From an uncultured Alphaproteobacteria bacterium (GTDB lineage Bacteria; Pseudomonadota; Alphaproteobacteria; HIMB59; GCA-002718135), in the NCBI GenBank assembly GCA_902601455.1, contig CACKNC010000001.1, forward strand, positions 32,240 through 96,239: 64,000 bases of DNA. Reading direction: 5' to 3'. The translations under genes and the position numbers were made by a program. Positions within the stretch are counted from its first letter, which is position 1. Each line of letters opens with the position of its first letter. The notes under the pieces were generated by a model that was not told the DNA's origin, did no database searches, and worked only from the letters and a program-made list of their open reading frames with translations. Below, one piece after another: positions 1-64,000 of the stretch.

Positions 1-317
1 ATTATGAAGGAACTGATTTTACCCCGGCAACATCACCACTTTACTTTTATGAAAAAGGGGGAATGCATAATTTTACTAGATGGGCAGCAAGTATGTTAGG
101 TCCATTTAACATTCGCGTGAATTGTTTGGCTCCAGGTGGTTTTCAGGTTCCCTCACACCCTCAGCGATTTGTTGAAAATTATAGTAAGAGAACACAGTTG
201 GGAAGAATGGCTAATAGCAGTGACTTAAAAGGACCAATAATTTTTTTAGCTTCGGACTCTTCAGCTTATTTAACTGGAACAATCATCGCAGTCGATGGCG
301 GATATACTGCAAAATAA
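1..317 (+). CDS. Short-chain dehydrogenase/reductase, C-terminal part (5' end outside window)
   Basis: The frame of ORF 63..317 stays open back to nt 3 (YEGTDFTPATSPLYFYEKGGMHNF...). It has Y-x-x-x-K (YFYEK), then IRVNCLAPGG and a C-terminal GTIIAVDGGY, the classical SDR pattern. Confidence 0.7.
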   Translation, partial: YEGTDFTPATSPLYFYEKGGMHNFTRWAASMLGPFNIRVNCLAPGGFQVPSHPQRFVENYSKRTQLGRMANSSDLKGPIIFLASDSSAYLTGTIIAVDGGYTAK

Positions 318-331
318 CAAAGGATAATAAA

Positions 332-1156
332 ATGACTAAATATGATGGGACTTCAACAACTAATGACTCTAAGCCTTTTAATACTTTTCGTAAAAGTAGA
401 ATTAAAAGAACAACTGATGCAGGAAAAGTTGCTACAATTTTAAAATGTAATACTGTTGATATTAAAGTAGCAGAAATTTTTGCCTTAGCACAACCAGATG
501 CGATTTGGCTTTGTATGGAACATGGATCACTTGATTATAATCAAGCTGAAAACCAGAGTAATGCTGCTAAGATATATGATGTTGATTCTTTACTTCGTGT
601 AAACAGAGGTAGTTATAGTAATTATATTAGAGGATTTGAAGTTGATTGCACGGGTTTAATTATACCTCAAATAAAAAGTTTAGCAGATGCAAAGGAAATT
701 GTAGAATTCACTAAATTTCCTCCTATTGGCAAAAGGGGAGTTGATGGTGGGAATAATGATGGTAAATATACTAAGCTTGATATGGCTGAATATATAAAGG
801 AAGCCAACCAAGAGAGATTAGTCATCTATCAAATTGAAACTCCAGAAGTAATAAATGATGTTGAAGCGATCGCTGAAATGGAAGGTGTCGATGCATTATT
901 TTTTGGTCCTGGAGATTATTCGCTTTCACTTGGAGTTCCAGGTCAAATGGATCACCCAGATGTTGTTAGTGCTAGAAAAAAAGTTGCTGAAGTAGCAAGA
1001 AAAAATAATAAAATTGCTGCCACTCCAGGCGGACCAGCTGTTGCAAAAAATTATATTGATATGGGTTATAATCTTTTAAATATTGGTGCCGATGTAATTG
1101 CTTTAGCTGATTATGCAGAAAATTTAGTTAACGAATTTGAGAAAATTAAATCTTAA
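332..1156 (+). CDS. HpcH/HpaI-family class II (pyruvate/2-oxoacid) aldolase
   Basis: 274 aa. Motifs: DAIWLCMEHG, LLRVN, GLIIPQIKS..DAKE, PPIGKRG, YQIETPE..N...IA.MEGVDALFFGPGDYSLSLG. These are typical of the HpcH/HpaI aldolase fold. Confidence 0.75.
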   Translation: MTKYDGTSTTNDSKPFNTFRKSRIKRTTDAGKVATILKCNTVDIKVAEIFALAQPDAIWLCMEHGSLDYNQAENQSNAAKIYDVDSLLRVNRGSYSNYIRGFEVDCTGLIIPQIKSLADAKEIVEFTKFPPIGKRGVDGGNNDGKYTKLDMAEYIKEANQERLVIYQIETPEVINDVEAIAEMEGVDALFFGPGDYSLSLGVPGQMDHPDVVSARKKVAEVARKNNKIAATPGGPAVAKNYIDMGYNLLNIGADVIALADYAENLVNEFEKIKS

Positions 1157-2436
1157 TGGATTTAGAAGAAATTAAAAATACTATTTTAGACAGACGTACT
1201 AAAGGTATTCCAGGTTCTGTTAAACCTTTTCCTCTAAAGGAATTAAAAAATAAAAAATGGAATATTTTAAATGAAGACATGCCCATGCCTTTAATGGTGT
1301 TAAAACAAATAAATTATATTCATAATTTAAAAACTTTTTCTAATTATCTAGAAAAGCATCATTTAGAGATTGCTCCCCACGGCAAAACTACGATGGCTCC
1401 ACAAATTTATGCGGATCAAATTAAGTACGGTGCTTGGGGAATTACTGCTGGCGCAATTAACCAAATACAAGTTATGTTTGATTTTGGTATTAATAAAGTC
1501 TTACTTGCCAACCAACTTCTTGGCAAATCACATTTAGAAACGATAGCATCATACATTAATCAAAATAAAAATTTTTCATTTTATTGTTTTGTTGACTCTA
1601 TTGATCAATTTTTAAATATGAAAAAATATCTTAGTAATCATACTTTGATTAATCCAATAAATTTGCTTCCAGAAATAGGTGCTGAAAATGGGCGAACAGG
1701 TATTCGTAAAAAAGAAGATTTTTTAACATTAGTAAATGAAATAGGAAATGATCAATCAAAAAATTTTAAGTTCGCAGGTATTTCTTCTTATGAGGGTATA
1801 GCGGCAGTTGCCATGAAGGGCTCAAATGTTGTCCATGATTTTTGTTCAAAAATTGAAAATATTATCAATGATATTCCATCCAATTTTTATTCTAATCTTG
1901 ATGAGTTACTAATAACAGCAGGTGGTTCTACTCATTTTGATATTGTTGGAGAAAGATTTTCTAAAATTAAACTTAACGTGCCTATTAAGGTTTTACTCAG
2001 AAGTGGTTGCTACATAACACATGATCATGGACCATATTTAGATGCGCTTGAAACAGCTAAAGATGATGTGAATAGACATTGGGATCAATCTTTACAACCA
2101 GCACTTGAAATTTGGTCTTATGTCCAATCAATTCCGGAGAAAAATCTAGCTTTTTTAACAATGGGCAAAAGAGATGCTCCTTATGATGCTGGTTTACCGA
2201 AACCCATTAAAAGATTCAGACCTGGTGAGGGTTTTATAGATGTTGGACATGCAGAAATATTTAGTACTAATGACCAACATGCTTTTGTCAGACTTCCTGA
2301 TAATCATGAGTGGAAAATAGGAGATATGATTTGTTCAGGAATTTCTCATCCTTGCACAGCATTTGATAAATGGAAATTTATCCCTGTTGTAGATGATGAT
2401 TACAATGTTGTTGATGGAATACTAACCTATTTTTAG
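1156..2436 (+). CDS. PLP enzyme of the DSD1 / alanine-racemase-N-terminal fold (D-serine dehydratase, D-threo-3-hydroxyaspartate dehydratase or D-threonine-aldolase-like)
   Basis: 426 aa. APHGKTTMAP looks like the PLP-lysine region, followed by GAWGITAG and VLLANQL, with a C-terminal H/C-rich end (SGISHPCTAFDKW). The start overlaps the aldolase stop by 1 nt. Confidence 0.6.
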   Translation: MDLEEIKNTILDRRTKGIPGSVKPFPLKELKNKKWNILNEDMPMPLMVLKQINYIHNLKTFSNYLEKHHLEIAPHGKTTMAPQIYADQIKYGAWGITAGAINQIQVMFDFGINKVLLANQLLGKSHLETIASYINQNKNFSFYCFVDSIDQFLNMKKYLSNHTLINPINLLPEIGAENGRTGIRKKEDFLTLVNEIGNDQSKNFKFAGISSYEGIAAVAMKGSNVVHDFCSKIENIINDIPSNFYSNLDELLITAGGSTHFDIVGERFSKIKLNVPIKVLLRSGCYITHDHGPYLDALETAKDDVNRHWDQSLQPALEIWSYVQSIPEKNLAFLTMGKRDAPYDAGLPKPIKRFRPGEGFIDVGHAEIFSTNDQHAFVRLPDNHEWKIGDMICSGISHPCTAFDKWKFIPVVDDDYNVVDGILTYF

Positions 2437-2826
2437 TTACCCTTCCTGTCTTGTGTTTGGAGCATAAGCAACACAATCAAGTTCAAATTTTAAAAAAGTT
2501 GGCAATACTTTTACAATTGTACTTCTCGTAGGTTGCGGATCTTTAAAATATTCTGGATAAATTTTGTTATATTCTTTTAAATCTTTTTGATCAGCTACAT
2601 AACTTTTTATATTAATAACATTATCAAGTGTTAATCCTGCTTCTTTTAAAATAACCTCTAAATTTTCAATTGATCTACGCATTTCTTCTTCAAACGTTCC
2701 TTCAATCACAGAACCATTTTCTCTATCAACAGAGGCTTGACCAGAAACATAAACAAAATCACCTGCTTTTATTGCAGGACTAAAAGGTAAAACTGATTTT
2801 GCTCCTGTATTTATAATTTTTATCAT
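2437..2826 (-). CDS. ridA: RidA/YjgF/L-PSP family enamine/imine deaminase
   Basis: PFSPAIKAGDFVYVSGQ..., PTRSTI and ..LDCVAY are typical RidA motifs. I place the start at the MIKIINT ATG (2826) because AGGAGA lies 6 nt upstream; the track ORF extends to 2850. Confidence 0.8.
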   Translation of the reverse strand: MIKIINTGAKSVLPFSPAIKAGDFVYVSGQASVDRENGSVIEGTFEEEMRRSIENLEVILKEAGLTLDNVINIKSYVADQKDLKEYNKIYPEYFKDPQPTRSTIVKVLPTFLKFELDCVAYAPNTRQEG

Positions 2827-2839
2827 ATTATCTCCTAAT

Positions 2840-3835
2840 TTATTTAACAAAGACCGCTGTATAGGGCTTTGGTTGGTTAGTTATTTTTCTATTATCCAAT
2901 CTTGAATAAATATCGGGTAAAATTTCTTTCATCCATTTATTTGAGTCAACAATAAACCCGGGTTTTTTTGAATCAATTAATAATGAATAAATATTTACTT
3001 GTTTGCTGGATACCTTTTCTATTAATTCATACCAGTCAGAATGAATATAGCCACATACAATATCAGGTTTAAAGCTAAGTATGGCTTTCACAATGTTATC
3101 TGTTTTTTTAACATCAAATTCTTGATCAACATTTATAAATTTTAATTTAAGGTCTTTTGATTTACTCTTAAAAACATTCTTAAAGTCAGTCAGTCTTGCA
3201 GTTTGTTTAGGTGATTTGATAATAGAGTCTAAATATAAAATATTATTTTTTTTTCCTTTTATAAATTTTAGTAACTCGCTAAATGATGGTTTAAGATTAA
3301 TACGATAGTTGCTGTTACTTAGCTTGATACTTGGAGTGTCTAGCAAACTTAATAAACAGGAAGTTTTTTTAAAATCATCAATTTCAGTTTTTTTTGTTAC
3401 CCCTGTTAATACTATTGCATCCAGATCATCCCATAACAAAACTGGTTTTTGTTTATGTGTAAAACTTCCTAATATAAATTCATGCCCATCAGAAATTACT
3501 TGTTTTTCAAAAGCAACTACCAGTTTTGTATAAAAGCTGTTATGAAATATTCCCCCGCCTACAACTTCACGATTATAAAAAAAACCTATACGTAAATGAG
3601 AAGTAAACCATGGTGCATTTTGAAGATAAGATCCTTTACCAACTTTTCTCTCAATTATTCCTTCAGCCTGTAAATCATTGAGAGTTTTAATAATAGTAAT
3701 TAACGAAAAGTCACAAAAAGTTTTGATATCATTCTGAGACTCTATTTTTTCTCCTTTTTTTAAACCTTTAGTTTTCCAATGTTTAAAAAGCATATTCCTT
3801 AATTGTAGATGTCTGCTTAGAAGTGGTTTATTCAT
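2840..3835 (-). CDS. GntR-family regulator of the AraR type (N-terminal GntR wHTH plus LacI/PBP1-like effector domain)
   Basis: The N-terminus SLITIIKTLNDLQAEGIIERKVGKGSYL is a GntR recognition helix and wing. The remaining ~250 aa (RIGFFYN..., DAIVLTG, ...) resemble a LacI-type sugar-binding domain. Confidence 0.6.
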   Translation of the reverse strand: MNKPLLSRHLQLRNMLFKHWKTKGLKKGEKIESQNDIKTFCDFSLITIIKTLNDLQAEGIIERKVGKGSYLQNAPWFTSHLRIGFFYNREVVGGGIFHNSFYTKLVVAFEKQVISDGHEFILGSFTHKQKPVLLWDDLDAIVLTGVTKKTEIDDFKKTSCLLSLLDTPSIKLSNSNYRINLKPSFSELLKFIKGKKNNILYLDSIIKSPKQTARLTDFKNVFKSKSKDLKLKFINVDQEFDVKKTDNIVKAILSFKPDIVCGYIHSDWYELIEKVSSKQVNIYSLLIDSKKPGFIVDSNKWMKEILPDIYSRLDNRKITNQPKPYTAVFVK

Positions 3836-4593
3836 AATAGAGATTCATCCCAGTTCATTTGGTTAGCTAAAATTCCACCATCGATATAGAGCATTTGACC
3901 AGTTATATATTCTGCCTCTTCAGAAGATAAGAAAACAGATGCTCCACCAATATCTTTTGGTAATCCAATTCGACCAAGAGGTATTTGTGATCTTAAAACT
4001 TGCTTGTTATTTCCTTTTTCTAATCCTTCTTTTGTTAGAGGTGTTTCTAATATTCCTGGACCAATACCATTGACCCTAATATTTTTGTCTGCAAGAGAAA
4101 TAGCAAGTGATCTAATCATCATTAACACTGCTCCTTTAGAGGTATCATATATGACACTATTTTTTTCTGCAGCTTTGGAATTGGAAGACCCAATACAAAG
4201 AATACTTTTATTTTTATTATTCTGCGATATTTTTGCAAAAGCTTGAGATGCAAACATATATCCACGAACATTTAAGTTGATCGTTTTATCAAAATCATTC
4301 TCAGATATATTTTCAAAATCTTGGTCTAAAAATGTGCCTGCATTATTTATTAAGGTATCTAAATTTCCCAATAAATCGAAAGATTTATTAACAAAATATT
4401 CAGCTCCTTGTACAGTTGATAAATCTGATTTTACATAATGGCATTCAGTTATTTCGTTTAGTTTTTTGAGTGCACCATTGTCATCAAGATGTGAATTAAT
4501 GACTATTCTTGCTCCTTTTTTTGCGAAAGCTTCAGCTATTCCGTAACCAATCCCATGAGTTGATCCTGAAATACACACACATTGATCCTTCAT
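3832..4593 (-). CDS. Short-chain dehydrogenase/reductase
   Basis: Motifs: ISGSTHGIGYGIA (TGxxxGxG-like), NNAG, S...YDTSK (YxxxK), IRVNGIGPG and a C-terminal GQMLYIDGG. There is a 4-nt overlap with the regulator gene. Confidence 0.85.
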   Translation of the reverse strand: MKDQCVCISGSTHGIGYGIAEAFAKKGARIVINSHLDDNGALKKLNEITECHYVKSDLSTVQGAEYFVNKSFDLLGNLDTLINNAGTFLDQDFENISENDFDKTINLNVRGYMFASQAFAKISQNNKNKSILCIGSSNSKAAEKNSVIYDTSKGAVLMMIRSLAISLADKNIRVNGIGPGILETPLTKEGLEKGNNKQVLRSQIPLGRIGLPKDIGGASVFLSSEEAEYITGQMLYIDGGILANQMNWDESLL

Positions 4594-4673
4594 AATTTCT
4601 TTCTTTCTTTTTGAATTCCTTGTATTTTTTGCCTACTTGATTAATATTATAACATAATAGGAAGGCTTTTTAT

Positions 4674-5852
4674 ATGCAAGCTAAACAACGTTTTACTAAT
4701 GTAACTCTTGTTACCCCAATTGGTGAAAAAAACCAAGATCTGCTGGTCAAAGATGATCTTATTGTGGATATTGTTGACAGAGATTCTTCAGTAAGCGATG
4801 ATTTTGAAATTTATGATGGGCGAGATAACTATATTTTCCCTGGGATGATTGATGTCCTTCAGCATGGTTTTTTAAACTACTTGTATGGTCATGCTGAAGA
4901 AAATTGCGCAGTTGATAATGCAAAGCTTTTACCTGAGGTAGGTGTAACAGGTTTTTTACCGTCAACACCTTGCTTGCCTCCAGAACAAACACATGAACTT
5001 CTGAATAATTTATCAAATGATATTGATAAATCAAAAGAGGGAGCAAGAATTCTCGGTATACATTCTGAAGGACCATGCTTTGCTTTACCTGGTGCACATA
5101 ATCCAAAAAATTTGCGTAATCCATCTGAAGAATTAGCAGAAGAATTAATTGATGCAACACATGGTAAATTAAAGGCAGTAACTATTGCTCCTGAGATGGA
5201 AGGATCAGAGATTTTCATTAAGAGATTAAAAAAAGATAACATATCTATTCATTTAGGTCATAGTGGAGCGAAACCTGAAGATGTTCCTATGTTTGCCGAT
5301 TGGGGAGTGGATGCAGTCACTCATATGTATGATGCATTACCAACTTATCCAGCCGATGATACAGGCGTTCATGTACTTTCTTTGACTGATGCATTAATTG
5401 CTGAGCCACGCATTGCTCTTGGGTTAATATGTGATGGCATTCATGTTCATCCACAATTAGTTGAGCTATTATCTCATCTTCCAAGTGATAGAGTTTTCTT
5501 AGAAACTGACTCTGTTAAAGGGTCTGGTTCACCTGTTCCTGTAAAATTTGAATTTTATCCTGGTCGTTGGTGTACAGTAGAAAAAGGTAAAGCATCAACT
5601 TACGATGGTCTTTTAGCAGGATCATCTTTAACTTCTATAGAAGGATTACAAAATTATCTAAAATACTCAAAAAAATCAATTAGCCAAGTTTCTATTGCAG
5701 CTAGTTTGGTTCCTGCAAGAGTAATAGGATTAGATGATAAAATGGGGAGTATTGAAAAAAATAAATTTGCTGATTTTATTTTATTAAGAAAAAATGATTT
5801 AGAAATTGCAGAAACATTTATTGCGGGAAAGTCAGTTTACAAAAGTGATTGA
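4674..5852 (+). CDS. NagA-family amidohydrolase (N-acetylglucosamine-6-phosphate-deacetylase-like)
   Basis: Order of motifs: PGMIDVLQHG, GIHSEGPCF, TIAPE, HLGHSGA, VTHMYDAL, ICDGIHVHP. This matches the NagA metal/substrate motif order. An RBS (AGGAAGG) lies upstream. Confidence 0.65.
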   Translation: MQAKQRFTNVTLVTPIGEKNQDLLVKDDLIVDIVDRDSSVSDDFEIYDGRDNYIFPGMIDVLQHGFLNYLYGHAEENCAVDNAKLLPEVGVTGFLPSTPCLPPEQTHELLNNLSNDIDKSKEGARILGIHSEGPCFALPGAHNPKNLRNPSEELAEELIDATHGKLKAVTIAPEMEGSEIFIKRLKKDNISIHLGHSGAKPEDVPMFADWGVDAVTHMYDALPTYPADDTGVHVLSLTDALIAEPRIALGLICDGIHVHPQLVELLSHLPSDRVFLETDSVKGSGSPVPVKFEFYPGRWCTVEKGKASTYDGLLAGSSLTSIEGLQNYLKYSKKSISQVSIAASLVPARVIGLDDKMGSIEKNKFADFILLRKNDLEIAETFIAGKSVYKSD

Positions 5853-5898
5853 TAAAAATCCTATATCTTTACGTTATCGCGATAAAGGAAATGTGCAT

Positions 5899-6306
5899 AT
5901 GGATTTTCATGGTGCAACAAATACTACTATAAATTTTATTATAGAAAAATATGGCATTGAAACAATGAATGACATTTTTAAAAAAGTAGGAAATGATGTT
6001 TATGCAGATATTAAGAAACATATACAGTCTGGAAATATCAATATGTTGGCTGAACATTGGCAACATTTTTTTGATCGAGAGGGTGCTGATTTTTCTATAT
6101 CCATTAAAGAGAATGAGATTATTTTAACTGTTAAAAGATGCACTGCTTATGAACATGTTAAAAAATTAGTTGGAAAAGTATCGCCAAATTTTTGTGATCA
6201 AACCATTAAAACTAATGAAGCAATTGCAGAAGGTACGCCTTATGAAATAAAAACGGAAATTTTGGGCGAAGCTTCATGTAAACAAATTATTCGTAAAAGA
6301 TTATGA
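5899..6306 (+). CDS. Hypothetical small Cys-motif protein (paralogue of the next gene)
   Basis: The track ORF starts at 5806, inside the NagA-like gene. The ATG at 5899 (MDFHGATN..., AAGGAAA upstream) aligns with the N-terminus of the paralogue at 6303. Shared pattern: xW.H...E...D...L.(K/M)..C......C......C...(I/V)(R/F)K. Confidence 0.45.
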   Translation: MDFHGATNTTINFIIEKYGIETMNDIFKKVGNDVYADIKKHIQSGNINMLAEHWQHFFDREGADFSISIKENEIILTVKRCTAYEHVKKLVGKVSPNFCDQTIKTNEAIAEGTPYEIKTEILGEASCKQIIRKRL

Positions 6307-6785
6307 TACCAAGTGACCATTTTACCCGCTTCTATAATGAAGTATTTAAATTTTTAGAAAAGCAAGGTGAAGAAGATTTAAAGAAATATTGGTTAGAGAT
6401 TAGTAAAAATCAAGAAAAACATACATTGGAATTGTTTAAAGAAAAAGGTTTACAAGGTATGTATGAATATTGGGATCATATTCGAATAGAAGAAAATTGT
6501 GATTTGGATTTAAAATTAGAAGAAGATAATCTTGAATTAAAAATGAATGTTTGTCCAAGTTTAAGTAAGGTTTTGGACAATGATGCAGAACCGATGAAGA
6601 GGTATTGTGATCATTGTGCAGGATGGATAGGTCCTATTATGGATAAGGTTGGATACCACCTAGTATATGATGTGATAGATAGAAATCAACCCCGGTGCGT
6701 AGTTAAAATTTTTAAAGATAAAAAAAAGGCTTTAGAAGAAGAGAAAAATGCAAGACTCTTGATGGATTGGCCTGGTAAAAAATGA
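6303..6785 (+). CDS. Hypothetical small Cys-motif protein (CPS...CDHC...C)
   Basis: 160 aa with a 4-nt overlap with the previous gene. The C-terminal half (MNVCPSLSKV...RYCDHCAGWIGPIM...PRCVVKIFK) aligns by eye with the previous ORF. Confidence 0.5.
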   Translation: MIPSDHFTRFYNEVFKFLEKQGEEDLKKYWLEISKNQEKHTLELFKEKGLQGMYEYWDHIRIEENCDLDLKLEEDNLELKMNVCPSLSKVLDNDAEPMKRYCDHCAGWIGPIMDKVGYHLVYDVIDRNQPRCVVKIFKDKKKALEEEKNARLLMDWPGKK

Positions 6786-6787
6786 TT

Positions 6788-8134
6788 TTAAGGAAGTTGA
6801 CGTCTTGAAAAAATTAATTGTCTTAAAAAAGTTCTCACACCCATCGCTCCTTCTTCTTTTATCAAAATAAAAGCATTCATAGATACAACAATTATAAAAG
6901 CGCAAATTGCAAAAAGAACTTCATAACTTCCAAGAGTTTTACCAAAAACAACTATGTTATTAGTATCAAGCCAGAGTACTAGATAACCAGCTAAAACTGT
7001 TGTTATTCCTGCAATTAGTCCATCTAAACTATATGCAAGTGACATAAATGATTCTTTATTATTACTCGGTACATAATTTAACATAAAAATGTATCCAATA
7101 GAGGCGCTTCCCCACATTAAGAAGCCAAATAAAAAGAAAACTATTCCTATTACATAACTTAGATAGGGAGTTTCTGAATTTATAAATGGAAGCATTAATA
7201 ATAAAATAATCTGCAAGCTTTGAAATATTACTCTAATGCCTCGGCATCCATAGTTATCAGTTATCCTTCCTACAATAAAACCACTACATGTACCACCAAT
7301 CAAAACGAGCGTAGAAGAAAATATTAATTCTCCAGTGGGTATATTCATTCTAATTTTAAAAAAAAGTGTCAGGAATATTGCTAGCACGGTAATGACTAAA
7401 TATTGAGTACCGGATGAAATTAAAAATAAATTAAAATTTTTATCTTTTGAAGCTGAAAATAAATTTTTTAAATAACCAAGATCATTGTCTCGATTAACAA
7501 TTTTTTTCCCACCTTTAATTTTTATGAGCAGTAAAGCCGAAATAAAACCAGAAATAATTGCAATTATAAAAACAGGGTAAAATCTATCTAATCCCACTCT
7601 ACTATCAAGCCACATTTTAATTGCATAAGATGCTGCAAGTGCAAAAGGTGTGCAAATAATACCATTTATTCCAATAATTCTTCCTCTCACGTCACGCGGT
7701 ATAAATTCTTGCATCCAAGGAACAAAAGCTGCTTCTGATAGGGATCGACATATTGCAAACATTAGCATTGCAAAAAACAATAAATAAAAAACTACTAATA
7801 AGTTATTTTGATAAAGAGGAACTATTAAAAAAATTAAAAGAAAAATATATCGTGTAAATAGAGTAGTTATTGATACAAGCTTACTTCCAAAATAAAGTGT
7901 AATTGGGATACTGATTAATGCTAATACTTGGCAAAAAGCCATGAGACTTCCAAGAATGCCTATTTCATCAGAGCTTAATCCTAATTCTACTGAATACAGA
8001 GTAAGGGGAGCAGCTACTGTACCTATAACAGCACACATTTGGAGTGCCGTAGAGTAATGGTAATAATTTATAACTTTTAACTTTTCAGGTTCATTGGAAA
8101 TAAGCTTAAACATTTTTATGTTACTTACTAACAA
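6788..8134 (-). CDS. MFS-type transporter
   Basis: 448 aa with about 12 hydrophobic segments and a central loop (KGGKKIVNRDND). An alternative start is at 8113 (MFKLIS). It is the last gene of the minus-strand operon. Confidence 0.7.
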   Translation of the reverse strand: MLVSNIKMFKLISNEPEKLKVINYYHYSTALQMCAVIGTVAAPLTLYSVELGLSSDEIGILGSLMAFCQVLALISIPITLYFGSKLVSITTLFTRYIFLLIFLIVPLYQNNLLVVFYLLFFAMLMFAICRSLSEAAFVPWMQEFIPRDVRGRIIGINGIICTPFALAASYAIKMWLDSRVGLDRFYPVFIIAIISGFISALLLIKIKGGKKIVNRDNDLGYLKNLFSASKDKNFNLFLISSGTQYLVITVLAIFLTLFFKIRMNIPTGELIFSSTLVLIGGTCSGFIVGRITDNYGCRGIRVIFQSLQIILLLMLPFINSETPYLSYVIGIVFFLFGFLMWGSASIGYIFMLNYVPSNNKESFMSLAYSLDGLIAGITTVLAGYLVLWLDTNNIVVFGKTLGSYEVLFAICAFIIVVSMNAFILIKEEGAMGVRTFLRQLIFSRRQLP

Positions 8135-9209
8135 TAAATGATTTAATTACGTGTTGGTTATTTTCATAACACCAACAAGTTGCTAGTATTTCATTATTTT
8201 TAAGTCTTACAAGTGATGGTTGTCCAAATTTAAGACTCCCAAATTGCTTAGTGATATTTGTTGAGTCACTACTCATATTTTCGTCTTTAAATAAATCTAG
8301 CTCTTCTAAAATTTCAAATTTATTATTTTCAATATTTACTTTTCTTATTATTAGCCCAGTGGGAAACTCTCTATGAGAGTGAATTGTTAAGATTATATTT
8401 TTATCAAGCCACATTAAATTAGATGCTTGAGCTTTAACCCCAGTATCTATTGCAGTATCAAAACTTTCTCCACCATCGTGTGAATAAACAATATGATTAT
8501 TCAAATTTATTTTTTTTACATTATCATAAGTCCAAAAGATTACTGCCACACCATTATTGTCTATTTCACAAAGTCGACATTCCCAAGTAGCAATTTCACC
8601 TTTAGGAGTATTAAAAAATTCAGATAATTTACTCCAAGTTTTTCCATTATCATCACTGTAGATGATCCATCCAGAATGACCGTTTTCTCCTAAATGAAAA
8701 GGTGGGCATGCACCAAGTATTCTGCCAGAGGATAATTGGATACATGGCCCTGATAGTTCTAGCGGTTTTTCTAAAACACTAAAACTATTTGGTATAGTCC
8801 AGCTTTCACCATTATCGTTTGAAAAACTTATTTTATTTTTTAAAGGGAGCACTTCGAAAGAAATAGGATCGACAATTGGTGTAAGAGGATCGGGTCTTAT
8901 AAATGCATATCCAGTTGCTATAAGACTTCCGTTTTGTAACAACAAAGGTTTTAGCGTATCAGTTTCTTCATGGTTATCATATATATGATTGTGAAGCTGC
9001 ATTGGTGTTGACCAAGTTCTTCCATTATCTTTGCTTTTTGTTACATATGGTCTCTGGTCTGAAGAGTCGAATGCCTGACCAATTGAAAAAATTATTAGTA
9101 GATCATTATTTGGTAATAAACTGACACCGGGAAAAATTCCTTGTCGACTTACTAAAAGAGGGTCTGGATTTTGATATACTATTATTTCTTCCTTTTTTTT
9201 CATTTCCAT
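8121..9209 (-). CDS. BNR/Asp-box repeat protein, sialidase (GH33)-like beta-propeller, no signal peptide
   Basis: Four Asp-boxes: SKDNGRTWS, SNDNGESWT, SDDNGKTWS, SHDGGESF. The N-terminus MEMKKKEEIIVYQNPD is not a signal sequence. Confidence 0.75.
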   Translation of the reverse strand: MEMKKKEEIIVYQNPDPLLVSRQGIFPGVSLLPNNDLLIIFSIGQAFDSSDQRPYVTKSKDNGRTWSTPMQLHNHIYDNHEETDTLKPLLLQNGSLIATGYAFIRPDPLTPIVDPISFEVLPLKNKISFSNDNGESWTIPNSFSVLEKPLELSGPCIQLSSGRILGACPPFHLGENGHSGWIIYSDDNGKTWSKLSEFFNTPKGEIATWECRLCEIDNNGVAVIFWTYDNVKKINLNNHIVYSHDGGESFDTAIDTGVKAQASNLMWLDKNIILTIHSHREFPTGLIIRKVNIENNKFEILEELDLFKDENMSSDSTNITKQFGSLKFGQPSLVRLKNNEILATCWCYENNQHVIKSFIVSK

Positions 9210-10015
9210 TGACTCTCAAACTCTTGATGAAATTGAAATCCTCTAATAGGTGTTGCTTCTCCGCGAGGCTTTGGAGCTACTGGATTCAAAGTGTGTTTTT
9301 TAGAGCCTCTAGCAATTTGTACTGAAAAAAAAGGCCATTTATTAAGATCTGCTTTTACATGTGAAGGAGAATATCTAAAAGTTATACCACATCTTGGTCG
9401 ATCTGAAGAATTCGCATCAGATCCGTGCAAAAGAGCATCAGAGTGAAGAGATATCTCTCCTGCTATTAAATTCATAAAAACAATTTTATTTTTATTAATT
9501 TGATCATCGTCAACTTCTTGATTAAGGATATAATCACTGTTGTTGTTCTCAGTATGCAAATATTTTTTTATCTTATGACTACCTGAAACAATCTTCATTG
9601 CTGAATTATCCTTGTCTGTATCAAAAATTGCAAGCCAAACCGTTACTGAATTTGAAGGTTTTAAAGGCCAATACTGAGAGTCTTGATGCCAAGGAACAAT
9701 ACTTTTACTCAAGGCAGGTTTATAAAAAAATTGCCCACCCCACAAATAAAAATTTGGCCCAAGTAAATCTTCTACATAATCTAAAATTTCAGGAGTGTGT
9801 GCTACATCATAAAATTTTTTACTAGCCTTATGCCACATATTTGTTTTATTGATATCGACGCTACTAGGTAAACGTGTTTTTAATTCATTAAAAAGTAATT
9901 GTAATTCTTCTACCCCTCTTTCAGAAAAAACAGGTAGGTTCTTTATAAAGCCCTCACTATCATATTGAGAAATTTCAGATTTAGTTAACCTTCGAATATT
10001 TTTACTTATTTCCAT
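9200..10015 (-). CDS. PhyH-family Fe(II)/2-oxoglutarate dioxygenase
   Basis: VPWHQDSQYW gives the HxD motif, ISLHSDALLHGSDAN the distal His, and RCGITFRY the 2OG Arg. 271 aa. Confidence 0.75.
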   Translation of the reverse strand: MEISKNIRRLTKSEISQYDSEGFIKNLPVFSERGVEELQLLFNELKTRLPSSVDINKTNMWHKASKKFYDVAHTPEILDYVEDLLGPNFYLWGGQFFYKPALSKSIVPWHQDSQYWPLKPSNSVTVWLAIFDTDKDNSAMKIVSGSHKIKKYLHTENNNSDYILNQEVDDDQINKNKIVFMNLIAGEISLHSDALLHGSDANSSDRPRCGITFRYSPSHVKADLNKWPFFSVQIARGSKKHTLNPVAPKPRGEATPIRGFQFHQEFESQWK

Positions 10016-10862
10016 TATTGTAATCTGTTATTAATTTTTTAAATTTTATTAATTCTTTTTGATCAGCTAACACAGAATGTTTTTTTAAAGGAAATTTTTT
10101 AAAACTTACATCTGCCTGATATTTTTTAAATGCTTTAATTCTTTCTTTTTGAATATCTTGAAAAATTTTATCAAAATTTCTATAACTTTTTGCATGTCTT
10201 GGTGTTTTTGAAGAGTCATTGTGATAACCTAAAATATCTTCAGAAAATAAAAACTGTACATCACTTTTGCTTCCAGAACCTATAGATATAGTTAACATGT
10301 TAGTTATTTTGTTAATTTCAGCCAATATATCTGCTGGAATACACTCTACCTCTACAGCCCAGCATCCAATGTTTTCTAGTTCTTTAATTTCTTCATAAAT
10401 TTTAATGGCTTCTTTCAGTTTTTTTCCTACCGGTTTTACACCACCTGTCCAGGTAGATTTCATTGGAACAAATCCGACATGTCCTTGAAGAGGAATATTA
10501 AATTCACTGATGTATTTTATAAAATTTATATTCCATGAATTTGTATGAATGGAGTCTACGCCTAATTCAATTAGTTTAAAACATTTTCTAGCAATACTCT
10601 CTTTTGATTCATGTTCTGTATATTTAATGCCACAAGTTAGAAATGTATTTGGAGCAGCTTCACGAATTTCTTTTAATCTATCGGCACCTGTTATTAATAA
10701 ATCAATATCTGCTAATTCTGCTGCTGCTGCTTCCTCAGGCGTAATTACATTTATTTGTGTTAGTTTCGTTCTGCCCTTAAGTTCGAGTAAATCTTTGACA
10801 GTGTAGTTCCTATAACCTGCTTGATGAGCTAGTGAATATACTTTCTTGTATTTTTTTTTCAT
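10002..10862 (-). CDS. Divergent PanB (ketopantoate hydroxymethyltransferase) family protein, paralogue 1
   Basis: GHVGFVPMKSTWTGGVKPVGKK, EVECIP, ISIGSGSKSDVQFLFSEDILG and PRHAKSY align by eye with E. coli PanB GHLGLTPQS..GGYKVQGR, LECVP, IGIGAG..DGQILV.HD..G and PKFAKNF. Confidence 0.6.
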   Translation of the reverse strand: MKKKYKKVYSLAHQAGYRNYTVKDLLELKGRTKLTQINVITPEEAAAAELADIDLLITGADRLKEIREAAPNTFLTCGIKYTEHESKESIARKCFKLIELGVDSIHTNSWNINFIKYISEFNIPLQGHVGFVPMKSTWTGGVKPVGKKLKEAIKIYEEIKELENIGCWAVEVECIPADILAEINKITNMLTISIGSGSKSDVQFLFSEDILGYHNDSSKTPRHAKSYRNFDKIFQDIQKERIKAFKKYQADVSFKKFPLKKHSVLADQKELIKFKKLITDYNNGNK

Positions 10863-10865
10863 TTA

Positions 10866-11720
10866 TTAAATATTCACCTTTTGATTATGCAAAAATTTTC
10901 TAAAATTTATCAATTCTTTTTTTTCTAATGAAATTGAATGTTTTTTTGTTGGAAATTTATTTTTTTTAACATCCAATTTAAATTCTTTGAATGCGTTTAT
11001 CCTTTCTTTTTGAAGATTTTGCATTAGATTATCAAAATTCGCATATTGTTTTGCATGTCTTGGAAATTTTATTTGACTTTGACCTAATATATCTTCCGCA
11101 AATAAAAACTGCGCATCAGCAGCATTTCCTGAACCGATAGAAATAGTTACTAAAGATGTCATTTTTGTAATTTCTGCCAAAATATTTTCAGGCACTAGTT
11201 CTACTTCAATTCCCCATGCTCCTGTGTTCTCTATATCTTTAATATCTTTTAAAAGTTCCATTGCTTCTTTTGCTGTTTTGCCAAAAGATCGAATACCGCC
11301 AATCCAAGTTGTTCGTCTTGGTATAAAACCAACATGACTTTGAAAGGGAATTCTAAATTTACTTAAATGTGTCATCCAATCTAAATTCCAATTTTGGCAC
11401 ATCAAAGAGTCTGCACCAGCTTCTATGATTTCAAAAGCTTTTTTTGTTGCCTCTCGTTTTGATGGATTTTCAATAAATGGAACACCAACGGTCATAAACG
11501 TTTTGGCGGCAGCTTTTCTTATTTTATGTAATTCAGGACCAGGACCTGTCAGCAATAAATCTATTCCTGCTTCTTCAGCTGCAGCAGCTTCTTGGGGACT
11601 GGTAACTCTTACTTGGGAGAGTTTCTTTTTACCTTTTAATTCAATGATATCACGTACTGTATAATTACGGTACCCAAGATCATTGTTGATTGAAAAAACT
11701 CTTTTGTATTTTTTGTGCAT
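10866..11720 (-). CDS. Divergent PanB family protein, paralogue 2
   Basis: Roughly half of its positions match the neighbour by eye (YRNYTV+D++ELKG, EAAAAE, SHVGFIPRRTTWIGG, EVELVP, ISIGSGNAADAQFLFAEDILG, PRHAKQY). Confidence 0.6.
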   Translation of the reverse strand: MHKKYKRVFSINNDLGYRNYTVRDIIELKGKKKLSQVRVTSPQEAAAAEEAGIDLLLTGPGPELHKIRKAAAKTFMTVGVPFIENPSKREATKKAFEIIEAGADSLMCQNWNLDWMTHLSKFRIPFQSHVGFIPRRTTWIGGIRSFGKTAKEAMELLKDIKDIENTGAWGIEVELVPENILAEITKMTSLVTISIGSGNAADAQFLFAEDILGQSQIKFPRHAKQYANFDNLMQNLQKERINAFKEFKLDVKKNKFPTKKHSISLEKKELINFRKFLHNQKVNI

Positions 11721-11767
11721 AAAAATTATTCTATATTAATTTTTAACTAGATTTATAAATTTATTAA

Positions 11768-11789
11768 GTTATCATGTAAACATAATAAC
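11768..11789. promoter_or_regulatory. Candidate operator in the divergent promoter: imperfect palindrome GTTATCATGT-AA-ACATAATAAC
   Basis: 9 of 11 arm positions pair. The core ATGT..ACAT fits the generic GntR GT-N-AC operator theme. The right half plus one base (AAACATAATAACT, 11778..11790) recurs exactly at 24546..24558. Confidence 0.3.
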
Positions 11790-11807
11790 TAAAATCAACG
11801 TAAATAT

Positions 11808-12572
11808 ATGAATTTTACTGATAATAAAATAAAAGAAGATTTTAATTCAAATGGATATGCAGCAATTTATTCATTTTTTAATAACGATAAAATTCAAGAA
11901 ATTAAGAATGAAATAGATAGATATATAATTAACATAGTTCCAGCACTACCCAATCATCACGTTTTTTATGAAGATAAATCAGATAAAAGTACTATTAAAA
12001 ACCTTCAACAAATGTTTAACTACGATGATTACTTTAAAAAATTAATTGAAGAGAGTGCAATACAAGAAGTTGCTTCGTTTCTTTTGCAAGAAAAAGCAAT
12101 TCCTAAAAATTTACAATATTTTAACAAACCAGCTGGAGTGGGCAAACCAACACCACCGCATCAAGATGGATATTATTTTATGTTAAAGAAACACAACGCC
12201 GTAACTTGTTGGCTAGCTCTCGAAAAAGTTGATGAAGAAAATGGATGTATCCATTATGTTAAAGGTTCTCATTTAAAGGAAGAATATAGACCTCATGGTA
12301 AATCAAATATACTTGGATTTTCCCAAGGTGTGACTGATTTTGGTACTAATGATGATAAGCTCAATACTGTTTCATTTCCAGGTGAAGCAGGGACTTTCCT
12401 TATACACAATGCTAAAACTATACACTGGGCGGAAGGTAATAAATCTCAAACGAGAACTAGAAAAGCTCTTGGTTTTATATATTATGGAGAGAGCGCAGAA
12501 GAAGATAAGGTAGCACATGAGGCGTATCAACTTAAATTGCGCAAAGAATTGGAACAAAAAAATTTAATATGA
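11808..12572 (+). CDS. PhyH-family Fe(II)/2-oxoglutarate dioxygenase, paralogue A
   Basis: PTPPHQDGYYF gives the HxD motif, FLIHNAKTIHWA the distal His, and RTRKALGFIY the Arg. 254 aa. Confidence 0.75.
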   Translation: MNFTDNKIKEDFNSNGYAAIYSFFNNDKIQEIKNEIDRYIINIVPALPNHHVFYEDKSDKSTIKNLQQMFNYDDYFKKLIEESAIQEVASFLLQEKAIPKNLQYFNKPAGVGKPTPPHQDGYYFMLKKHNAVTCWLALEKVDEENGCIHYVKGSHLKEEYRPHGKSNILGFSQGVTDFGTNDDKLNTVSFPGEAGTFLIHNAKTIHWAEGNKSQTRTRKALGFIYYGESAEEDKVAHEAYQLKLRKELEQKNLI

Positions 12573-13345
12573 ACCTAGAATTCAATATTCCTAACATGGT
12601 TGATTTAAAAAAATCCTATGATGAAGATGGTTATAATCACATCCCTGAATTATTCTCTGCTAGTGACATGGACATTCTTAATAAAGAGTTTAATCGATAT
12701 ATAAAAGACTGCGTCCCTATGATGAAAGACCAAGAAGTGTATTATGTTGATAAATCAAATAAAGATACTTTGATGCAAATGCAAAAATTAGAGGAGTATG
12801 ATAACTTTTTTCATGAATTATTTTTTAATAGTAAAATTAAAGATCTTGCAGCAAATGCCTTAGGGGAAGATGTTGTGCCAAGAGCGATGGAGTATTTTAA
12901 TAAACCTCCAGGTAAGAGTAATCCCACACCTCCCCATCAAGATGGATATTATTTTAATTTAGATAATGATAAAGCTGTTACTGGTTGGTTAGCATTAGAA
13001 GATGTTGATGATGAAAATGGTTGTATTCACTATGTAAAAGGCTCACACAAACATGAATATAGACCTCATGGCAGATCTGAAATATTAGGTTTTTCACAAG
13101 GTGTAACCGACTTTGGTACTGAAGAAGATAAAAAAAATACAGTAAAGTTTGAGGGAAAAGCAGGCATGTTTTTAATGCATGATGCTAAAATTATACATTT
13201 TGCCAGTTCAAACAAATCATCGGTTCGTACTAGAAGGGCTTTTGGTTTTGTTTATCATGGTGTCTCAGCAAAGCATGATGTAGAAAAAGGAAAAGCCTAT
13301 CAAAAAAAATTACATGATGAGCTGAAAGAAAAAAAAATAATCTAA
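12569..13345 (+). CDS. PhyH-family Fe(II)/2-oxoglutarate dioxygenase, paralogue B
   Basis: PTPPHQDGYYF, ENGCIHYVKGSH, GFSQGVTDFGT and FLMHDAKIIHFA closely parallel the upstream gene. 4-nt overlap. Confidence 0.75.
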   Translation: MNLEFNIPNMVDLKKSYDEDGYNHIPELFSASDMDILNKEFNRYIKDCVPMMKDQEVYYVDKSNKDTLMQMQKLEEYDNFFHELFFNSKIKDLAANALGEDVVPRAMEYFNKPPGKSNPTPPHQDGYYFNLDNDKAVTGWLALEDVDDENGCIHYVKGSHKHEYRPHGRSEILGFSQGVTDFGTEEDKKNTVKFEGKAGMFLMHDAKIIHFASSNKSSVRTRRAFGFVYHGVSAKHDVEKGKAYQKKLHDELKEKKII

Positions 13346-13348
13346 TTT

Positions 13349-14269
13349 ATGAAAAATAGAAAAGTGTATATTTCAGGAGATTTAGTGCCTGATAGTGAAG
13401 CTAAGATATCTATTTATGACAGTGCTGTTTTATTAGGTGACACAGTGACAGAATCAACACGTACATTTAATTATAAACCTTTTAAATTAATTGAGCATGT
13501 AGACCGATTATATAAATCTTTAAAATTGACCCGTATTGATCCAGGCATGACTAAAGATGAAATGATCGAAGTAAGTGAAAATTTGCTTGCAGTAAATAAA
13601 GAAACATATGGTGATAATGAAGATTGTTGGTTAGTTCATAATATCTCAAGAGGGTTATCAATTACAGGTGGCAATCCTACTCTGCAGGTAAGTAAGGCAA
13701 CTATCATGATTTATACCCAGCCAATGATTTTACTCCCTTGGGCTAAATTTTACAAAGAAGGATGTCATGCTGTTACTCCGTCAAGCAGAGTAATACCATC
13801 TCAATCTTTAGATCCACGTCTTAAAAATAGAAGTCGACTATTTTATACTTTGGGAGAGATGGAGGCTAAGCTAGTTGATCCTGATGCACAAAGTATAATG
13901 CTTGATATCCATGGAAATGTTGCTGAAAACAAGGGGGGCAATATATTTATAGTCAGAGATGGTAAATTAATTACACCTACTACAGCTAACTGCTTAGAAG
14001 GTTTAACACGTGCCACAACAATTGAAGTTGCTAAATCATTAAATATTGAGGTCATTGAAGCAGTTATTCAACCCTATGATTTATCGACTGCAGATGAGTT
14101 ATTTATGACAAGTACTCCTTATTCAATAATGCCAGCTACTAAATATAACGGTCTGACAATAGCTGATGGAAAAGTAGGCCCAATCACTAAAAAATTACTT
14201 CAAGGTTGGAGTGATAGAGTGGGATTAGATATAGTGAAGCAAGCAGAAGATCAGCTTCACATACATTAA
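13349..14269 (+). CDS. Class IV (fold type IV) aminotransferase, branched-chain / D-amino-acid aminotransferase family
   Basis: ISIYDSAVLLGDTVTE..RTF..KPFKLIEHVDRLYKS, KNRSRL, EGLTRATTIE and ADELFMTST are characteristic class IV motifs. Confidence 0.8.
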   Translation: MKNRKVYISGDLVPDSEAKISIYDSAVLLGDTVTESTRTFNYKPFKLIEHVDRLYKSLKLTRIDPGMTKDEMIEVSENLLAVNKETYGDNEDCWLVHNISRGLSITGGNPTLQVSKATIMIYTQPMILLPWAKFYKEGCHAVTPSSRVIPSQSLDPRLKNRSRLFYTLGEMEAKLVDPDAQSIMLDIHGNVAENKGGNIFIVRDGKLITPTTANCLEGLTRATTIEVAKSLNIEVIEAVIQPYDLSTADELFMTSTPYSIMPATKYNGLTIADGKVGPITKKLLQGWSDRVGLDIVKQAEDQLHIH

Positions 14270-14273
14270 CTTA

Positions 14274-15191
14274 ATGACTATTTTAGAAAGACCCGAGGGA
14301 ATTTGGGGTGCAATTTTATTACCAGTAAAAGATGATAAAATAGATTGGGTTGCTTTCGAAGAACAGGTCAATATTTTATGTGACTCAAGTGTGCATGGCA
14401 TTTATACTAATGGAACAGCAGCAGAATGTCATAATCAAACTGAAGATGAGTTTGATAAATTATCAAATATAGTTTCAACGATAGCTATAAAAAAAAATAA
14501 AAAATTTCAATTAGGTTTAAGTCACACAAATCCGCGTATTTGTCGTGAGAGAGCAAAAAGATTAACTCCGCTAAAACCTGATGGTTTTCAAATAACACTA
14601 CCTGATTGGTGGCCACCAACTTATCAAGAGTCTCTAAATTTTATTATGGGAATGCAGGAAGTTGTGGAAGATACATATCTAATTTTATACAATCCCCCGC
14701 ACGCAAAAGTATTACTTAGTCTGGAAGAAATTTCACAGATGAATGATAAAGCACCAAATCTTATAGGAATAAAATGTGCAGGTGGAGATGAGGCATGGTA
14801 TGAAAAAAGAAGATATTTATTGGGTAATTTTTCTGTTTTTGTTCCTGGCCATAGTGTAGTTTTTGGAAAACCACTTGGTGCCAATGGGTCATACTCAAAC
14901 GTTGCATGCTTTAGCCCAAATGGAGCTGTAAAGATATGGGATTTAATTGATACGGATTTTGAAAAAGCTAAACAAATTGAAAGTAGAATTGTTAATTTTA
15001 TGAAAACACACATTCTTCCGCTTGCAACTAGATTATCTAATACGGGTTTGGATAAATTACTTGCTTGTGTAGGAGGGTGGGGACCAATTTCAGAAAAAGT
15101 ACTATGGCCTTATGAAGGAGCAACATTAGACGAGGTAAATAAAATAAGAGATATTGCTAAGAAAGAACTACCAGAGTTGATGAATGACTAA
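14274..15191 (+). CDS. DapA/DHDPS-family class I (Schiff-base) lyase
   Basis: GIWGAILLPVKDD.IDW.AFEEQVN.L....VHGIYTNGTAAE and IGIKCAGGD (candidate Schiff-base Lys). 305 aa. Confidence 0.65.
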   Translation: MTILERPEGIWGAILLPVKDDKIDWVAFEEQVNILCDSSVHGIYTNGTAAECHNQTEDEFDKLSNIVSTIAIKKNKKFQLGLSHTNPRICRERAKRLTPLKPDGFQITLPDWWPPTYQESLNFIMGMQEVVEDTYLILYNPPHAKVLLSLEEISQMNDKAPNLIGIKCAGGDEAWYEKRRYLLGNFSVFVPGHSVVFGKPLGANGSYSNVACFSPNGAVKIWDLIDTDFEKAKQIESRIVNFMKTHILPLATRLSNTGLDKLLACVGGWGPISEKVLWPYEGATLDEVNKIRDIAKKELPELMND

Positions 15192-16671
15192 AAAAATTTT
15201 TCTTTCAGGAATTTATCACGAAACACATACATTTTTAAGCCAACCTACAACTTTGAATGATTTTATAATTAATATTGGTGATGATATTATTAGAGAAAAC
15301 AAAGGCAATGGCTCACCTACTGATGGTTTCATTGAGTTTGCTTTACAAAAAAACTGGGATATTATTTCAGGAATACAGATGTCTGCAAGACCTTCTGGAA
15401 TAGTAGATGAGGATGCTGAGAATTTTTTTGATACAAATTTTTTTGAAAAATTAGAGCAACATTGCGAAAATATTGATGCAATTTTTTTAATTCTTCATGG
15501 AGCTATGGTTAGTAAAAATCATGATGATTTTGAAGGTGACTTTTTAGAAAAAATTAATCATATTTTAAAGAAAAGAAAAATTACTATTCCAGTGGTGGCT
15601 GTTTTAGATCTTCACGCCAATGTATCTAATAAAATGATTGAAAATAGTAGCTGTGTATATGCTTATAGAAAAAATCCTCACAGTGATTCAAGAGATGCAG
15701 CAATTAAGGCTGCTATAATATTAAATGATTTATTTGATAATTCAAAAGTCAGTCAAGTTAACTATCAAACTAAATATATTTTACCCCCAACAGGTGTGGG
15801 AACAGCGAACGATCCTATGAAATCAGTTTTATTTGAAGCAAATAGAATAGAAAAAAGTGACAAAGATATTATTTGTATTAACGTAATGGCTGGTTACTCT
15901 TATGCTGATATTGCTGATTGTGGTTTTAGTTTAAATTGCTGCACAAAGGGAGATTTAAAAGTTGCAAAAAATTATTTAGTATCCCTTGCTAATGTTCTTG
16001 AAGAAAAAATAAATTTTGGGTACCCTAAAGAAAATACTTTAGAAGAAGTATTAGAAAAAATTAAATCACTACCTGTATTAGATAAACCAATACTACTTAT
16101 TGAGCCTGCAGATAATATTGGAGGAGGTACACCGGGAGATGCAACAGATTTACTAAGTCGTTTATTGGATTCTAACCAAGAGGGAATTGTAGCAATAATT
16201 AATGACCCTGAATCTGCTAAGTATTGTCATCAGCATAATGTAGGTTATGAAATAGGGCTTAATATTGGTGGAAAATTTGATGATTTTCATGGAGCACCAA
16301 TTAAATTAAAAGCTACAATTCAAAAATTATCAAATGGGAAATTTACTCTAAAAAATAAACAATCTCATTTGGCATCCATGATGGGAATGAATATAGATAT
16401 GGGATTATCAGCTGTGGTAAAAAACAAACAACTAACATTATTGTTAACATCAATTAAGACACCTCCAATGGATTTAGGGCAGTTAATTTCACAAGATATT
16501 TCACCAGAAGATGCAAAATTAATAGTCATCAAAGCTGCTGTATCCCATAAAGATGCTTATGATCCAATTGCCTCTCATAGTTTTTATATTGATAGTCAGG
16601 GGTTGTGCACGAGTAATCTCAAAAGATTACCATTCAAAAAAATTGGTAATAAAATTATTTCCCTAAATTAA
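15184..16671 (+). CDS. MlrC-like (M81 family) metallopeptidase
   Basis: 495 aa. The N-terminus IFLSGIYHETHTF matches the MlrC N-terminal HETNTF motif; LILHGAMV and LDLHAN are also present. 8-nt overlap with the previous gene. Confidence 0.7.
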   Translation: MTKKIFLSGIYHETHTFLSQPTTLNDFIINIGDDIIRENKGNGSPTDGFIEFALQKNWDIISGIQMSARPSGIVDEDAENFFDTNFFEKLEQHCENIDAIFLILHGAMVSKNHDDFEGDFLEKINHILKKRKITIPVVAVLDLHANVSNKMIENSSCVYAYRKNPHSDSRDAAIKAAIILNDLFDNSKVSQVNYQTKYILPPTGVGTANDPMKSVLFEANRIEKSDKDIICINVMAGYSYADIADCGFSLNCCTKGDLKVAKNYLVSLANVLEEKINFGYPKENTLEEVLEKIKSLPVLDKPILLIEPADNIGGGTPGDATDLLSRLLDSNQEGIVAIINDPESAKYCHQHNVGYEIGLNIGGKFDDFHGAPIKLKATIQKLSNGKFTLKNKQSHLASMMGMNIDMGLSAVVKNKQLTLLLTSIKTPPMDLGQLISQDISPEDAKLIVIKAAVSHKDAYDPIASHSFYIDSQGLCTSNLKRLPFKKIGNKIISLN

Positions 16672-17969
16672 TTTAGTCTTTTAAATCCATTATGAGCAAT
16701 CGGACCCTCTAATAATTCCATTACATCTCTTCCTTCTTCACACTCTTTAATCATCTGAAAAATAGGTTTTAAGTTTTCTAAATATTCTTTGATTATTGTG
16801 GGAGTATGAGCTGTACATGCATATACAGCTGTTGCAGCTAGATAACCTTTTTTTAACATTTCTTGTGTAATCAAAGTTTTATAAGCTAGAGCATTTTTAC
16901 TTTTAAAAGTGAAAGTTGTTAAAGCAGCTAGCCCATTGATTGAAATAGGTAATTCATATTCTGCAGAAAGTTTCATCCACTCTTTGTTGATATTTTCACC
17001 AATAGACGTAATTTTCTCCCAGGATTTTTCTTTTTCCATTACTTTTAATGTAGCGAGTGCCGCACTAGAACCAATTCTTTCAGTCCAAAAAGTACTACTA
17101 ATAAATGATTTCTCTGCTGCCTGCATAACTTCTCTTTTACCCAAAACAGCAGTAACGGCATAACCATTACCTAGAGCTTTTCCAAACATTGCAACATCCG
17201 GTTCAACATCATACAATTTATGTAGACCCCCATAGTTTTTCCTAAAACCTGAAGTACATTCATCAAATACTAAAACAATATTATATTCATTAGCTAATTT
17301 TCTAACTCGGTGCAGAAAATTATTCTCAGGCTCTTTATTTCGATAAACTTCCATTTTTATGATGCCAATATTTTTAGTTTTGACTAATTCTTCAAGTTTA
17401 TCAAAATTATTATATTCAAATGGATAAACACTATCTTTTAAATTTTTTGGAACTCCATGTGGATCTAAACCTGGAAGTAGATGACCATCTAAACCTTTCG
17501 TGTCAGATAGATTAGAGGCTAAGTACCAGTCATGCCAACCATGATACCCACAAAACGCAACGTTATCTTTTCCTGATGCAGCTCTTGCTAATCTGATTGC
17601 TACAGAATTTGCTTCTCCACCCGATCGAGCGAAACGCGCCATATCTGCCCAAGGATGTAATTCAACAAGTCTTTCAGTTAACTCAACTTCTTCAGGAGCA
17701 TTTAAAGTTGACATGTTGCCACTGTTAATGGTTTCTTTCACTGCGTCGTCTATTTCATCATAATTGTATCCTAGTGAATTAGTGCCTGGCATCATTAATG
17801 TATCTATATATTTCTTGCCATCAAGATCCCATACTTCACACCCTCTACTTTTTGAAAAATATGAAGGCCACTGTTCAGGCAAAAACATTTCAGGTCTTTT
17901 TGATAGTAGCATATTACCACCTGCAACAATCTGCTTTGCTTTAGAGTATAGTTTTTGACCTTTGCCCAT
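16668..17969 (-). CDS. Class III aminotransferase (glutamate-1-semialdehyde aminomutase-like)
   Basis: FARSGGEANSVAIRLAR, VFDECTSGFR and FGKALGNGY (PLP Lys). 433 aa. Its stop overlaps the convergent MlrC-like stop (TTAA). Confidence 0.85.
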   Translation of the reverse strand: MGKGQKLYSKAKQIVAGGNMLLSKRPEMFLPEQWPSYFSKSRGCEVWDLDGKKYIDTLMMPGTNSLGYNYDEIDDAVKETINSGNMSTLNAPEEVELTERLVELHPWADMARFARSGGEANSVAIRLARAASGKDNVAFCGYHGWHDWYLASNLSDTKGLDGHLLPGLDPHGVPKNLKDSVYPFEYNNFDKLEELVKTKNIGIIKMEVYRNKEPENNFLHRVRKLANEYNIVLVFDECTSGFRKNYGGLHKLYDVEPDVAMFGKALGNGYAVTAVLGKREVMQAAEKSFISSTFWTERIGSSAALATLKVMEKEKSWEKITSIGENINKEWMKLSAEYELPISINGLAALTTFTFKSKNALAYKTLITQEMLKKGYLAATAVYACTAHTPTIIKEYLENLKPIFQMIKECEEGRDVMELLEGPIAHNGFKRLN

Positions 17970-17973
17970 AATT

Positions 17974-18903
17974 TTATAACGTCTCCAAAAATTTTATTCC
18001 TGTTAAATCATTTTCTTTAGTTAGTATTTTTAATTCATTTATAATAGTTTTTTCATTCTCTGAATCAATAATACTATTAAAAGGTCTTCGAACATAACCA
18101 GAATCTAAATTAAGCCATTTTAATCCCATTTTAATAAAAGGATACCCTGATTTTTTTAGAGCAAATAAAATAATAATATTTATTTTTTCTTGGATTTTTT
18201 TTGCCTCATTTATATTGTTATTTTTTACTTGTTTGTACATTTTAACAAATAATTCAGGCATTAAATTATAGAAAGATCCAATAATTCCATCTGCTCCTGA
18301 AATTAAACCTGATAAGGCCATTTCATCCATGCCTGAATAAATTTTAAAACTTTCCCCAATTTCTTTTTTAATTTTACTGAAGTTAAAGTGTGTAGGTGCA
18401 GTATATTTTACACCTTTCACATTTTTAATGGATGCTAATCTTTTAAGCATATCTAAATCCATTAAATTTGCATGACTGATATTATATACAGTCATTGGTA
18501 AATTGGTTGACTCAGAAATATCTGCGTAATATTTAAATATTTCATCGTTAGAAAAACCGTAATAAAAAGGGGGAAGGGCAGATAAAGCATCAACGCCAAC
18601 TTTTTCAGCATATTGACCAAGGTCAGTTGTAATTTTTGTGCCAATAGATCCAATATGTGCAATTACTGGAACTCTTCCGTTTACTTCCTCTACAATAATT
18701 TCAATCGCTTGTTTTTTTTCTTCTTGAGACATTAAAAAAGTTTCACCTGTACTGCCTGTTATATAAAGCCCATTTACTCTCGCAGAAATAAGATAGTTTA
18801 CCGTTTTTCTAATGCCCTCTTTATTAATACTCTCATCTTTATTAAAAGAAGTAATCATAGCAGGTATAACACCGTTAAAATTGTTAGGATCGAATTTCGT
18901 CAT
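17974..18903 (-). CDS. N-acetylneuraminate-lyase-like member of the DapA family
   Basis: GLYITGSTGE, VIAHIGS, PPFYYGFS, MTVYNI, VKGVKYT, GADGIIGSFYN and RRPF align by eye with E. coli NanA GLYVGGSTGE, LIAHVG, PFYYPFS, VVYNIP, LKQTS, GADGGIGSTYN and RKPF. Confidence 0.7.
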   Translation of the reverse strand: MTKFDPNNFNGVIPAMITSFNKDESINKEGIRKTVNYLISARVNGLYITGSTGETFLMSQEEKKQAIEIIVEEVNGRVPVIAHIGSIGTKITTDLGQYAEKVGVDALSALPPFYYGFSNDEIFKYYADISESTNLPMTVYNISHANLMDLDMLKRLASIKNVKGVKYTAPTHFNFSKIKKEIGESFKIYSGMDEMALSGLISGADGIIGSFYNLMPELFVKMYKQVKNNNINEAKKIQEKINIIILFALKKSGYPFIKMGLKWLNLDSGYVRRPFNSIIDSENEKTIINELKILTKENDLTGIKFLETL

Positions 18904-19911
18904 TTAGTTTATTTCAGGTAAATCAATTAAATGACAAGATGCATAGTGCTCATTATCATTAGTTGTATATTTTTTTAATTTTGGTGTTTCAGATTTGCAA
19001 ATATCTTTTGCTTTTGGACACCTAGGATGAAATGGACATCCTTTAGGGGGATTTACAGGACTTGGAACATCACCCTCTAGAATTATTCTTTTTGTTTTTT
19101 TATCTAAATCAGCAACTGGTATTGCAGAAATTAGTGCTTCTGAGTAAGGATGAAGAGTGTTCTTATACAAGTCTTCAGACTTACATAACTCTACTATTCT
19201 TCCTAGATACATTACGGCGATTCGATCACATAAATATTCAGTGACACTTAGATCATGTGTAATAAACAAATAAGTTAAGTTTTTATCTTTTTTTAATTGC
19301 ATCAATAGCTGAAGAACTTGTGCTTGAATTGATACATCCAGCGCACTAACCGCTTCATCACAAACAATTAATTCTGGCTCTAAACACAAAGCTCTAACAA
19401 TCCCAATTCTTTGACGCTGCCCACCAGAAAATTCATGTGGGTATCTATCCATGTATTCTCTTCGCATATTCACGGACTCCAAAAGATCTCCAATAATTTT
19501 TCTTCTCTCTTCTTTTGATTTTATTCCAAATTTTTTAAGAGGATCTTGTAAAGAACCAAAAATTGTGAACGAAGGATTTAAGGATGAGTGAGGGTCTTGA
19601 AATACAATTTGTAATTTTTTTCTAAATTGATCCATATCTATTTTTTTTAATGATGTAATTTCAGTCTCTTCACCTTCTGTTGAAATATATTTCACTTCAC
19701 CTGCAGTAGGTTCAACAAGTCTTAGTATGGCTTTTCCTAATGTTGTTTTCCCACAACCACTTTCACCTGCAAGACCTAAAACTTCACCTCTAAAGATATC
19801 TAAATCAACTCCATCCACAGCCAATACATGGCCAACAGTTTGATTAAATATTCCTGCCTTCACAGGAAAGTGAACCTTCACTCCTTTTAATTTAAGTATC
19901 TCTTTTTCCAT
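18904..19911 (-). CDS. ABC transporter ATPase, Dpp/Opp family (DppF-like)
   Basis: Walker A GESGCGKTT, signature FSGGQRQR, Walker B LIVCDEAVSALD, and a C-terminal Cys-rich oligopeptide-ABC extension. I place the start at MEKEILKLKG (19911); the track ORF extends to 19965. Confidence 0.85.
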   Translation of the reverse strand: MEKEILKLKGVKVHFPVKAGIFNQTVGHVLAVDGVDLDIFRGEVLGLAGESGCGKTTLGKAILRLVEPTAGEVKYISTEGEETEITSLKKIDMDQFRKKLQIVFQDPHSSLNPSFTIFGSLQDPLKKFGIKSKEERRKIIGDLLESVNMRREYMDRYPHEFSGGQRQRIGIVRALCLEPELIVCDEAVSALDVSIQAQVLQLLMQLKKDKNLTYLFITHDLSVTEYLCDRIAVMYLGRIVELCKSEDLYKNTLHPYSEALISAIPVADLDKKTKRIILEGDVPSPVNPPKGCPFHPRCPKAKDICKSETPKLKKYTTNDNEHYASCHLIDLPEIN

Positions 19912-20920
19912 TATAGCTCTCAAAAAATTGTTCATATTTATGACATCGAATTTGATGTGTCTCATTAATTTGTTCTATTTCTGGCATTACATCACAACTT
20001 TCAGTTTTCCAATTACACCGAGGGGCAAATTGACAACCTACTGGCCTGTTGTATGGATCTGGAGTTGATCCTTTAATAGGGTTTATATCTTGATCTTTTC
20101 CTCTTCCAAGAACTGGAACAGATTCAAGCAAAGCTTTTGTATAAGGATGTGTTGGTCTTCTAAGAACATCATCTGCAGTTCCTGCTTCAACAATATTTCC
20201 CATATACATAACAGCAACATTATCCGCTAATTCTGCAACAACACCCATATCGTGAGTTATTAAAATAATTGCTGTATCATTTTCTTTTTTTAATTTATCC
20301 ATTAATTCAAATATTTGAGCTTGAATGGTAACATCCAAAGCTGTTGTAGGTTCATCAGCAATTAAAATTTTTGGATTACACGCCATAGCCATTGCTATCA
20401 TCGCTCTTTGACGCATTCCACCTGAATAACTATGCGGATATTCATCAACTCTTTTTTCAGGAAGCGGAATTCCCATATCACTAAGCAAAGATATGCATTT
20501 TTCTCTAATTTGTTTTTTGTTTAAATTTGTGTGATACTTGAGATTTTCACTTATTTGAAAACCAACGGTGTAAACTGGATTAAGAGCAGTCATCGGATCT
20601 TGAAAAATCATAGCAATGTCAGAGCCTCTAATAGATCTCATTTCCTTCCCATTTTTTTCAAGTTTTTCTATATTGATTTTTTTATCATCTTTTTGAAAAA
20701 TAATTTCCCCTTCTTCAATCCTTGATAAAGTAGGAAGGAGTTGCATTATCGTTGCTGCGGTTACGCTCTTGCCACAACCACTTTCACCAACGATACATAG
20801 CGTTTTCCCTTTTTTAACATCAAATGAAACTCCATTAACAGCTTTGTTACATCTGTTATTTGTATAAAAGAAAGTTTTTAAGTTTCTTACAGAAAGAGCT
20901 ATATTGTTTTTATCACTCAT
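19892..20920 (-). CDS. ABC transporter ATPase, Dpp/Opp family (DppD-like)
   Basis: GESGCGKSV, YSGGMRQR, ILIADEPTTALD and ITHDMG. Confidence 0.85.
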   Translation of the reverse strand: MSDKNNIALSVRNLKTFFYTNNRCNKAVNGVSFDVKKGKTLCIVGESGCGKSVTAATIMQLLPTLSRIEEGEIIFQKDDKKINIEKLEKNGKEMRSIRGSDIAMIFQDPMTALNPVYTVGFQISENLKYHTNLNKKQIREKCISLLSDMGIPLPEKRVDEYPHSYSGGMRQRAMIAMAMACNPKILIADEPTTALDVTIQAQIFELMDKLKKENDTAIILITHDMGVVAELADNVAVMYMGNIVEAGTADDVLRRPTHPYTKALLESVPVLGRGKDQDINPIKGSTPDPYNRPVGCQFAPRCNWKTESCDVMPEIEQINETHQIRCHKYEQFFESYNGKRDT

Positions 20921-20922
20921 AA

Positions 20923-21837
20923 TTATCCTTGTTGCGATGGATCAGTTGAATCTCGCAAACCATCTCCAATAAAATTTACACACAGTACGAATACAGAAAT
21001 TACAATACCCACAGGACCCCACATCCACCAGTAGTTTTGGAGAACTAAAATATCCTGAGCTACGTTTAAAATATTTCCCCAAGTTGGAATATTTAATGGA
21101 ACACCTAAGCCTAAAAAACTTAGCCCAGCTTCTGTCAAAATAAACATTGCAGTTGATAAAGTAATATTTACCATAATCGGGCTTAGAGCATTTGGTAACA
21201 TGTGTTTGTAGCAAATAGTAAAGGTCGATAATCCAAAACTTCTTAATGCTTGAACATATTCCTCTTCTCTTAGTGATAGCATTCGAGCTCTGGCTAACCT
21301 GTACATACCTCCCCAACCAGTTACAATAAAAATTGCCATTAAATTAAATAAGCTTTGACCTGTTATTGAGACTAGTAAGAGAACTAGAATAATTTGTGGG
21401 AAAGACATAAATATCTCAGATATTCTCAAAGCAATAACATCGATCCAGCCACCTTTATATCCTGCATAACATCCGACAGCGATACCAACTAATGCGGATA
21501 GAATAGCACTTCCTAAACCTATAAATATAGAAACTCTTCCCCCAAAAAGAACTCGCGTAAACACATCTCTACCTGTGTTATCTGTTCCAAACCAATGCTC
21601 CAGCGAAGGAGATTGTCTCATTGATCGAAGATCTACTCGCATTGGATCGTAGGGCGAAAGAAGTGGTGCAAAAATTGTTGCTAATAAAATAATACTAAAA
21701 ACAATTAAACCAAAAACTGCTAATTTGTTATTAACAAATTTGCTTATAATTCGACTTCTTTTTTTTGTAGAAAAAGATTTAGACTCTTCTATTTCTCTAA
21801 TCTTATCAAATTTTTTATCTAAAGAAGATTTTGCCAT
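20923..21837 (-). CDS. ABC transporter permease, DppC/OppC-like
   Basis: 304 aa with multiple TM segments. HWFGTDNTGRDVFTRV is the typical DppC N-terminal motif; an EAA-loop region is present (ALRSFG). Confidence 0.85.
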   Translation of the reverse strand: MAKSSLDKKFDKIREIEESKSFSTKKRSRIISKFVNNKLAVFGLIVFSIILLATIFAPLLSPYDPMRVDLRSMRQSPSLEHWFGTDNTGRDVFTRVLFGGRVSIFIGLGSAILSALVGIAVGCYAGYKGGWIDVIALRISEIFMSFPQIILVLLLVSITGQSLFNLMAIFIVTGWGGMYRLARARMLSLREEEYVQALRSFGLSTFTICYKHMLPNALSPIMVNITLSTAMFILTEAGLSFLGLGVPLNIPTWGNILNVAQDILVLQNYWWMWGPVGIVISVFVLCVNFIGDGLRDSTDPSQQG

Positions 21838-22802
21838 TATTCTTTACCTAATCTTACTCTAGGATCTATTAAAGCTGTTAAAATATCAATCACAAGACTA
21901 GCTGTTAAGACAACAAAAACATACATCAGGGATATTGTCATGACCAAAGGATAATCTGAGGCGCGAACTGATCTAATAAACATGCTGCCAATGCCAGGCC
22001 ATTGATATACTTGTTCTATTATAGTTGAACCACCTATCAAGAGTGGAAGTCTAAATCCAATTAAGACCACAACAGGCGTTAAGGCAACTCGAAAACCATG
22101 AAGTATATTAATTCGCCATTCTGGCATTCCTTTTGATCTTGCGGTTGTAATAAATTCTCTAGACAGGACATCTAGCATAGATGATCTTGCATAACGCATC
22201 GCCCCAGCAGTCATCATCAAAGCTAAAACCATTGATGGTAAAACAATATTAGGAATTCGGTCCCATACATTCTCGTAATGTGGAAGTAATCTTCCACCAA
22301 CAGGTAGCCATCTAAGTTCTATTGCGAATAAAAGTATTGCAACTAATCCAAAAAAAAACTCTGGTATAGAAACGCCTGCCATACCTGCAACTGTAAGAGA
22401 GTTATCAGTTCCGGATCCTCTTTTAAGAGCGCTTATAACACCTAATGAGCAACCTATTATTGTCGAAAAAATAAGAGCAACTATTGATAATTCTAAAGTT
22501 GCCGGAATAGTTTTTGCCATGATTTCTGAAATAGCTACTCCTCCAGCCATTGAATAGCCCATATCTCCTTGAACCATGCTAGTGAGCCATAGCCAGTAAC
22601 GTGTAAGAAAGCTCTGATTTAATCCATATGCTTCTCGCATTGCATTAAGTTGTTCTTCTGTAATTGTTGAAGCTAATTCTGGACTAATCATATGCGAGAC
22701 AGCGTCACCAGGAGCAAGTTCAAGGCCTAAGTAAACAAGGAAGCTTATGACAAGAAGCATGGGAAAGAAAATAAAAAGACGTTGAATAGTGTATGTTACC
22801 AC
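21837..22802 (-). CDS. ABC transporter permease, DppB/OppB-like
   Basis: 321 aa. N-terminus YTIQRLFIFFPMLLVISFLVY and C-terminus DILTALIDPRVR are typical of the DppB family. Confidence 0.85.
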   Translation of the reverse strand: MVTYTIQRLFIFFPMLLVISFLVYLGLELAPGDAVSHMISPELASTITEEQLNAMREAYGLNQSFLTRYWLWLTSMVQGDMGYSMAGGVAISEIMAKTIPATLELSIVALIFSTIIGCSLGVISALKRGSGTDNSLTVAGMAGVSIPEFFFGLVAILLFAIELRWLPVGGRLLPHYENVWDRIPNIVLPSMVLALMMTAGAMRYARSSMLDVLSREFITTARSKGMPEWRINILHGFRVALTPVVVLIGFRLPLLIGGSTIIEQVYQWPGIGSMFIRSVRASDYPLVMTISLMYVFVVLTASLVIDILTALIDPRVRLGKE

Positions 22803-22828
22803 GGTTTCTTCCCAGATATAAATTCAGA

Positions 22829-22855
22829 AAACTGAGGCCATGTAGGCCTCAGTTT
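22829..22855 (-). terminator. Intra-operon hairpin between the binding-protein gene and the permease genes (attenuating terminator candidate)
   Basis: Perfect 11-bp stem AAACTGAGGCC / GGCCTCAGTTT with loop ATGTA. On the coding (minus) strand the 3' arm runs into TTTTCTGAATTTAT. Confidence 0.4.
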
Positions 22856-22869
22856 ATTAGTTTTTTAAA

Positions 22870-24477
22870 CTATGGTTTTGGATACTGCATAATCCACATC
22901 ATACGAGTGTATGGGATATCAACAGCTTTAGTCATCATGTTATCCATAGCATCTAATGCAGCAACGTCGGCTACGTTTTTAGTAAATCCGTAGTCCATTT
23001 TTCCTGCAGCAGCATTTTTAATTAAGTTACCATCACCATCATAACTAGGATAAGCAATGATATCAAAACCAGCTGCTCCTCCATGATAGTTATCGAATGG
23101 TTCAAATTTAGCGTAGTCGTTCATTTTAACCTCAGTTATATGAAACGCTCCAGATCCTACTGGTTTTTGCCAGAAGTCACTTTGTTGCCATTTTAATGGG
23201 TCAGTATCACCTAATAAGTGCTCAGGTAAAATCGCAAACTGCGTGAAAGTAGTTAGAATATTAGGATCAATTTTTGATAACTCTAATGTAATAACTCTAT
23301 CAGCAATATTATATTTAATACCTGCAACATCATTAGTTGAACCATCTTTAAATGCATCAGCACCTTTTATAGATCCAACAGTGTTACCAATTAAAGCGTG
23401 CATTTGAGGAGCTTTCATCGCAGAACGAATACTGAAAGCAACATCTTCAACTGTTACAGCTTCTCCATCGTGGAAAGTAAGACCTTCTTTTAATTTAAAA
23501 GTTAAAGTCATACCATCACTAGCAAGATCAAAGCTCTCCGCCATAGATGTTCCGATTGGCTGCATTGCTCCATCAGCAACAAGAAGTCTATCAAAAACTA
23601 CTTTGTTGTGAATCCAAAGACCAAGGTTGTACCAAGGTTGTTCAAAGAACTCAACTGGACCAGTATTTGTTTGCATTGTGCCACCACTTACGTTCCAATT
23701 AGTAATATCCCAATTGTAGTTGTATTGTGCGTTTCCATATGCTCCACCATTTCTATCTACTTTGTTACTTTCGTAGATGAATAACTTTTGATAATATAAT
23801 GGGCAGATGTTCACTTGGTCCATTTGGTACTGTTGTATTTCAAAGAAATACGGTTTTAGTACTTCAGGATCTGCACTAGAATTGATCTTTTCAATCATAG
23901 CATCCATTTTTGGATCACCAGGTGTTTGTGGATTTAGACCAGTTTTAAAAGTATTGTAATACTCTTGCATAACCATTGCTGCACGTGCACCATAACCTAA
24001 GTCATAGTCAACTGCTGCAGGTCCATTCACACCATCTGCAGGAACAGAATTTAATTGAGCTCCTACATCACCTTGTAAAAGACGATATGTCATTTTAACA
24101 CCAACATCAGCAAAGTAAGCTTGAACTGCTGCCATTAGATCTGCAGTTAACTGATCTCCATAATAGAAAACCATATCAAGTTCTCTATCAGCGTCCCAAT
24201 TAGCTTCAGCCAAAAGTTGACGAGCTTTTTCAGGATTGTAACTGTAATCTGGTAAATTAGGTGCTTTAAGTGGACCGTTTGGTAATAAACTGTCCGCTGG
24301 AATAATTTGACCTTCAAATAATGTTTCACCGATTGTCTCCATGTCAATAGCCATACATAAAGCTTGTCTGACACGAGGATCGGAAAGTTGGTTACTATTA
24401 GTAGGCTGTGCTGATACAGATGAGATAAACATCAGATGAGCTAATACAGCTACTATAACCACATATAGTTTTTTCAT
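22870..24477 (-). CDS. Periplasmic solute-binding protein, family 5 (peptide/nickel/oligosaccharide type)
   Basis: 535 aa with signal peptide MKKLYVVIVAVLAHLMFISSVSA. It is the first gene of the Dpp-type operon, with family-5 size and architecture. Confidence 0.8.
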   Translation of the reverse strand: MKKLYVVIVAVLAHLMFISSVSAQPTNSNQLSDPRVRQALCMAIDMETIGETLFEGQIIPADSLLPNGPLKAPNLPDYSYNPEKARQLLAEANWDADRELDMVFYYGDQLTADLMAAVQAYFADVGVKMTYRLLQGDVGAQLNSVPADGVNGPAAVDYDLGYGARAAMVMQEYYNTFKTGLNPQTPGDPKMDAMIEKINSSADPEVLKPYFFEIQQYQMDQVNICPLYYQKLFIYESNKVDRNGGAYGNAQYNYNWDITNWNVSGGTMQTNTGPVEFFEQPWYNLGLWIHNKVVFDRLLVADGAMQPIGTSMAESFDLASDGMTLTFKLKEGLTFHDGEAVTVEDVAFSIRSAMKAPQMHALIGNTVGSIKGADAFKDGSTNDVAGIKYNIADRVITLELSKIDPNILTTFTQFAILPEHLLGDTDPLKWQQSDFWQKPVGSGAFHITEVKMNDYAKFEPFDNYHGGAAGFDIIAYPSYDGDGNLIKNAAAGKMDYGFTKNVADVAALDAMDNMMTKAVDIPYTRMMWIMQYPKP

Positions 24478-24535
24478 ATTTCCTCCAGTTAATTTAAGTA
24501 ATTTACTTTAAACATAAACTAGAGATCTAGACAAG

Positions 24536-24558
24536 CCTATATTGAAAACATAATAACT
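24536..24558. promoter_or_regulatory. Candidate operator upstream of the ABC-importer operon (second copy of the 11.77-kb motif)
   Basis: CCTATATTGAAAACATAATAAC matches 17 of 22 positions of GTTATCATGTAAACATAATAAC, and AAACATAATAACT is identical over 13 nt. A degenerate half-site AAACATAAACT lies at 24510..24520. Confidence 0.3.
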
Positions 24559-24603
24559 TTAGTTAAAATCCAATCAACAAATCAATAAGTTAAATAAGAT
24601 TTT

Positions 24604-25602
24604 TTACGTATTATCTGCTTTTTTAAGTTTCAACCTATTTTTCATTTTTTCATGTAACTCTGTTGATCCATCATGATAAGTTCCAAACCATTGATCAAAT
24701 GGTATCATAAGATTTCCATAATTAACTTCGAAATATTTATGATGGAGATAGTGATTATAGTTACTAAGATCGATTGCACGTTTATCATTTATGAGCATTT
24801 GTTTGAAACCTATATGACCATTAGCTGAGCCAAGACCTGCATGATATAAATGATAAATAGCATGAAGTGGATGGGAAAGCACAATCCAATGAATCACAAC
24901 TCCAGAAAAGTATAACAGATGTTCAATTGGATGCATTGAAAGACTAGACCAGGGTCCTGGATTAATATTTCTATGATGAACTGAGTGTGCAATTTTATAC
25001 ATAAAACTTAAATGTAAAAACCGGTGTACTAAATAAAAATGAGCATCTCTAAAAGCAGGTATTAATAAAAGTATTAATATAAAATAAAATGGAGACTCAC
25101 TAAATTTAACAAATGGTATTATTCCAGAGGCATAAAACCACAATGATAAAACTTCATAAGCTGTCCAAATAGGAACGCCCCAAAATAAACTCCAAAATAA
25201 ATTATCAAAAATTTGCCTATTAAAAGTAAATATCTTTTGTATTTTTTCAGGCCAATTAGGATTAAACTTAAATTTTATTCCTTGTATTTTACTTACATAC
25301 AGTGGGATATGTATAAGACTAAAAAAAATTGTTCCAATTACATAATTTCGTAGAAGAATTTCAGCAATCCATCCGATTGAAAATGTTTTCATCTCTGAAA
25401 TAGAAGGAGTGAAAAAGTAATATGCTATAAAAGCAACTAATAGATAGAAAAGATTCCATGAAAATATATATGAGAATACAAACCAATTAAAAATTTTTTT
25501 TATATTCAATGGCAGCAACCAGAGAGGGTTTCTATCAGCTGCTTCTTTTGGAACAAAATGGCCTCTTTTATCCCTATATCCAAATTGATTTTCTTCTATC
25601 AT
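24604..25602 (-). CDS. Fatty-acid hydroxylase / sterol desaturase superfamily membrane protein
   Basis: Histidine boxes HFYLVHRFLH, HSVHHRN and HYLHHKYFEVNYG. Several TM segments. Confidence 0.75.
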   Translation of the reverse strand: MIEENQFGYRDKRGHFVPKEAADRNPLWLLPLNIKKIFNWFVFSYIFSWNLFYLLVAFIAYYFFTPSISEMKTFSIGWIAEILLRNYVIGTIFFSLIHIPLYVSKIQGIKFKFNPNWPEKIQKIFTFNRQIFDNLFWSLFWGVPIWTAYEVLSLWFYASGIIPFVKFSESPFYFILILLLIPAFRDAHFYLVHRFLHLSFMYKIAHSVHHRNINPGPWSSLSMHPIEHLLYFSGVVIHWIVLSHPLHAIYHLYHAGLGSANGHIGFKQMLINDKRAIDLSNYNHYLHHKYFEVNYGNLMIPFDQWFGTYHDGSTELHEKMKNRLKLKKADNT

Positions 25603-25724
25603 TATTATGTTTATCTAAAGTTATTAAGAGAATATAGTAATTAAATCTTAGTTAATCAAATAGATTATTTGTTAACAAAATTGTTGTTAAAAAGATTAAT
25701 TTTGATAGTTATGCCTAATTTTAA

Positions 25725-25799
25725 TGGGGCGTCGCCAAGCGGTAAGGCATCGGTTTTTGGAGTCGACATTCGCAGGTTCGAATCCTGCCGCCCCAGCCA
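25725..25799 (+). tRNA. tRNA-Gln (anticodon UUG), CCA encoded
   Basis: Acceptor stem TGGGGCG/CGCCCCA, D-arm GCCAAGCGGTAAGGC as in E. coli tRNA-Gln, anticodon loop TTTTGGA, T-arm GCAGGTTCGAATCCTGC, then G-CCA. Confidence 0.9.
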
Positions 25800-25858
25800 G
25801 ATAATTTAATTAAAAATTCTTTTAAAAAGTTGGTCTCAAATAGGGCTAAATAATAATT

Positions 25859-26407
25859 TTAATTAAATAAATTACTATTTAATATCCTCCAATATTGGTT
25901 AACTAAGGGTTGATAAAATTTATTTTTGTAAATTTCTAAATTATAAATGCCCCATATATTTTCTTTTAATATCCACCCATTAATTTTTTTATATCTTACT
26001 TTGCACCAAAACAAAACGCATCTTTTAAGATCTAAAATATTATTTTTTTTAATTTCTCCTATGACTTTTCCATTTGGTCTGTTGAAGAGTTTTATTACAT
26101 TGTCATTTTTATAACCTGTCAGAACATATCTATCTCCTTTAATCAAACTTTTGTGCAACCAACCTACAGTTCCCATATGATCCCTTGTTTTTCTCCATGT
26201 CTCAAACTCATCAATTATTTCTACAGGTAAATTTTGTGTAACATATCTAAGGTGAATAGGATAATTTGTGCTTGGTCCAACACGTAAGTTAACTTCATTT
26301 GATTTTAGTGAAACAAATCTGGGTATTTCTAATCCGGTGACAGATCCAGATTTTGCATATAAATTATAACTAATTAAAAAAAACAAAATTAAAGAGATTA
26401 TTTTCAT
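25859..26407 (-). CDS. Secreted bacterial SH3-domain protein (DUF1058-type)
   Basis: True start at MKIISLILFFLISYNLYA (signal peptide). IPRFVSLKSNEVNLRVGPSTNYPI...PVEI..E...WRK.RD..G..GWLHKSL matches the alphaproteobacterial SH3/DUF1058 pattern. The track ORF extension to 26629 runs antisense through tRNA-Arg. Confidence 0.65.
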   Translation of the reverse strand: MKIISLILFFLISYNLYAKSGSVTGLEIPRFVSLKSNEVNLRVGPSTNYPIHLRYVTQNLPVEIIDEFETWRKTRDHMGTVGWLHKSLIKGDRYVLTGYKNDNVIKLFNRPNGKVIGEIKKNNILDLKRCVLFWCKVRYKKINGWILKENIWGIYNLEIYKNKFYQPLVNQYWRILNSNLFN

Positions 26408-26475
26408 TCTTAAATTTATCTTATAACATTTTAACCATTTGATGTTATTACTTATTGTATATATTAAAAAAATAT

Positions 26476-26552
26476 GCGCCCGTAGCTCAATTGGATAGAG
26501 CGCCAGACTACGGATCTGGAGGTTAGGAGTTCGACTCTTCTCGGGCGCGCCA
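26476..26552 (+). tRNA. tRNA-Arg (anticodon ACG), CCA encoded
   Basis: Acceptor stem GCGCCCG/CGGGCGC, D-arm GCTCAATTGGATAGAGC, anticodon stem CCAGA/TCTGG with loop CTACGGA, T-arm AGGAGTTCGACTCTTCT, then G-CCA. Confidence 0.9.
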
Positions 26553-26681
26553 GCAAACGTGCGGAATTTATCTACTGTTCCGTTTTGAAAATTCCTATTC
26601 GGAACACTTCTGGAACACTTCGCATTCAAAAATTACCTTTTAAGTCTCAACTTTTATTGTAGTTAGTGGTAAGATATTTTG

Positions 26682-27209
26682 ATGAAAAAAATACTTTTAC
26701 TAGTTCTTTTTGTTTTTTTCGTTGCTCCTTTAGCAATTTCTAAAGAGACTGTTAGTCCATTTGGTATCGAACTTGGAAAAGAATTAGATAAAAAATACAT
26801 AGATGAAAGCAAAGAAGTTTTTGGGTGGGGAGTTTGTTATGATAACATAAGTCCTCCCATTAAGAATAGCAATTTTAATAATTATATGATTTGCACCACC
26901 CCTATATCAAAAACAGTAACTGCAATATTAGCAAAAAATAAAACAATTAATGATTGTTATGGATTGTATGCTGACCTAGTTAGAATTATAAGTAAAAAAT
27001 ATAATTTAGAATATGAAGAACCTTCACATAATAATCCTGTACAAATTTTAGATAATGAATTTATCAACATTTTGGTTTCATGCTATAAAGAAGAAGTTTT
27101 AGAAGTTAGATACGAACTTAGGACTGAAGAACTTAAAAAACTTATACAAGATGAAGGGCTTGAGTTTGAAGAAAATAGATTATCTAAAATTGATCAAGAA
27201 GGTCTATAA
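26682..27209 (+). CDS. Hypothetical secreted protein (cargo of cassette 1)
   Basis: Signal peptide MKKILLLVLFVFFVAPLAISKE. I recognise no family motif. The ATG at 26682 is preferred to the TTG at 26679. Confidence 0.5.
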   Translation: MKKILLLVLFVFFVAPLAISKETVSPFGIELGKELDKKYIDESKEVFGWGVCYDNISPPIKNSNFNNYMICTTPISKTVTAILAKNKTINDCYGLYADLVRIISKKYNLEYEEPSHNNPVQILDNEFINILVSCYKEEVLEVRYELRTEELKKLIQDEGLEFEENRLSKIDQEGL

Positions 27210-27248
27210 GTAGAGTTTAATTTTTTGTGGACCACTTATGGAACACTA

Positions 27249-27282
27249 AAGAATCATTTTTTTAACTTAACGAATGATTTTT
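27249..27282 (+). terminator. Weak AT-rich hairpin after the cassette-1 gene
   Basis: AAGAATCATT / AATGATTTTT pair (one G-T wobble) around a 14-nt loop and run into a T tract. This is low-stability, so only a tentative terminator. Confidence 0.25.
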
Positions 27283-27326
27283 CCCGTAATTCCGTATATG
27301 TGTTACAATCTAGTGCACGGGTAACG

Positions 27327-27373
27327 GACTACGGATCTGGAGGTTAGGAGTTCGACTCTTCTCGGGCGCGCCA
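27327..27373 (+). repeat. Exact direct repeat of the last 47 nt of tRNA-Arg (att-like fragment 1)
   Basis: GACTACGGATCTGGAGGTTAGGAGTTCGACTCTTCTCGGGCGCGCCA is identical to 26506..26552. No matching 5' half lies upstream. Confidence 0.9.
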
Positions 27374-27487
27374 AGTATCAAGCCAAAAAGTTAATTTCAA
27401 AAAAATCATAAAGTAAAAAAAGTTGGCCGTTTGTTGACTTTCATATTCAGAAATACCGATTTGCATTCAACATTCCTCTTAGAAAAA

Positions 27488-28234
27488 TTATTTTATTTTT
27501 TTATTAAAAACCACAGGCATTTTGCCTTTCCACTGAATCCAAAGATTAGGTTGTTCAATGCACTCACACATAAAATGAGCGACGTTTGCTCGCGTAGTAG
27601 TATGTCCATTAAAAATAGTTTGAGGAGGTGTCGCTACTACTTCATAGTTCGAAATTTCAGCATTAATGAGTCCGTCTGGTCGGACCACTACCCATTCAAT
27701 AAATTCATTTTCTGAACCAATGTTATCTCTCAAAAAAGCAGCGGAGGCTTCATTATCATAATGTGGTGGTATGAGGTTGCGTAACAGAGATAAAATAATT
27801 TTTTCGCTTGTGGTTACTCTCTCACCAGGATTGCGATTACCTACGGTGTTCATTAATAAAAATTTTGTTTTATCTAGAGAATGAGTAGCCTTAATAGCTA
27901 CACATAGACGTTTGACTGCTTCCAGAACAAGCGTTCTGGGTTTGCCAAATATTCCTTTGAAACTCATTGTGTGACCTAAGCAGGAAGCCACAGCAGCACA
28001 ACCTTTTACGGCTTCCAACATTTGTTCGTCACTCAGATCAAGCAAACTTGCTTTTATGATTTTGAGCTTTGGATTTTCAAGAAGTTCTTGTGGAAATTTA
28101 TTGAGTGACCGAACAATAATTCGAAGGTTATAGCCGCGGGCAAGAAGCTGTTTTACAAGAGGGAAACCAGTATTTCCTGTGGCTCCAACCACTAAAACTG
28201 TTTTAGAATTTGAATTGGTTTTTTCGGTTGTCAT
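27488..28234 (-). CDS. NAD(P)-binding atypical SDR / NmrA-like protein (cargo of cassette 2)
   Basis: N-terminus VLVVGATGNTGFPLVKQLLARGY (GxxGxxG Rossmann). 248 aa. Visibly more G+C-rich than its surroundings. Confidence 0.7.
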   Translation of the reverse strand: MTTEKTNSNSKTVLVVGATGNTGFPLVKQLLARGYNLRIIVRSLNKFPQELLENPKLKIIKASLLDLSDEQMLEAVKGCAAVASCLGHTMSFKGIFGKPRTLVLEAVKRLCVAIKATHSLDKTKFLLMNTVGNRNPGERVTTSEKIILSLLRNLIPPHYDNEASAAFLRDNIGSENEFIEWVVVRPDGLINAEISNYEVVATPPQTIFNGHTTTRANVAHFMCECIEQPNLWIQWKGKMPVVFNKKIK

Positions 28235-28323
28235 TTACCGGGCATATAGACTAACTTAATTTTCACTTCAACCAATTACCACTAAATTTGTTTCAAAGTT
28301 AAAGGTAAAATAAAGTGTGCCGT

Positions 28324-28353
28324 TTGATTCCTTTCACATTCAAAAACTACAAT
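28324..28353 (+). promoter_or_regulatory. Sigma70-like promoter candidate reading through att fragment 2 into the GT61 gene
   Basis: TTGATT (28324..28329), an 18-nt spacer, then TACAAT (28348..28353). It lies inside the conserved junction block. Confidence 0.25.
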
Positions 28354-28406
28354 TTTTCATTTTAAATTTCTTGCAATTCCTCAGTTTTATTTCTACAAGT
28401 GATCTT

Positions 28407-28459
28407 GCGCCGCTCTACGGATCTGGAGGTTAGGAGATCGACTCTTCTCGGGCGCGCCA
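28407..28459 (+). repeat. Degenerate direct repeat of the tRNA-Arg 3' half (att-like fragment 2)
   Basis: 28415..28459 matches the tRNA 3' end with one substitution (T to A at 28437). GCGCC at 28407..28411 also matches tRNA positions upstream of three mismatches. Confidence 0.85.
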
Positions 28460-28473
28460 AAAGAGAGGTTGTA

Positions 28474-29523
28474 ATGATCGTAGATTTTGATGAGAGTGAA
28501 ATTTTAAAAGAAAAAGCTCTAAATGAGAAGTTCAAATCAGCTGTATTAAAAGATATCAGTGAAAATTGCAAAATCTTAAATACTGATTTTTATTTGGACT
28601 CTTTTAATTATTTTCCAATAACTATGGAAGACCAAACTTTTAGTAGATTATTTAAACGACAAGATGATAATTCTATAGATCATATATATTCTGAATATTT
28701 TTATAAAAATTTTCTAGATAACAAAAATAGATTTAAATTGATCAAAGATTCTTTTGTATTAGGCAGTAGCCCTTCTGATAATTATTTTTCTAACCTTATT
28801 CATTTTTTCCCACGTATTTTTTTTATTAATGAAAATAAAATTAACCTGTCAATTGAAAGAAATCTCTCAAATAAATTTAGAACATTTATTGAAAACATAT
28901 GTAAGATAAGGAACATTGAAGTATCATTTAACTTTATTGATGATGGTTTTTATAATTTTCAAAATTCTTCGATACCTCAGTTTTTTAACATTAATAAATC
29001 TATTAAAATTTTAAAGTTTTTTCTTGAAAAGATATTAATAAATATAAAAGTACCTCACTTTAAATCTAAAATTTATATTAGAAGAGAAGATGCTAATTAT
29101 AGAAAAATTTTAAACGAAGCTGATTTGATCAATAAATTGAGAAAACATAATTTTGAAATAATTAATCCTCAGCATTTTGAGATACTCGAACAAATGAAAA
29201 TTTTTTCCAATGCAGAAATAATTATTACTCCTCATGGATCAAATATGACTAACATAATATTTTGTAAAAAAGGAGCAAAAATTATTGAAATAAGTCCAAA
29301 TTTAAATGATGCTTATGAGCAAAATATTTCTACAAGGTACAGAAATATTGCATCATTTTTAGAATTAGATTTTAATACAATCAAAGCTGACAGTGTTGAT
29401 GTTAAAGAGCATTCAAAAGTCGCAAAAAAGTTCATTCATAAAAAAATTTTAGAGAATAGTAATTATTATAAAAACATGATTATAAAAATAGGTGAAATTG
29501 AAAAAAATATTAACAGCCTATAG
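28474..29523 (+). CDS. Glycosyltransferase family 61 / DUF563-like protein
   Basis: The C-terminal third has IITPHGSNMTNIIFCKKGAKIIEI (the GT61 HG(A/S)xxTN motif). The start at the MIVDFDE ATG (28474) is preceded by GAGAGG. The track ORF start at 28399 lies inside the tRNA fragment. Confidence 0.6.
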   Translation: MIVDFDESEILKEKALNEKFKSAVLKDISENCKILNTDFYLDSFNYFPITMEDQTFSRLFKRQDDNSIDHIYSEYFYKNFLDNKNRFKLIKDSFVLGSSPSDNYFSNLIHFFPRIFFINENKINLSIERNLSNKFRTFIENICKIRNIEVSFNFIDDGFYNFQNSSIPQFFNINKSIKILKFFLEKILINIKVPHFKSKIYIRREDANYRKILNEADLINKLRKHNFEIINPQHFEILEQMKIFSNAEIIITPHGSNMTNIIFCKKGAKIIEISPNLNDAYEQNISTRYRNIASFLELDFNTIKADSVDVKEHSKVAKKFIHKKILENSNYYKNMIIKIGEIEKNINSL

Positions 29524-30529
29524 TTTCATAACTAAGTATGGCTGCCATACTTGATCTTAGATTTAGGCACTTATTATTAGTATATATATTATTATTGTAT
29601 AAATTATTTATTAAAAATTCTTTTATTAATGAATTTTTAGAGGTTTGTAATTTTATAACTTTATAATTTTTTAAATCAGACTCATTAATTGTTTTTTTGA
29701 TTAAATTATCTAAATTTAATTGACCATCAATAAGATGAAAATTATCAGCGCTATTAGTTGTATAAATTAAAGCACCAATATCATTTACTATTGTTTCTAT
29801 CTCAATTTTTCTTTCTTTTGAAACTGTACTTACAAAATCGTTATAAATTTCATCAACCATACCTTGAAGATGATCTAATTCACTTTTTGATGGTTTTCTA
29901 AATGGATTAAATATATCCTTTGATTTTCCAGCTGAATTTGAAAATATTTTTATACCATTTTTTGTCTCAACTATATTTCCAAATATACCTGTTGAAATTG
30001 TTTTAGGCTCATCATAGAAAAACCAATCTGGTCCTTTTACTCCAATGCTACCAATAATAGATCCATAACTGGCATAAATTTCATCAGCAGCAGTTGCAAC
30101 CCAGTACCCTCCTGATGCCAAAAGCTGATTAGTATGAAATAATATTTTTGTATCATTATTATTTTTTTTATAATTTTTTATTATTTCATATATTTTTTTT
30201 GAAGCACCAACTGTTCCACCAGGGGAATTAATTGAAAAAATTATTGTTTTAGGTGAAATTTCCTCAAGAAATTCTAATTTTTTTTTTGTTTCTACTGGCG
30301 AGATAGAAAATATATTTGATAAATTAGCAAAATCAGTATTAGTATCAATAATAAGGCCATTTAATTCCAAAATAGCAATCACGTTGGAAGATTTTTCATC
30401 ACCAGACAGAAATGTAAATCTATCATTTTTTTCAAAAAAACTAGTAAAGATAATTGCTATTAAGATTATGGTAATAATTGAGATAAAAATGGCCGTTATC
30501 TTTAAAAAAGTATTCCAAAAAATTAACAT
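29510..30529 (-). CDS. sppA: Signal peptide peptidase SppA (S49 family, 36K type)
   Basis: N-terminal TM segment, INSPGGTV, ASGGYWVA and SIGV. 339 aa. Confidence 0.8.
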   Translation of the reverse strand: MLIFWNTFLKITAIFISIITIILIAIIFTSFFEKNDRFTFLSGDEKSSNVIAILELNGLIIDTNTDFANLSNIFSISPVETKKKLEFLEEISPKTIIFSINSPGGTVGASKKIYEIIKNYKKNNNDTKILFHTNQLLASGGYWVATAADEIYASYGSIIGSIGVKGPDWFFYDEPKTISTGIFGNIVETKNGIKIFSNSAGKSKDIFNPFRKPSKSELDHLQGMVDEIYNDFVSTVSKERKIEIETIVNDIGALIYTTNSADNFHLIDGQLNLDNLIKKTINESDLKNYKVIKLQTSKNSLIKEFLINNLYNNNIYTNNKCLNLRSSMAAILSYETIGC

Positions 30530-30571
30530 TTTTATGATTTATAGAAAAAATTAAAAAAATTAAAGCAAACT

Positions 30572-30599
30572 CTTGATTACGGTTAAATAATGCTTAAAT
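30572..30599 (+). promoter_or_regulatory. RpoH (sigma32)-type heat-shock promoter candidate for groESL
   Basis: CTTG-N17-CTTAAAT versus the alphaproteobacterial consensus CTTG-N17-CYTATNT (6 of 7 in the -10 element). It lies immediately upstream of CIRCE. Confidence 0.4.
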
Positions 30600-30601
30600 G
30601 A

Positions 30602-30628
30602 TTAGCACTCTATTAGCAAGAGTGCTAA
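30602..30628. promoter_or_regulatory. CIRCE operator (HrcA binding site)
   Basis: TTAGCACTC-TATTAGCAA-GAGTGCTAA is a perfect match to the CIRCE consensus TTAGCACTC-N9-GAGTGCTAA, 42 nt upstream of groES. Confidence 0.9.
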
Positions 30629-30669
30629 TAAAAAAATGTTAATTTTCAATAATTTAAATTGAGGAAAAT

Positions 30670-30978
30670 ATGAACTTTAAACCATTACATGACAGAGTGC
30701 TCGTATCAAGAGTAGAATCTGATCAAAAAACTGCAGGAGGAATTATCATTCCTGATACTGCTCAAGAAAAGCCTATGGAGGGCGAAGTCCTAGAAGTGGG
30801 TTCTGGAGCAAGAGATGAACTTGGTAAACTAGTTCCATTAGACGTGAAAAAAGGAGATAAAATTCTTTTTGGCAAATGGTCTGGAACAGAGGTAAAAATG
30901 AACGGTGCAGATTACCTGATAATGAAAGAGTCTGACATCATGGGAATAATTACTTCAAGTAAGAAAAAGAAAAAATAA
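30670..30978 (+). CDS. groES: Co-chaperonin GroES
   Basis: [11 protein letters not shown]...[23 protein letters not shown]; it sits upstream of groEL. Confidence 0.97.
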
Positions 30979-30982
30979 CTAA

Positions 30983-32665
<1,683 letters not shown>

Positions 32666-32687
32666 TTTTTTGTAAAAAAATAATTTT

Positions 32688-32721
32688 AAAGCCCCCAAAT
32701 TGAAATGGGGGCTTTTTTTTT
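32688..32721. terminator. Rho-independent terminator after groEL (bidirectional with the convergent gpx)
   Basis: Stem AAAGCCCCC / GGGGGCTTT with a 10-nt loop, followed by a T-run. An A-run on the other side serves the minus-strand gene. Confidence 0.7.
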
Positions 32722-33268
32722 ATAAAATTTTATTTATTTCTCTTAAAATTTTTGAATGATCTGGTTTTGTCATAGATGACCATGAAGAAGTTAATTTACC
32801 CGATCTATCAAACAAATATTTGTAAAAATTCCATTTAGGAGTTTTTCCGTAATCTTTTTTTAACCAACTAAAAATTTCGTGGGAGTTAGCTCCTCTAACA
32901 TTTAATGGTGAAGAAGTAACAAATCCAACGTCATAATTAACTAAACAAATTTTTTTAATATCTTCATTTGATGAATATTCTTGATTAAATGAATTACTTG
33001 TTAATGCCAATATTGTTAAATCAGTGTCTTTAAAGTTTACAAAAAGATTTTGAAGATTTGCATATTGAGGTGTATAACCACATCTTGAAGCAGTATTTAC
33101 CATAAGTATTGGCTTGCCTCTAAATTTCTCAAGGTTTACTTCGTTACCGTCAATATCTTCGAAAGAGAAATCATAAATTGTCATATTTTTTGTATTTCCT
33201 ATGCTAGCGTAAAAAAACATTAGTAAAAAAGTAATTATTCTAATGATTTTCATGGTAATAATATTCAT
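32720..33268 (-). CDS. gpx: Glutathione peroxidase (Cys type), with N-terminal signal/anchor
   Basis: LMVNTASRCGYTPQY, LAL(T)SNSFNQE and WNFYKYLFDR are the three GPx signature blocks. Confidence 0.85.
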   Translation of the reverse strand: MNIITMKIIRIITFLLMFFYASIGNTKNMTIYDFSFEDIDGNEVNLEKFRGKPILMVNTASRCGYTPQYANLQNLFVNFKDTDLTILALTSNSFNQEYSSNEDIKKICLVNYDVGFVTSSPLNVRGANSHEIFSWLKKDYGKTPKWNFYKYLFDRSGKLTSSWSSMTKPDHSKILREINKIL

Positions 33269-33288
33269 ATCTATTAAATAAATATAAA

Positions 33289-34422
33289 ATGGAAGCTATC
33301 AATAGGTTTAAAGAACTTTTTTTAGAAGTTTGGAAAGAGGGTGTTTTTGGCTTAAATGCCTCAGAAATTATTATTGGTGTAGTTATTTTCTTATTTTTCT
33401 ATGTATTAAGAAGACTGTTTGCAAAATTTATAATAAATAAATTAAATAAACTTGTTAGCAGAACTAAAACAAAAATAGATAATACTGTTGTTGATGTAAT
33501 CGAGGGACCATTAAAGTTTTTACCAATTGTTCTTGGTTTTTTTATATCAACATCTTACATTAAATTATCACCAGAGATTCAGGATTTTATTGATTTATTT
33601 AACAGAACCTTAATTACTATTTTTATATTTTGGTTATTACACCAATTAGTTATACCTTTTTCATTCATAATAAAAAATTTTGAAGATAAGATTTCTAAAC
33701 CTCTAGTTAATTGGACACTTAAAGGATTAGAGATAATTATTATTGTTCTTGGTGTTGTGGCTGTATTAGAGCTATGGGGTATAAAAGTAGGCCCTGTTAT
33801 TGCGGGTTTAGGATTATTTGGTGTCGCTGTGGCATTAGGAGCTCAAGATTTATTTAAAAATCTTATTAGTGGCATAATGATATTAATGGAAAAAAGATTT
33901 ACTATTGGAGATGTAATCTTGGTATCAAATGAAGTAGAGGGGGTAGTTGAACAAATTGGCTTTCGCTCAACATTAGTTAGGAGGTTTGATTCAACTCCTG
34001 TAATGATACCAAATTATAAATTTGCAGAGCAGTCGGTGACTAATTATTCTAGACGCCACCATCGCAGAATACGCTGGCTGATTGGCCTTGAATACAAAAC
34101 AAATATTGAGCAATTAAAATTAATTAGAAATTCAATTACAAAGTTGATAAACGATAACCAAGATTTTGCAAAAAATGATAAGAGTGGTTTTTTTGTTAGA
34201 ATTGACAGCTTTTCTGATAGCTCAATTGACATGTTAGTTCAGGCATTTACAGTTACTAATGATTGGTCAGAATTTCTTAGGGTTAAAGAAGATTTGGCTG
34301 TATCAATTATTGAAATTGTTGAGGCAAACAATGCTGCATTTGCTTTTCCAAGCCAGTCGCTTTATGTTGAATCTTATCCTAACGAAAAATCAGAAATTTT
34401 TAATCCTAAGGTGTCAAAGTGA
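33289..34422 (+). CDS. Small-conductance mechanosensitive channel (MscS family)
   Basis: TM segments followed by GAQDLFKNLISGIMILMEKRFTIGDVI...EGVVEQIGFRSTLVRRFD...MIPN. Confidence 0.8.
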   Translation: MEAINRFKELFLEVWKEGVFGLNASEIIIGVVIFLFFYVLRRLFAKFIINKLNKLVSRTKTKIDNTVVDVIEGPLKFLPIVLGFFISTSYIKLSPEIQDFIDLFNRTLITIFIFWLLHQLVIPFSFIIKNFEDKISKPLVNWTLKGLEIIIIVLGVVAVLELWGIKVGPVIAGLGLFGVAVALGAQDLFKNLISGIMILMEKRFTIGDVILVSNEVEGVVEQIGFRSTLVRRFDSTPVMIPNYKFAEQSVTNYSRRHHRRIRWLIGLEYKTNIEQLKLIRNSITKLINDNQDFAKNDKSGFFVRIDSFSDSSIDMLVQAFTVTNDWSEFLRVKEDLAVSIIEIVEANNAAFAFPSQSLYVESYPNEKSEIFNPKVSK

Positions 34423-35429
34423 ATAATTCTATAGAAACTAATAGAATAGTTACTGGTTCTTTATTTATCATAGCTAGTATTGCTGTTGCATTTATTTTGA
34501 ATTTTGCGCAACCATTTTTAGTTCCTCTTGTCATTGCTCTTTTAATTAGAATTTTAATTGACCCAATTATTGATTATCAGATTAATTTTTTACGTATTCA
34601 TAGAGTCGTAGCTGTTTTTGTTAGTCTTTGTTTAATAATTTTTTTATTTATTATAATTGTTCCTTTTATTGGATCTTCAGTTATTACTTTTTTACAATCT
34701 GCTGATGATTACAACAATAAAGTTTTAATATTAATCGATTTAAGCATATCAAAATTAAAAGAATTTAATATTGAAATTGATAGAGAAACTATCAGAAACT
34801 CACTCAATGACTTACCTCTTTTAGATTGGGCTTCTGCTATTTTAAGTAATAGTGCAAATTTTATATCAAAGTTTGTTTTAGTAATTATTATGACACTATT
34901 TTTGCTCTTGGGAAAAAAATCTGTAAACACTTCACTGGAATGGAATGATATTATTGGACATATTAAAAAATATATTTTTACAAAATTTATAACATCAGCA
35001 ATAACGGGTGTTATAGCGGGATTAATTTATTGGTTTTTAGGTTTGGAACTTGCTTTTATTTTTGGTTCCTTAACTTTTATATTAAATTTTATTCCTGTTG
35101 TTGGTTCTATTATTGCCGTTTTGCTTCCAATACCTATTGCTGTACTTCAGTATGGAGATCTCTCATCTGTATTATTAATAATTTTTTTACCAGCCTTTTT
35201 TCATCAAATTATTGGAAATGTAATTGAGCCAAAAATATTTGGAGATGCTTTTGGCCTTCATCCAATCACAATAATTTTATCATTAATTTTTTGGGGTATG
35301 ATATGGGGAATCATTGGGGTTTTATTAGCAGCTCCTTTAACTGCAATCATAAGAGTTACTTTTGAAAGATTTGAGTCCACAAAACAAATAGCACGATTAT
35401 TAGAAGGCAAAATTCATCTAAAAAATTAA
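34419..35429 (+). CDS. AI-2E family transporter (PerM/UPF0118)
   Basis: 336 aa, polytopic. LNFIPVVGSIIAVLLPIPIA and VIEPKIFGDAFGLHP are typical of the family. 4-nt overlap with mscS. Confidence 0.75.
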   Translation: MNNSIETNRIVTGSLFIIASIAVAFILNFAQPFLVPLVIALLIRILIDPIIDYQINFLRIHRVVAVFVSLCLIIFLFIIIVPFIGSSVITFLQSADDYNNKVLILIDLSISKLKEFNIEIDRETIRNSLNDLPLLDWASAILSNSANFISKFVLVIIMTLFLLLGKKSVNTSLEWNDIIGHIKKYIFTKFITSAITGVIAGLIYWFLGLELAFIFGSLTFILNFIPVVGSIIAVLLPIPIAVLQYGDLSSVLLIIFLPAFFHQIIGNVIEPKIFGDAFGLHPITIILSLIFWGMIWGIIGVLLAAPLTAIIRVTFERFESTKQIARLLEGKIHLKN

Positions 35430-35430
35430 A

Positions 35431-35904
35431 TTATTTTAATATTTCTTTTGCTACATCATAACTAAAACCAGCTCTCGCCATTCTAGATAGTTTCTTTTGA
35501 TAATCTATTTTATTGTCAAACAGATTTCTTTTTTTTGCAAATTTTAGTGCATTTTCTTTTTCTAGATTTTCATTATTTAAATAAAAAGCAGAAATTTGTT
35601 CGCTTACTAGCTCTTTGTTTACTCCCTTTTGAATTAGGTATTGTTTAATATAATGTTTTGATTTTGACTGATACTGAAGATTCTGTATTTTAGATTCTGT
35701 AAACAATTTATCATTTATTAGATTAAGGTTTTCTAACTTTTTTATTATGGGTTTAATTTCTTGATAAAGTTGGAATCTAATTTTTTTTTCATCACTTATT
35801 CTTTTTATTTTCTTTTTTAATATATACTCTAAATTTTTTTTACTTGAGGAATATTTACTCAAATAATAAATTGCATATTTTAATAATTTATCTTTATAAT
35901 CCAT
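35431..35904 (-). CDS. recX: RecX-like regulatory protein
   Basis: 157 aa, all-helical and basic. A..YLSKYSSSKKNLE..LKKK ... LINDKLF ... YLIQKGVNKELV ... GFSYDV follows the three-repeat RecX pattern. The call is by pattern only. Confidence 0.5.
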   Translation of the reverse strand: MDYKDKLLKYAIYYLSKYSSSKKNLEYILKKKIKRISDEKKIRFQLYQEIKPIIKKLENLNLINDKLFTESKIQNLQYQSKSKHYIKQYLIQKGVNKELVSEQISAFYLNNENLEKENALKFAKKRNLFDNKIDYQKKLSRMARAGFSYDVAKEILK

Positions 35905-35947
35905 TTATTATAATTATATCTTAAATAAATTTAAAAAATAATACACC

Positions 35948-36718
35948 ATGTTTTATTATAATTATTTATGTGTCTTTACTTTATTTAAAAAAGAGGTTTT
36001 CAGATTCTTAAAAGTTGGTATCCAAACCATAATTGGTCCTGCAATAAGCTCTTTATTGTTTTTAGCAGTATTTTCTCTTGCTCTAGGAAGATCAGTTAAT
36101 CAAATCAATAATGTTAATCTATCACAATTTATTGCTCCTGGACTTATAATGATGACTATGCTTCAAAATTCATTTGCAAATGCTGCATCAAGTATTGGTC
36201 AATCTAAATTTCAAGGTAATATAGTTGATATCTTAATGGCACCATTATCAAATTATGAACTTGCTGTTGGTTATATATTTGGAGCTATTGCAAGAGGTAT
36301 AATTTGTGGTTTAGTTACTTACTTTGGTATTCTTTTTTTTCTTCCACTAAGTATATACTCATACTCTGCTCTCTTATTTTATTCATTTATGGGATGTTTT
36401 ATGATGGGCAGTATGGGTACCATTGTTGGAATATGGGCTGATAAATGGGATCAACAACAAGGTATTACAAATTTTATTGTTTTGCCTCTAACTTTTTTAT
36501 CAGGAACATTCTATTCTATTTCAAGGTTACCAGAATTTTGGCAAAATTTCGCATTATTCAACCCTTTTTTTTATAATATCGATGGTTTTAGGTACGCCTT
36601 CATTGGACAGTCGGATGGTCAGTTATTGATAGGGGGTATTATTCTAATTATTTTAAATTTTAGTTTATTTTTTTTATGTTACTTAATGTTTGAAAAAGGT
36701 TACAAATTAAAATCTTAA
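35948..36718 (+). CDS. ABC-2 type transporter permease (YadH-like)
   Basis: 256 aa with 6 predicted TM segments and ABC-2 membrane-domain-like sequence (FIAPGLIMMTMLQNSF...). No ATPase gene is adjacent. Confidence 0.6.
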   Translation: MFYYNYLCVFTLFKKEVFRFLKVGIQTIIGPAISSLLFLAVFSLALGRSVNQINNVNLSQFIAPGLIMMTMLQNSFANAASSIGQSKFQGNIVDILMAPLSNYELAVGYIFGAIARGIICGLVTYFGILFFLPLSIYSYSALLFYSFMGCFMMGSMGTIVGIWADKWDQQQGITNFIVLPLTFLSGTFYSISRLPEFWQNFALFNPFFYNIDGFRYAFIGQSDGQLLIGGIILIILNFSLFFLCYLMFEKGYKLKS

Positions 36719-36727
36719 AAAATATTT

Positions 36728-37903
36728 ATGGAAAATTCTTCTAAAAGTAACATTATGCCTACTTATGGTGATAGAGATTTAGTATTTTCAAAAGGTAAAG
36801 GATGTTATTTGTATACACATACTGGACAAAAATATTTAGATTTTGCAGGAGGTATTGCAGTTAATTCACTCGGTCATTGTCATCCAAAATTAGTAAATGT
36901 TCTAAAAAAACAGTCAGAAATTCTTTGGCACTCATCAAATTTATATAAAAATAAAAACCAAGAATTATTTGCAAAAGAACTTTGTAAAAAAACATTTGCA
37001 GATAAAGTTTTTTTTACAAACTCAGGTGCTGAAGCAATTGAATGCGGTTTAAAAGTTGTGAAAAGTTATTGGAATTTAAAAGATAAAAGAAAAAAAAATA
37101 TAATTACTTTTAAGGGTGCCTTTCATGGAAGAACCTTTGCTGCTTTGTCTGCTCAAAAAAATAAAAAATATTCAGAAGGTTTTACCCCTCTACTCCAAGG
37201 GTTTAAAAATATAATATTCAACGATTTAATAGAATTAGATAAAAGTATAAATAGTGAAACTGCAGCTATTTTAATTGAGCCTATTCAGGGAGAGGGAGGT
37301 ATTCGTCCTGCTTCTCTCAATTTTTTAAAACATATAAGAGAAGTTTGTGATAAAAATGATATTCTTTTTTTTCTAGATGAAGTGCAGTCAGGTTTTGGTA
37401 GATCTGGGAAACTATATGCTTATGAGTGGGCAAAGATTAAACCAGATATTCTTGCAACTGCAAAAGGAATTGGCTCCGGTTTTCCTCTAGGAGCTTGCTT
37501 AGCAACAAATGAAGCATGTAAAGGTATGGTTAAAGGAAAACATGGATCAACTTACGGTGGTAATCCACTAGCTGTAGCTGTTGGTAGAGAAGTTTTAAAA
37601 ATAATTTCTGAAAAAAAATTTTTGAAAAATGTAGACTCAATATCAAGATATTTCTGGAATAAATTAAAAAAATTACAGAAAAACCATAATGAAATAATTG
37701 ATATTAGAGGTGCAGGTTTATTACTTGGTATCAAAACTCGTAAAAATAATGTAATGATAGCTGATCTATTAAAAAATCAAAAGTTATTGAGTGTTCCAGC
37801 TGCAGATAATGTAATAAGACTAGCTCCGCCATTAATAATAGCTAAAAACCATGTTGATAAGGCAATTAAAATCCTTGATAAAACTTTTAATAAATTAAAA
37901 TGA
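36728..37903 (+). CDS. argD: Acetylornithine aminotransferase
   Basis: Class III aminotransferase motifs GHCHP, FTNSGAEAIE, DEVQSGFGRSG and TAKGIGSGFPLGA. It is followed by argF. Confidence 0.85.
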   Translation: MENSSKSNIMPTYGDRDLVFSKGKGCYLYTHTGQKYLDFAGGIAVNSLGHCHPKLVNVLKKQSEILWHSSNLYKNKNQELFAKELCKKTFADKVFFTNSGAEAIECGLKVVKSYWNLKDKRKKNIITFKGAFHGRTFAALSAQKNKKYSEGFTPLLQGFKNIIFNDLIELDKSINSETAAILIEPIQGEGGIRPASLNFLKHIREVCDKNDILFFLDEVQSGFGRSGKLYAYEWAKIKPDILATAKGIGSGFPLGACLATNEACKGMVKGKHGSTYGGNPLAVAVGREVLKIISEKKFLKNVDSISRYFWNKLKKLQKNHNEIIDIRGAGLLLGIKTRKNNVMIADLLKNQKLLSVPAADNVIRLAPPLIIAKNHVDKAIKILDKTFNKLK

Positions 37904-38784
37904 AACATTTTATTGATATTTCTGATTTCACTTCAATAAAACTAGATAAAATTTTAATTAAGGCAAAACATATAAAAAAAAATCCAGAAAAATTTTCTAA
38001 TAAATGTAAAAATAAAACTTTAGGTATGATTTTGCAAAAAGAATCTACAAGAACAAGAGTTAGTTTCACTGTAGGCTTCCAAAAATTAGGAGGAAACTCA
38101 CTTGAATTAAATAGCAGTTCAATTGGATTTGGAAAAAGAGAGAGCTCTGAAGATATTCTTAAAACTCTATCACAGTATATAGATTTATTAGTAATTAGAA
38201 ATAATGATCACAAAGTTATTAAAAAACTAAGCTCTTTAAATGCTTTACCAATTATTAATGGATTATCTGATTATAGTCATCCATGTCAAATTCTATCAGA
38301 TATGCTGACTATAAATGAAACAATAGGCAACATAAGCAATAAGCAAATTACCTGGATTGGTGATTACAATAATGTTTTAAGATCTCTTATTGAGTTACAA
38401 AATTTATATGGATTTAAACTTAATATTGTGCTCCCAAGAGAAATATTGCAAAAAAATAAATTCAAAATTAAAAAACTACTTAATAAAAAAACTACTTTTA
38501 CTCATTTAATAAGAGAAGGAATTAAATATGCTGATTGTGTTATGACTGATACTTGGATATCGATGGGAGAAAAAACTCTTAAGAAAAAATATTTCAAAAA
38601 TTATCAAGTAAATTCTATGGTCATGAAACTTGCATCTAAAGATGCTATTTTTATGCACTGCTTACCAGCTCATAGAAACGAAGAAGTTTCTTCAGAACTT
38701 CTAGATAGTAAAAGATCAGTTATTTGGCAACAAGCAAAAAACAGAATGTTCGTTCAACAAGCTATAGCTTTGGATTTATTATGA
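37900..38784 (+). CDS. argF: Ornithine carbamoyltransferase
   Basis: STRTRVSF, HPCQ, DTWISMGE (OTC-specific) and HCLPA. Confidence 0.85.
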   Translation: MKHFIDISDFTSIKLDKILIKAKHIKKNPEKFSNKCKNKTLGMILQKESTRTRVSFTVGFQKLGGNSLELNSSSIGFGKRESSEDILKTLSQYIDLLVIRNNDHKVIKKLSSLNALPIINGLSDYSHPCQILSDMLTINETIGNISNKQITWIGDYNNVLRSLIELQNLYGFKLNIVLPREILQKNKFKIKKLLNKKTTFTHLIREGIKYADCVMTDTWISMGEKTLKKKYFKNYQVNSMVMKLASKDAIFMHCLPAHRNEEVSSELLDSKRSVIWQQAKNRMFVQQAIALDLL

Positions 38785-39350
38785 AAAAATTAAAAATTAT
38801 TTTATTATTTTTGTTTTTTATTTTAGCCTGTCAACCTATTGAGCAAATTGATAAAATTGTTTTTGATAATAATCAATTTGCGAATTTTAATATATTATCA
38901 TCTTCTGTTGAAATTGATGAGATTTTTGAAAAAAAAATATCTGAACCGTTTATCGGTTATACATTGCCAATAGACCCCTCACAAAGAATTGTTAATTGGG
39001 TAAATAGTAACTTTAAACCAATAGGTAATGAAAATATTTTTATTGTTTCAATTTTAGATGCATCAATAACACAAATAGAGTTTGAAAATAAACTTGCAAA
39101 AAATTTTGATGAAAAAAATAATTATAAATATGAATTATTTTATTTGTTAGAATTTAATTTGTTTGATGACTCAAAAAATTTAATTGCTTCAACATTGGTT
39201 GAAATATCTAGATCGACTACATCAGGAATGTATATTTCCATTCAAGAAAAGGAAAAAATTATTGATGATTTAATTTATCAAGGTCTTGCTGATGTGTCCA
39301 TGGAGACAAAAAAACAGCTTACTAGTTATATGGAAAACTATATATTATAA
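38781..39350 (+). CDS. Hypothetical lipoprotein
   Basis: The start at MKKLKIILLFLFFILAC (lipobox LAC) overlaps the argF stop (ATGA). The track ORF start at 38724 lies inside argF. Confidence 0.5.
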   Translation: MKKLKIILLFLFFILACQPIEQIDKIVFDNNQFANFNILSSSVEIDEIFEKKISEPFIGYTLPIDPSQRIVNWVNSNFKPIGNENIFIVSILDASITQIEFENKLAKNFDEKNNYKYELFYLLEFNLFDDSKNLIASTLVEISRSTTSGMYISIQEKEKIIDDLIYQGLADVSMETKKQLTSYMENYIL

Positions 39351-40799
39351 TTATTTTTTCCAAAAATTCTTTGAAAATAAAACTAAAATTGTAAAAATCT
39401 CTAGCCTGCCAAATATCATTGTAATAGCTAGAATCCATTTTGCTATACTATTTATTGATGAATAATTTCCATTTGGTCCAATTATATCACCAATGCCTGG
39501 ACCTACATTAGATATAGCTGATGCTGATGCTGATAAAGCTGTTAAAAAATCAATATTACACAAGCTCAAAGTAACTGCAGAAAAAATAAATAGTAAAACG
39601 TATATAAAGAAAAAACTAATGATTGAAGTGTATGTATTTTCAGTGACAGTTTTATTATTAAATTTCATTAAAAAAACAGCATGAGGTTGAGTAAGTTTTT
39701 TAATTTGTAGTCTCACCCCTCTAAATAGAATTTGAAAACGAAATATTTTAATACCACCTGTTGTAGATCCAGCGCATCCTCCTATGAACATAATCATCAA
39801 AATTATAACCAAGCCAAAGCTTCCCCAATTATTATAATTTGAAGAAGTGTAACCAGTACCAGTTAGAATAGATGTAATATTAAATGTAGCTAGTCTTAAT
39901 GCCTCAAATAAATCAATATTTAAATACCTGGTTAACCAAAATGAAGTTATTAAAATAATTAGGATTAATAAAATCAAAAAAAGTTTTATTTGATCGTCCT
40001 TAAAAATAGAAAATTTTTGTCCATGAATAAATTGAATAAATATTACAAATGGCAAGCTCCCTAAAATCATAAAGACAATAGATATATTCTCTAAAGAATA
40101 CGATTTAAAATACCCAAAAGATAAGTTGTGATTAGAAAATCCTCCAGTTGAGATAGTTGTCATGCAGTGTATTAAGGCTTCAAATGCAGTCATTCCAAAA
40201 ATATAATAAAAAAAGAAACATAAAGTCGTTAAGCTCAAATAAAGACTAATAATTTCAATAATAAATTTATTTATCTTAGGTAAGGTTTTCTCATATGGAT
40301 CATCATGTTCCATGTGTAATAGTTGCATTCCTCCAATCTGCAGAGTTGGCAGTATTGCTACAGCAAGTACAATTATTCCTATACCCCCAAACCATTGTAA
40401 TAATGATCGCCATACGAGTACTCCTTCAGATAGATTTTCTAAATTAGATATAACTGTTGAGCCAGTAGTAGTAATTCCACTAACAGCTTCAAAGAATGCA
40501 TCAGTGAAACTTAAAGATGAACTTGTATAAACAAATGGTAAAGATCCAAAAAAAGCAATTAGGATCCAAGATACAATTGTTAATAAAAACGCCTGTCTCA
40601 GATTGATTTTAATATTCTCTCTCTTAAAACCCACATATAAAACCAGACCAATAAAAAATGTTAAGCAACTTATATAAAAAAATTGTTTCCAATCTTGATT
40701 ATTATTTAATAAATCAAAAAACATTGGAATCAATAAAGCAACTGACTCTATACAGAGTAACAAGCCTAGTATGTTGAAAATTGGGCGAAAATCTCGCAT
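39351..40799 (-). CDS. trkH: Potassium uptake protein TrkH
   Basis: 482 aa, polytopic, with repeated pore-loop motifs (TTTG, STGG, GTGY, NVGPG). Confidence 0.85.
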   Translation of the reverse strand: MRDFRPIFNILGLLLCIESVALLIPMFFDLLNNNQDWKQFFYISCLTFFIGLVLYVGFKRENIKINLRQAFLLTIVSWILIAFFGSLPFVYTSSSLSFTDAFFEAVSGITTTGSTVISNLENLSEGVLVWRSLLQWFGGIGIIVLAVAILPTLQIGGMQLLHMEHDDPYEKTLPKINKFIIEIISLYLSLTTLCFFFYYIFGMTAFEALIHCMTTISTGGFSNHNLSFGYFKSYSLENISIVFMILGSLPFVIFIQFIHGQKFSIFKDDQIKLFLILLILIILITSFWLTRYLNIDLFEALRLATFNITSILTGTGYTSSNYNNWGSFGLVIILMIMFIGGCAGSTTGGIKIFRFQILFRGVRLQIKKLTQPHAVFLMKFNNKTVTENTYTSIISFFFIYVLLFIFSAVTLSLCNIDFLTALSASASAISNVGPGIGDIIGPNGNYSSINSIAKWILAITMIFGRLEIFTILVLFSKNFWKK

Positions 40800-40811
40800 T
40801 AATTTATTTTT

Positions 40812-41204
40812 TTAATTTAAGTTATTTTTAATAAAAGGGCTATCAAGGGAAAATTGAGGAATTATTACTTCAAATTTCTTACCTGATTTTGTTTCCATTA
40901 TATAATGCCCGCCCATAAAACCAGAAGGTGTTGATAAAGGTGTACCGCTCGTGTATTCAAATTTTTCACCAGGATTTAAAATAGGTTGCTCTCCAACTAC
41001 ACCCTCTCCTTTTACTTCTTGCTCTGAACCATTTGAGTCTATTATTTTCCAGTATCTATTTTTAAGCTGCACTTTTTCACTTCCTTGATTATCGATTGTA
41101 ACTTGATAAGCCCATACGAAGTGTTGTTCATCTGGTTCTGACTGGTCATCTAAAAAATACGGATTGACGGTAATATTAATTTTTCTTGTTTTTTTGGAAT
41201 ACAT
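40812..41204 (-). CDS. apaG: ApaG (DUF525) protein
   Basis: F.WAY.V.I.N.G...VQL..R.W.I.D.NG....V.GEGVVG.QP.L.PGE.F.Y.S; 130 aa. Confidence 0.8.
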   Translation of the reverse strand: MYSKKTRKINITVNPYFLDDQSEPDEQHFVWAYQVTIDNQGSEKVQLKNRYWKIIDSNGSEQEVKGEGVVGEQPILNPGEKFEYTSGTPLSTPSGFMGGHYIMETKSGKKFEVIIPQFSLDSPFIKNNLN

Positions 41205-41254
41205 AAAATATTATTTATGGAGTCCCATTATACCAAATCAATGTAAAGCAAAAG

Positions 41255-42190
41255 TTAATTTATTATTTTTACTTCAGCTCTCCTATTTACAGGATGTTTT
41301 GTATCATCAGGAGTGTCAATTAATAGATGATCCTCTCCTTTACCAACAATGGAAATATCATTAGCTACAATTCCATGATTTATTAAAGCATTTTTAACCG
41401 ACTCTGCACGTTTAATAGAGAGATCCATATTATATTGGCTTGTACCTTTTGTATCTGTATGACCAAAAATTATATATCTGTTTAGTTTCTTTTTATTTTT
41501 ATCTAAAAAATTAAATAATGTATTTTTACTAATTTCACTTAATTTTGAGTTATCAAAATCAAAATAAATAATTTGCATTACTTCTTTTTTTTCATTTTCT
41601 GTAACAATTACGACTTGAGGAGTTTTATGTTCTTTATCCTCTTTTTCAATTACCTTATTAACTTTTTTCTTTTTATCTTCTTCTTTTAAAAGGTTATAAA
41701 TATGATGCATTGCTCTATGAAAATCATTTTTGCATTTATCAATATCCCATGTTTGCCATTTTTCCTCTTCTTGTTCTGCCCAACAATCTAAAGAGCTTAT
41801 AGCTTCGGCAAGGTTTTTTGGATCTTTAACTATTGCTTCGTCATAAACAGATAATAAATTGTTATAACCTGATTGAATATCTTTCACAATTTCAGTTGGA
41901 AGCTTCCAATAAGTTATTTTTTCTGGATAAATATTTTCTCCACTGAGAGCTTTTAATGCCTTTTCTGAATAAAGTTTTGCAGAATTCCAGTCGTGCATTT
42001 TTTCTGCTTCAAAAGAAGCATTGATTTTATATTTATATAAAAGGTGTTGCTGAAAAGTTTTTGGGTTCTTTATATCTATTTCTTTAACTTGTTCATAAGC
42101 AGCAGAGCATGCCATAAGAAAAAATAGAGGTATTAATAAAATTAGTTTTAAAGCTTTCATCAGAATTTTCATATATGACCAAAATGTCAA
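41255..42190 (-). CDS. OmpA-domain lipoprotein
   Basis: The C-terminus GHTDTKGTSQYNMDLSIKRAESVKNAL...NRRAEV is an OmpA-like peptidoglycan-binding domain. N-terminal lipobox FFLMAC. The true start may be at 42172 or 42160. Confidence 0.7.
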   Translation of the reverse strand: MTFWSYMKILMKALKLILLIPLFFLMACSAAYEQVKEIDIKNPKTFQQHLLYKYKINASFEAEKMHDWNSAKLYSEKALKALSGENIYPEKITYWKLPTEIVKDIQSGYNNLLSVYDEAIVKDPKNLAEAISSLDCWAEQEEEKWQTWDIDKCKNDFHRAMHHIYNLLKEEDKKKKVNKVIEKEDKEHKTPQVVIVTENEKKEVMQIIYFDFDNSKLSEISKNTLFNFLDKNKKKLNRYIIFGHTDTKGTSQYNMDLSIKRAESVKNALINHGIVANDISIVGKGEDHLLIDTPDDTKHPVNRRAEVKIIN

Positions 42191-42322
42191 AAGTTAGGCT
42201 TAATTTAGTTTAATTTAAGCTTAACAAGCTCCCCAGTTTTTTTTATTTATAATGATTTTATTATTGCGTAGGAAAAGAAGTTTAGTTACCGCATTGGATA
42301 TATTTTTTATAAGGAGCTAAGC

Positions 42323-43660
42323 ATGATTAAACATGTTACATCAGTGGATCAATCAGACAGAAAGGTCCCATATAATCTAAGGCAGAGTGGTTCTACACCT
42401 GTACAAATGTTAATTTCTACACGAGTTAGAAAATCTCCATATTGGCATCTTTCTATGGAAGCTGGTTGTTGGAGAGCAACTGTTTATAATCGTATCTACC
42501 ACCCAAGAGGATATGTTAAGCCAGAAGATGGCGGGGCAATGGTTGAGTATGAGGCAATTAAAAATCACGTTACTATGTGGAACGTTGCAGTTGAAAGACA
42601 AATTCAAGTTAAGGGACCGGATGCGGAAGCTTTTACTGATTATGTCATCACCAGAGATGCAACGAAAATTTCTCCAATGAGAGCAAGATATGTAATTCTC
42701 TGTAATCAGTACGGAGGTGTTCTTAACGACCCGATATTGTTAAGAATTTCAAAAGATGAATTTTGGTTTAGTTTATCTGACAGTGACATTGGTTTATATC
42801 TTCAAGGCGTTAACCACGATAATAGGTTTGATGTTACTATTGATGAAATTGATGTTTCTCCTGTTCAGATACAGGGTCCAAAATCTCTTGCATTAATGAA
42901 AGATTTAATTGGCGATCAAGTAGAATTAGATAATATGCCATTTTATGGACTTGCTTCAGCTAAAGTAGGAGGTAGGGATTGTATAATATCACAATCAGGT
43001 TTCTCTGGAGAAGCGGGTTATGAGATTTATCTAAGAGACTCTACTTTATATGCTGATGATATGTGGAACGCTGTTCTTGAAGCAGGAAAAAAACACAATT
43101 TAATGGTTATTGCCCCTGCTCACCATAGAAGAATTCAAGCTGGTATATTGTCATGGGGTCAAGATATGGATAATCAACACAATCCTTTTCAGTGTAATTT
43201 AGGATATCAAGTCTCTTTATCAGGAAAAGGTGAGTGGAACAAAACTGCTGATTATGTTGGAAAAGAAGTTCTTGAGAAAATGAGAGATGATTTGAGAGCA
43301 GGAAATAAACCGTATCAATTACAGCTTGTTGGGTTATCCTTAGGTGGCAAACCAATTGAAGAATACGCCCCAGATTTTTGGTTAATTTCTGAAGATGGGA
43401 AAGATCCATGTGGCTTTATTACTTCACCTTGGTATCATCCAGAGCAAGGAAGAAATATTGCGATGGGATATGTACCATTTGATGGCTCATTGAGTAAAAA
43501 TGGTTTTCCTATTGGTAAGGTTGGGACTAAATATAAAGTTCATCTTCCTGATCAATACTGTGATACACCAGGTGTCCCTGTGGATGCTGAAGTAGTATCA
43601 GTGCCTTTCACTGAGTCTTTTAATGCTAATACAAGAGAAGTTTCAGGAGCAAACGAGTAA
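42323..43660 (+). CDS. Aminomethyltransferase (GcvT) family protein, DmdA-like tetrahydrofolate-dependent demethylase candidate
   Basis: V.VKGPDA..F......RD, GGVLNDPILLR, EFWFSLSDSD, VSPVQIQGPKS, SGFSGEAGYEIY and RRIQAGILSWGQDM. 445 aa. Confidence 0.7.
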   Translation: MIKHVTSVDQSDRKVPYNLRQSGSTPVQMLISTRVRKSPYWHLSMEAGCWRATVYNRIYHPRGYVKPEDGGAMVEYEAIKNHVTMWNVAVERQIQVKGPDAEAFTDYVITRDATKISPMRARYVILCNQYGGVLNDPILLRISKDEFWFSLSDSDIGLYLQGVNHDNRFDVTIDEIDVSPVQIQGPKSLALMKDLIGDQVELDNMPFYGLASAKVGGRDCIISQSGFSGEAGYEIYLRDSTLYADDMWNAVLEAGKKHNLMVIAPAHHRRIQAGILSWGQDMDNQHNPFQCNLGYQVSLSGKGEWNKTADYVGKEVLEKMRDDLRAGNKPYQLQLVGLSLGGKPIEEYAPDFWLISEDGKDPCGFITSPWYHPEQGRNIAMGYVPFDGSLSKNGFPIGKVGTKYKVHLPDQYCDTPGVPVDAEVVSVPFTESFNANTREVSGANE

Positions 43661-43674
43661 TTAAAATTAGATTT

Positions 43675-43704
43675 AAGCGCTTCTTTTTAGAGGCGCTTTA
43701 TTTT
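43675..43704 (+). terminator. Rho-independent terminator between the convergent GcvT-like and dsbA-like genes
   Basis: 10-bp stem AAGCGCTTCT / AGAGGCGCTT (one T-G pair), loop TTTT, followed by TATTTT. Confidence 0.55.
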
Positions 43705-44318
43705 AACATACTCTCTAACTTTTCTAAGGGGAGATAACCTCCTACAAATTCTTCATTAATAAATAAAGCTGGAGTCCCTCTAGCACCAGAGCCCATAGCT
43801 AAAAAGGAAGATAATTGCACGGTGTTATCAATTTCATCTTTACCCATATCAATCATAAGTTTAGTTTTATTAATTTGCGTTTTGTTAATAATTTGATCTA
43901 GTTTCTGCTGAGTTAAACTGCCTTTTACAGTAAATAAACCATGATGCAGATCCCATCCCTTACCTTGGAGATTTGCCGCAACAACCATTTTAGCTATTAG
44001 ATTTGAACTTTCACTTAATATTGGATGTTGAAGAAATATAACTCTCGTATCATCACGTTTTTCAACCACCGAAATAAGTTCAGAATGTATTTTTTTACAA
44101 TAACCACAAAAATAATCCATAAATTCAATGATTGTATTCTCAGCATCTTGAGGTCCAATGGCTATAATTGCACTCTCAGGAAGAGCATCTAAAACTTTAA
44201 GATAGTATGGCTTCGAGTCATCAAAAAATAATTCATTAAGAGTGATATCACTGGATAATACTTGCGTTGGGAGCATCAAAAATATAAACACAGAAATTTT
44301 TAGAAGATAATAACGCAT
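43698..44318 (-). CDS. DsbA-family thiol:disulfide oxidoreductase (periplasmic)
   Basis: Signal peptide, CxxC motif (FCGYCKK), and a C-terminal GTPALFIN cis-Pro loop region. Confidence 0.75.
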   Translation of the reverse strand: MRYYLLKISVFIFLMLPTQVLSSDITLNELFFDDSKPYYLKVLDALPESAIIAIGPQDAENTIIEFMDYFCGYCKKIHSELISVVEKRDDTRVIFLQHPILSESSNLIAKMVVAANLQGKGWDLHHGLFTVKGSLTQQKLDQIINKTQINKTKLMIDMGKDEIDNTVQLSSFLAMGSGARGTPALFINEEFVGGYLPLEKLESMLK

Positions 44319-44381
44319 GATTGACCCAATCTATTTAATATGATTTAGAAAGTACAGCATTTTTTTGGAGATTTAATTTTT

Positions 44382-46817
44382 ATGAAAGCAAAAGCAAAAG
44401 TAGTCGTAGTAGGCGGAGGTGTTGTTGGTGTTAGCGCTCTATATCATCTAGCAAAAAAAGGATGGAGCGATGTCGTTTTAATTGAAAGAAAAGAACTTAC
44501 ATCAGGTTCTACATGGCATGCAGCAGGTCTTTTACCCCTGTTCAACATGAGTTATTCAGTCGGGCAACTTCATAAATACGCTGTTAATTTTTATAAAACT
44601 TTAGAAGAAGAGACAGGTCAAAATGTTGGCTTTAGTGTTGTTAGTAACATTCGACTAGCTACAACTCAAGACCGTATGGATGAGTATTATCAATATGCAG
44701 CTGTTGCTAAAACAATAGGAGTTAAAGTAAACTTCTTAACTCCAGATGAGGTAAAGGAAATTTGGCCTTTATGTAATACAGATGGATTAATTGGAGCAAT
44801 TCAACACCCAGAAGATGGGTACATACAGCCTGCTGATTTAACTCAAGCTTTGGCAAAAGGTGCTAGAGATAAAGGTGCAGAAATTTATAGAAACACAAAT
44901 GTAACGGATATTACTCAATTAGAAAATGAAATGTGGGTTGTTGAAACTGATAAAGGAAGCATTGAATGCGAGCATATCATTTCTTGTACTGGAAATTTTG
45001 CCAGACAAACTGGAAAAATGGTTGGTTTGGACATTCCAGTTATACCTGTTGAGCATCAATATATAGTAACTGAACCTCATTCTGAAATCCAGAAAAGAAA
45101 AGAGCAAGGTTTGCCTGAGATGGGAGTTCTGCGTGATTCAGATAGTTCATGGTACATGAGAGAGGAAAGAGGAGGGCTAATTCTTGGTCCTTATGAAAAA
45201 GGAGCACCAGCATGTTATGTCGATGGCCCAAGTCAAAACTCAGAGTTTGAATTATTTCAAGAAGATATTGAAAGAATTGAACCGCATATAGAATCTGCAA
45301 TTCATAGAGTGCCAGTGTTTGGTGAGGTGGGAGTTAAAAAGGTTTATAATGGTGCTATTTGCTATACGCCTGATGGAAGTCCAATAGTAGGTCCTGCTTG
45401 GGGGTTAAAAAATTTTTGGATAAATGAAGGTCATAGTTTTGGTATTACAGCTGCTGGTGGAGCCGGCTGGCAATTAGCCGAATGGATAGTTGATGGTGAA
45501 CCCACTATTGATATGCTTGGAGTTGATCCAAGACGTTTTGGAGATTATGCAACAAAATCTTTTCTTATTAAGAAGAACGAAGAAGCTTATGCAAATGTAT
45601 TCACAATTCATTATCCTGATGAGGAGAGAGAAGAAGGTAGACCTCTAAGACAAGCTCCTTGTTATGATCGTTTGAAAGATTTGGGAGCAGTATTTGGACA
45701 AAAATTTGGCTGGGAAAGAGCAAATTGGTTTGCTCCTGAAGGTGTTGATCAAAAAGATGACTGGTCTTTTAGAAGATCAAAATGGTTTGAACATGTTGGT
45801 AATGAATCTCTTAATGTTCAAAATAATGTTGGAATTTTAGATATGACTGCATTTGCAAAATGTAGAATATCAGGACCAGGTGCAAAAGATTTTCTTGATA
45901 ATTTAGTAGCTAATAAATTGCCACAAAAGAACGGAAGAGTAAATCTATGTCACGCTTTAAATACTAAAGGTGGTGTCCACTCTGAATTTACAATTGCTAA
46001 AGAATCAGATGACTCATATTATTTAGTTTCTGCGGGAGCATTTCAAAGACTTGATCATGATTGGATTAAAAAATGGATGCCAAATGATAGATCAGTTACT
46101 TTTGAAAACTTAACAAATAGTATTGGGGTACTTGTTGTTGCAGGACCAAAATCAAGAAATCTTCTTCAAAAAATATCTAATGCTGATTTTTCTAATGAAG
46201 CCTTTCCTTGGTTATCTGCTCAAAAAATTGATGTCGGTTTAGCTCCTTCAATAGCGATGAGAATGAATTTTGTTGGTGAGCTTGGTTGGGAACTTCATCA
46301 CCCAATTGAATACCAAAATCATATCTTTGATAAATTAATGGAAGCTGGTGAGGAATTTGGAGTAAAACCATTTGGAATAAGAGCTATGGACAGCCTTAGA
46401 ATAGAAAAGACTTATAAGCTTGTTGGTACTGAAATGTCTATCGAATATGCTGCATTTGAGTCAGGTCTTGAGAGGTTTGTGCACTTAAATAAAGGTAATT
46501 TTATTGGAAGAGATGCTCTAGTAAAATGGCAACAGGAGGGTTTTAATAATAAAATGGTTACTTTAGAGGTTTTTGATGTAACTGATGCCGATGCATTAGG
46601 TAACAATGCAATTTACAAAGATGGAGTAGTTGTTGGACGTGCGACAGGAGGTAACTACGGATTTAGGGTGAAAAAATCGCTCGCAATTGCTATGATAAAA
46701 CCTGAATTTAGTGAAATTGGAACAGAATTAGAAATGGATATTTTAGATAAGAAGCATAAAGTTGTTGTTATAGAAGATAGTCCTTATGATCCAATGAATG
46801 AAAAAATTAGAGCATAG
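44382..46817 (+). CDS. Dimethylglycine (or sarcosine) dehydrogenase-type flavoprotein with C-terminal GcvT folate domain
   Basis: 811 aa. N-terminal VVVVGGGVVG FAD fold, SGSTWHAAG (covalent-FAD His region), and a C-terminal aminomethyltransferase-like domain. ETF genes are immediately downstream. Confidence 0.8.
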   Translation: MKAKAKVVVVGGGVVGVSALYHLAKKGWSDVVLIERKELTSGSTWHAAGLLPLFNMSYSVGQLHKYAVNFYKTLEEETGQNVGFSVVSNIRLATTQDRMDEYYQYAAVAKTIGVKVNFLTPDEVKEIWPLCNTDGLIGAIQHPEDGYIQPADLTQALAKGARDKGAEIYRNTNVTDITQLENEMWVVETDKGSIECEHIISCTGNFARQTGKMVGLDIPVIPVEHQYIVTEPHSEIQKRKEQGLPEMGVLRDSDSSWYMREERGGLILGPYEKGAPACYVDGPSQNSEFELFQEDIERIEPHIESAIHRVPVFGEVGVKKVYNGAICYTPDGSPIVGPAWGLKNFWINEGHSFGITAAGGAGWQLAEWIVDGEPTIDMLGVDPRRFGDYATKSFLIKKNEEAYANVFTIHYPDEEREEGRPLRQAPCYDRLKDLGAVFGQKFGWERANWFAPEGVDQKDDWSFRRSKWFEHVGNESLNVQNNVGILDMTAFAKCRISGPGAKDFLDNLVANKLPQKNGRVNLCHALNTKGGVHSEFTIAKESDDSYYLVSAGAFQRLDHDWIKKWMPNDRSVTFENLTNSIGVLVVAGPKSRNLLQKISNADFSNEAFPWLSAQKIDVGLAPSIAMRMNFVGELGWELHHPIEYQNHIFDKLMEAGEEFGVKPFGIRAMDSLRIEKTYKLVGTEMSIEYAAFESGLERFVHLNKGNFIGRDALVKWQQEGFNNKMVTLEVFDVTDADALGNNAIYKDGVVVGRATGGNYGFRVKKSLAIAMIKPEFSEIGTELEMDILDKKHKVVVIEDSPYDPMNEKIRA

Positions 46818-46820
46818 TAA

Positions 46821-47570
46821 ATGAAAATCTTAGTTACTGTAAAAAGAGTTATTGATTACAACGTTCAAGTTAGAGTTAAATCGGACAATTCTGGCGTTGA
46901 AAAAGAAAATGTTAAAATGTCAATGAATCCTCCTGATGAAAACGCAGTTGAGGAAGCATTAAGAATAAAAGAAGCTGGAAAAGCTGATGAAATAATAATT
47001 TTATCAATTGGTGATGATAAATGTCAGGAGACAATTCGTACTGCACTCGCTATGGGAGCTGATAGAGGAATATTGGTAAAAGCTAATGATGAAATTGAAC
47101 CTCTTTCTGTCTCAAAAATAGTTGCAAAAATTGCAGAAACTGAAAATCCAGGCTTAATTTTAATGGGCAAACAGGCAATTGATGATGACTCAAATCAAAC
47201 TGCTCAAATGACAAGTGCTTTACTTGATTGGCCACAAGCAACATTTGCCTCTAAAATTGAAATGGAAGAAAACACTGCAATAGTAACTAGAGAAATTGAT
47301 GAAGGTCTGGAAAGAATAAAAGTTAACATGCCTTTTATAGCTTCATGTGACTTAAGATTAAATGAACCTAGATATGCTTCATTACCAAACATAATGAAAG
47401 CAAAGAAAAAACCAATTGATATAAAATCAACTGAAGAACTAGGGATTGATACAAAACCTAGAATAGAAAATTTAAAAATATCTGAGCCACCAACTAGACA
47501 AAAAGGTGTTATGGTTTCAGATGTTGCTGAACTAGTTCAAAAATTAAAATATGAGGCAAAAGTTATATGA
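46821..47570 (+). CDS. etfB: Electron transfer flavoprotein beta subunit
   Basis: MKILV.VKRV.DY.V.VRV, NP.DE.A.EEALR.KE and [15 protein letters not shown]. Confidence 0.9.
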
Positions 47571-48520
47571 GTATCTTAATATTAGCTGAGCATAACAACG
47601 AAGAAGTAAAATCATCAACTTTAAATACAATAGGTGCTGCCTCAAAAATAAGCAGCGATATTGAGGTGTTAGTTGTTGGGTCTAATACTGAGAGTGTTTG
47701 CAAAGAAATATCAAGTTATCAACATATAAAAAAAGTACTTTCATTAAATAATATGGATTATGAACATGCAATTGCGGAAAAAATTGAACCAGTTATTATG
47801 TCTATTGCAGATAATTACTCGCATATTTTTGCACCAGCAACAACATTTGGAAAAAATGTTATGCCAAGGGTTGCAGTTAAACTTGATGTTGCTCAGATAA
47901 GTGACGTTATAAGTGTTGAGAGTGAAGATACATTTATAAGGCCAATTTATGCAGGAAACGCACTTGCTACTGTCAAATCAAATGACTTAAAAAAAGTTAT
48001 TACCATTAGACCTACCTCATTTGATGTAGTAGCGAAAGAGGGAGGTTCAGGGATTGTCGAGGATTTACAGTTTGACTCAAATAAAAGTCAATCTGAGTTT
48101 GTTGATCGCGAAGAGTCAAAATCTGATAGACCAGAACTTAGTACAGCAAGGATTGTTGTTTCAGGTGGTAGAGGTTTGCAAAGTGCTGATAATTTCAAAC
48201 TAATAAATGATATAGCAGATAAGTTAAATGCAGCTATTGGAGCCTCAAGAGCAGCAGTTGATGCTGGTTATGTAAGCAATGATTATCAGGTAGGTCAAAC
48301 AGGAAAAGTTGTAGTTCCTGATTTATATATAGCTGTCGGTATATCTGGCGCTATTCAACACCTTGCAGGTATGAAAGAAAGTAAAATAATTGTTGCAATA
48401 AATAAAGATGAAGAAGCTCCGATATTTAATATTGCAGATTATGGCCTTAGTGCTGATTTATTTGAAGCACTCCCTCAGCTTTCTTCTGAATTAGACAAGT
48501 TAAATTCAATTGAAAAATAA
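47567..48520 (+). CDS. etfA: Electron transfer flavoprotein alpha subunit
   Basis: [24 protein letters not shown]...[22 protein letters not shown]. 4-nt overlap with etfB. Confidence 0.9.
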
Positions 48521-48560
48521 TTATTATTTTTAAATAATTAAAAAAGCTTTATTATAAATT

Positions 48561-50189
48561 ATGGAAATTCAAAGAGACTCAATGGAATATGATGTTGTTA
48601 TTGTTGGAGCTGGTCCAGCAGGTTTAGCCACATCCATAAAATTAAAACAAATTAATGCAGATTTAAACATATGTATATTAGAAAAAGGATCAGAAGTGGG
48701 AGCTCATATCTTAAGTGGAAATGTTTTTGAAACAAGAGCTTTAGATGAACTTATTCCAGATTGGAAAGAAAAAAATGCACCAATTAAAACAAAAGTTAAA
48801 AAAGAAAAGTTTTTATTTTTAGGAAAAAAAAGTTCTTTAAGTTGGCCTACTTGGCTACTTCCAAGTGTGCAAAAAAATCATCACAATTATATTATTAGCC
48901 TAGCTAATCTCTGTAGATGGTTAGCCACCCAAGCAGAAGATTTAGGGGTAGAAATTTTTCCAGGATTTGCAGCTTCAAAAATATTATACAATGATGAAAA
49001 TGAAGTAATTGGTGTGCAAACTGGAGATATGGGTATTGATAAGTCTGGTGAGAATAAAGATAGTTTTGAACCTGGTTTAAATATTTTAGCTAAAGTGACA
49101 GTATTTTCTGAAGGTTGTAGAGGACACCTCGGTAAAGAAGTAATTAAAAAATTTAATCTTTCTAAAGGTAAATCACCCCAACAGTACGGAATAGGATTTA
49201 AAGAAGTTTGGGAAATTCCTGAAGAACAACATGATGAAGGATTAGTCATGCATACTGCTGGATGGCCCCTGGATAACTCTACGTATGGAGGAAGTTTCTG
49301 TTATCATGCAGAGAAAAATCAAATTTTCATTGGGTATGTAATTGGACTAGATTATCAAAACCCATATTTATCACCTTACGATGAATTTCAACGTTTTAAA
49401 ACACATTCTGCTATTTCAAAAATATTAAAAAATGGAAAAAGAATATCATATGGCGCAAGAGCTTTGATCGAAGGCGGTCTTCAGAGCTTACCAAAAATGT
49501 TTATGCCAGGTGCCTTAATAATTGGTTGTGATGCTGGAACACTTAATATGCCTAAAATTAAAGGTTCACATACCGCTATGAAAAGTGGAATGATTGCTGC
49601 AGAAACTATCAACGAACATATAACTAAAAACAAACCACTATCAGAATACGAAAATAAATTTCAAAATTCATGGGTTCATAGAGAACTTTACACAGCTCGC
49701 AATGTCAAGCCAAGTTTTCAATGGAGTTTAATTCCAGCGATAATATTTACTGGTATTGATCAAATTATATTTAGGGGCTATTTACCGTTTACTTTTAAAC
49801 ATTCTCATGCAGATCATGAGAGTTTAATGCCAGCAAAAAATGCAAAAAAAATTGATTATCCAAAATATGATGGAAAAATAACTTTTGATAAAACTAGTTC
49901 TGTTTATTTAACTGGAACGAATCATGAGGCAGATCAACCAATTCATTTAAAGCTAAAAGATCCTGATCTACCTATAAACTATACTTTAAATGAGTATGAT
50001 GAGCCTGCACAAAGATACTGCCCTGCAGGAGTTTATGAAATCGATAGAAGTGATCAGAATGATCCAAAATTTATTATTAATGCGCAAAACTGCATACACT
50101 GTAAGACATGTGATATTAAGGAACCATCACAAAATATAACTTGGGTAACTCCAGAGGGCGCGGGTGGACCAAATTACGCAAATATGTAA
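48561..50189 (+). CDS. Electron transfer flavoprotein-ubiquinone oxidoreductase
   Basis: DVVIVGAGPAGL, and a C-terminal 4Fe-4S region YCPAGVYE...CIHCKTCDIKEP...W..PEGGGGP.Y. 542 aa. Confidence 0.9.
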   Translation: MEIQRDSMEYDVVIVGAGPAGLATSIKLKQINADLNICILEKGSEVGAHILSGNVFETRALDELIPDWKEKNAPIKTKVKKEKFLFLGKKSSLSWPTWLLPSVQKNHHNYIISLANLCRWLATQAEDLGVEIFPGFAASKILYNDENEVIGVQTGDMGIDKSGENKDSFEPGLNILAKVTVFSEGCRGHLGKEVIKKFNLSKGKSPQQYGIGFKEVWEIPEEQHDEGLVMHTAGWPLDNSTYGGSFCYHAEKNQIFIGYVIGLDYQNPYLSPYDEFQRFKTHSAISKILKNGKRISYGARALIEGGLQSLPKMFMPGALIIGCDAGTLNMPKIKGSHTAMKSGMIAAETINEHITKNKPLSEYENKFQNSWVHRELYTARNVKPSFQWSLIPAIIFTGIDQIIFRGYLPFTFKHSHADHESLMPAKNAKKIDYPKYDGKITFDKTSSVYLTGTNHEADQPIHLKLKDPDLPINYTLNEYDEPAQRYCPAGVYEIDRSDQNDPKFIINAQNCIHCKTCDIKEPSQNITWVTPEGAGGPNYANM

Positions 50190-50196
50190 AAAAAAA

Positions 50197-50212
50197 GGAG
50201 CCCGGAGGCTCC
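50197..50212. terminator. GC-rich hairpin after the ETF-QO gene
   Basis: GGAGCC-CGGA-GGCTCC. It is preceded by A8 and followed only by TAATAT, so it looks like a better intrinsic terminator on the minus strand than on the plus strand. Confidence 0.35.
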
Positions 50213-50403
50213 TAATATGGATTTTAATATTAATTGGGAGGAAAAATATTAAATCTTTTATATCATATAATATTATTTTGCTGCATTTCTAGTATGTTGG
50301 ATAGATATTTAGTATGCAAATTATGCATATTAAAAAAAACTATATTAATTTTAGTATTTTTTATAATTAATAAATAATAAAAATATATATTAACCCTAAT
50401 ATA

Positions 50404-51249
50404 ATGATTGAAAAACCTAATAGTAAAGTTGCTTTTACTTTTGCCTCCGCTGAAGTAAATGTTTTAAGTCAACAATTTATTAAAATTACTGAGTTATTGA
50501 CAGGTAAAATAAAATTAAAGAAATTATATGACGAATATTTGCAGGAAAATAATCCACCAGAAAATTTTTGGCATGATGCGGTTAAAAAATTAAAATTTAA
50601 TTTACAAACTTTTTATAAAGAAGGGAGTTTTATACCTAAAAAAGGCAGGTTAATTATTGTTGCTAATCACGCTTTTGGAGTTGCCGATGGAGTATCTTTG
50701 TGCTCTGTTATTTCCAGTGTTAGGCAGGATTATAAGATGATAACACACAAAGTTTTAAGACAAGCTGATGCAGTAAAAGAAAAAATTATTCCAATTGATT
50801 TTACTCCAAATAAATCAGCCATGCTGGCAAATATCGAAGCAAGAAAAGAAGCAGAAAAAGTACTTCAAAATGATGGAGTAATAGTAATTTTTCCTTCAGG
50901 ACAAATAGCAACTAAGGAAGATCTTAAGGCAAACACAAAAGCACATGACGGTGACTGGAAACAGTTTGTCTCAAAACTAGTTATAAAAACTAAAAGCCCT
51001 GTGCTCCCATCTTATTTTGAAGGTCAAAACAGTCAACTATACCATCTCGCCAACAAGATTGGTCAAACGTTTAGATATTCATTACTCATGCATGAATTAA
51101 CAAGGAAAATAGGAGATACAATCAATCTTCATTTTGGAGAAGTTATTCCCTTCTCAGATTTTGAAAAAATAGGTAATTTAATTGAAATCACTAAGCATAT
51201 AAGATGTAAAACTTATTCTTTAGATCCTGAACCTGTGTATAATGATTAA
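50404..51249 (+). CDS. PlsC-like lysophospholipid/glycerolipid acyltransferase family protein
   Basis: IVANHAFGVADG (His-Asp acyltransferase box) and VIFPSGQIA (FPxG box). 281 aa. Confidence 0.55.
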   Translation: MIEKPNSKVAFTFASAEVNVLSQQFIKITELLTGKIKLKKLYDEYLQENNPPENFWHDAVKKLKFNLQTFYKEGSFIPKKGRLIIVANHAFGVADGVSLCSVISSVRQDYKMITHKVLRQADAVKEKIIPIDFTPNKSAMLANIEARKEAEKVLQNDGVIVIFPSGQIATKEDLKANTKAHDGDWKQFVSKLVIKTKSPVLPSYFEGQNSQLYHLANKIGQTFRYSLLMHELTRKIGDTINLHFGEVIPFSDFEKIGNLIEITKHIRCKTYSLDPEPVYND

Positions 51250-51290
51250 TAATTCTTTGACATGTTTATATAAGTAAATAAATTGTAATT

Positions 51291-51986
51291 ATGACAGGTT
51301 TTGTTGGTTCAAGAGCAAGAAGAAGACGTAGAAATATTTTCTTAAGTATAGGGTTTATTATATTATTCTCCATTATTTTTTTAATTTTCCCAACACTAGA
51401 TAATCAGAAAAGTGAAATTATTCCAAATGATAAGATTGTTCCAGATCCTATTCAAGATTTGACTAGCCTAGCTAGTAATATTGAAGAACTTGAGTTAAGT
51501 TTATTTCAAAAAGATCAAAAAATCAAATTTAGAGACAGTCAAATTAAAAATCTTCAAACTGAGTTGAAAGAAACAAAATCAAAGTATGAAAAAGTAATCT
51601 TTGAGCTTAATGAAATTAAAAATGATTTAAGTGTATTGTCATTAAATAATGAAAATCTTATTCAACCAGATAAACTAAAATCTCTACAGGATAAGTTTTC
51701 TAAATTGAATATAGAAAATGATAAGAACCTATCTCAGATTACAATTTTAAACAAAGAGATCGATAAATTAAATATTATTATTCAGTCAACTGATGACAAA
51801 ACAGAAGATATAATAAATGAAAATCAAAAACTAAAAAAAGATAACAAAAGTTTTTTTTCAAAAAATATTAAATTAGATAGTACTATTGTGGAACTAAAAG
51901 AAAAAATAATAGATCAACAGAATCTAATAGATATTTATCTTGAGGAAATAAATAAATTAAAGGATAAATCCCATCATGGAGGATAG
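51291..51986 (+). CDS. Membrane-anchored coiled-coil protein, unknown function
   Basis: N-terminal Arg-rich stretch plus one TM segment (IFLSIGFIILFSIIFLIF), then ~170 aa of heptad-like K/E/L/N-rich sequence. Confidence 0.4.
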   Translation: MTGFVGSRARRRRRNIFLSIGFIILFSIIFLIFPTLDNQKSEIIPNDKIVPDPIQDLTSLASNIEELELSLFQKDQKIKFRDSQIKNLQTELKETKSKYEKVIFELNEIKNDLSVLSLNNENLIQPDKLKSLQDKFSKLNIENDKNLSQITILNKEIDKLNIIIQSTDDKTEDIINENQKLKKDNKSFFSKNIKLDSTIVELKEKIIDQQNLIDIYLEEINKLKDKSHHGG

Positions 51987-51988
51987 TT

Positions 51989-52567
51989 TTAATCAATAAA
52001 CTGATTACAACCATCTAATAATAAATCTCTCAAATAGGTTGTATGAGATCTATTTACATGAATATCAAAACTTTGAATGTCTTTATCATGATGGTTACGA
52101 ATTATAAGTATAGGTATTTTGACAAAAATTGTTTGTGCAACTCTTAAATTACTATTTAGAGCATTATCAATGTCAATAACCATAAATTTTTTAAGCAATT
52201 CTGAAGTATTGTAACCTTCTATTCTAATAATAGTTTTATTTTCAGAAATATCTGTAACACTTGTTTTTTCAGGATTTAGCTTAATATTTAATTCTTCAAA
52301 GATTTTTAAAAAATGATCATTATTTAAAAAGCTTACAAGCCATTCATTTGGGCTTAACCATATTACTTGAAAATCTGTATTTTGAATTTTTGAATTCGGC
52401 TCTGTTGGAATTACAATGTCTAGGATGGAGCCAGTATTACTCATAAACTCCCTATCTTTTGAATTACCACGAAGATTAATTTTTCCTACAAATGGTAACT
52501 CTTTTATAGTGATGCCATTTTTTTTAATTGTTGAAACTTCTAGTACTTTGTTTCTCTTTAGATTCAT
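51989..52567 (-). CDS. soxG: Sarcosine oxidase gamma subunit
   Basis: 192 aa, immediately downstream of soxA with a 4-nt overlap. Position and size match soxG; the sequence itself is weakly diagnostic. Confidence 0.65.
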   Translation of the reverse strand: MNLKRNKVLEVSTIKKNGITIKELPFVGKINLRGNSKDREFMSNTGSILDIVIPTEPNSKIQNTDFQVIWLSPNEWLVSFLNNDHFLKIFEELNIKLNPEKTSVTDISENKTIIRIEGYNTSELLKKFMVIDIDNALNSNLRVAQTIFVKIPILIIRNHHDKDIQSFDIHVNRSHTTYLRDLLLDGCNQFID

Positions 52568-55539
52568 GCCAACAATCTTTCATTTTCGGGATCTATAAAT
52601 ACTGGACTTGTAATTTCAACTTCAATACTTTTGTTTAATGTTGGAACAATGAGCTTTGTGCCTTTTTTCTTTGTCCCACTTTTAACTAAACCAAGAGCTA
52701 TTGAACGACCTAAATTTGGTGAGTAGTAACTTGATGTGATGTGACCTACCATAGGCATAGGTAAAGAAGTTTCAACCTCAACTAGTTGAGATCCTTCCTC
52801 TAATACTATCGATGGGTCTGTTGTAAGTATGCCGACTAGTTGTTTTCTATCTTCTTTAATAGTATCACTTCTATTTAGTGCTCTTTTACCTATAAAATCA
52901 TATTTCTTTTTACTTACTATCCAACGCATATCTAAGTCAATTGGAGTTACTGAACCATCTGTTTCTTGACCAACAATTATGTAACCTTTTTCCGCCCTTA
53001 AAACATGCATTGCTTCTGTGCCATAAGGAGTAATATTATATTTTTCTCCTAAGCTCATACACATGTCCCATAAACTAAGAGCATAACTTGCTGGTATATT
53101 AATTTCGTAACAAATTTCTCCAGTAAAGCTAATCCGCATTACTCTGCATAAAATCCCATCTATTTTGAGTTCCCTGAAACTCATGTGAGGAAAGTTTTCA
53201 CTTGAAAAATTTTGAGTGGGAAAAAGTGACTCAACTATTCTTCTGCTATTTGGACCATTTAAACTTATTGTTCCAAATTGTTCAGTCACTGATGTGAGGT
53301 AAACTTCTAGTTCAGGCCATTCTGTTTGTAACCAATCTTCAAGTTTACTCATTACACTTGCCGCATTTCCAGTTGTTGTTGTCATCAGATAATGATGCTC
53401 ACCTAAACGAGTTGTTACTCCATCATCAATAACCATACCATCATCGCCCAACATCACACCATAACGACATTTGCCAATAGCTAACTTAGACCATGCATTT
53501 GTATAAACACGATTTAAAAATTCACTAACATCTCTTCCTTTCAAATCAATTTTTCCTAACGTCGATGCATCTAAAATACCAAGACTATCTCTTGTTGCTT
53601 TAACTTCACGATTGACTGCCGCATCCATTGTTTCATTGTTAATTGGGTAATACCAAGGTCTTTTCCATTGCCCAACATCTTCAAACAGAGCGTTATTATT
53701 TGTGTGCCATGAATGTATAGGTGTTGTTCTCTCAATATCAAAAAATTCTTTTACATATCTTCCTGCCATTGCCCCAAAGGTTACAGGTGTGTAAGGTAAT
53801 CTAAAAGTTGTAGTACCTAGAGTTGAAATATCTTGTCCAGAAAGTTCACTAATTATGCCTAGCGCATTAACATTACTAGTCTTACCTTGATCAGTTGCCA
53901 TACCATTGGTAGTGTATCTTTTTACATGTTCTATTGATTGGAATCCTTCAGATAAGGCAATTTTTATATCTTTAGCTGTTACATCATTCTGAAAATCAAC
54001 AAACATTTTGGATTTGCTAATACTGTCTTTATCAACTAACCAAGCATTTTCCTGATTACCATTTTTAGTTAATTCGGACTCAAATATTTCTCCATCAAAA
54101 CCACTTTTTTCATGTGTGTTTAGAAAATTGTTAACTGAATTATAAGTTTCACTTAAAATACTATTTAAATCAAAAACCCCATTACAAGAACCAATAGAGA
54201 GTGTATCCTGAAAAGGTTGATTAGGTATGAAACATGAGTCTTCTTCTCTAAACTTTAATTTTCCTCTAGATTGAGTAAACAAATGAACAGTAGGTGACCA
54301 CCCACCTGACATACATAATAAATCACAATTTAAAATTTCAATATTCTCTTGGTTAATTTTTTTGATATGAACAGTTTGTATTTTTTTTCTACCTGTAGTG
54401 TTTGATATTATTGATCCAGTGTGTATTTTGATACCTAAATTTTTAACTTTTGTAGGTAGATCTCCCTCTAAATTTTTTCTTACATCAACTATGGCAGCGA
54501 CATTTATATTCTGATTATGAAAATCTATTGCCGTTTGATATGCGCTATCATTGTTTGTAAAGATAACTATGTTTTTTCCTAAATTAACACCGTAACCATT
54601 TAAGTATTTGCTCACACTGTTAGCTAACATAATACCTGGTCTATCATTGTTATTAAAAGTAAGTGGTCTCTCAATCGATCCAGTAGCCAAAATTACCTTT
54701 TTTGCTCTGATTTTCCAAACAATCTGTCTGATTGAATTTTCTTTATCTTTACCCTTATTTGGCTGAAGGTCTTGAATTGCTAACAAATAATTGTAGTGCA
54801 TATATGCAAAAAGTGTTGTGTCTGTTATAATTTTTATATTTTCAAATTCATTTAATTCTTCTAAAATTTTGTTCTTCCAGTCAGTTTGGCTTTTCCCACT
54901 AATTTTATTGTTATGATTATTTGATGATAAAATCGATCCACCAATTACATTGTCCTGCTCAACTAGTAATACTTTTTGATTTTTTGATGCTGCTATTTTG
55001 GCAGCATATAAACCGCTTACACCACTTCCAACAATCAAGGTATCACAATGATAATGGTAGTGTTCATATTTATGTGGATCATCTTTTTTTGGAGAATTAC
55101 CTAATCCAGCGGCATGACGAATAACGTGTTCATACGTTTTCCAAAATTTTGGAGGCCACATAAATGTTTTATAATAAAAACCAGCTGGAAAAAATGGAGC
55201 AAGTAAATCATTAATTGCACCAAAGTCATACTTCACACTTGGCCATCTGTTTTGTGATTTTGCTATTAATCCGTCATATAAAATAACTTCTGTTGCCCTT
55301 CTATTAGGCTCAGTAAATTCATTAATTTCTAATTGCACAATACCATTTGGTTCTTCACATCCTGCAGAAATAATTCCTCTTGGCCTATGGTATTTAAAAC
55401 TTCTTCCAACAAGATGTACACCATTTGAGAGCAGTGCTGATGCTAGAGTATCTCCTTCGTAGCCATAATATTTTATTCCATCAAAGAAAAAACTTATTTT
55501 TTTAGTTTGATCAATATTTTTGTTATTCTGTAAACGCAT
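52564..55539 (-). CDS. soxA: Sarcosine oxidase alpha subunit
   Basis: 991 aa. N-terminal 2Fe-2S-like/NAD region, TLIVGSGVSGL, and a C-terminal GcvT-like folate domain (ISLNGP..., GYIIVGQETDG). Confidence 0.9.
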   Translation of the reverse strand: MRLQNNKNIDQTKKISFFFDGIKYYGYEGDTLASALLSNGVHLVGRSFKYHRPRGIISAGCEEPNGIVQLEINEFTEPNRRATEVILYDGLIAKSQNRWPSVKYDFGAINDLLAPFFPAGFYYKTFMWPPKFWKTYEHVIRHAAGLGNSPKKDDPHKYEHYHYHCDTLIVGSGVSGLYAAKIAASKNQKVLLVEQDNVIGGSILSSNNHNNKISGKSQTDWKNKILEELNEFENIKIITDTTLFAYMHYNYLLAIQDLQPNKGKDKENSIRQIVWKIRAKKVILATGSIERPLTFNNNDRPGIMLANSVSKYLNGYGVNLGKNIVIFTNNDSAYQTAIDFHNQNINVAAIVDVRKNLEGDLPTKVKNLGIKIHTGSIISNTTGRKKIQTVHIKKINQENIEILNCDLLCMSGGWSPTVHLFTQSRGKLKFREEDSCFIPNQPFQDTLSIGSCNGVFDLNSILSETYNSVNNFLNTHEKSGFDGEIFESELTKNGNQENAWLVDKDSISKSKMFVDFQNDVTAKDIKIALSEGFQSIEHVKRYTTNGMATDQGKTSNVNALGIISELSGQDISTLGTTTFRLPYTPVTFGAMAGRYVKEFFDIERTTPIHSWHTNNNALFEDVGQWKRPWYYPINNETMDAAVNREVKATRDSLGILDASTLGKIDLKGRDVSEFLNRVYTNAWSKLAIGKCRYGVMLGDDGMVIDDGVTTRLGEHHYLMTTTTGNAASVMSKLEDWLQTEWPELEVYLTSVTEQFGTISLNGPNSRRIVESLFPTQNFSSENFPHMSFRELKIDGILCRVMRISFTGEICYEINIPASYALSLWDMCMSLGEKYNITPYGTEAMHVLRAEKGYIIVGQETDGSVTPIDLDMRWIVSKKKYDFIGKRALNRSDTIKEDRKQLVGILTTDPSIVLEEGSQLVEVETSLPMPMVGHITSSYYSPNLGRSIALGLVKSGTKKKGTKLIVPTLNKSIEVEITSPVFIDPENERLLA

Positions 55540-55544
55540 ATCTT

Positions 55545-55892
55545 TTATTTTTTAAATGTAGAAAAATTGCCTGAACCAATAGCAGGTTCCCCACACGGAG
55601 TTACGGGATCATTAGACTTAAGCTCAGGAGGTTTTTCACCCATTTTGTATACTGCAAGAATTTCATCTGTTGCGGTATTTCTTGCTACATTAAACCATTG
55701 TCTGCAACCAAAAGAGTGATTCCATCTTTCATATTGTAATCCTTTAATATTTTGTCGAAGGAATAAATAATCAGCCCATTGATCATCATTTAATTCTGGT
55801 GGGTTTTTTGGTCTTTCAATATGTGCTTCTCCACCACATGAAAACTCTTCTTGCTCTCTTTCACCACAATAAGGACAATTTATTAGTAACAT
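55545..55892 (-). CDS. soxD: Sarcosine oxidase delta subunit
   Basis: MLLINCPYCGEREQEEF..GGEAHI.RP, ERW.H..GCRQWFN..R.T. Confidence 0.85.
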   Translation of the reverse strand: MLLINCPYCGEREQEEFSCGGEAHIERPKNPPELNDDQWADYLFLRQNIKGLQYERWNHSFGCRQWFNVARNTATDEILAVYKMGEKPPELKSNDPVTPCGEPAIGSGNFSTFKK

Positions 55893-55893
55893 T

Positions 55894-57156
55894 TTAGTGA
55901 GCTACAGCAGCTGCGCCATGTTCATCAACTAACTCACCACTTGAAAATCGATTAATACTAAATGGCGAATTAAGTGCATGTGGTTGATCATTTGCAATTG
56001 TATGTGCAAAGACCCATCCAGAGCCAGGAGTGGCTTTAAAACCACCTGTTCCCCATCCACAATTAAAGTACAGACCATTAATATGTGTTTTACTTATGAT
56101 TGGACTAGCATCAGGACATATATCAACTATACCTCCCCAATGACGAAGCATTTTCATTCTTGAAAAAAGAGGAAATAATTCAACAATTGCCATAATTGTA
56201 TCTTCAACAATATTAAAACCACCTCTTTGCGAATATGAATTGTAACCATCTGTTCCAGCACCAATTACCAACTCTCCCTTATCCGATTGAGATACATAAG
56301 CATGTATCGTGTTTGACATTACAACAGTATCAATTACTGGTTTAACTGGTTCAGACACAAGTGCTTGAAGAGGTCTGCTTTCAAGAGGAAGTTTAATACC
56401 CGCCATCTTAGCAATCACACTACTGTGACCCGCAGAGACAACACCAATTTTTTTTGAGTTAATTGTTCCTTTAGTGGTTTCAATACCAGTTACATTTCCA
56501 TTACTCATATTTATACCTGTAACTTCACAATTTTGTATTATATCTACTCCCATATCATCTGCTCCTCTTGCGTATCCCCATGCAACAGCATCATGTCGAG
56601 CAGTTCCAGCCCGTCGTTGTAAAGTGGCACCTAAAACTGGATACCGAATATTGGGTGATGTATTAATTACAGGACAGAAATTCTTAACACCTTGTGTGTC
56701 CAACCATTCACAATCAATTCCATTTAAACGGTTTGCGTGCCATCTTCTTTTTAATTCTCTTACATCATGTAAGTTATGAGCAACATTCATCACTCCTCGT
56801 TGTGAAAACATTACATTATAATTAAGTTCTTGGGACATGCCCTCCCATAATTTTAATGCGTGGTCATAGATTGCTGCACTTTGATCCCATAGATAGTTTG
56901 AGCGTATAATTGTTGTATTTCTTCCTGTATTTCCACCACCTATCCAACCTTTTTCAACAACAGCTATATTTCTGATCCCATGGTTTTTTGCTAAATAATA
57001 CGCTGTTGTTAGCCCATGTCCTCCACCACCCACAATGATGGCGTCATATTCTTTTTTTATTTCAGGATTTCGCCATGCTGGCTGCCAATTTTCATGATAA
57101 CTCATTGCATTTTTTACCAATGAAAATACAGAATATTTTTTTGATCTTTTAATCAT
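55894..57156 (-). CDS. soxB: Sarcosine oxidase beta subunit
   Basis: [33 protein letters not shown] and a DAO-type FAD domain. 420 aa. Confidence 0.9.
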
Positions 57157-57186
57157 AATAAATAAAGAATTTACTTCTTATCAGTT

Positions 57187-58845
57187 TTAAAAGAGACCTT
57201 CAATTTCTCCTTGAGGATTTAGCCTGATCGAATCTGCCGCAGGTACACTTGGTAATCCAGGCATAGTCATGATTTCACCACAAATAACAACAATGAATTC
57301 AGCTCCGCTTGATAAACGAACCTCTCTAATTGGTATTGAGTGATTTGTTGGAGCGCCTTTATTGTTAGGATCAGTTGAAAAACTATATTGAGTTTTTGCT
57401 ATACAAATTGGAAATTTTCCATACCCTGCTTCTTCAAACTGAGTCAGTTGATCCATAATTTTTTTATCAGCTATTACTTCATCGGCTCTATAAATTTCTT
57501 TTGCTATATTTTTAACCTTATCAATCAGAGGAATATCTTCTTCATATATATATTTAAAGTTGTTATCTTGTTCAGCCAATTCAACTACTTTATTTGCTAA
57601 ATCTACTGTTCCGTCACCACCTTTAGCCCAGTGCTCACAAGTAATGGCATCAATATTAAGTTTTTTACATTCATTCTTAAGAGCTTCAATTTCCTTATCT
57701 GTATCTGCAACAAAATGATTTACTGCCACAACTACTGGTAGTCCAAATTTTTGTAAATTTTCAATATGACGTTTTAAGTTAGAAGTACCCTCAATAACAG
57801 CATCAACATTTTCTTTTTGCAAATCTTTTTTATTTACCCCGCCATGCATTTTTAAAGCACGAATGGTAGCAACTAATACAACTGCACTTGGAACTAATTC
57901 ACCTTTGCGGCATTTTATATCAAGAAATTTTTCTGCTCCTAAGTCAGCTCCAAAACCTGCTTCTGTAACAACATAGTCACTAAGTTGCATGCTCGTTTTA
58001 GTTGCAATAATGCTATTACATCCGTGTGCTATATTAGCGAAAGGACCACCATGAATTATTGCAGGATTGTTTTCTAGTGTTTGGACTAAGTTAGGCATAA
58101 GAGCTTCTTTCAAAAGTACTGTCATAGGCCCGTGTGCATTTAAGTCTTTGGCAAAAACCGGTTTTTTTTCTCTTGTATAAGCCACAGTTATATTCCCTAG
58201 TCTTCTCTCTAAATCCTCTAAGTTATTAGATAGACAAAAGATTGCCATAACTTCAGATGCTACTGTAATATTAAAACCATCCACTCTAGGGTATCCATTT
58301 GCAACACCTCCAAGATTAGCAGTAATCTCTCTTAAAGCTCTATCATTAAGATCTACGCATCTCTTCCAACTTACACGTCGTGTATCGATTTGAAGTTTGT
58401 TTCCCCAATATATGTGGTTATCAATCAATGAGGCTAGTAGGTTATTTGCTGAGGTTATAGCGTGGAAATCTCCTGTAAAGTGTAAATTTATATTTTCCAT
58501 TGGAACAACTTGTGCGTACCCACCTCCAGCTGCTCCTCCTTTCATACCAAAACTTGGACCAAGACTAGGCTCACGAAGACATACTATACTTTGCTTCCCA
58601 ATCTTACATAGACCATCACTTAAACCAACAGAAGTAGTGGTCTTACCTTCTCCAGCTGGTGTCGGAGTAATTGCTGTTACTAGAATTAATTTTGAATTTT
58701 GTTTTTTTTCTTTTATTTTATTAAAATCAATTTTTGCAGTGTGGTGACCAAATGGATGTAAATCATTTTGATCTAGGTTTAATTTTTTTGCAATTTCTGA
58801 AATATTTTTTTTTGTCGCCTTACGTGCTATTTCAATGTCAGACAT
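57187..58845 (-). CDS. fhs: Formate-tetrahydrofolate ligase
   Basis: [33 protein letters not shown], and [11 protein letters not shown]. Confidence 0.95.
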
Positions 58846-58947
58846 AGAACTCCTCTTATTTGGTTGGATTTATAGATGATGTTTTTTTGTATCTAAATGT
58901 TTATTTCAGACTACGAAATAAAAATTGTTGATATATTTCACTATAAT

Positions 58948-59832
58948 CTATTCAAATTTCTGACCGTTATAGGACAAATCATGCTTATTTACTGTTTTTA
59001 ACCAATCAGTAGTTTTTTTTATTCCTCCAAAAGCATAAAAATGAATTTTTTTAAATTTTGTTTCTGGGTTTTCAATTTGATAACTAGCTAAATCATATAT
59101 TAACTTATCGGGACTTCTAGTTGTGGCTAATTTAGTTATGTTTAGAGCTTGCTTTGAAAGAAAACGGATTGAGTTTCCAATACCGCATGATGTGGCATAA
59201 CTAAGAAGAGTTTTTAATGTAGCTGGTCCAGGTATGCCAGCATGAATTTCTAGTTTATTTTCTAAACTATTCAGATGTATCTCCCATTCTTTTAAAGATT
59301 TTGCTTCAAAAAAAAATTGTGTTGCTAAATACATTTTAAAATCAGTTTTTTTTGAAAATTTATTTTTTTCAATTATAGCATTATCTAGGTCAATTTGTTT
59401 AACATCTGGGTTTCCCTCTGGATGACCTGCTAAACCTACTTCTTGAAAATTGTATTTAGATAAAAGATCTGTTTCTAAAATTTCAATTGAGCTTGTGATA
59501 CTTCCTTTCTGTTTGCCACCACCCCCAATAACTAAAATTTTTGAACAACCAGACTCTTCAGAAAGAGATTTAATATATTTTTCTAATTCATAATTATTAC
59601 TTATTGTTCTTGCTGGCAGATGAGGAATGACACTATATCCCTCAACGGTAAGTTTTTTTGCAGTATCTATTACTTTATTCATATCTTCATCAGGTAGATA
59701 TGTTACATATATGTTGCTTTCTTTATTAACTAAATCTGAAAATTTTCCATATTTTGCATAAACATTAGGGGTGGTTTCTATTGAGCAATTAGTTAATAGA
59801 TCTCTTGAGGTCTCAATATGTGTATTTGTCAT
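58948..59832 (-). CDS. Methylenetetrahydrofolate reductase family protein
   Basis: SIETTP near the N-terminus, HLPAR, a GGGG..KG region, GHPEG, ATQFFFE and GIPGP follow the MTHFR (MetF) motif order. 294 aa. Confidence 0.65.
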   Translation of the reverse strand: MTNTHIETSRDLLTNCSIETTPNVYAKYGKFSDLVNKESNIYVTYLPDEDMNKVIDTAKKLTVEGYSVIPHLPARTISNNYELEKYIKSLSEESGCSKILVIGGGGKQKGSITSSIEILETDLLSKYNFQEVGLAGHPEGNPDVKQIDLDNAIIEKNKFSKKTDFKMYLATQFFFEAKSLKEWEIHLNSLENKLEIHAGIPGPATLKTLLSYATSCGIGNSIRFLSKQALNITKLATTRSPDKLIYDLASYQIENPETKFKKIHFYAFGGIKKTTDWLKTVNKHDLSYNGQKFE

Positions 59833-59869
59833 AGAAATAGTTGTCAGGTTATTATATTTAGGTAATTAA

Positions 59870-60802
59870 ATGATAAAGTCTAAATTTACCATTATTACTT
59901 TTTATCAATTCAAGAAAATAGATAATATTTTAATAATCAAAAATGCACTAGCTCACTTTTGTAAATTTAATAAAATAAAAGGTACTATTATTTTAGCAGA
60001 AGAGGGTATTAATGGAACTATTGCTGGTCTTTACGAAAGTATCAAAAAGTTTGAGTCACATTTATTAAGCTTAGGATTTTCTAATTACAATCCCAAATAT
60101 TCTTATTTTAAATTCATGCCATTTTTTAGATTGAAAGTCAGAAATAAAAAAGAAATAGTTACCCTGAGAAGCAAGGATGTTGATCCTGAAAATATTACAG
60201 GTAAAAAAATTAGACCTAAAGATTGGAATAATCTTATATTAGACAAAGAAACTATTTTGATTGATGTGCGAAATAATTTTGAAGTTGAAATGGGAACATT
60301 TAAAAATTCTATAAATCCAAATACTAAAAGTTTTACAGAGTTTAAAAGTTATTTAAAAAATAATTTAAATAAAGCAAAAGATAAAAAAATTGCTATGTTT
60401 TGTACAGGTGGAATAAGATGTGAAAAGATTTCTTCATATATGATAAAAAAAGGGTTTAAAGATGTAAACCAACTACATGGAGGTATCTTAAGTTATTTAG
60501 AAAAAACTTCTCATGAAAACTCTTTATGGAATGGAGAATGTTTTGTGTTTGATAATAGAGTCTCCGTTAAAAATGAATTGAAAGAAGGTACTTATGAACT
60601 TTGCCATGCATGTCGATACCCACTTCCATATGATAGTCTTAAATCTGAAAATTATAAGAAAGGAATATCGTGTCCTAATTGCCATGGCAAAATAAGTGAG
60701 TCAAAGAAGCAAAGCTTAAAGGAAAGACACAAACAAATTACACTTGCAAAGAAAAAAGGACTGTATAGCCCTTATATAAAACAAACAGTTAATGATCTTT
60801 AA
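59870..60802 (+). CDS. trhO: Rhodanese-domain tRNA uridine(34) hydroxylase TrhO/YceA family
   Basis: FYQF prefix domain, ILAEEGINGT, rhodanese active site CTGGIRCEK, and a C-terminal Cys cluster. Confidence 0.8.
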   Translation: MIKSKFTIITFYQFKKIDNILIIKNALAHFCKFNKIKGTIILAEEGINGTIAGLYESIKKFESHLLSLGFSNYNPKYSYFKFMPFFRLKVRNKKEIVTLRSKDVDPENITGKKIRPKDWNNLILDKETILIDVRNNFEVEMGTFKNSINPNTKSFTEFKSYLKNNLNKAKDKKIAMFCTGGIRCEKISSYMIKKGFKDVNQLHGGILSYLEKTSHENSLWNGECFVFDNRVSVKNELKEGTYELCHACRYPLPYDSLKSENYKKGISCPNCHGKISESKKQSLKERHKQITLAKKKGLYSPYIKQTVNDL

Positions 60803-60843
60803 AAAATACTTTATTTCGATAAATTTTAATATATAGGACCCAC

Positions 60844-61038
60844 ATGGCAAAGAAAACTTCATATGCATTAAAGCAGCTTATCCCTGAAGAAAACCCTAAA
60901 ACAGGAACAAAATATATTGTTAGAAAACCAACAAAGGGTATGAAAGTTGCAGAAAAATTAAGGTTAAAAAAATATGATCCCGTTCTCAAGAAGCATGTAT
61001 GGTTTGTTGAGAAAAAAATGCCCCCACATAGTAAGTAA
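60844..61038 (+). CDS. rpmG: 50S ribosomal protein L33
   Basis: MAKK..., KLRLKKYDPVLKKHVWFVEKK matches the L33 C-terminal signature (KLELKKYDP..RKHV.F.E.K). Small and basic, 64 aa. Confidence 0.75.
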   Translation: MAKKTSYALKQLIPEENPKTGTKYIVRKPTKGMKVAEKLRLKKYDPVLKKHVWFVEKKMPPHSK

Positions 61039-61080
61039 AATTACCTTTTTTTATAAGTATTCTAACCTACCTTTATACTT

Positions 61081-62502
61081 ATGGCAGATAAAATAGGAAT
61101 TCACTGGTTTAGGCTTGATTTACGTCTCAATGATAATCCTTCACTTATTAATCTTAATAAGCAAGTTGATAAAATTATACCCGTATATATTTATGAAGAA
61201 AACATTGAATTGGGTCAGGCATCTAAGTGTTGGTTAGAAAAATCATTAGAAATTTTAAACAATGAATTAAGCAGACTTGATAGCAAGCTTTATATTTTCA
61301 AAGGAGATCCAAAAAAAATTTTTAATAAAATTATTTCAGAAAAGAACATATCCAGTGTCAGTTGGAACAGATTGTATGATAAGCATTCAATTGAAAGGGA
61401 CAAAGATATAAAATCATCTCTTATTAAAAAATCCATCGACTGCAATAGTTTTAATGGATATCTTTTATCAGAGCCATGGGATATTAAAAATAAATCTGGA
61501 AGTTTTTTTAAAGTTTTTACACCTTTTTGGAAAACCAATTTTGAAATATTAAGTAAAAAATTAATTTTAAAATCATCAAAAAAATATAACTTCTATAAAA
61601 AAGATATTATCTCTGTCTTAAAAATAGATGAACTAAAATTAAATACACCAAAAAAAGAATGGATGAATAAAATACTTTCCTATTGGGAGATTGGTGAAAG
61701 CGCTGCTAAAGTAAAACTTCAAAAGTTTATAAATAATAAATTATCTAATTATGGTACAGGTAGAGATAGGCCTGATACTGACTTTACTTCAAAATTATCC
61801 CCTCATTTGCATTTTGGTGAGATTTCTCCTAGAACAATTTTCACTGAAGTAATGAAATCTAAAATTGATGACGATAATAAAAAAAAATTTTTATCTGAAA
61901 TTGGTTGGAGAGATTTTTCATATAATCTTCTATTTAATTACCCAGAAATGACAGAGCTTCCAATACAGTCAAAATTTATAAAATTTCCATGGTTAAAAGA
62001 TAAAAAAAATTTTATGGCTTGGAAACTAGGAAAAACTGGAATTCCTATTGTTGATGCGGGAATGAAAGAACTCTATGAAATGGGTTGGATGCATAACAGG
62101 GTAAGGATGATCGTTGGTTCATTTTTAACAAAAAATCTCTTACTTCATTGGAAGGAAGGAGAGCGGTGGTTCTTCGATACTTTAGTTGATGCAGATATAG
62201 GCTCAAACTCAGCTGGATGGCAATGGATTTCAGGAAGTGGAGCGGATGCTAGTCCATACTTTAGAATATTTAACCCTATATTGCAGGGCAAGAAATTTGA
62301 TTCTAAAGGAGAATATGTGAAGAAATTTTTACCTTCTCTTAACAGAATTCCAGAGAAGTTTATTCATTCTCCATGGGAAATGTCAATTGATGAACAAGAA
62401 AAATATAATTTTAGATTAGGAAGAGATTATCCTAAACCAATTGTTGATTTAAGTGATACAAGAAAAAGAGCTTTAGCTGCCTTTAAAAAAATAAGTGTAT
62501 AA
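61081..62502 (+). CDS. phrB: Deoxyribodipyrimidine photolyase (class I CPD type)
   Basis: WFR.DLRL.DN, TSKLSPHLHFGEIS, GWMHNRVRMIVGSFL.K.L...W..GE.WF...L.DAD...N..GWQW..G.G.DA.PYFRIFNP..Q. Confidence 0.9.
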   Translation: MADKIGIHWFRLDLRLNDNPSLINLNKQVDKIIPVYIYEENIELGQASKCWLEKSLEILNNELSRLDSKLYIFKGDPKKIFNKIISEKNISSVSWNRLYDKHSIERDKDIKSSLIKKSIDCNSFNGYLLSEPWDIKNKSGSFFKVFTPFWKTNFEILSKKLILKSSKKYNFYKKDIISVLKIDELKLNTPKKEWMNKILSYWEIGESAAKVKLQKFINNKLSNYGTGRDRPDTDFTSKLSPHLHFGEISPRTIFTEVMKSKIDDDNKKKFLSEIGWRDFSYNLLFNYPEMTELPIQSKFIKFPWLKDKKNFMAWKLGKTGIPIVDAGMKELYEMGWMHNRVRMIVGSFLTKNLLLHWKEGERWFFDTLVDADIGSNSAGWQWISGSGADASPYFRIFNPILQGKKFDSKGEYVKKFLPSLNRIPEKFIHSPWEMSIDEQEKYNFRLGRDYPKPIVDLSDTRKRALAAFKKISV

Positions 62503-63790
62503 TAATCAAAAAAAAAAAATTGCAGTAATTGGATCAGGAATTGCAGGAATTAGTGCCTCTTATTTGCTTTCCTCAAAATATAATGTTCATTTATATGAAA
62601 AAAATAATTATTTAGGTGGCCATACTAGGACGGTAAAAGTATCTGCAGATAATAATCTTTCAATAGACACAGGTTTCATAGTTTTTAATGATAAAAACTA
62701 TCCAGATTTAATTAAGTTTTTTGATCATTTAGATGTGCAAACAACTAATTCTGAAATGTCTTTTGCTGTTTCAGATGTTGACTATAATATTGAGTATGGA
62801 GGAAAAAATCTAAAATCTTTATTTGCTCAATACAAGAATGTTTTTAATATTAGTTATTTAAAAATGATTTATGAAATTTATCGTTTCTATAAGTTATGTA
62901 AATTTACAAAATTAGATGGAATAACAAATAATTATACTATTGAAGATTTTCTTAAAAAAAATAATTTTTCTTCATATTTAAAAGAATTACATATCTACCC
63001 TTTAATATCATCAATTTGGTCTGCCAATCAGAGAGATATAAGTAATTTTCCCCTAAAGTTATTTTTAAATTTTTTTAATAATCATGATCTATTCAATTTT
63101 AAAGATAGACCTCAATGGAAATTTGTTCAGGGAGGAAGCAATTCATATATAAAAAAAATTATAGGCCTGAATAAATTTAGTTTTAGTCTTAACACAAAAA
63201 TAGATAAGATAATTCGTTCTGAAAATAATATCAAAATTATCAATAATGATGAAGAAGTTGTATTTGATTTCATTATTATTGCAACTCATGCAGATCAAGC
63301 TCTGCAAATAATAAGTAATCCTACAAATAATGAAAAAGAAATTTTATCAAAATTTGACTATACTAAAAATAGAGCATATCTTCACTCAGACAGATCAATG
63401 ATGCCAAAAAATTCAAAAACTTGGTCCAGTTGGAATTTTATGAAAAGTGAAAAAGCAAATTCAAACTTCACTCTAACTTATTGGATGAATAATCTTCAAA
63501 AATTAGAAACTAGAAATGAATATTTTGTTACAATCAATCCAGAAAAGATTCCTGAAAACACTCATAATGAAACATTTTTTACACATCCTAAATTTAATTT
63601 ACAAACTATGAAGTCTCAAAGTAAACTAAAAGATTTGCAAGGTATTAACAATACATTTTTTTGTGGGGCTTATCATGGTTATGGATTTCATGAAGATGGA
63701 ATTCAATCAGCTGTTTATATTTCAAAGATGTTGGGTGTTGATATACCTTGGAAAAGGGATAATAAATTTTATAATAGGTTATTCTATTAA
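62495..63790 (+). CDS. FAD/NAD-binding amine-oxidase-like oxidoreductase (COG2907 type)
   Basis: KIAVIGSGIAGISASYLL, EKNNYLGGHT and GFIVFN. 8-nt overlap with phrB. A DUF1365 gene follows, as in the conserved phr-COG2907-DUF1365-cfa arrangement. Confidence 0.7.
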   Translation: MYNNQKKKIAVIGSGIAGISASYLLSSKYNVHLYEKNNYLGGHTRTVKVSADNNLSIDTGFIVFNDKNYPDLIKFFDHLDVQTTNSEMSFAVSDVDYNIEYGGKNLKSLFAQYKNVFNISYLKMIYEIYRFYKLCKFTKLDGITNNYTIEDFLKKNNFSSYLKELHIYPLISSIWSANQRDISNFPLKLFLNFFNNHDLFNFKDRPQWKFVQGGSNSYIKKIIGLNKFSFSLNTKIDKIIRSENNIKIINNDEEVVFDFIIIATHADQALQIISNPTNNEKEILSKFDYTKNRAYLHSDRSMMPKNSKTWSSWNFMKSEKANSNFTLTYWMNNLQKLETRNEYFVTINPEKIPENTHNETFFTHPKFNLQTMKSQSKLKDLQGINNTFFCGAYHGYGFHEDGIQSAVYISKMLGVDIPWKRDNKFYNRLFY

Positions 63791-63795
63791 TTCAA

Positions 63796-64000
63796 ATGAA
63801 CACCAAGATTTTAATTTCTTCTATAGTTCATAAACGTTATGACAAAATTCAACATTTTTTTAAGTACAAAGTTCCAAGCTTATTTATCGATTTAGATGAA
63901 TTAGAGGTTTTAAGATCAAAATCAAAGATCTTTTCAATAAATTCTTTTAATATATTTTCCTTCTACGAAAAAGATCATGGATATAGGGATGGAAGATCAA
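63796..64000 (+). CDS. DUF1365 family protein, N-terminal part (3' end outside window)
   Basis: An open frame from the ATG at 63796 runs to the window end: MNTKILISSIVHKRYDKIQHFFKYKVPSLFIDLDELEVL...SFYEKDHGYRDG. It has the DUF1365 H.R....H.F.Y......DLDEL pattern. It is absent from the ORF track because no stop is reached. Confidence 0.5.
   Translation, partial: MNTKILISSIVHKRYDKIQHFFKYKVPSLFIDLDELEVLRSKSKIFSINSFNIFSFYEKDHGYRDGRS

Follow-up and report, generated by a model that had tools for sequence, protein, structure and literature searches.

In a SAR11-like marine bacterium, a locus whose annotation is that of a peptide importer most likely forms an island for sialic-acid uptake and breakdown. 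Based on comparative sequence analysis, we assign a probability of about 60% to the whole explanation, in which an island that is conserved among Alphaproteobacteria and serves to import and catabolize a sialic (nonulosonic) acid is present here in its SAR11-type form, including a proposed oxidative route. Its binding protein is, as judged from the order of its sequence matches, a natural circular permutant. The sequence-only reading, which covered positions 2840..24477 of the window (the whole 64 kb stretch of DNA analyzed), had proposed that the importer handles a sialic- or nonulosonic-acid-like sugar acid rather than plain peptides, and this is supported by orthologous transporters linked to nanA. 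Nothing was found in support of its suggestion of a glycopeptide or peptidoglycan-derived (muropeptide) substrate.

Table 1 Features of the island, with positions in the window.
Feature	Position	Strand	Basis or remark
Second SDR, C-terminal 104 aa	3..314	+	tblastn; truncated at the left window edge
HpcH/HpaI-type class II 2-keto-3-deoxy-acid aldolase	332..1156	+	outside 2840..24477, part of the conserved locus
Fold-type III PLP D-serine-deaminase-like enzyme	1156..2436	+	outside 2840..24477, part of the conserved locus
RidA imine deaminase	2437..2850	-	
AraR-architecture regulator	2840..3835	-	AlphaFold model, Foldseek
SDR, aldose-1-dehydrogenase type	3832..4593	-	
Candidate shared operator/promoter element AACATAATA	4651..4659	+	motif count
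NagA-like N-acetyl-amino-sugar deacetylase (amidohydrolase)	4674..5852	+	PDB, TIGR00221, motifs
Small conserved protein 1	5806..6306	+	
Small conserved protein 2	6303..6785	+	
MFS transporter	6788..8134	-	
BNR_2 propeller protein	8121..9209	-	four Asp-boxes
PhyH	9200..10015	-	
Two PanB-like genes	10002..11720	-	
AACATAATA copy	11779..11787	+	
Two PhyH genes	11808..13345	+	
Class IV aminotransferase AT4	13349..14269	+	
Distant DHDPS-family protein DHDPS2	14274..15191	+	
MlrC/M81 metallopeptidase-like protein	15184..16671	+	
Class III aminotransferase AT3, GSA-aminomutase/GntE-like	16668..17969	-	co-operonic with the lyase
NanA-type N-acetylneuraminate lyase, class I pyruvate aldolase	17974..18903	-	PDB, NCBIfam, motifs
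DppF-like ATPase	18904..19965	-	Pfam (BPD_transp_1, OppC_N, ABC_tran, oligo_HPY for the importer core 18904..22802)
DppD-like ATPase	19892..20920	-	same Pfam set
DppC-like permease	20923..21837	-	same Pfam set
DppB-like permease	21837..22802	-	same Pfam set
SBP_bac_5 family-5 substrate-binding protein (SBP), circularly permuted, signal peptide; proposed sialic/nonulosonic-acid binder	22870..24477	-	Pfam, NCBIfam, PDB
AACATAATA copy	24547..24555	+	
Membrane di-iron FA_hydroxylase-family protein, upstream of SBP	24604..25602	-	
AACATAATA copy	25603..25611	-	

Orthologues of the ABC system, 45-91% identical, adjoined a NanA-type lyase in every locus examined (L001, L002-4, L005, L008, L009, L010, L013, L014 and L015). 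Full-length SBP and DppBCDF relatives were located beside such a lyase in Paradevosia, Marinovum, Devosia, Hyphomicrobiales, Halanaerobiales, Lachnospiraceae, Oscillospiraceae and Granulicatella, and identities between the importer core proteins and their counterparts in the nanA-linked loci L001, L002, L010 and L013 are 55-79%. The loci of Firmicutes and Halanaerobiales are nan clusters of the textbook kind, with NanE, ROK kinase, RpiR, NanM, YhcH, GDSL esterase, NagA and AGE among their genes; L013 carries NanE, ROK, RpiR, GDSL esterase and YhcH, L014 carries RpiR, NagA and AGE, L015 carries ROK, RpiR, NanM and NanE, and L010 carries NanE. In a close marine relative (L005; SBP 84% identical), NanE is inserted between the lyase and AT3. 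The closest relatives of the SBP belong to nan clusters, and the lyase falls in with NanA. Such comparative evidence supports a pathway in which the free sugar acid would be caught in the periplasm by the permuted SBP and passed to the DppBCDF-type importer, after which the lyase, encoded directly downstream, would cut it into pyruvate and an N-acyl-hexosamine, which would be ManNAc if the substrate is Neu5Ac.

Pfam, NCBIfam and PDB matches to the SBP occur in swapped order, with residues 27-229 corresponding to canonical positions ~263-479 and residues 284-530 to ~33-254. Canonical-order orthologues, 46% identical, are held by nan clusters of gut Firmicutes, and a Lachnospiraceae orthologue, once rotated, showed 46.5% identity to the SBP (507 aa). 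Foldseek aligned the AF2 model (pLDDT 92.3) with any solved SBP over ~240 columns at most, and no example of the permuted arrangement was found among solved structures or in the literature searched. The one sialic-acid family-5 SBP with a solved structure is SatA of H. ducreyi. The window SBP is not specifically close to it in sequence: its match to SatA has E 1.2e-8, with many peptide, nickel and opine binders ranking higher, and that of the canonical-order Lachnospiraceae orthologue has E 1.5e-15; in both cases DppA, CtaP and NikA rank above SatA. SatA belongs to the ST3/SatABCD sialic-acid ABC transporters (H. ducreyi SatA, PDB 5Z99; C. glutamicum SiaEFGI; B. breve), in which, as here, a Dpp/Opp-type ABC core works with a binding protein of the SBP_bac_5 family (cluster C) and the genes lie next to nanA in nan clusters (PMC8461474). 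The window system differs in its circularly permuted SBP with low similarity to SatA (the ST3 member compared), in encoding its membrane and ATPase components in four separate genes where the Sat system has the fused SatC, and in the hosts of its type, which are Alphaproteobacteria, Halanaerobiales and Clostridia, whereas ST3 is described from Actinobacteria and Pasteurellaceae (PMC8461474).

The lyase contains the NanA motifs that had been aligned by eye, namely GSTGE (residue 50), PFYYGFS (112), VYNI (139) and GADGIIGSFYN (203). Its best 33 PDB matches were all N-acetylneuraminate lyases (E ~3e-51), with DHDPS lower, and its score of 273.7 against the NCBIfam NanA model NF003164 is just under the cut-off of 281. 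Alignment to 4ah7 showed that equivalents of Lys165, Tyr137, Ser47/Thr48, Asp191, Glu192 and Ser208 are kept (residue roles from PMC3014015). AT3 is also located beside the lyase in Marinovum (66% identical) and L005 (85%), and the Marinovum order is NanA, AT3, then AT4 and DHDPS2. DHDPS2 keeps the Schiff-base Lys and is without the Asp-Glu sugar pair.

As the sequence-only reading had stated, the nanK and nanE steps are absent: no nanE, ROK kinase, AGE, NanM or YhcH was found anywhere in the 64 kb, and the ORFs scanned gave no match to a glucosamine-6-P deaminase (NagB) family. Its conclusion that this is not the textbook sialic acid pathway holds within this window; NanK, NanE and NagB could be encoded elsewhere in the genome. 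The island shares with the E. coli Nan pathway (NanA, NanK, NanE, NagA, NagB) a lyase with all Neu5Ac-contacting residues and a NagA-like amidohydrolase with the full catalytic set, and its relatives carry NanE and ROK kinase. It differs, beyond these missing genes, in that its NagA-like enzyme lacks the phosphate-binding Asn and Arg, and in the addition of an SDR, the D-serine-deaminase-like enzyme, RidA and the HpcH aldolase.

Because NanK and NanE are missing from the window, we propose that the hexosamine does not undergo phosphorylation, and we infer that the N-acetylhexosamine product may take a non-phosphorylative oxidative route. The SDR at 3832..4593, whose best matches were glucose 1-dehydrogenases, would oxidize C1 of the hexosamine to give an N-acetyl-hexosaminate, from which the NagA-like deacetylase would take off the acetyl group. 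The NagA motif order claimed for this amidohydrolase was confirmed (EGP, GHS, THMYDA, DGIH and TDS in that order), its PDB matches were NagA only, and its TIGR00221 score was 201.6 versus a cut-off of 225.65; catalytic residues are retained, the phosphate-contacting Asn and an invariant Arg are replaced, and five residues are inserted (residue roles from PMC6016474). The PLP enzyme (E 8.7e-85 to the D-serine deaminase PDB 3gwq) together with RidA would then eliminate water and ammonia to yield a 2-keto-3-deoxy-hexonate, which the HpcH-type aldolase would split into pyruvate and glyceraldehyde. The C2 stereochemistry counts against ManNAc passing through the D-serine-deaminase-like step: 2-amino-2-deoxy-mannonate formed from ManNAc is L-configured at this carbon, and D-serine-deaminase-type enzymes and OngC take D-configured substrates.

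The second to fourth proposed steps appear to mirror the OngB/OngC/OngD route for N-acetylglucosaminic acid from oxidized chitin in Pseudoalteromonas, in which an amidohydrolase (the deacetylase OngB, acting on an N-acetyl-2-amino-aldonate), a D-serine-deaminase-related fold-type III PLP deaminase (OngC) and the essential RidA (OngD) turn GlcNAc1A into the 2-keto-3-deoxy acid KDG (PMC9537276). By published description, OngB falls in the D-aminoacylase branch, whereas the window enzyme is NagA-like; the Ong route goes on via KDG kinase, whereas the window locus encodes no kinase but an HpcH-type aldolase; and the Ong transporter is of the SSS type.

The neighbourhood of the five-gene oxidative module is unchanged in Paradevosia, Marinovum, Maritalea, a Rhizobiales MAG and a SAR11-like contig. 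The gene order SDR, regulator and RidA recurs in L001, L002 and L089-L092, the HpcH and D-serine-deaminase-like pair in L001, L002 and L090-L092, and the pair of small proteins in L089-L092. In Maritalea and the Rhizobiales MAG, NanE and ROK occur alongside the SDR, NagA-like, D-serine-deaminase-like and HpcH genes, so that the module does not simply stand in for the canonical branch. The locus extends leftward past the window edge, where relatives have an SDR and a GFO/IDH/MocA gene: the fragment at 3..314 is 70% identical to the Marinovum SDR upstream of HpcH (tblastn), and L092 has an SDR and a GFO gene at the matching position. Five of the six observations in the sequence-only reading stand; the sixth, two SDRs, fails as written, because 2840..24477 contains one classical SDR and the second is the truncated copy at 3..314. 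An NmrA-like protein is encoded at 27488..28234.

Around this core lie further genes, and about half of those in 2840..24477 had gone unmentioned in the sequence-only reading (three PhyH, two PanB-like, the class III and class IV aminotransferases, the second distant DHDPS, the MlrC/M81 peptidase and the MFS transporter). The BNR protein has the four Asp-boxes described (SKDNGRTW at 59, SNDNGESW at 130, SDDNGKTW at 185 and SHDGGESF at 243) and, also as described, no signal peptide, its N-terminus not being hydrophobic (maximum Kyte-Doolittle 1.29 versus 2.86 for the SBP). It resembles GH33 exo-sialidases in its six-bladed-propeller type fold, in the four Asp-boxes and in weak matches to sialidases (E down to ~4e-6), and NCBI labels its relatives 'sialidase family protein'. 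It differs in being cytoplasmic and in its best PDB match, the uncharacterized Dfer_1899 (5hx0), and the name sialidase is not justified because the arginine of the F/YRIP (FRIP) motif is missing, the protein reading GIFPGV. BNR, MlrC, PhyH, FA_hydroxylase and the NagA-like, SDR, RidA, D-serine-deaminase-like and HpcH genes form a set that is kept together in Devosia, Maritalea and Rhizobiales. BNR, MFS and PhyH are kept in L089-L092, MlrC also in L005, and FA_hydroxylase in L005 (89% identical) and, next to NanE and ROK, in Maritalea and the Rhizobiales MAG; outside the window, the PanB-like pair turned up only in the SAR11-like relative L092. BNR, MlrC-like, PhyH, FA_hydroxylase, both aminotransferases and DHDPS2 are conserved accessories of the island.

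These accessories bear on a less likely alternative, in which the importer takes up a small sialoside or a nonulosonic acid of the decorated or diamino kind, with the NanA-type lyase still making the central cut. Marine bacteria commonly display such acids, and pseudaminic acid, legionaminic acid and O-methyl or N-acyl variants from the surfaces of bacteria or algae would be candidates. BNR, the MlrC-like amidase, PhyH/FA_hydroxylase and the two aminotransferases would serve to take off decorations or a second amino group, consistent with their retention, with DHDPS2, beside the core in several genera and with two nitrogen-removal systems (aminotransferases; PLP deaminase and RidA) versus the one nitrogen of Neu5Ac. 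The D-serine-deaminase-like enzyme would meet a D-configured 2-amino acid, as from an L-altro-configured hexose, so that the stereochemical objection to ManNAc disappears. However, the lyase keeps the residues that contact the C8/C9 diol and other hydroxyls of Neu5Ac, Glu192 and Asp191 (PMC3014015), and the orthologous Firmicutes transporters lie in ordinary Neu5Ac clusters with NanE, NanK, NanM and YhcH.

The regulator argues for a sugar as well. The proposed fusion of a GntR HTH to a LacI/PBP1-like effector domain was overlooked by Pfam, NCBIfam and PDB searches, which gave a weak GntR HTH alone (19.5 bits versus a cut-off of 27), and was confirmed by structure prediction: in the AlphaFold model (pLDDT 84.3), a winged HTH leads into an alpha/beta domain with two lobes. 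Top Foldseek matches of the latter were LacI-family effector domains (RbsR, LacI, AscG), with the AraR effector 3tb6 at rank 19, and in the model it has a LacI-type sugar-binding fold. The predicted architecture is that of Bacillus subtilis AraR, a GntR HTH fused to a LacI/GalR-type effector domain, whereas similarity at the sequence level is not detectable. The family is a small one of 206 database clusters (E<=1e-5), confined to this locus type. The regulator would probably govern the operons via candidate sites of the AACATAATA type, which has seven matches in the window versus 2.78 expected, four of them inside ~415 bp of promoter-bearing intergenic DNA of the locus (four promoter regions); four related contigs also have a TTATGTTT core upstream of their SBP genes.

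It is very unlikely that the annotation is right and the locus is a Dpp-type di/oligopeptide importer beside amino-acid-catabolic enzymes (MlrC peptidase, aminotransferases, PhyH hydroxylases, D-serine deaminase with RidA, aldolases). The presence of the MlrC/M81 peptidase, two aminotransferases, the D-serine-deaminase-like enzyme and RidA fits that annotation, as do the best NCBIfam matches of the permeases and ATPases (dipeptide/oligopeptide systems) and the best PDB matches of the SBP (peptide binders), but all these scores are under curated cut-offs; nanA is linked to every orthologous transporter examined, often with nanE, nanK, nanM or YhcH, across four phyla, the predicted fold of the regulator is that of sugar repressors, and peptide use has no role for NagA-like or NanA-like enzymes. 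Import of 2,7-anhydro-Neu5Ac or Neu5Ac2en, with oxidoreductases of the locus restoring Neu5Ac before NanA as in NanOx/NanY of Ruminococcus gnavus and E. coli, is similarly improbable: two GFO/IDH/MocA oxidoreductases (a superfamily that includes NanOx; PMC8461474) and extra SDRs flank HpcH in Paradevosia, Marinovum, Maritalea and L092, and a FAD flavoprotein is conserved after the ABC genes in L010, L013 and L014, but the oxidoreductases sit just past the left edge of the window, the best PDB matches of the Marinovum GFO protein were generic sugar/inositol dehydrogenases (E ~1e-14) with no NanOx or YjhC entry above threshold, and an IT-sialidase is absent.

Taxonomy and ecology also fit the sialic-acid island. 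A relative of the regulator, 81% identical, carries the name Pelagibacteraceae, and a Pelagibacter species is among the top environmental nanE carriers in a metagenome survey (PMC10570557). Because about ten conserved genes are without an assigned step, the true substrate may exceed Neu5Ac in complexity.

The interval 2840..24477, taken in the sequence-only reading for a 'peptide' ABC importer locus with a sugar-type substrate, contains 23 genes in five operon-like blocks, and the conserved locus extends beyond this interval at both ends. One SDR lies within it; the second SDR claimed there does not fall inside those coordinates. Relatives carry SDR, GFO/IDH/MocA, SDR and GFO/IDH/MocA genes at the left-edge position, and part of the island therefore lies outside the window. 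These GFO/IDH/MocA oxidoreductases of related loci were considered as NanOx-like enzymes and rejected, their PDB matches being generic dehydrogenases only. The right end of the island is flanked by tRNA-Gln and tRNA-Arg. Opposite tRNA-Arg, and overlapping it, lies a mechanically called SH3-domain ORF with a TTG start; its true start is therefore probably further downstream.

Features of the island, of its surroundings in the window and of the related loci compared
Feature	Position	Strand	Remark
Tail of further SDR	3..314 (gene remnant 1..317)	+	Cut by window edge
HpcH-type aldolase	332..1156		Left of 2840..24477
D-serine-deaminase-like PLP enzyme	1156..2436		Left of 2840..24477
SDR, 331-aa regulator, RidA	4593 to 2437	-	Operon-like block
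NagA-like amidohydrolase, two small proteins	4674 to 6785	+	Operon-like block
NagA-like amidohydrolase	4674..5852	+
Two small overlapping genes	5806..6306, 6303..6785	+
Two PanB-like genes, PhyH, BNR_2 propeller, MFS transporter	11720 to 6788	-	Operon-like block
BNR propeller	8121..9209	-
PhyH	9200..10015	-
Tandem PanB-like paralogues	10002..11720	-
Two PhyH, class IV aminotransferase, distant DHDPS-family protein, MlrC/M81 protein	11808 to 16671	+	Operon-like block
Two PhyH	11808..13345	+
Family-5 SBP, DppB, DppC, DppD, DppF, NanA-like lyase, class III aminotransferase	24477 to 16668	-	Operon-like block
NanA-like lyase	17974..18903	-
Inverted repeat	22803..22869		Between SBP and DppB genes
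Family-5 SBP	22870..24477	-
AACATAATA copies	4651..4659, 11779..11787, 24547..24555	+	Island promoter-bearing intergenic regions
AACATAATA copy	25603..25611	-	Island promoter-bearing intergenic region
FA_hydroxylase-family gene	24604..25602		Right of 2840..24477
tRNA-Gln, tRNA-Arg	25725..25799, 26476..26552
SH3-domain ORF	25859..26629	-
Methyl-group/C1-oxidation gene set	42323..58845
Canonical-order SBP orthologues	L013:9836-11542, L014:3816-5636		41-47% identical; gut Firmicutes nan clusters (L013, Lachnospiraceae; L014, Oscillospiraceae)
FAD flavoprotein	L010:11219-12895, L013:15638-17530, L014:9873-11489		L010, Halanaerobiales
Second BNR paralogue	L092:12434-13552, L089:13385-14512, L091:13388-14509		Alphaproteobacterial relatives (L092, SAR11-like)
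Split PhyH genes	L092:5763-7101

The SBP is, as judged from its sequence and predicted model, a clean natural circular permutant of family-5 proteins. Every Pfam and NCBIfam profile and every PDB and Foldseek alignment matched it in two pieces, with their order swapped relative to canonical family-5 proteins. Domain I/II comes first and domain III after it in canonical family-5 (cluster C) SBPs, whereas in the window protein the signal peptide runs directly into 'LSDPRVRQA', a motif normally found mid-chain, and the usual N-terminal half follows. The orthologues from Lachnospiraceae and Oscillospiraceae have the canonical order, and each of their halves is 37-47% identical to the window SBP. 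The Lachnospiraceae orthologue became collinear with it only once rotated, and rotation at residue 326 gave a gap-free alignment, 507 residues long and 46.5% identical. One or two linking residues join the former C-terminus (...NYNWDIQNWKIK) to the former mature N-terminus (GVLYSNGGPTEFFETPW...). The new termini are located at canonical mature position ~270, which we take, from the domain boundaries of OppA and DppA, to be the first crossover between the two lobes; termini at this crossover would leave a single covalent hinge in the modelled protein.

Hundreds of full-length relatives of the SBP were found, and the best 120 are 50-91% identical to it and ~540 aa long. An assembly artefact as the source of the swapped halves was rejected because these best 120 homologues share the order, a signal peptide stands before the 'second' half, and the AlphaFold model (mean pLDDT 92.3, pTM 0.87) is confident also across the junction. 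In Foldseek, ~240 of 535 residues were superposed, at a TM of ~0.36, on any solved family-5 SBP including SatA, a limit that is expected for a permutant under sequential alignment. The permuted order is common to the Halanaerobiales protein and all alphaproteobacterial homologues compared, and, of the 50%-identity cluster representatives, only a handful align collinearly with the window SBP. Scores of the nearest canonical-order proteins (E 1e-114) equal those of the other permuted clusters, and the permutation therefore arose inside one orthologous transporter lineage. No report of natural circular permutation in family-5 SBPs was found in our literature searches.

Comparison with curated models argues against a peptide transporter. 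The SBP scored 51.6 with the DppA model NF043070 (cut-off 1005) and 30 with the OppA model (cut-off 947), and the permease and ATPase Dpp/Opp models were also under their curated cut-offs. If the sialic-acid reading is right, hundreds of database clusters of this lineage are probably misannotated as 'Dpp/Opp peptide transporter'. ST3 (SatABCD) comprises the known ABC importers of sialic acid that use a family-5 SBP; the 2021 classification found one origin for them within SBP_bac_5, chiefly in Actinobacteria and Pasteurellaceae (PMC8461474). The present system shares with ST3 an SBP_bac_5 protein (Pfam PF00496) encoded in a nan cluster, with the nanA/nanE/nanK linkage coming from related loci. 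SatABCD consists of SatB, a fused SatC (TMD and NBD) and SatD, whereas the window has DppB, DppC, DppD and DppF as four separate genes, and the present lineage is found in phyla other than those of the ST3 hosts. The window SBP matched the SatA entries 5z99, 5za4 and 5yyb at E 1.2e-8, far under its best matches, and SatA was only the 27th PDB match of the canonical-order Lachnospiraceae orthologue. Placing the lineage in ST3 through a SatA-like protein of Granulicatella or Lachnospiraceae was rejected, SatA not being among the best matches. By this ranking of PDB matches, the present SBP lineage is not specifically similar to SatA.

Generic family-5 motifs were also matched in the contig search for related loci, and ~8 of the 80 loci listed are true relatives. 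Paradevosia and Marinovum retain the arrangement of the window: the NagA-like gene is divergent from SDR, regulator and RidA, followed by the D-serine-deaminase-like and HpcH genes, and the NanA-like and class III aminotransferase genes come after the SBP and DppBCDF; next to them, Marinovum carries a class IV aminotransferase and a second DHDPS. On a marine contig with an SBP 84% identical to that of the window, NanE (PF04131) is located between the lyase and the aminotransferase, and the Halanaerobiales locus contains SBP, DppBCDF, NanA, an FAD flavoprotein and NanE. In Firmicutes, the loci are nan clusters of the ordinary kind: Lachnospiraceae (NanE, ROK kinase, RpiR regulator, GDSL esterase, transporter, FAD flavoprotein, YhcH, NanA), Oscillospiraceae (NanA, RpiR, transporter, FAD flavoprotein, NagA, AGE) and Granulicatella (ROK, RpiR, NanM, NanA, transporter, NanE). 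The flavoprotein (FAD_binding_2/Succ_DH_flav_C, 538-630 aa) sits 3' of the transporter genes or NanA in Halanaerobiales, Lachnospiraceae and Oscillospiraceae; the window does not have one.

The BNR gene of Devosia rhodophyticola, Maritalea, a Rhizobiales MAG and a SAR11-like contig is found with MlrC, PhyH, MFS, a second BNR and the two small genes, and also with the NagA-like, SDR, regulator, RidA, D-serine-deaminase-like and HpcH genes; the BNR loci of Maritalea and the Rhizobiales MAG additionally have FA_hydroxylase, NanE and ROK kinase. By these shared neighbourhoods, all 25 kb belong to a single conserved island linked to sialic acid. The window carries, by its gene content, a variant from which NanE, NanK and the second BNR are missing and to which two PanB-like and extra PhyH genes have been added. 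The lack of nanK and nanE steps, observed from the sequence alone, extends to the whole 64-kb window, in which NanE, ROK kinase, AGE, NanM and YhcH were not found anywhere. A Pelagibacter species is among the main environmental nanE carriers in a metagenome survey (PMC10570557).

The PanB-like paralogues match ketopantoate hydroxymethyltransferase from residue ~65 onward only, and together with the three PhyH genes they form an insertion seen in SAR11-type versions of the island only. In the SAR11-like relative L092, the two plus-strand PhyH genes are split into three short ORFs and may be pseudogenes. A pantothenate or branched-chain amino-acid reading of the PanB-like, class IV aminotransferase and MlrC genes was dropped, as non-SAR11 versions of the island are without the PanB-like pair. 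The two small genes encode cysteine-rich proteins of 166 and 160 aa without a Pfam family, the first of which weakly matches the C-terminal part of MsvR (E 5.7e-5), and the pair adjoins the NagA-like gene in Devosia, Maritalea, Rhizobiales and SAR11-like loci.

All motifs proposed for the lyase were found: GSTGE is at aa 50, the Tyr137 equivalent is in VYNI, and the equivalent of the Schiff-base Lys165 is in VKGVKYT. In S. aureus NAL, Lys165 forms the Schiff base and GSTGE is the pyruvate-binding motif; Glu192 contacts the C8/C9 diol of sialic acid, and Asp191 and Ser208 contact further hydroxyls (PMC3014015). Alignment with this enzyme (4ah7, chain numbering offset by +5 relative to the S. 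aureus NAL residue numbers) showed that Ser47/Thr48, Tyr137, the Schiff-base Lys, Asp191, Glu192 and Ser208 are all kept, with SGMDEM aligned to D191/E192 and IIGSFYN to S208. N-acetylneuraminate lyases were the best 33 matches in the PDB search, and DHDPS proteins were clearly lower. The NanA equivalog model NF003164 gave 273.7, 7 bits short of its cut-off of 281 and well above dapA (170.5), and TIGR00683 gave 229.9 (cut-off 382). By its residues and best matches, this protein is thus assigned as a putative NanA-type lyase, though it is under the curated equivalog cut-offs. The distant DHDPS-family protein (DHDPS2) retains the Schiff-base lysine, and the sugar-binding Asp-Glu is absent.

Because of the synteny across four phyla and the intact Neu5Ac-binding residues of the lyase, we consider it probable, at roughly three in four, that the island encodes a sialic or nonulosonic acid importer with a NanA-type lyase. 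The core of the original proposal, a sialic/nonulosonic-type sugar acid rather than plain peptides, is supported; its extensions to glycopeptides and peptidoglycan found no support.

The BNR protein had been described as having four Asp-boxes and no signal peptide, and both statements are correct (Pfam BNR_2, 5.2e-13). It shares the Asp-box beta-propeller with GH33 exo-sialidases but is without the F/YRIP arginine of the sialidase catalytic Arg triad; its N-terminal motif is GIFPGV, and the nearest structure, the uncharacterised protein 5hx0, has AAFPSV at the corresponding motif. BNR homologues are found on the same contigs as SBP and regulator homologues, and the gene is therefore not a stray one. 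The second BNR paralogue of the relatives, ~26% identical to the first, is located between the MFS gene and the small genes, a site at which the window has none.

The NagA-like amidohydrolase had only NagA structures as PDB matches, and the NagA motif order recognised earlier corresponds to retained metal ligands and catalytic residues: EGP, GHS, THMY, HNP and TDS aligned with 9up6 as the equivalents of Glu131, His195, His216, His143 and Asp273. Its TIGR00221 score was 201.6 (cut-off 225.65). The catalytic set is thus common to it and GlcNAc-6-phosphate deacetylase, whereas the 6-phosphate-binding Asn and invariant Arg are missing. The 6-phosphate site reads THMYDALPTYPADDTG in the window and THLYNAMPYITGREPG in NagA, with a 5-aa insertion; Asn-Ala ... 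Gly-Arg-Glu-Pro-Gly of NagA corresponds to Asp-Ala ... Pro-Ala-Asp-Asp-Thr-Gly at the same place. In NagA, this Asn and the conserved Arg touch the 6-phosphate, and mutation of the Arg abolishes activity (PMC6016474). The insertion is common to the NagA-like relatives in Devosia, Maritalea and the Rhizobiales MAG; the Arg is also missing in Maritalea and the Rhizobiales MAG, and is one position off in Devosia. The NagA of the canonical Oscillospiraceae nan cluster has neither the insertion nor the Arg change.

Five genes (SDR, NagA-like, D-serine-deaminase-like, RidA and HpcH) were together in every alphaproteobacterial version examined, and on paper they would make up a chemically complete route that needs no kinase. 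Glucose 1-dehydrogenases are the best matches of the SDR, which would oxidise C1; the NagA-like enzyme without the phosphate site would then deacetylate the product; the D-serine-deaminase-like PLP enzyme (3gwq, E 8.7e-85) would carry out an alpha,beta-elimination, assisted by RidA; and the HpcH aldolase would perform a retro-aldol cleavage. We put forward such an oxidative downstream branch tentatively. Its deacetylation and its RidA-assisted elimination would parallel OngB/OngC/OngD, which convert N-acetylglucosaminic acid to KDG and for which a RidA protein is genetically essential (PMC9537276). No relevant publication on an oxidative ManNAc route (N-acetylmannosaminate, glucosaminate ammonia-lyase) was found in the literature searches. 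Mannosaminate derived from ManNAc has the L configuration at C2, which is wrong for an enzyme of the D-serine-deaminase type. Since, in addition, Maritalea and the Rhizobiales MAG have both NanE/NanK and the oxidative module, a simple replacement of NanK/NanE by this branch is disfavoured. The evidence leaves room for one main alternative, that the substrate is more decorated than Neu5Ac: several conserved genes, namely the two aminotransferases, DHDPS2, MlrC, PhyH, FA_hydroxylase and BNR, have no assigned step.

The regulator had been described as a GntR-HTH fused to a LacI/PBP1-like domain, an architecture that escaped detection by sequence and is predicted from structure modelling and Foldseek. 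Pfam GntR matched weakly (19.5 bits, under the cut-off of 27), and the C-terminal domain had no match by Pfam, NCBIfam or PDB phmmer. The AlphaFold model (58 homologues, pLDDT 84.3) has a helix-helix-helix, strand-strand unit at aa 8-71, read as a winged HTH, and then an alpha/beta domain of two lobes. For this domain, Foldseek gave LacI-family regulators and ribose-binding proteins as its top 50 matches (target-normalised TM-scores 0.52-0.70), with the AraR effector domain 3tb6 at ranks 19 and 38. The modelled protein would thus share the two-part plan of AraR, with a C-terminal type I periplasmic-binding-protein fold. A homologue named Pelagibacteraceae is 81% identical.

The 9-mer AACATAATA has 7 matches in the window (2.78 expected), and four of them are within the four promoter-bearing intergenic regions of the island (~415 bp in total), where ~0.02 would be expected; in four related contigs, the SBP gene is likewise preceded by its TTATGTTT core. 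As a lead, it may serve the AraR-like regulator as an operator or, given the -10-like CATAAT within it, be a common promoter element. The SBP and DppB genes are separated by a stretch with a G+C-rich inverted repeat (CTGAGGCC ... GGCCTCAG) and, after it, a T-run on the coding strand. This hairpin looks like a partial intercistronic terminator or attenuator, which would give excess SBP transcript; partial terminators are frequent downstream of SBP genes.

Outside the island, the window (G+C ~31%) encodes GroEL and a dense methyl-group/C1-oxidation gene set, including a DmdA-like GcvT-family protein, a dimethylglycine-dehydrogenase-like fusion, ETF alpha and beta, an ETF-QO-like protein, sarcosine oxidase SoxB and SoxA, and formate-THF ligase (FTHFS). 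Such a gene set is typical of SAR11. With the G+C and the Pelagibacteraceae-named regulator homologue, it points to a SAR11-type alphaproteobacterium as the probable source.

ST3-type importers are already known, and what would be new here is the permuted binding protein in an ABC importer of sialic acid, coupled to a non-canonical downstream gene set. A fuller scenario, rather unlikely to hold as a whole, would be that abundant marine Alphaproteobacteria, including SAR11 relatives, have an undescribed nonulosonic-acid route. It would combine a ninth, independently evolved sialic-acid transporter lineage, with a permuted SBP cut at the inter-lobe crossover and a single hinge, a NanA-type lyase and a kinase-free oxidative branch (aldose dehydrogenase, deacetylase, PLP deaminase with RidA, class II aldolase), and the BNR/MlrC/PhyH/FA_hydroxylase/aminotransferase set would direct it to decorated or diamino acids of microbial surface glycans. 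If the sialic-acid reading is right, the current list of sialic-acid transporter families (ST1-ST8) may lack this lineage or not have recognised it. With its 46% identical canonical-order orthologues in orthologous operons, the permuted SBP would offer an exceptionally clean natural test of how an SBP with two lobes and a bending hinge tolerates relocated chain ends. The kinase-free oxidative branch, if real, would be a new way of burning N-acetylhexosamines. SAR11-type bacteria are seen as specialists for very small molecules, and nine-carbon sialic-type acids are common on microbial and animal surfaces; a dedicated high-affinity system for such acids, if true, would widen the SAR11-type diet by one class of dissolved organic carbon and nitrogen.

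Follow-up and report, generated by a model that had tools for sequence, protein, structure and literature searches.

The ten genes between positions 6788 and 16671 of the window (the whole 64,000-nucleotide stretch analysed here) sit at the centre of a larger, uncharacterised island in SAR11 ocean bacteria, which spans 332-25602 and measures at least 25 kb; the divergent operon pair described in the first-pass annotation is not self-contained. Tentatively, we think it most likely that the island serves to break down an acidic amino sugar bearing an N-acyl group, or a small glycoside of such a sugar. Candidate substrates are sialic-acid-like nonulosonic acids and related amino-sugar acids. Which class of substrate is used, in what order the steps run and what each enzyme does are our reading of the observed genes, their synteny and orthology, and the motifs and folds of their products. 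The features are given below, with identities to orthologues in two Hyphomicrobiales islands, one from Devosia rhodophyticola (L087) and one from a MAG (L088).

332-1156, plus strand: HpcH/HpaI-type (GarL/HpaI-like) 2-keto-3-deoxy-acid aldolase; Pfam HpcH_HpaI 90 bits, best NCBIfam matches HpaI and GarL, both under cut-off; 58% in L088; the left-most island gene seen within the window.
1156-2436, plus: PLP D-Ser-dehydratase-like/D-threonine-aldolase-like enzyme, a candidate amino-sugar-acid deaminase; Pfam D-ser_dehydrat, weak BhcC match; 55% in L088, syntenic in SAR11 loci.
2437-2850, minus: RidA-family enamine/imine deaminase; TIGR00004 93.7 bits against a cut-off of 106; 71-73% in L087 and L088.
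2840-3835, minus: regulator of 331 aa with a weak GntR-type HTH (Pfam GntR E 8e-4, under cut-off); 49-50% in L087 and L088.
3832-4593, minus: SDR, glucose-1-dehydrogenase-like sugar dehydrogenase; Pfam adh_short_C2, NF005559 205 bits against 215; 64-66% in the Hyphomicrobiales islands.
4674-5852, plus: NagA-like N-acetyl amino-sugar deacetylase; TIGR00221 nagA 201.6 bits against 225.65; 50-54% in the Hyphomicrobiales islands.
5806-6306 and 6303-6785, plus: two small Cys-containing proteins with no assigned family (no Pfam family even at E<=5); 59-60% and 76% in L087 and L088, syntenic in all SAR11 island loci.
6788-8134, minus: MFS transporter at the end of the minus-strand operon; Pfam MFS_1 65 bits, matched by no NCBIfam model; 41-46% in L087 and L088, there fused to HEAT repeats.
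8121-9209, minus: BNR protein, a cytoplasmic sialidase-fold six-bladed propeller with four Asp boxes; BNR_2 49 bits; 58-60% in Devosia and Hyphomicrobiales.
9200-10015, minus: PhyH3, Fe(II)/2OG dioxygenase of hydroxylase type, SAR11-specific; PhyH 90.8 bits.
10002-10862, minus: PanL2, short PanB-like TIM-barrel; Pantoate_transf 114.6 bits, profile positions 68-257.
10866-11720, minus: PanL1, short PanB-like TIM-barrel at the head of the minus-strand operon; Pantoate_transf 131 bits over profile positions 69-258.
11721-11807: AT-rich divergent spacer of 87 bp, read from sequence; no Rfam family matched, promoter scan uninformative.
11808-12572, plus: PhyH1, Fe(II)/2OG dioxygenase, conserved core; PhyH 106.7 bits, PPHQDGYY HxD motif; 54-58% beside MlrC in L087 and L088.
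12569-13345, plus: PhyH2, tandem paralogue of PhyH1; Pfam PhyH; L088 likewise has two PhyH1/2-type copies.
13349-14269, plus: BCAT-like class IV (fold type IV) aminotransferase, SAR11-specific; Aminotran_4 130 bits, PRK08320 205 bits against 363, closest PDB entries archaeal BCATs (168 bits); K159 and E193 present by pattern.
14274-15191, plus: very divergent DHDPS/NAL-superfamily Schiff-base lyase, SAR11-specific; weak DHDPS match (42.6 bits), no solved structure scoring above 41 bits; Y139 and K167 present, GTAAE in place of GTTGE/GSTGE.
15184-16671, plus: M81 (MlrC-like) metallo-amidohydrolase, conserved core; DUF1485 206.6 bits and MlrC_C 146.5 bits, MlrC exception model 89.5 bits against 999; 54-56% in L087 and L088.
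16668-17969, minus: class III aminotransferase resembling GSA-aminomutase and GntE, whose gene converges on the MlrC-like one; Aminotran_3 140 bits, NCBIfam matches all under cut-off; syntenic in SAR11 loci.
17974-18903, minus: N-acetylneuraminate-lyase-like (NanA-like) aldolase; DHDPS 251 bits, motifs GSTGE, YN, K and YSGMDE; NF003164 N-acetylneuraminate lyase 273.7 bits against 281, dapA just 170 bits.
18904-24477, minus: Opp/Dpp-type ABC transporter (two ATPases, two permeases, SBP_bac_5; Pfam), syntenic in SAR11 loci; aligned to solved SBPs, the SBP_bac_5 protein has a permuted domain order and resembles peptide binders, not a sialic-acid binder.
24604-25602, minus: FA_hydroxylase-type membrane di-iron oxygenase, the island's final gene, followed by tRNA-Gln; Pfam FA_hydroxylase 68.5 bits; 42% in L088.
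25725-25799, plus: tRNA-Gln (ARAGORN and Rfam), the right edge of the island.

The coordinates first given for the ten central genes match exactly, and every junction and the 87-bp spacer are borne out. Outward from the spacer, the minus-strand genes are separated by 3 nt at the first junction and overlap by 14, 10 and 14 nt at the others; the final overlap, between BNR and MFS, requires a TTG start, and an ATG seven codons further in would leave a 7-nt gap. On the plus strand the junctions are a 4-nt overlap, gaps of 3 and 4 nt, and an 8-nt overlap. The families originally assigned are correct at superfamily level, all ten proteins scoring above Pfam gathering cut-offs (MFS_1, BNR_2, three PhyH, two Pantoate_transf, Aminotran_4, DHDPS, and DUF1485 with MlrC_C). 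None of the island proteins scored, these ten and the flanking genes, reaches an NCBIfam equivalog cut-off. The paralogue pairs, estimated by eye at about half identity, are 52% (PanB-like) and 53% (PhyH1/PhyH2) identical.

The block 332-25602 is syntenic in about 21-25 Pelagibacteraceae species-representative genomes, with protein identities of 62-97%; because the order recurs in at least 21 of them, the ten-gene arrangement is not due to chance. Thirteen island genes are also common to the Devosia and MAG islands, at 41-76% identity. This core comprises the MlrC-like, PhyH1/2-type, BNR, MFS and NagA-like genes, the two small unknowns, and those for the SDR, GntR-like regulator, RidA, D-Ser-dehydratase-like enzyme, HpcH aldolase and FA_hydroxylase. 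The PanB-like pair, PhyH3, the class IV aminotransferase and the DHDPS protein are absent from L087 and L088; they are SAR11-only insertions into the core, one consisting of the PanB-like pair and PhyH3, the other of the aminotransferase and the divergent DHDPS. The first-pass annotation had held that its claim would fail if its genes were not co-conserved. Within SAR11 they are, whereas the PanB-like, PhyH and BNR trio is limited to one SAR11 clade, and so for that trio the claim fails in part by its own account. The SAR11 bacteria that host the island belong to one Pelagibacteraceae clade and are abundant in the ocean.

Related islands carry further genes. In five related genomes (L001, L018, L023, L025 and L028), the position of the divergent spacer is occupied by an SBP_bac_1 ABC transporter and a canonical sialidase, namely a BNR_3 protein in which the YRVP and SGYSD motifs are canonical. 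The nearest solved relatives of this transporter bind acidic oligosaccharides, at weak similarity (E 1e-10). In L088, NanE and a ROK kinase are adjacent.

Both the island's flanks and its variants suggest that the substrate is an acidic N-acyl amino sugar and not the amino acid or osmolyte initially envisaged. We favour this substrate because the flanking genes encode a NanA-like lyase, a NagA-like enzyme, an SDR, a PLP deaminase with RidA and a keto-deoxy-acid aldolase, and because relatives add either a canonical sialidase with a sugar ABC transporter, inserted exactly in the divergent spacer, or NanE with a ROK kinase. The sialidase fold of the BNR protein, and the recurrence of the PanB-like family beside oxygenases in sugar and sugar-acid clusters, speak for an amino sugar too. 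Against it stand the lack of any protein at equivalog cut-off, the non-canonical BNR residues and the peptide-binder-like SBP_bac_5; a peptide or amino-acid substrate would suit the BCAT-like aminotransferase, M81 "peptidase" and Opp-type transporter just as well. The island in the window yielded no NanK, NanE or NagB, a further point against the amino-sugar reading.

Under the amino-sugar reading, the substrate would enter through the MFS and Opp-type ABC transporters, some genomes adding a CUT1 ABC transporter with a canonical cytoplasmic sialidase, and would be processed by sialidase-fold proteins. The NanA-like lyase would cleave it to pyruvate and an N-acyl hexosamine, which the NagA-like enzyme would de-N-acylate and the SDR oxidise at C1. 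The PLP D-Ser-dehydratase-like enzyme, with RidA, would then carry out alpha,beta-elimination and deamination, leaving aldol cleavage to the HpcH enzyme. PhyH1, PhyH2 and the M81 amidohydrolase are part of the ancient core; the two dioxygenases probably hydroxylate the substrate, and the amidohydrolase probably de-acylates an unusual amide substituent on it. All three PhyH proteins retain HxD...H plus Arg; PhyH3 (H110 and D112, with the distal His and Arg read from sequence) is 27% identical to PhyH1 and PhyH2. Of the SAR11 insertions, PanL1-PanL2-PhyH3 might act as a couple of an oxygenase and a PanB-derived TIM-barrel; in the other, the BCAT-like aminotransferase would remove an amino group and the divergent Schiff-base lyase cleave the resulting keto acid.

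The window's own BNR protein may not be a glycosidase, since it lacks both the RIP arginine, replaced by I/V/T, and a conserved C-terminal (nucleophile) Tyr; H277-x-H279-R280-E281 is invariant. Its AF2 model (pLDDT 91.9) matches Dfer_1899 in Foldseek at TM 0.78, and sialidases at TM 0.64-0.75 with 13-17% identity.

PanL1 and PanL2, which fall in separate clades, are members of a large, unstudied enzyme family that counts at least 3967 proteins at E<=1e-20. Their Pantoate_transf matches span only profile positions 68-258 of 259; PanL2 scores 84.7 bits against TIGR00222 (cut-off 207.55), and the PanL1 AF2 model (pLDDT 92) has PanB as its best fold match, at TM 0.60-0.73 and 20-25% identity. True PanBs carry motifs for Mg2+ and 2-oxo-acid binding; aligned to them, the PanB-like proteins show no GDS loop, no second Asp and no K-x-E strand. 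The fold of PanB is kept, but the family has lost its active site. Because these motifs are missing, the retro-hydroxymethyl transfer from a 2-oxo acid to THF that had been envisaged lacks direct support. The family adjoins oxygenases in sugar and sugar-acid clusters, not pantothenate genes. An oxygenase lies nearby in 13 of 63 non-island loci (adjacent in 9 of the 13), and oxygenases number 5.2 per 100 kb at distances up to 3 kb versus 0.8 per 100 kb farther out. The directly adjoining oxygenases represent four unrelated families: PhyH (PhyH3-like in L070 and L085), FA_desaturase/MocD-type, FA_hydroxylase (L032-L036 and L039) and Rieske.

The first-pass model, in which an imported (Opp, MFS) amino acid, D-amino-acid-containing peptide or osmolyte is released by M81, hydroxylated by PhyH, transaminated, and cleaved by the DHDPS-type lyase and/or the PanB-like proteins to pyruvate and a C1 unit on THF, now seems unlikely. 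PhyH enzymes commonly hydroxylate amino-acid-like substrates, and the PDB matches here include EctD and SyrB2; the BCAT-like aminotransferase, the MlrC-like protein, the peptide-binder-like SBP and the Lys and Tyr kept by the Schiff-base lyase all suit such a route. However, the aminotransferase, divergent DHDPS and both PanB-like genes are missing from otherwise orthologous Hyphomicrobiales islands, and are therefore accessories rather than the pathway backbone. The missing metal/2-oxo-acid site, the lack of recurrent folate or C1 genes near the PanB-like family and the sugar-type flanks also weigh against it.

An oxidative demethylation is improbable. Here the PhyH enzymes would hydroxylate an O- or N-methyl group of a methylated (amino) sugar and the PanB-like proteins would move hydroxymethyl or formaldehyde onto THF, feeding SAR11 THF-linked C1 oxidation, while the rest of the island degraded the demethylated skeleton. 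The pairing with oxygenases suits this, as do L036, where every oxygenase has its own PanB-like gene, and a Sinorhizobium order of MocDEF-like oxygenase, PanB-like gene and PurU. Genuine PanB uses methylene-THF (PMC4814558), and SAR11 oxidises methyl groups via THF and is said to lack formaldehyde-activating enzyme (PMC3160333). But PurU adjacency was seen once only, GCV_T, FolD, MTHFR and SHMT are not among the recurrent neighbours, about 25 Burkholderiales loci have housekeeping neighbours, and THF binding would have to be hypothesised for proteins missing the residues of PanB chemistry.

That the genes share no function and were gathered by streamlining or a hypervariable region near tRNA genes is barely credible: tRNA genes at the island end, modules gained or lost between genomes and PanB-like genes in many other contexts would fit, but not the order kept across species, the 13-gene core common across orders, genes that overlap or leave gaps of no more than 4 nt, or the chemical coherence of the predicted activities.

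As first supposed, searches of the literature and NCBIfam gave no characterised pathway with this gene set. The amino-sugar reading does have a counterpart in part: the Ong pathway for GlcNAc1A, shown experimentally, uses a deacetylase, a PLP deaminase, RidA and KDG (PMC9537276), and the proposed route from de-N-acylation to aldol cleavage would follow the same logic.

The ORF list and the sequence reproduce exactly the coordinates, the junctions and the 87-bp divergent spacer of the two operons described in the first-pass annotation, which comprise the following ten genes:

10866-11720, minus strand, PanL1, a short PanB-like protein
10002-10862, minus strand, PanL2, the second short PanB-like protein
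9200-10015, minus strand, PhyH3, a PhyH dioxygenase
8121-9209, minus strand, the BNR protein
6788-8134, minus strand, the MFS transporter
11808-12572, plus strand, PhyH1, a PhyH dioxygenase
12569-13345, plus strand, PhyH2, a PhyH dioxygenase
13349-14269, plus strand, AT-IV, a class IV aminotransferase
14274-15191, plus strand, DHDPSa, a lyase of the DHDPS family
15184-16671, plus strand, the MlrC-like (M81) protein

Taken in this order, the first minus-strand junction is a 3-nt gap and the other three are overlaps (14, 10 and 14 nt), and the plus-strand genes are joined by a 4-nt overlap, a 3-nt gap, a 4-nt gap and an 8-nt overlap. The family calls made earlier by eye also stand in an HMM search, in which every protein scored above its Pfam gathering cut-off (MFS_1, BNR_2, PhyH three times, Pantoate_transf twice, Aminotran_4, DHDPS, and DUF1485 with MlrC_C). 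None of the ten proteins reaches an NCBIfam equivalog cut-off. Identity within the tandem pairs is 52% (PanB-like) and 53% (PhyH), and PhyH3 is 27% identical to PhyH1 and PhyH2. The G+C content of the window is about 31%, and the closest database proteins to its products carry the names Pelagibacteraceae or Alphaproteobacteria, which identifies the source as a SAR11 genome.

A synteny scan of one genome per species, covering 78 loci whose ORFs were labelled by BLAST with the window's proteins, indicated that ten genes are too small a unit, since the whole surrounding block is syntenic in SAR11. The complete arrangement occurs in 21 loci, with two more truncated, all of them in Pelagibacteraceae and with protein identities of 62-97%. 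Its conserved order runs from HpcH, a D-Ser-dehydratase-like enzyme, (RidA), a GntR-like regulator and SDR to a NagA-like amidohydrolase, unkA and unkB; then through MFS, BNR, PhyH3, PanL2 and PanL1, diverging from PhyH1, PhyH2, AT-IV, DHDPSa and MlrC; and finally through a further aminotransferase (AT-III), the NanA-like lyase DHDPSb and Opp genes. The expected co-occurrence of PanB-like, PhyH and BNR genes holds in the 21 Pelagibacteraceae loci and fails outside this clade (PanB-like proteins at most 67% identical), where no locus of the scan has PhyH1/2, AT-IV, DHDPSa, MlrC or BNR nearby. The left end of the island lies at or beyond the start of the window, and the right end is at the first of two tRNA genes:

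25725-25799, plus strand, tRNA-Gln, the right end of the island
26476-26552, plus strand, tRNA-Arg, next to it and inside a mechanically called SH3-domain ORF (25859-26629, minus strand)

Because the tRNA-Arg lies within this opposite-strand ORF, the TTG start of the ORF is probably over-extended. Among variants, most SAR11 island genomes carry one more BNR gene, divergent and beside MFS, that is missing from the window; in five (L001, at 5378-9836, together with L018, L023, L025 and L028) four inserted genes, for SBP_bac_1, two CUT1 permeases and BNR_3, take the place of the 87-bp spacer. Rfam gave no riboswitch that would name a ligand, and a promoter and terminator scan, with counts at or below shuffle expectation, was uninformative.

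Part of the island extends beyond SAR11. BNR orthologues at 55-60% identity are found in Devosia, Maritalea and other Hyphomicrobiales, and related islands occur in Devosia (locus L087) and in a Hyphomicrobiales MAG (L088).

Identity of orthologues in the Hyphomicrobiales islands to the window's proteins
L087 and L088: MlrC-like, 54-56%; PhyH1/2, 52-58%; MFS, 41-46%
L087 and L088: unkB, 76%; unkA, 59-60%; NagA-like, 50-54%
L087 and L088: SDR, 64-66%; GntR-like, 49-50%; RidA, 71-73%
Hyphomicrobiales islands: D-Ser-dehydratase-like, 55%; HpcH, 58%; FA_hydroxylase, 42%

The Hyphomicrobiales islands also have a second BNR paralogue, and NanE and a ROK kinase adjoin the MAG island. Within 10 kb, L087 and L088 have no PanL1, PanL2, PhyH3, AT-IV, DHDPSa, AT-III, second DHDPS or Opp; at the position taken in SAR11 by PanL1, PanL2 and PhyH3, between PhyH and BNR, there is instead an AraC-type regulator (9183-9989 in L087, 9178-9984 in L088). 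Their MFS protein is fused to HEAT repeats and is 742-763 aa long, compared with 448 aa in the window. This orthology, combined with the absences, implies that what had appeared to be a single divergent unit is an ancient core (PhyH1/2, MlrC, BNR and MFS) into which two modules have been inserted in SAR11. Two members of the wider island, unkA and unkB (5806-6306 and 6303-6785, both plus strand), encode small Cys-containing proteins for which Pfam gave nothing up to E<=5; their constant position is between the NagA-like gene on one side and a BNR or MFS gene on the other, and they are likely to be an uncharacterised two-subunit component of the pathway. The island is closed by an FA_hydroxylase-type membrane di-iron oxygenase (24604-25602, minus strand), which has its 42% orthologue in a Hyphomicrobiales island and whose relatives directly adjoin PanB-like genes in six SAR11-type loci (L032-L036 and L039).

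The PanL proteins share the TIM-barrel fold of PanB (EC 2.1.2.11; PDB 1M3U, 1O66, 3VAV, 3EZ4 and 1OY0). An AlphaFold model of a PanB-like protein, built from 65 sequences, has a pLDDT of 92, and its top 28 Foldseek matches are all PanB (TM 0.60-0.73, 20-25% identity), with other members of the ICL/PEP-mutase superfamily far behind. The Pantoate_transf profile is matched from position 68-69 of 259 onward, leaving its N-terminal third unmatched, and scores against the panB models are 99.7 and 84.7 bits for TIGR00222 (cut-off 207.55) and 118.6 and 100.1 bits for NF001452 (cut-off 272). We aligned the pair and about 30 relatives with true PanBs, namely those solved in the PDB and two from our representative search (P0257 and P0270). 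The GDS motif has gone from all of these PanB-like proteins together with the loop of about 20 residues that follows it; the Asp of 'ADLPF' has become Gly, Ser or other residues; and the 'VKLEGG' strand has been replaced and is two residues shorter. The lost elements presumably correspond to the residues that bind Mg2+ and the ketopantoate carboxylate in E. coli PanB (1M3U, with ketopantoate), namely D45/S46 (GDS), D84 (the ADLPF Asp) and K112/E114 (the K-x-E strand). GHVG, the VE-E glutamates, SxGSG and D..LF..D.LG are kept, and a PRHAK motif is specific to the PanB-like family. E172 and E174 are invariant in the family, so that the 'VLE'-strand Glu of PanB (E181 in E. coli) is retained. No panC, panD or folK was found among the annotated neighbours of PanB-like genes in the window and about 85 loci. 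Judged by their sequences, the PanB-like proteins are not PanB, and the PanB-type C1 transfer on which the first-pass annotation had built its pathway is not supported by an active site that has lost GDS, the second Asp and K-x-E.

The family to which the pair belongs is large. A search returned 2828 representatives at E<=1e-3, about 66 of them at E<=1e-30, many of these being full-length and of the short type, and a profile of short-type members collected at least 3967 clusters at E<=1e-20. Short PanB-like proteins are present in Sinorhizobium, Rhizobium, Kineosporia, Thiothrix, many Burkholderiales, SAR116 and SAR11, and every source names them '3-methyl-2-oxobutanoate hydroxymethyltransferase'. 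Thousands of genes with this annotation represent a subfamily without the PanB active site, and the name leads to systematic mis-annotation, one result being that pantothenate biosynthesis is wrongly inferred. PanL1 and PanL2 do not come out as sisters in a neighbour-joining tree, each clustering with single-copy SAR11 paralogues from other contexts, which makes the tandem pair an old duplication retained within a marine expansion of the family; copies linked to MocD-type oxygenases form a separate, deeper branch. An obligate PanL1-PanL2 heteromer across the family is not supported, a single copy being the rule in most loci. A 542-aa protein from the representative search (P0124) that might have been a natural fusion of two PanB-like domains, and would then have favoured a heteromer, was dropped, as its halves are identical and it is probably an artefact of assembly or gene calling. 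Single SAR11 genomes can hold three or four short PanB-like paralogues (L036 and L035); for streamlined genomes this expansion is notable.

The genomic neighbours of PanB-like genes point to oxygenases and to sugars. In Sinorhizobium the PanB-like gene comes after an FA_desaturase-Rieske-reductase set and ahead of PurU; in Kineosporia it follows a Rieske gene within a GFO_IDH_MocA/AP_endonuc_2 sugar cluster; in Thiothrix it sits in a similar MocD-containing cluster; and elsewhere it adjoins AP_endonuc_2, ThuA and sugar ABC genes. A SAR11 single-cell genome (L036, AG-447-J18, 5127-20833) has an FA_hydroxylase and an FA_desaturase each followed by its own PanB-like gene, alongside Rieske and reductase genes and within a CUT1/GMC/lactonase/ILVD sugar cluster. 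Of 63 non-island loci, 13 have oxygenases, from four families in all, no more than 3 kb from the PanB-like gene, directly adjacent in 9 of the 13; such oxygenases number 5.2 per 100 kb in its vicinity versus 0.8 per 100 kb farther off. Among 83 neighbours (two genes on either side, 20 low-GC marine loci) the counts were six for FA_hydroxylase, five for MaoC, four for RraA-like aldolase and three each for ILVD/EDD and FA_desaturase; SDR, gluconolactonase, UxuA and KDPG aldolase also recur, and folate and C1 families are absent from these recurrent neighbours. About 25 Burkholderiales loci have housekeeping neighbours instead, QueA and Tgt for example. At L002 and L006, two metagenomic or genomic contexts unrelated to each other, a short PanB-like gene adjoins a sulfatase gene, which hints that some family members act in the catabolism of sulfated carbohydrates.

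The best-supported reading of these neighbourhoods is that PanB-like proteins partner an oxygenase in sugar-type catabolism. A more specific proposal is that the family forms a new, PanB-derived enzyme class, an obligate partner of O2-dependent hydroxylases (PhyH, MocD-type, FA_hydroxylase and Rieske-dependent), that would move the hydroxymethyl group or formaldehyde arising from oxidative O- or N-demethylation, or from C-methyl hydroxylation, of sugars to THF. Genuine PanB uses methylene-THF, and its enolate is described as a Mg2+ complex (PMC4814558); SAR11 has THF-linked C1 oxidation, reportedly without a formaldehyde-activating enzyme (PMC3160333). Together, the cofactor of PanB and the gap in SAR11 make such a transfer attractive. 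If it were true, SAR11 would harvest the methyl groups of methylated (amino) sugars through THF-linked C1 oxidation, and the PanB-like protein would supply the 'formaldehyde-activating' function thought to be missing. We nevertheless regard the proposal as improbable. A folate or C1 link for the family finds little support: a single locus has PurU adjacent, and the recurrent neighbours include no C1 family. Our literature search returned nothing relevant on PanB paralogues linked to demethylases.

The BNR protein of the window lacks the first Arg of the sialidase catalytic triad. Its AF2 model (pLDDT 91.9) is a sialidase-type six-bladed propeller that Foldseek matches to sialidases at TM 0.64-0.75, and it has four Asp boxes. 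In a profile alignment, G-I-F-P stands opposite the Y-R-I-P of P. gingivalis sialidase, and among 55 orthologues 53 have I, V, T or M at position 25, the site of the catalytic RIP Arg. An invariant D48 lies one column beside sialidase D219; the last blade has no conserved Tyr, with F323 invariant and position 348 mostly F; and H-x-H-R-E forms an invariant cluster. By contrast, BNR_3 from the variant islands has the canonical sialidase motifs YRVP and SGYSD, which the window's protein lacks. On its model and alignment, the window's BNR protein is predicted to have the sialidase fold and is not a canonical sialidase.

The remaining enzymes are clear in family and unplaced in subfamily. The three PhyH proteins score 90.8, 106.7 and 113.9 bits (Pfam cut-off 22) and, as read from their sequences, have a PWHQDSQY or PPHQDGYY motif, a distal His and RxR; the HxD Asp is kept in all three, which places them in the hydroxylase rather than the halogenase type. 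They fall in none of the characterised subfamilies searched (EctD, PhnY*, SyrB2-type and others), the best NCBIfam scores being 15-53 bits against cut-offs of 150-550. AT-IV matches Aminotran_4 at 130.3 bits (cut-off 28.5), with K159 and E193 as candidate catalytic Lys and PLP-N1 Glu, judged by pattern and from the E. coli IlvE numbering. It is BCAT-like, its closest solved relatives being archaeal BCATs (168 bits), and cannot be assigned to the IlvE, Dat or PabC equivalogs, falling short of its best hit, PRK08320 (205 versus 363 bits), and of ilvE_I (164 versus 245.55) and D-AAT (113 versus 277). DHDPSa scores 42.6 bits for DHDPS (cut-off 22.1), with K167 in 'GIK' as the Schiff-base Lys, Y139 in 'YNPP' as the catalytic Tyr, and GTAAE in place of GTTGE (the G-T/S-T-G-E motif); it reaches 40.1 bits for dapA (cut-off 206.15), 24.9 for nanA (cut-off 382) and at most 41 bits to any solved structure.

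The genes that flank this set bear on the substrate. The NanA-like lyase (17974-18903, minus strand) scores 273.7 bits for NF003164, just below the cut-off of 281, 229.9 for TIGR00683 (cut-off 382) and only 170 for dapA, and has the motifs GSTGE, YN, VKGVK and YSGMDE. In NCBIfam the NagA-like amidohydrolase reaches 201.6 bits (cut-off 225.65) and the glucose-1-dehydrogenase-like SDR 205 bits (cut-off 215), the gene at 332-1156 encodes a GarL/HpaI-like aldolase and that at 2437-2850 a RidA. SBP_bac_1 from the variant islands shows no specific likeness to a sialic-acid binder; its closest, though weak, matches are AlgQ1, which binds alginate oligosaccharides, and Streptobacillus family-1 SBP entries, the latter of which we assume to be glycosaminoglycan-disaccharide binders. 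SBP_bac_5 was likewise rejected as a sialic-acid binder, matching only peptide, nickel and opine binders. The latter protein (22870-24477, minus strand) aligns with solved peptide binders in permuted order, residues 28-128 with about 273-406 and 284-530 with about 33-254, an order that may reflect circular permutation, two partial genes fused together or an artefact of assembly.

Taken together, the NanA-like and NagA-like flanks, the sialidase-type proteins, SBP_bac_1 and an order of steps like that of the Ong pathway favour as substrate an acidic amino sugar with an N-acyl group, perhaps a nonulosonic acid, that would be degraded without phosphorylation. A Pfam scan of all genes in 332-25602 found no NanE, ROK (NanK) or NagB family; this, the peptide-binder-like SBP_bac_5 and scores that all lie below cut-off count against such a sugar. 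With NanA-like and NagA-like proteins, SDR, RidA and aldolase at its flanks, the island is more likely to act on an acidic amino sugar than on the amino-acid substrate suggested in the first-pass annotation.

Overall, we interpret the island as a catabolic one, built from known superfamilies and containing one enzyme subfamily, the oxygenase-linked PanB-like proteins, that is a candidate for new chemistry. The original view of the system as conserved and uncharacterised was borne out by its synteny in Pelagibacteraceae and by a literature search, in which we found nothing relevant on this gene combination or on sialic-acid use by SAR11. SAR11, the ocean's most abundant heterotroph, possesses very few catabolic islands, and proteins of this one fall in large metagenomic clusters, the biggest of which, at 90%, hold about 1000 member sequences. 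From this abundance and these clusters, the substrate is probably a quantitatively relevant and so far unassigned component of marine dissolved organic matter. Cultured Devosia and Maritalea have a related core island, present in Devosia rhodophyticola and Devosia sp. Root413D1, which opens the pathway to experiment.

Besides PanB, four known systems invite comparison. Like microcystinase MlrC, the M81 protein of the window has both domains at full length (DUF1485, 206.6 bits; MlrC_C, 146.5 bits), and its nearest solved structures are 3IUU and MlrC itself (7YLQ). It differs in scoring 89.5 bits against an MlrC-model cut-off of 999, in having no mlrA, mlrB or mlrD among its annotated neighbours in the window, and in being conserved beside PhyH and sialidase-fold genes across two orders. 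The second is the moc system. Rhizopine, 3-O-methyl-scyllo-inosamine, is catabolised by the MocDEF oxygenase with MocA and MocC, and PanB-like genes share clusters with an FA_desaturase-type oxygenase, Rieske ferredoxin, reductase, GFO_IDH_MocA and AP_endonuc_2 in Sinorhizobium, Kineosporia, Thiothrix and the SAR11 SAG, whereas the window has PhyH-type 2OG dioxygenases in place of the MocD type. We know of no PanB-like component described for the moc system.

With canonical sialic-acid catabolism (NanA, NanK, NanE, NagA, NagB, NanT and sialidase) the island shares NanA-like, NagA-like, MFS and sialidase-fold proteins; variant SAR11 islands add a canonical sialidase and an ABC transporter, and the Hyphomicrobiales island has NanE and ROK beside it. 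The window's island differs in lacking NanK, NanE and NagB, in later steps that look non-phosphorylative (SDR, PLP deaminase, RidA and HpcH aldolase), and in its additional three 2OG dioxygenases, M81 amidohydrolase, two aminotransferases and two PanB-like proteins.

The fourth is the Ong pathway, established by experiment in Pseudoalteromonas for the use of oxidised chitin, which converts GlcNAc1A through GlcN1A to KDG by means of OngB, OngC, OngD/RidA and KdgK (PMC9537276). Here the deacetylase is of the D-aminoacylase type, whereas that of the island is NagA-type; the island has an HpcH aldolase and SDR instead of KdgK, and is without GH20, LPMO and TonB receptors. The two nevertheless share a logic of N-deacetylation, PLP-dependent 'D-amino-acid-type' deamination of a 2-amino aldonic acid and a RidA partner, with no prior phosphorylation, for which the window's counterparts, matched by enzyme type, would be the NagA-like deacetylase, the D-Ser-dehydratase-like enzyme and RidA.

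Follow-up and report, generated by a model that had tools for sequence, protein, structure and literature searches.

Ketopantoate hydroxymethyltransferase (PanB or KPHMT, EC 2.1.2.11), the ancestral enzyme of the proteins described here, uses 5,10-methylene-tetrahydrofolate (THF). In the Escherichia coli enzyme, Asp45, Asp84 and Glu114 are ligands of Mg2+, Ser46 and Lys112 bind the substrate, and Glu181 is catalytic. THF-binding acceptors of C1 units are known among proteins of the GcvT fold: dimethylglycine oxidase, the alpha subunit of sarcosine oxidase, the C-domain of TMAO demethylase, and DmmD of dimethylamine monooxygenase. Such modules are encoded together with an oxygenase or oxidase that produces a formaldehyde equivalent, and with folD and purU, whose products oxidise methylene-THF. 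For the MocDEF system of rhizopine (3-O-methyl-scyllo-inosamine), the demethylase activity is a genetic and bioinformatic proposal in the literature; to our knowledge, the published moc model has no PanB-like component.

One PanB-like paralogue has been characterised. In RHE_PE00443 of Rhizobium etli the metal-binding domain is missing and 5 of 12 active-site residues remain; the gene leaves a panB mutant of R. etli auxotrophic, fails to complement it, and has no role in pantothenate synthesis (Villasenor et al. 2011, PMC3082293). Our literature searches found no other characterised PanB-like paralogue. Here we describe a pair of PanB-like genes, par1 and par2, in a SAR11 window (the whole 64-kb stretch of DNA analysed), together with the family to which they belong.

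Results

A tandem PanB-like gene pair in an operon with a PhyH dioxygenase

The two genes lie in tandem on the minus strand, 3 nt apart (Table 1), and their products are 52% identical. As the start of the following PhyH gene overlaps the end of par1, this dioxygenase belongs to the same operon; it is 33% identical to PhyH proteins adjoining PanB-like genes in marine metagenome loci. Oxygenase genes within three genes of the pair are this PhyH and the two PhyH genes divergent from par2. The other neighbours encode BNR_2, MFS and aminotransferase proteins, and there are no pan genes among them. Both the BNR_2 gene and the order of the aminotransferase/DHDPS/MlrC-M81 operon are conserved in loci L086-L089. 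An FA_hydroxylase of the window is 40-46% identical to FA_hydroxylases directly adjoining PanB-like genes in other genomes, but its distance makes a tie to the pair uncertain.

Table 1. Features of the window around par1 and par2.
Feature	Coordinates	Strand	Remarks
MFS transporter	6788..8134	-	Closes the par2-led operon
BNR_2 (sialidase-like beta-propeller) protein	8121..9209	-	Same operon; overlaps its neighbours by 10 and 14 nt
PhyH-family Fe(II)/2-oxoglutarate dioxygenase	9200..10015	-	Start overlaps par1 end by 14 nt
par1, PanB-like, 286 aa	10002..10862	-	Directly 3' of par2
par2, PanB-like, 284 aa	10866..11720	-	Leads operon
AT-rich divergent intergenic region, par2 to PhyH pair, 87 bp	11721..11807		Presumed promoter region (from sequence only)
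Two tandem PhyH dioxygenases, 254 and 258 aa	11808..13345	+	Head of divergent operon; 52.6% identical to each other
Class IV aminotransferase, DHDPS-family protein, MlrC/M81-like peptidase	13349..16671	+	Remainder of divergent operon
FA_hydroxylase (membrane di-iron oxygenase)	24604..25602	-	13 kb from par1/par2

Both proteins match Pfam PF02548 (Pantoate_transf) with 114.6 bits for par1 and 131.1 bits for par2, against a gathering threshold of 28.7, but the matched part is limited to profile positions 68-258 of 259. This match establishes homology to PanB and is silent on function. Scores for the panB equivalog TIGR00222 (84.7 and 99.7 bits; cut-off 207.55) and for NF001452 (100.1 and 118.6 bits; cut-off 272) fall below the cut-offs. 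In phmmer comparisons with solved PanBs (1m3u, 3vav, 3ez4, 1o66, 1oy0), E-values range from 1e-10 to 1e-18, and the alignments begin only at about residue 66.

Strong purifying selection acts on both genes (dN/dS 0.06-0.09 for par2, 0.10-0.11 for par1). Their relatives are mostly single-copy, and each paralogue is nearer to single-copy genes of other genomes than to its neighbour: par1 shares 73-74% identity with the single-copy P0271 and P0272.

The metal site of PanB is missing from both proteins

Residues were mapped by hhalign, with an alignment of 28 family members set against canonical PanBs (probability 100%, 252 columns), as MAFFT of E. coli PanB with par1 and par2 alone misaligns the N-terminus. 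The first-pass annotation of this DNA had noted that the pair appears to lack the canonical metal and catalytic residues. By phmmer, MAFFT and full-length profile-profile alignment alike, none of Asp45, Ser46, Asp84, Lys112 and Glu114 is recovered, so that even a proper profile alignment restores neither the metal ligands nor Lys112. All motif pairs quoted in that annotation between E. coli PanB and the two paralogues were reproduced. Its observation that the N-terminal VGDSLGM region is replaced, with some 20 residues missing, also agrees with hhalign: E. coli M49-H68, the beta2-alpha2 loop, is deleted, with a loss of 20 residues in par2 and 21 in par1, and the GDSxxM...G.xxT..VT loop of PanB is absent. 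Ahead of the deletion, G44 corresponds to G59 in both proteins, D45 to P60 in par2 and to a gap or A60 in par1, and S46 to G61 in par2 and D61 in par1. Further on, D84 is replaced by G79 (par2) or G78 (par1), K112 by M107 or H106, and E114 by Q109 or N108, with the next 'GG' gone as well. E181 is retained (E174 in par2, E173 in par1), as had been noted, but it is not the only such residue: H136 is kept too (H129 and H128), and both are invariant in the family.

Loss of the ligands at positions 45, 84 and 114 extends across 50 representatives and 156 members of the family. To judge from these aligned sequences, the missing-site pattern is not chance, being common to the 156 members.

The AlphaFold (AF2) model of par2 has a pLDDT of 94.4. 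With the AlphaFold model as Foldseek query, PanBs are the sole close solved relatives (E 1e-13 to 5e-17, TM 0.67-0.73); methylisocitrate lyases and PEP mutases are distant (E ~1e-6, TM 0.44-0.52). The ICL/PEP-mutase superfamily is marked by a (beta/alpha)8 barrel with a swapped C-terminal helix and by a divalent-metal site of conserved Asp/Glu at the ends of beta2-beta4; these acidic ligands are absent from par1 and par2.

A widespread family derived from PanB

The pair belongs to a widespread, uncharacterised sister family derived from PanB and routinely misnamed PanB. It comprises 66 clusters (50% identity, E<1e-30); GTDB genomes contribute at least 586 loci and metagenomes at least 434, and members occur in SAR11, Rhodobacterales, rhizobia, Betaproteobacteria, Acidimicrobiia and Chloroflexi. 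The loci fetched come from narrower alignment subsets, the wider ones being too diverse, and two subclades are over-represented among them. Members from SAR11, the Roseobacter group and rhizobia, in genomes and plasmids, carry the name '3-methyl-2-oxobutanoate hydroxymethyltransferase' and the GO term pantothenate biosynthesis.

The family is defined by the deleted beta2-alpha2 loop, by the lack of an acidic residue at positions 45, 84 and 114, and by a set of residues invariant in 156 sequences: H129, E172, E174, D202, D210 and H222 (par2 numbering). Residues E172, D202, D210, R221 and H222 of par2 are family-specific. Every defining trait is found in par1 and par2, as are all family-invariant residues. 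In sum, the family keeps the (beta/alpha)8 barrel, has lost the Mg/Lys112 site and the beta2-alpha2 loop, and has gained invariant Glu172 and His222. Subgroups are only 33-45% identical to one another, a deep diversification, and there are replicons with two or three copies; in one plasmid they occupy three places.

Some candidates were set aside. A 542-aa 'fused double PanB-like' protein, P0124, repeats a single sequence exactly in tandem; it was dismissed as an assembly artefact and does not count as evidence for a heteromer. Three small genes beside PanB-like genes, encoding the 137-aa c1, a 133-aa ORF in L083 and, in L170, the DUF4346 pterin-binding-associated protein, were compared as one possible family, which they do not form.

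Oxygenase and folate genes beside the family

What is new here is that the family recurrently adjoins oxygenase genes of five families (mocDEF-type FA_desaturase, FA_hydroxylase, PhyH, TauD and 2OG-FeII_Oxy_5) and, in four distant lineages, folD and/or purU. An operon of LacI / mocD-type FA_desaturase, MocE Rieske ferredoxin, FAD reductase and PanB-like protein occurs in Rhodobacterales, R. etli, S. meliloti pSymB and a Caldilineaceae contig. FA_hydroxylase is paired with a PanB-like gene in SAR11-like, Comamonadaceae, Phaeobacter and Bradyrhizobium loci; PhyH adjoins such genes in the window and in metagenome loci, and TauD and 2OG-FeII_Oxy_5 do so elsewhere. Oxygenase components account for 38 of 302 genes at distances 1-3 from the PanB-like gene as against 7 of 575 at 4 or more, and for 22 of 297 as against 0 of 194 in a second locus set, the counts of both sets being phylogenetically non-independent. 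Gene neighbourhood places the PanB-like genes in catabolic operons beside O2-dependent hydroxylases.

The mocDEF-type loci lie amid catabolic genes of inositol type (MocA-type dehydrogenase, IolE-like TIM barrel, IolD-like TPP enzyme, sugar ABC transporter, LacI). In a second clade, the commonest marine context consists of a DUF1907 decarboxylase, an ApbA/PanE-like reductase, an HpcH aldolase and an aldehyde dehydrogenase.

Among the folate loci, L077 is an operon of FA_hydroxylase, PanB-like protein, MocA-type dehydrogenase, PurU and FolD. FolD follows the PanB-like gene in L072, PurU is divergent from it in L066 and L046, and three further loci have PurU within 9 kb. The R. etli plasmid p42e also carries a dmm-folD-purU-sox block. 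Neither folD nor purU is adjacent to par1/par2 in the window, or to the family genes in other SAR11 loci.

Discussion

We propose that the family is a Mg-independent, THF-dependent acceptor of the hydroxymethyl or formaldehyde unit from oxidative demethylation, and assign this reading a probability of about one half. The partner oxygenase would hydroxylate a methyl group on an O or N atom of the substrate. The PanB-like enzyme, needing neither Mg nor a 2-oxoacid, would then move the hydroxymethyl or formaldehyde unit to THF, and the 5,10-methylene-THF so formed could be oxidised by FolD and PurU to formate, with regeneration of THF. In the SAR11 island, the three PhyH dioxygenases would be the partners of par1 and par2, and the substrate would presumably be imported by the MFS transporter or a nearby ABC transporter. 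The half-site retained by the family (the His136 and Glu181 equivalents, GxGxG and D..Q) is the side that faces the transferred hydroxymethyl group in PanB. We know of no structural definition of PanB's own THF site, on which a paper about folate cleavage by PanB is silent, and retention of a 'THF half-site' in the family is therefore an assumption. More tentatively, with odds somewhat short of even, the family may form an unrecognised class of THF-dependent hydroxymethyl/formaldehyde transferases, a TIM-barrel counterpart to the GcvT-fold C1 acceptors that couples O- and N-demethylation by MocD-type/FA_hydroxylase di-iron and PhyH/TauD Fe/2-oxoglutarate oxygenases to the folate C1 pool.

Almost certainly, neither par1 nor par2 is a ketopantoate hydroxymethyltransferase. 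That they could be divergent housekeeping PanBs with a relocated metal site, for instance with Asp61 of par1 in place of Asp45, is barely credible, even though they pass PF02548, bear the PGAP name of that enzyme and lie in a 64-kb window where tblastn finds no canonical panB. The Asp in question, two residues past Gly59, is unconserved in the family and absent even from par2. Both paralogues, like the family at large, lack four of the five catalytic or metal residues, the TIGR00222 scores are less than half of the cut-off, and the operon is catabolic. The R. etli homologue fails to replace panB, and family-bearing rhizobia have canonical panCB besides (PMC3082293). The earlier opinion that the two genes are unlikely to be housekeeping panB is upheld by the profile alignment without metal ligands or Lys112, by the catabolic operon without pan genes and by this R. 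etli result. Its companion, that they represent a neofunctionalised branch of the PanB/ICL-PEP-mutase superfamily, holds as well, in view of a profile alignment devoid of the metal site and an AlphaFold model closest to PanB and distant from ICL and PEPM. The two proteins may conceivably act as a heteromer, as that annotation also suggested. A Pelagibacter preprint gives ketopantoate reductase as the variable pantothenate step, and panB goes unmentioned in it. As the barrel has lost all canonical metal ligands and Lys112 and its gene is tightly paired with those of oxygenases, the protein might also be a non-catalytic pseudoenzyme: a scaffold, chaperone, regulatory subunit of the partner oxygenases, or ligand binder. 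We regard this as improbable. Strong purifying selection speaks against it, the new strictly invariant polar residues at barrel-end positions, with the Glu181 and His136 equivalents, argue for retained catalysis, and a specific scaffold is hard to square with partners from five unrelated oxygenase families.

Catalysis of another kind is a possibility that we take seriously while thinking it unlikely: the barrel would be a C-C lyase, aldolase or isomerase acting, without folate, on a hydroxylated carbonyl compound derived from a sugar, inositol or amino acid and delivered by the neighbouring oxygenase. The chemistry might be a retro-aldol reaction or a tautomerisation at the Glu172/His222/His129/Glu174 cluster, possibly a new metal site. 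Replacement of the old site by new invariant acidic and His residues agrees with this, and so do the deep subgroups, each with a distinct context and type of oxygenase, the presence of several copies on one replicon (three places in one plasmid, the par1/par2 tandem), and neighbours such as the DUF1907 keto-acid decarboxylase, ApbA-like reductase, HpcH aldolase, iol-type genes and MocA-type dehydrogenases. Indeed, the DUF1907/ApbA-PanE/HpcH/aldehyde dehydrogenase context points to keto-sugar-acid chemistry rather than C1 capture. Subgroup divergence and two or three copies per replicon fit substrate-specific enzymes better than a generic formaldehyde trap, so that the generic version of our proposal is weakened. 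A lyase, aldolase or isomerase would, however, leave the direct adjacency of folD/purU in four unrelated lineages unexplained; the PanB residues kept adjoin the C1 unit and not the carbonyl substrate, and the enolate chemistry of the superfamily normally requires the Mg site, here lost. Pterin ancestry could also be read as redox help: by analogy with the tetrahydrobiopterin-dependent alkylglycerol monooxygenase of the FA_hydroxylase family, the protein might donate or recycle a reduced pterin for electron supply to di-iron oxygenases. FA_hydroxylase is often directly adjacent, one locus has a PterinBD-DUF4346 gene two genes off, and PanB ancestry implies a pterin-type ligand. Such a role is nevertheless highly improbable, given that MocD-type and Bradyrhizobium FA_hydroxylase operons encode their own Rieske ferredoxin and FAD reductase, that PhyH and TauD run on 2-oxoglutarate and need no external reductant, and that the folD/purU link suggests C1 flow, not redox cycling.

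Misnaming as PanB may mask true vitamin-B5 auxotrophies in metabolic reconstructions, which is relevant to SAR11 ecology. In the ICL/PEPM/PanB superfamily, a barrel that shed its Mg/keto-acid half-site and retained its C1 half-site is a clean case of active-site re-tooling. If folate capture by the family is true, it would explain how several classes of formaldehyde-releasing oxygenases spare the cell from poisoning and save the C1 unit, and would give a function to the gene that follows mocF in two genetically tractable organisms, S. meliloti and R. etli. SAR11 and roseobacters would then possess an unaccounted energy route that oxidises the methyl groups of methylated sugars, inositols and nitrogenous osmolytes; in rhizobia, mocDEF-type operons would have in the PanB-like protein their missing fourth component.

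Comparison with known systems

With the PanBs of E. coli (1M3U), M. tuberculosis (1OY0), Burkholderia (3VAV/3EZ4) and Neisseria (1O66), the family has in common the (beta/alpha)8 fold, H136, E181, GxGxG, D209, D217 and the P227..AK231 motif. It differs in sequence, at only 20-25% identity, and lacks D45/D84/E114, S46, K112, the 'GG' that follows E114, the beta2-alpha2 loop of 20 residues and the TAYD motif of beta1. E172 and H222 are newly invariant, and some members, par1 and par2 included, have an N-terminal beta-hairpin of about 20 residues. The genes are not clustered with panC/D/E, and the products fail the TIGR00222 cut-off.

RHE_PE00443 (Rhizobium etli CFN42, plasmid p42e) and the S. 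meliloti pSymB gene after SM_b20820 (mocF) are members of the family. They show its signature: the short loop, GxDAVYC, GH[LV]GL[IV]PSK.TWTGG, E.E.VP, S/GMGAG..CDAQYLF and PRHAK. Both are single-copy and about 37% identical to par1/par2; their partners are a mocDEF-type three-component membrane di-iron oxygenase and LacI, whereas those of par1/par2 are PhyH dioxygenases. An operon annotated mocD/mocE/mocF, as in the rhizopine system, is the commonest partner of PanB-like genes in Alphaproteobacteria; it is absent from the SAR11 window, where PhyH enzymes take its place.

As for the GcvT-fold C1 acceptors, they have an aminomethyltransferase fold as opposed to the TIM barrel of the family, with no sequence similarity between the two, and we infer THF binding by the family. 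They may nonetheless be its functional analogue: the L077 operon and the dmm-folD-purU-sox block of R. etli p42e follow the same logic.

Loss of the PanB active site in both tandem proteins

The tandem PanB-like proteins par2 and par1 pass the Pfam PF02548 threshold, with a match limited to profile positions 68-258, but fall short of the NCBIfam panB equivalog cut-off by more than a factor of two (84.7 and 99.7 bits versus 207.55). In phmmer searches against all solved ketopantoate hydroxymethyltransferases (PanBs), only their C-terminal three quarters are aligned. A profile-profile alignment of a 28-member family alignment with canonical PanBs is full-length (probability 100%), and its mapping was checked by indexing. 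Here, Gly44 of E. coli PanB corresponds to G59, Asp45 to P60 in par2 and to a gap or A60 in par1, and Ser46 to G61 in par2 and D61 in par1; the stretch matching E. coli residues 49-68 is missing. Asp84 is replaced by G79 (par2) and G78 (par1), Lys112 by M107 and H106, and Glu114 by Q109 and N108, with the following GG deleted. The aspartate of par1 two residues past Gly59 is conserved neither in the family nor in par2. His136 is retained as H129 in par2 and H128 in par1, Glu181 as E174 and E173.

The first-pass annotation had aligned the pair with E. coli PanB by eye and suggested that canonical metal and catalytic residues are lacking, only the Glu181 equivalent looking conserved. Every motif of that alignment was correct, and the profile alignment gives no equivalents of D45, D84, K112 and E114; Glu181 is kept, but so is His136. 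The Mg and 2-oxoacid half-site of PanB is gone, while the half bearing His136 and Glu181 remains, joined by a new invariant glutamate and histidine. Across 156 aligned members, H129, E172, E174, D202, D210 and H222 (par2 numbering) are 100% conserved; in place of E172 and H222, E. coli PanB has Leu and Phe. Every family-invariant residue is kept in par1 and in par2, so both look catalytically competent, judging from sequence.

In the confident AlphaFold2 model of par2 (pLDDT 94.4, pTM 0.85), the (beta/alpha)8 barrel is complete, alpha2 is shortened (residues 64-70), and the N-terminus has an additional beta-hairpin. The model's close Foldseek matches in the PDB are PanBs only (E down to 5e-17, TM 0.67-0.73, 20-25% identity); DAHP synthases and ICL/PEP-mutase proteins come next at E about 1e-6. 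The earlier interpretation, a neofunctionalised PanB/ICL-PEP-mutase branch rather than housekeeping panB, is supported overall.

Locus architecture

The G+C content of the window is ~31%, and the names on its closest protein matches, Pelagibacteraceae or Alphaproteobacteria bacterium, make it SAR11-like. The PhyH, BNR_2 and MFS genes each overlap a neighbour by 10-14 nt which, with the spacing of par2 and par1, indicates a five-gene operon, par2-par1-PhyH-BNR_2-MFS. An 87-bp spacer separates it from a divergent operon of two PhyH genes, a class IV aminotransferase, a DHDPS-family protein and an MlrC/M81-like peptidase.

Features of the window discussed in the text
Feature	Position	Strand	Remarks
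MFS transporter	6788-8134	-	after BNR_2
BNR_2 beta-propeller protein	8121-9209	-	after PhyH
PhyH dioxygenase	9200-10015	-	after par1
par1, PanB-like	10002-10862	-	286 aa; 3 nt from par2
par2, PanB-like	10866-11720	-	284 aa
PhyH dioxygenases, divergent	11808-12572, 12569-13345	+	tandem paralogues heading operon
Small ORFs	5806-6306, 6303-6785	+	166 and 160 aa; adjacent; no Pfam match
FA_hydroxylase-family membrane oxygenase	24604-25602	-	13 kb from the pair
tRNA-Gln	25725
SH3-domain ORF	25859-26629	-	TTG start; mechanically called
tRNA-Arg	26476-26552	+
GcvT-like aminomethyltransferase-family and SoxA-like sarcosine oxidase alpha genes	42323-43660, 44382-46817 (+); 52564-55539 (-)

The paralogues par1 and par2 are about 51-52% identical. 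Some single-copy relatives are nearer to par1 (67-74%) than par2 is (51%), and par2 is nearest to a group linked to FA_hydroxylase genes (61-64%). Each is thus closer to outside genes than to its partner, and the two did not arise by a recent local duplication. The first-pass annotation also raised the possibility that they act as a heteromer; the tandem layout with its 3-nt spacing is conserved in close relatives. The divergent PhyH proteins are 52.6% identical to each other, nearly the par1/par2 divergence, which hints at paired PanB-like/PhyH modules, possibly two that were co-inherited. For the three PhyH proteins of the window, the best solved relatives (ectoine hydroxylase, EvdO2, MysH and an uncharacterised monooxygenase) pinpoint no substrate.

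The whole left part of the window (1-25600) has the look of a catabolic island that stops at the tRNA genes. Besides two DHDPS-family proteins and an MlrC-like peptidase, it encodes class III and IV aminotransferases, an HpcH aldolase, a D-serine-dehydratase-like protein, an SDR, an amidohydrolase and a Dpp/Opp-type ABC transporter. The two small ORFs resemble each other weakly (E 2e-4), and a CDHC motif is present in the second; in related loci L086-L088, the same spot beside the amidohydrolase is taken by two ORFs of comparable size, likewise without Pfam match. The window's FA_hydroxylase shares 40-46% identity with the enzymes encoded next to PanB-like genes in SAR11-like, Comamonadaceae and other loci, where the two genes are directly adjacent; the tRNA genes of the window lie just past its own copy. 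The SH3-domain ORF overlaps tRNA-Arg on the opposite strand, and its true start is probably further downstream than called.

A selected and misannotated family

For par1 and par2, dN/dS against SAR11 relatives is 0.06-0.11: they belong to a selected family and are not genes in decay. When 1.84 billion representatives were searched exhaustively with HMMER, 66 clusters were recovered at E<1e-30, mostly full-length proteins with 33-44% identity. Bar a few long-loop exceptions, they share the loop deletion and the motifs GADA[IV]Y-C/T, GH[VL]G[LF][VI]P, vE.E.[VI]P, S[LMI]G[SA]G...D.Q[YF]LF and PRHAK. The GTDB genome set contains at least 586 loci (Rhodobacterales, Hyphomicrobiales, Acidimicrobiia, Betaproteobacteria, Caldilineaceae) and metagenomes at least 434, for the most part marine and low-GC; 280 plasmids or chromids carry relatives, with Rhizobium and Sinorhizobium predominating. 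Where annotated, relatives are called 3-methyl-2-oxobutanoate hydroxymethyltransferase, and the family is systematically misannotated.

Seven homologues (P0158, P0183, P0195, P0237, P0141, P0138, P0154) have a long beta2-alpha2 loop and lack Asp45, Asp84 and Glu114; P0237 still has Lys112. Their sequences suggest intermediates that grade from canonical PanB into the short-loop family. P0124 (542 aa), considered as a natural double PanB-like fusion, was rejected: it consists of one sequence repeated exactly, head to tail, and most likely reflects a circular or mis-assembled contig.

Association with oxygenases and folate genes

In SAR11 relatives 87% identical to par2, both operons are conserved; one locus (L089) has an additional sugar ABC transporter and a second BNR protein inserted between them. 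In other low-GC marine relatives the PanB-like gene is single-copy, neighboured by FA_hydroxylase (PF04116) directly downstream, by TauD, or by 2OG-FeII_Oxy_5 with a PterinBD-DUF4346 gene nearby. Near the single-copy gene most similar to par1 (74% identity; marine metagenome loci L170-L172) are genes for a 2OG-FeII_Oxy_5 dioxygenase, PterinBD-DUF4346, a TonB-dependent receptor and a SOUL haem-binding protein.

Rhodobacterales, rhizobia and a Caldilineaceae contig have the PanB-like gene at the end of an operon, next to LacI, in which it follows an FA_desaturase-family membrane oxygenase, a Rieske ferredoxin and an FAD reductase; the operon is often surrounded by inositol-type catabolic genes. 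In S. meliloti 1021, the three genes before it are annotated mocD, mocE and mocF (SM_b20818-20820; PMC11387232). On Phaeobacter and Bradyrhizobium plasmids an FA_hydroxylase ('sterol desaturase family') adjoins it, the Bradyrhizobium loci having a Rieske protein and FAD reductase in addition. On Phaeobacter inhibens plasmid pDOK1-1-2 (L176, 6295-8777), a LysR-controlled unit of 'inositol oxygenase family' (207 aa), sterol desaturase family and PanB-like genes looks like a mobile module, given the IS elements and recombinase genes on its flanks.

A second marine clade has two FA_desaturases or a PhyH as neighbours in some contexts. In its commonest context, the PanB-like gene forms a triad with genes for a DUF1907 protein and a 137-aa unknown, and an ApbA/PanE-like reductase, an HpcH aldolase and an aldehyde dehydrogenase are encoded on the flanks. 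The triad recurs in loci L095-L160 (marine metagenome, about 32% GC), where a distant PhyH-like gene also flanks it. The human 3-dehydro-L-gulonate decarboxylase C11orf54 belongs to DUF1907 (PMC12337341). When pantothenate pathways are called from annotation, a gene of the ketopantoate-reductase family next to a 'PanB' that is not one sets another trap.

In raw counts, uncorrected for shared ancestry, oxygenase components make up 38/302 genes within three genes of a PanB-like gene versus 7/575 further away; a second locus set, counted likewise, gives 22/297 versus 0/194.

A tblastn search of all fetched loci with FolD and PurU places folD/purU directly beside a PanB-like gene in four unrelated lineages. 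In a Comamonadaceae locus (L077) the order is FA_hydroxylase, PanB-like, MocA-type dehydrogenase, PurU, FolD, on one strand throughout; in Oceanospirillaceae (L072) FolD follows the PanB-like gene, and in a betaproteobacterium (L066) and Acidimicrobiia (L046) PurU is divergent from it. Three further loci have PurU less than 9 kb away. FolD and PurU convert 5,10-methylene-THF to formate and free THF, and are typical companions of THF-coupled demethylases, as in the R. etli p42e block dmm-aminomethyltransferase-folD-purU-sox. By tblastn with R. etli proteins, the window itself contains GcvT-like and SoxA-like matches (the latter 41% identical over 1002 aa), placing classical THF-coupled demethylation genes 30-40 kb from the pair.

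Proposed function

Altogether, the PanB-like genes are under selection and keep company with oxygenase genes and, in some lineages, with folD/purU. We propose, with a probability of about 0.5, that their product is a THF-dependent acceptor of an oxygenase-generated C1 unit. The partner oxygenase would hydroxylate an O- or N-methyl group, giving a hydroxymethyl or formaldehyde unit; the PanB-like protein, still using tetrahydrofolate, would accept this unit and make 5,10-methylene-THF.

The main rival, a folate-independent lyase or isomerase acting on a hydroxylated sugar, inositol or keto-acid intermediate, is a less probable but serious candidate, favoured by the deep diversification of the family, its multiple copies and the DUF1907/ApbA/HpcH context. 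A pseudoenzyme seems improbable beside the invariant residues and low dN/dS, and a pterin or redox helper, for all the PterinBD-DUF4346 neighbours, more improbable still.

A true PanB is the least credible reading. The so-called second panB of R. etli CFN42 plasmid p42e, RHE_PE00443, was reported with 5/12 active-site residues and no metal-binding domain; the R. etli panB mutant is pantothenate-auxotrophic despite it, and its constitutive expression does not complement the mutant (Villasenor et al. 2011, PMC3082293). Once located (NC_007765, 488817-489632), the gene proved to bear the family signature and to align with par1 and par2 along its whole length. In Sinorhizobium panCB is chromosomal (PMC3082293), so in rhizobia the family co-exists with true panB; within the 64-kb window we found no panB homologue besides par1 and par2. 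The non-PanB nature of one rhizobial member is thus already in the literature; what is added here is that, across the family, PanB-like genes are associated with five oxygenase families and with folD/purU, which yields a specific, testable function.

As a C1 acceptor, the PanB-like protein would differ from PanB in delivering no hydroxymethyl group to a Mg-bound enolate. Its likeness to the GcvT-fold THF domains of dimethylglycine and sarcosine oxidases, TMAO demethylase and DmmD would be one of functional analogy, not of membership.
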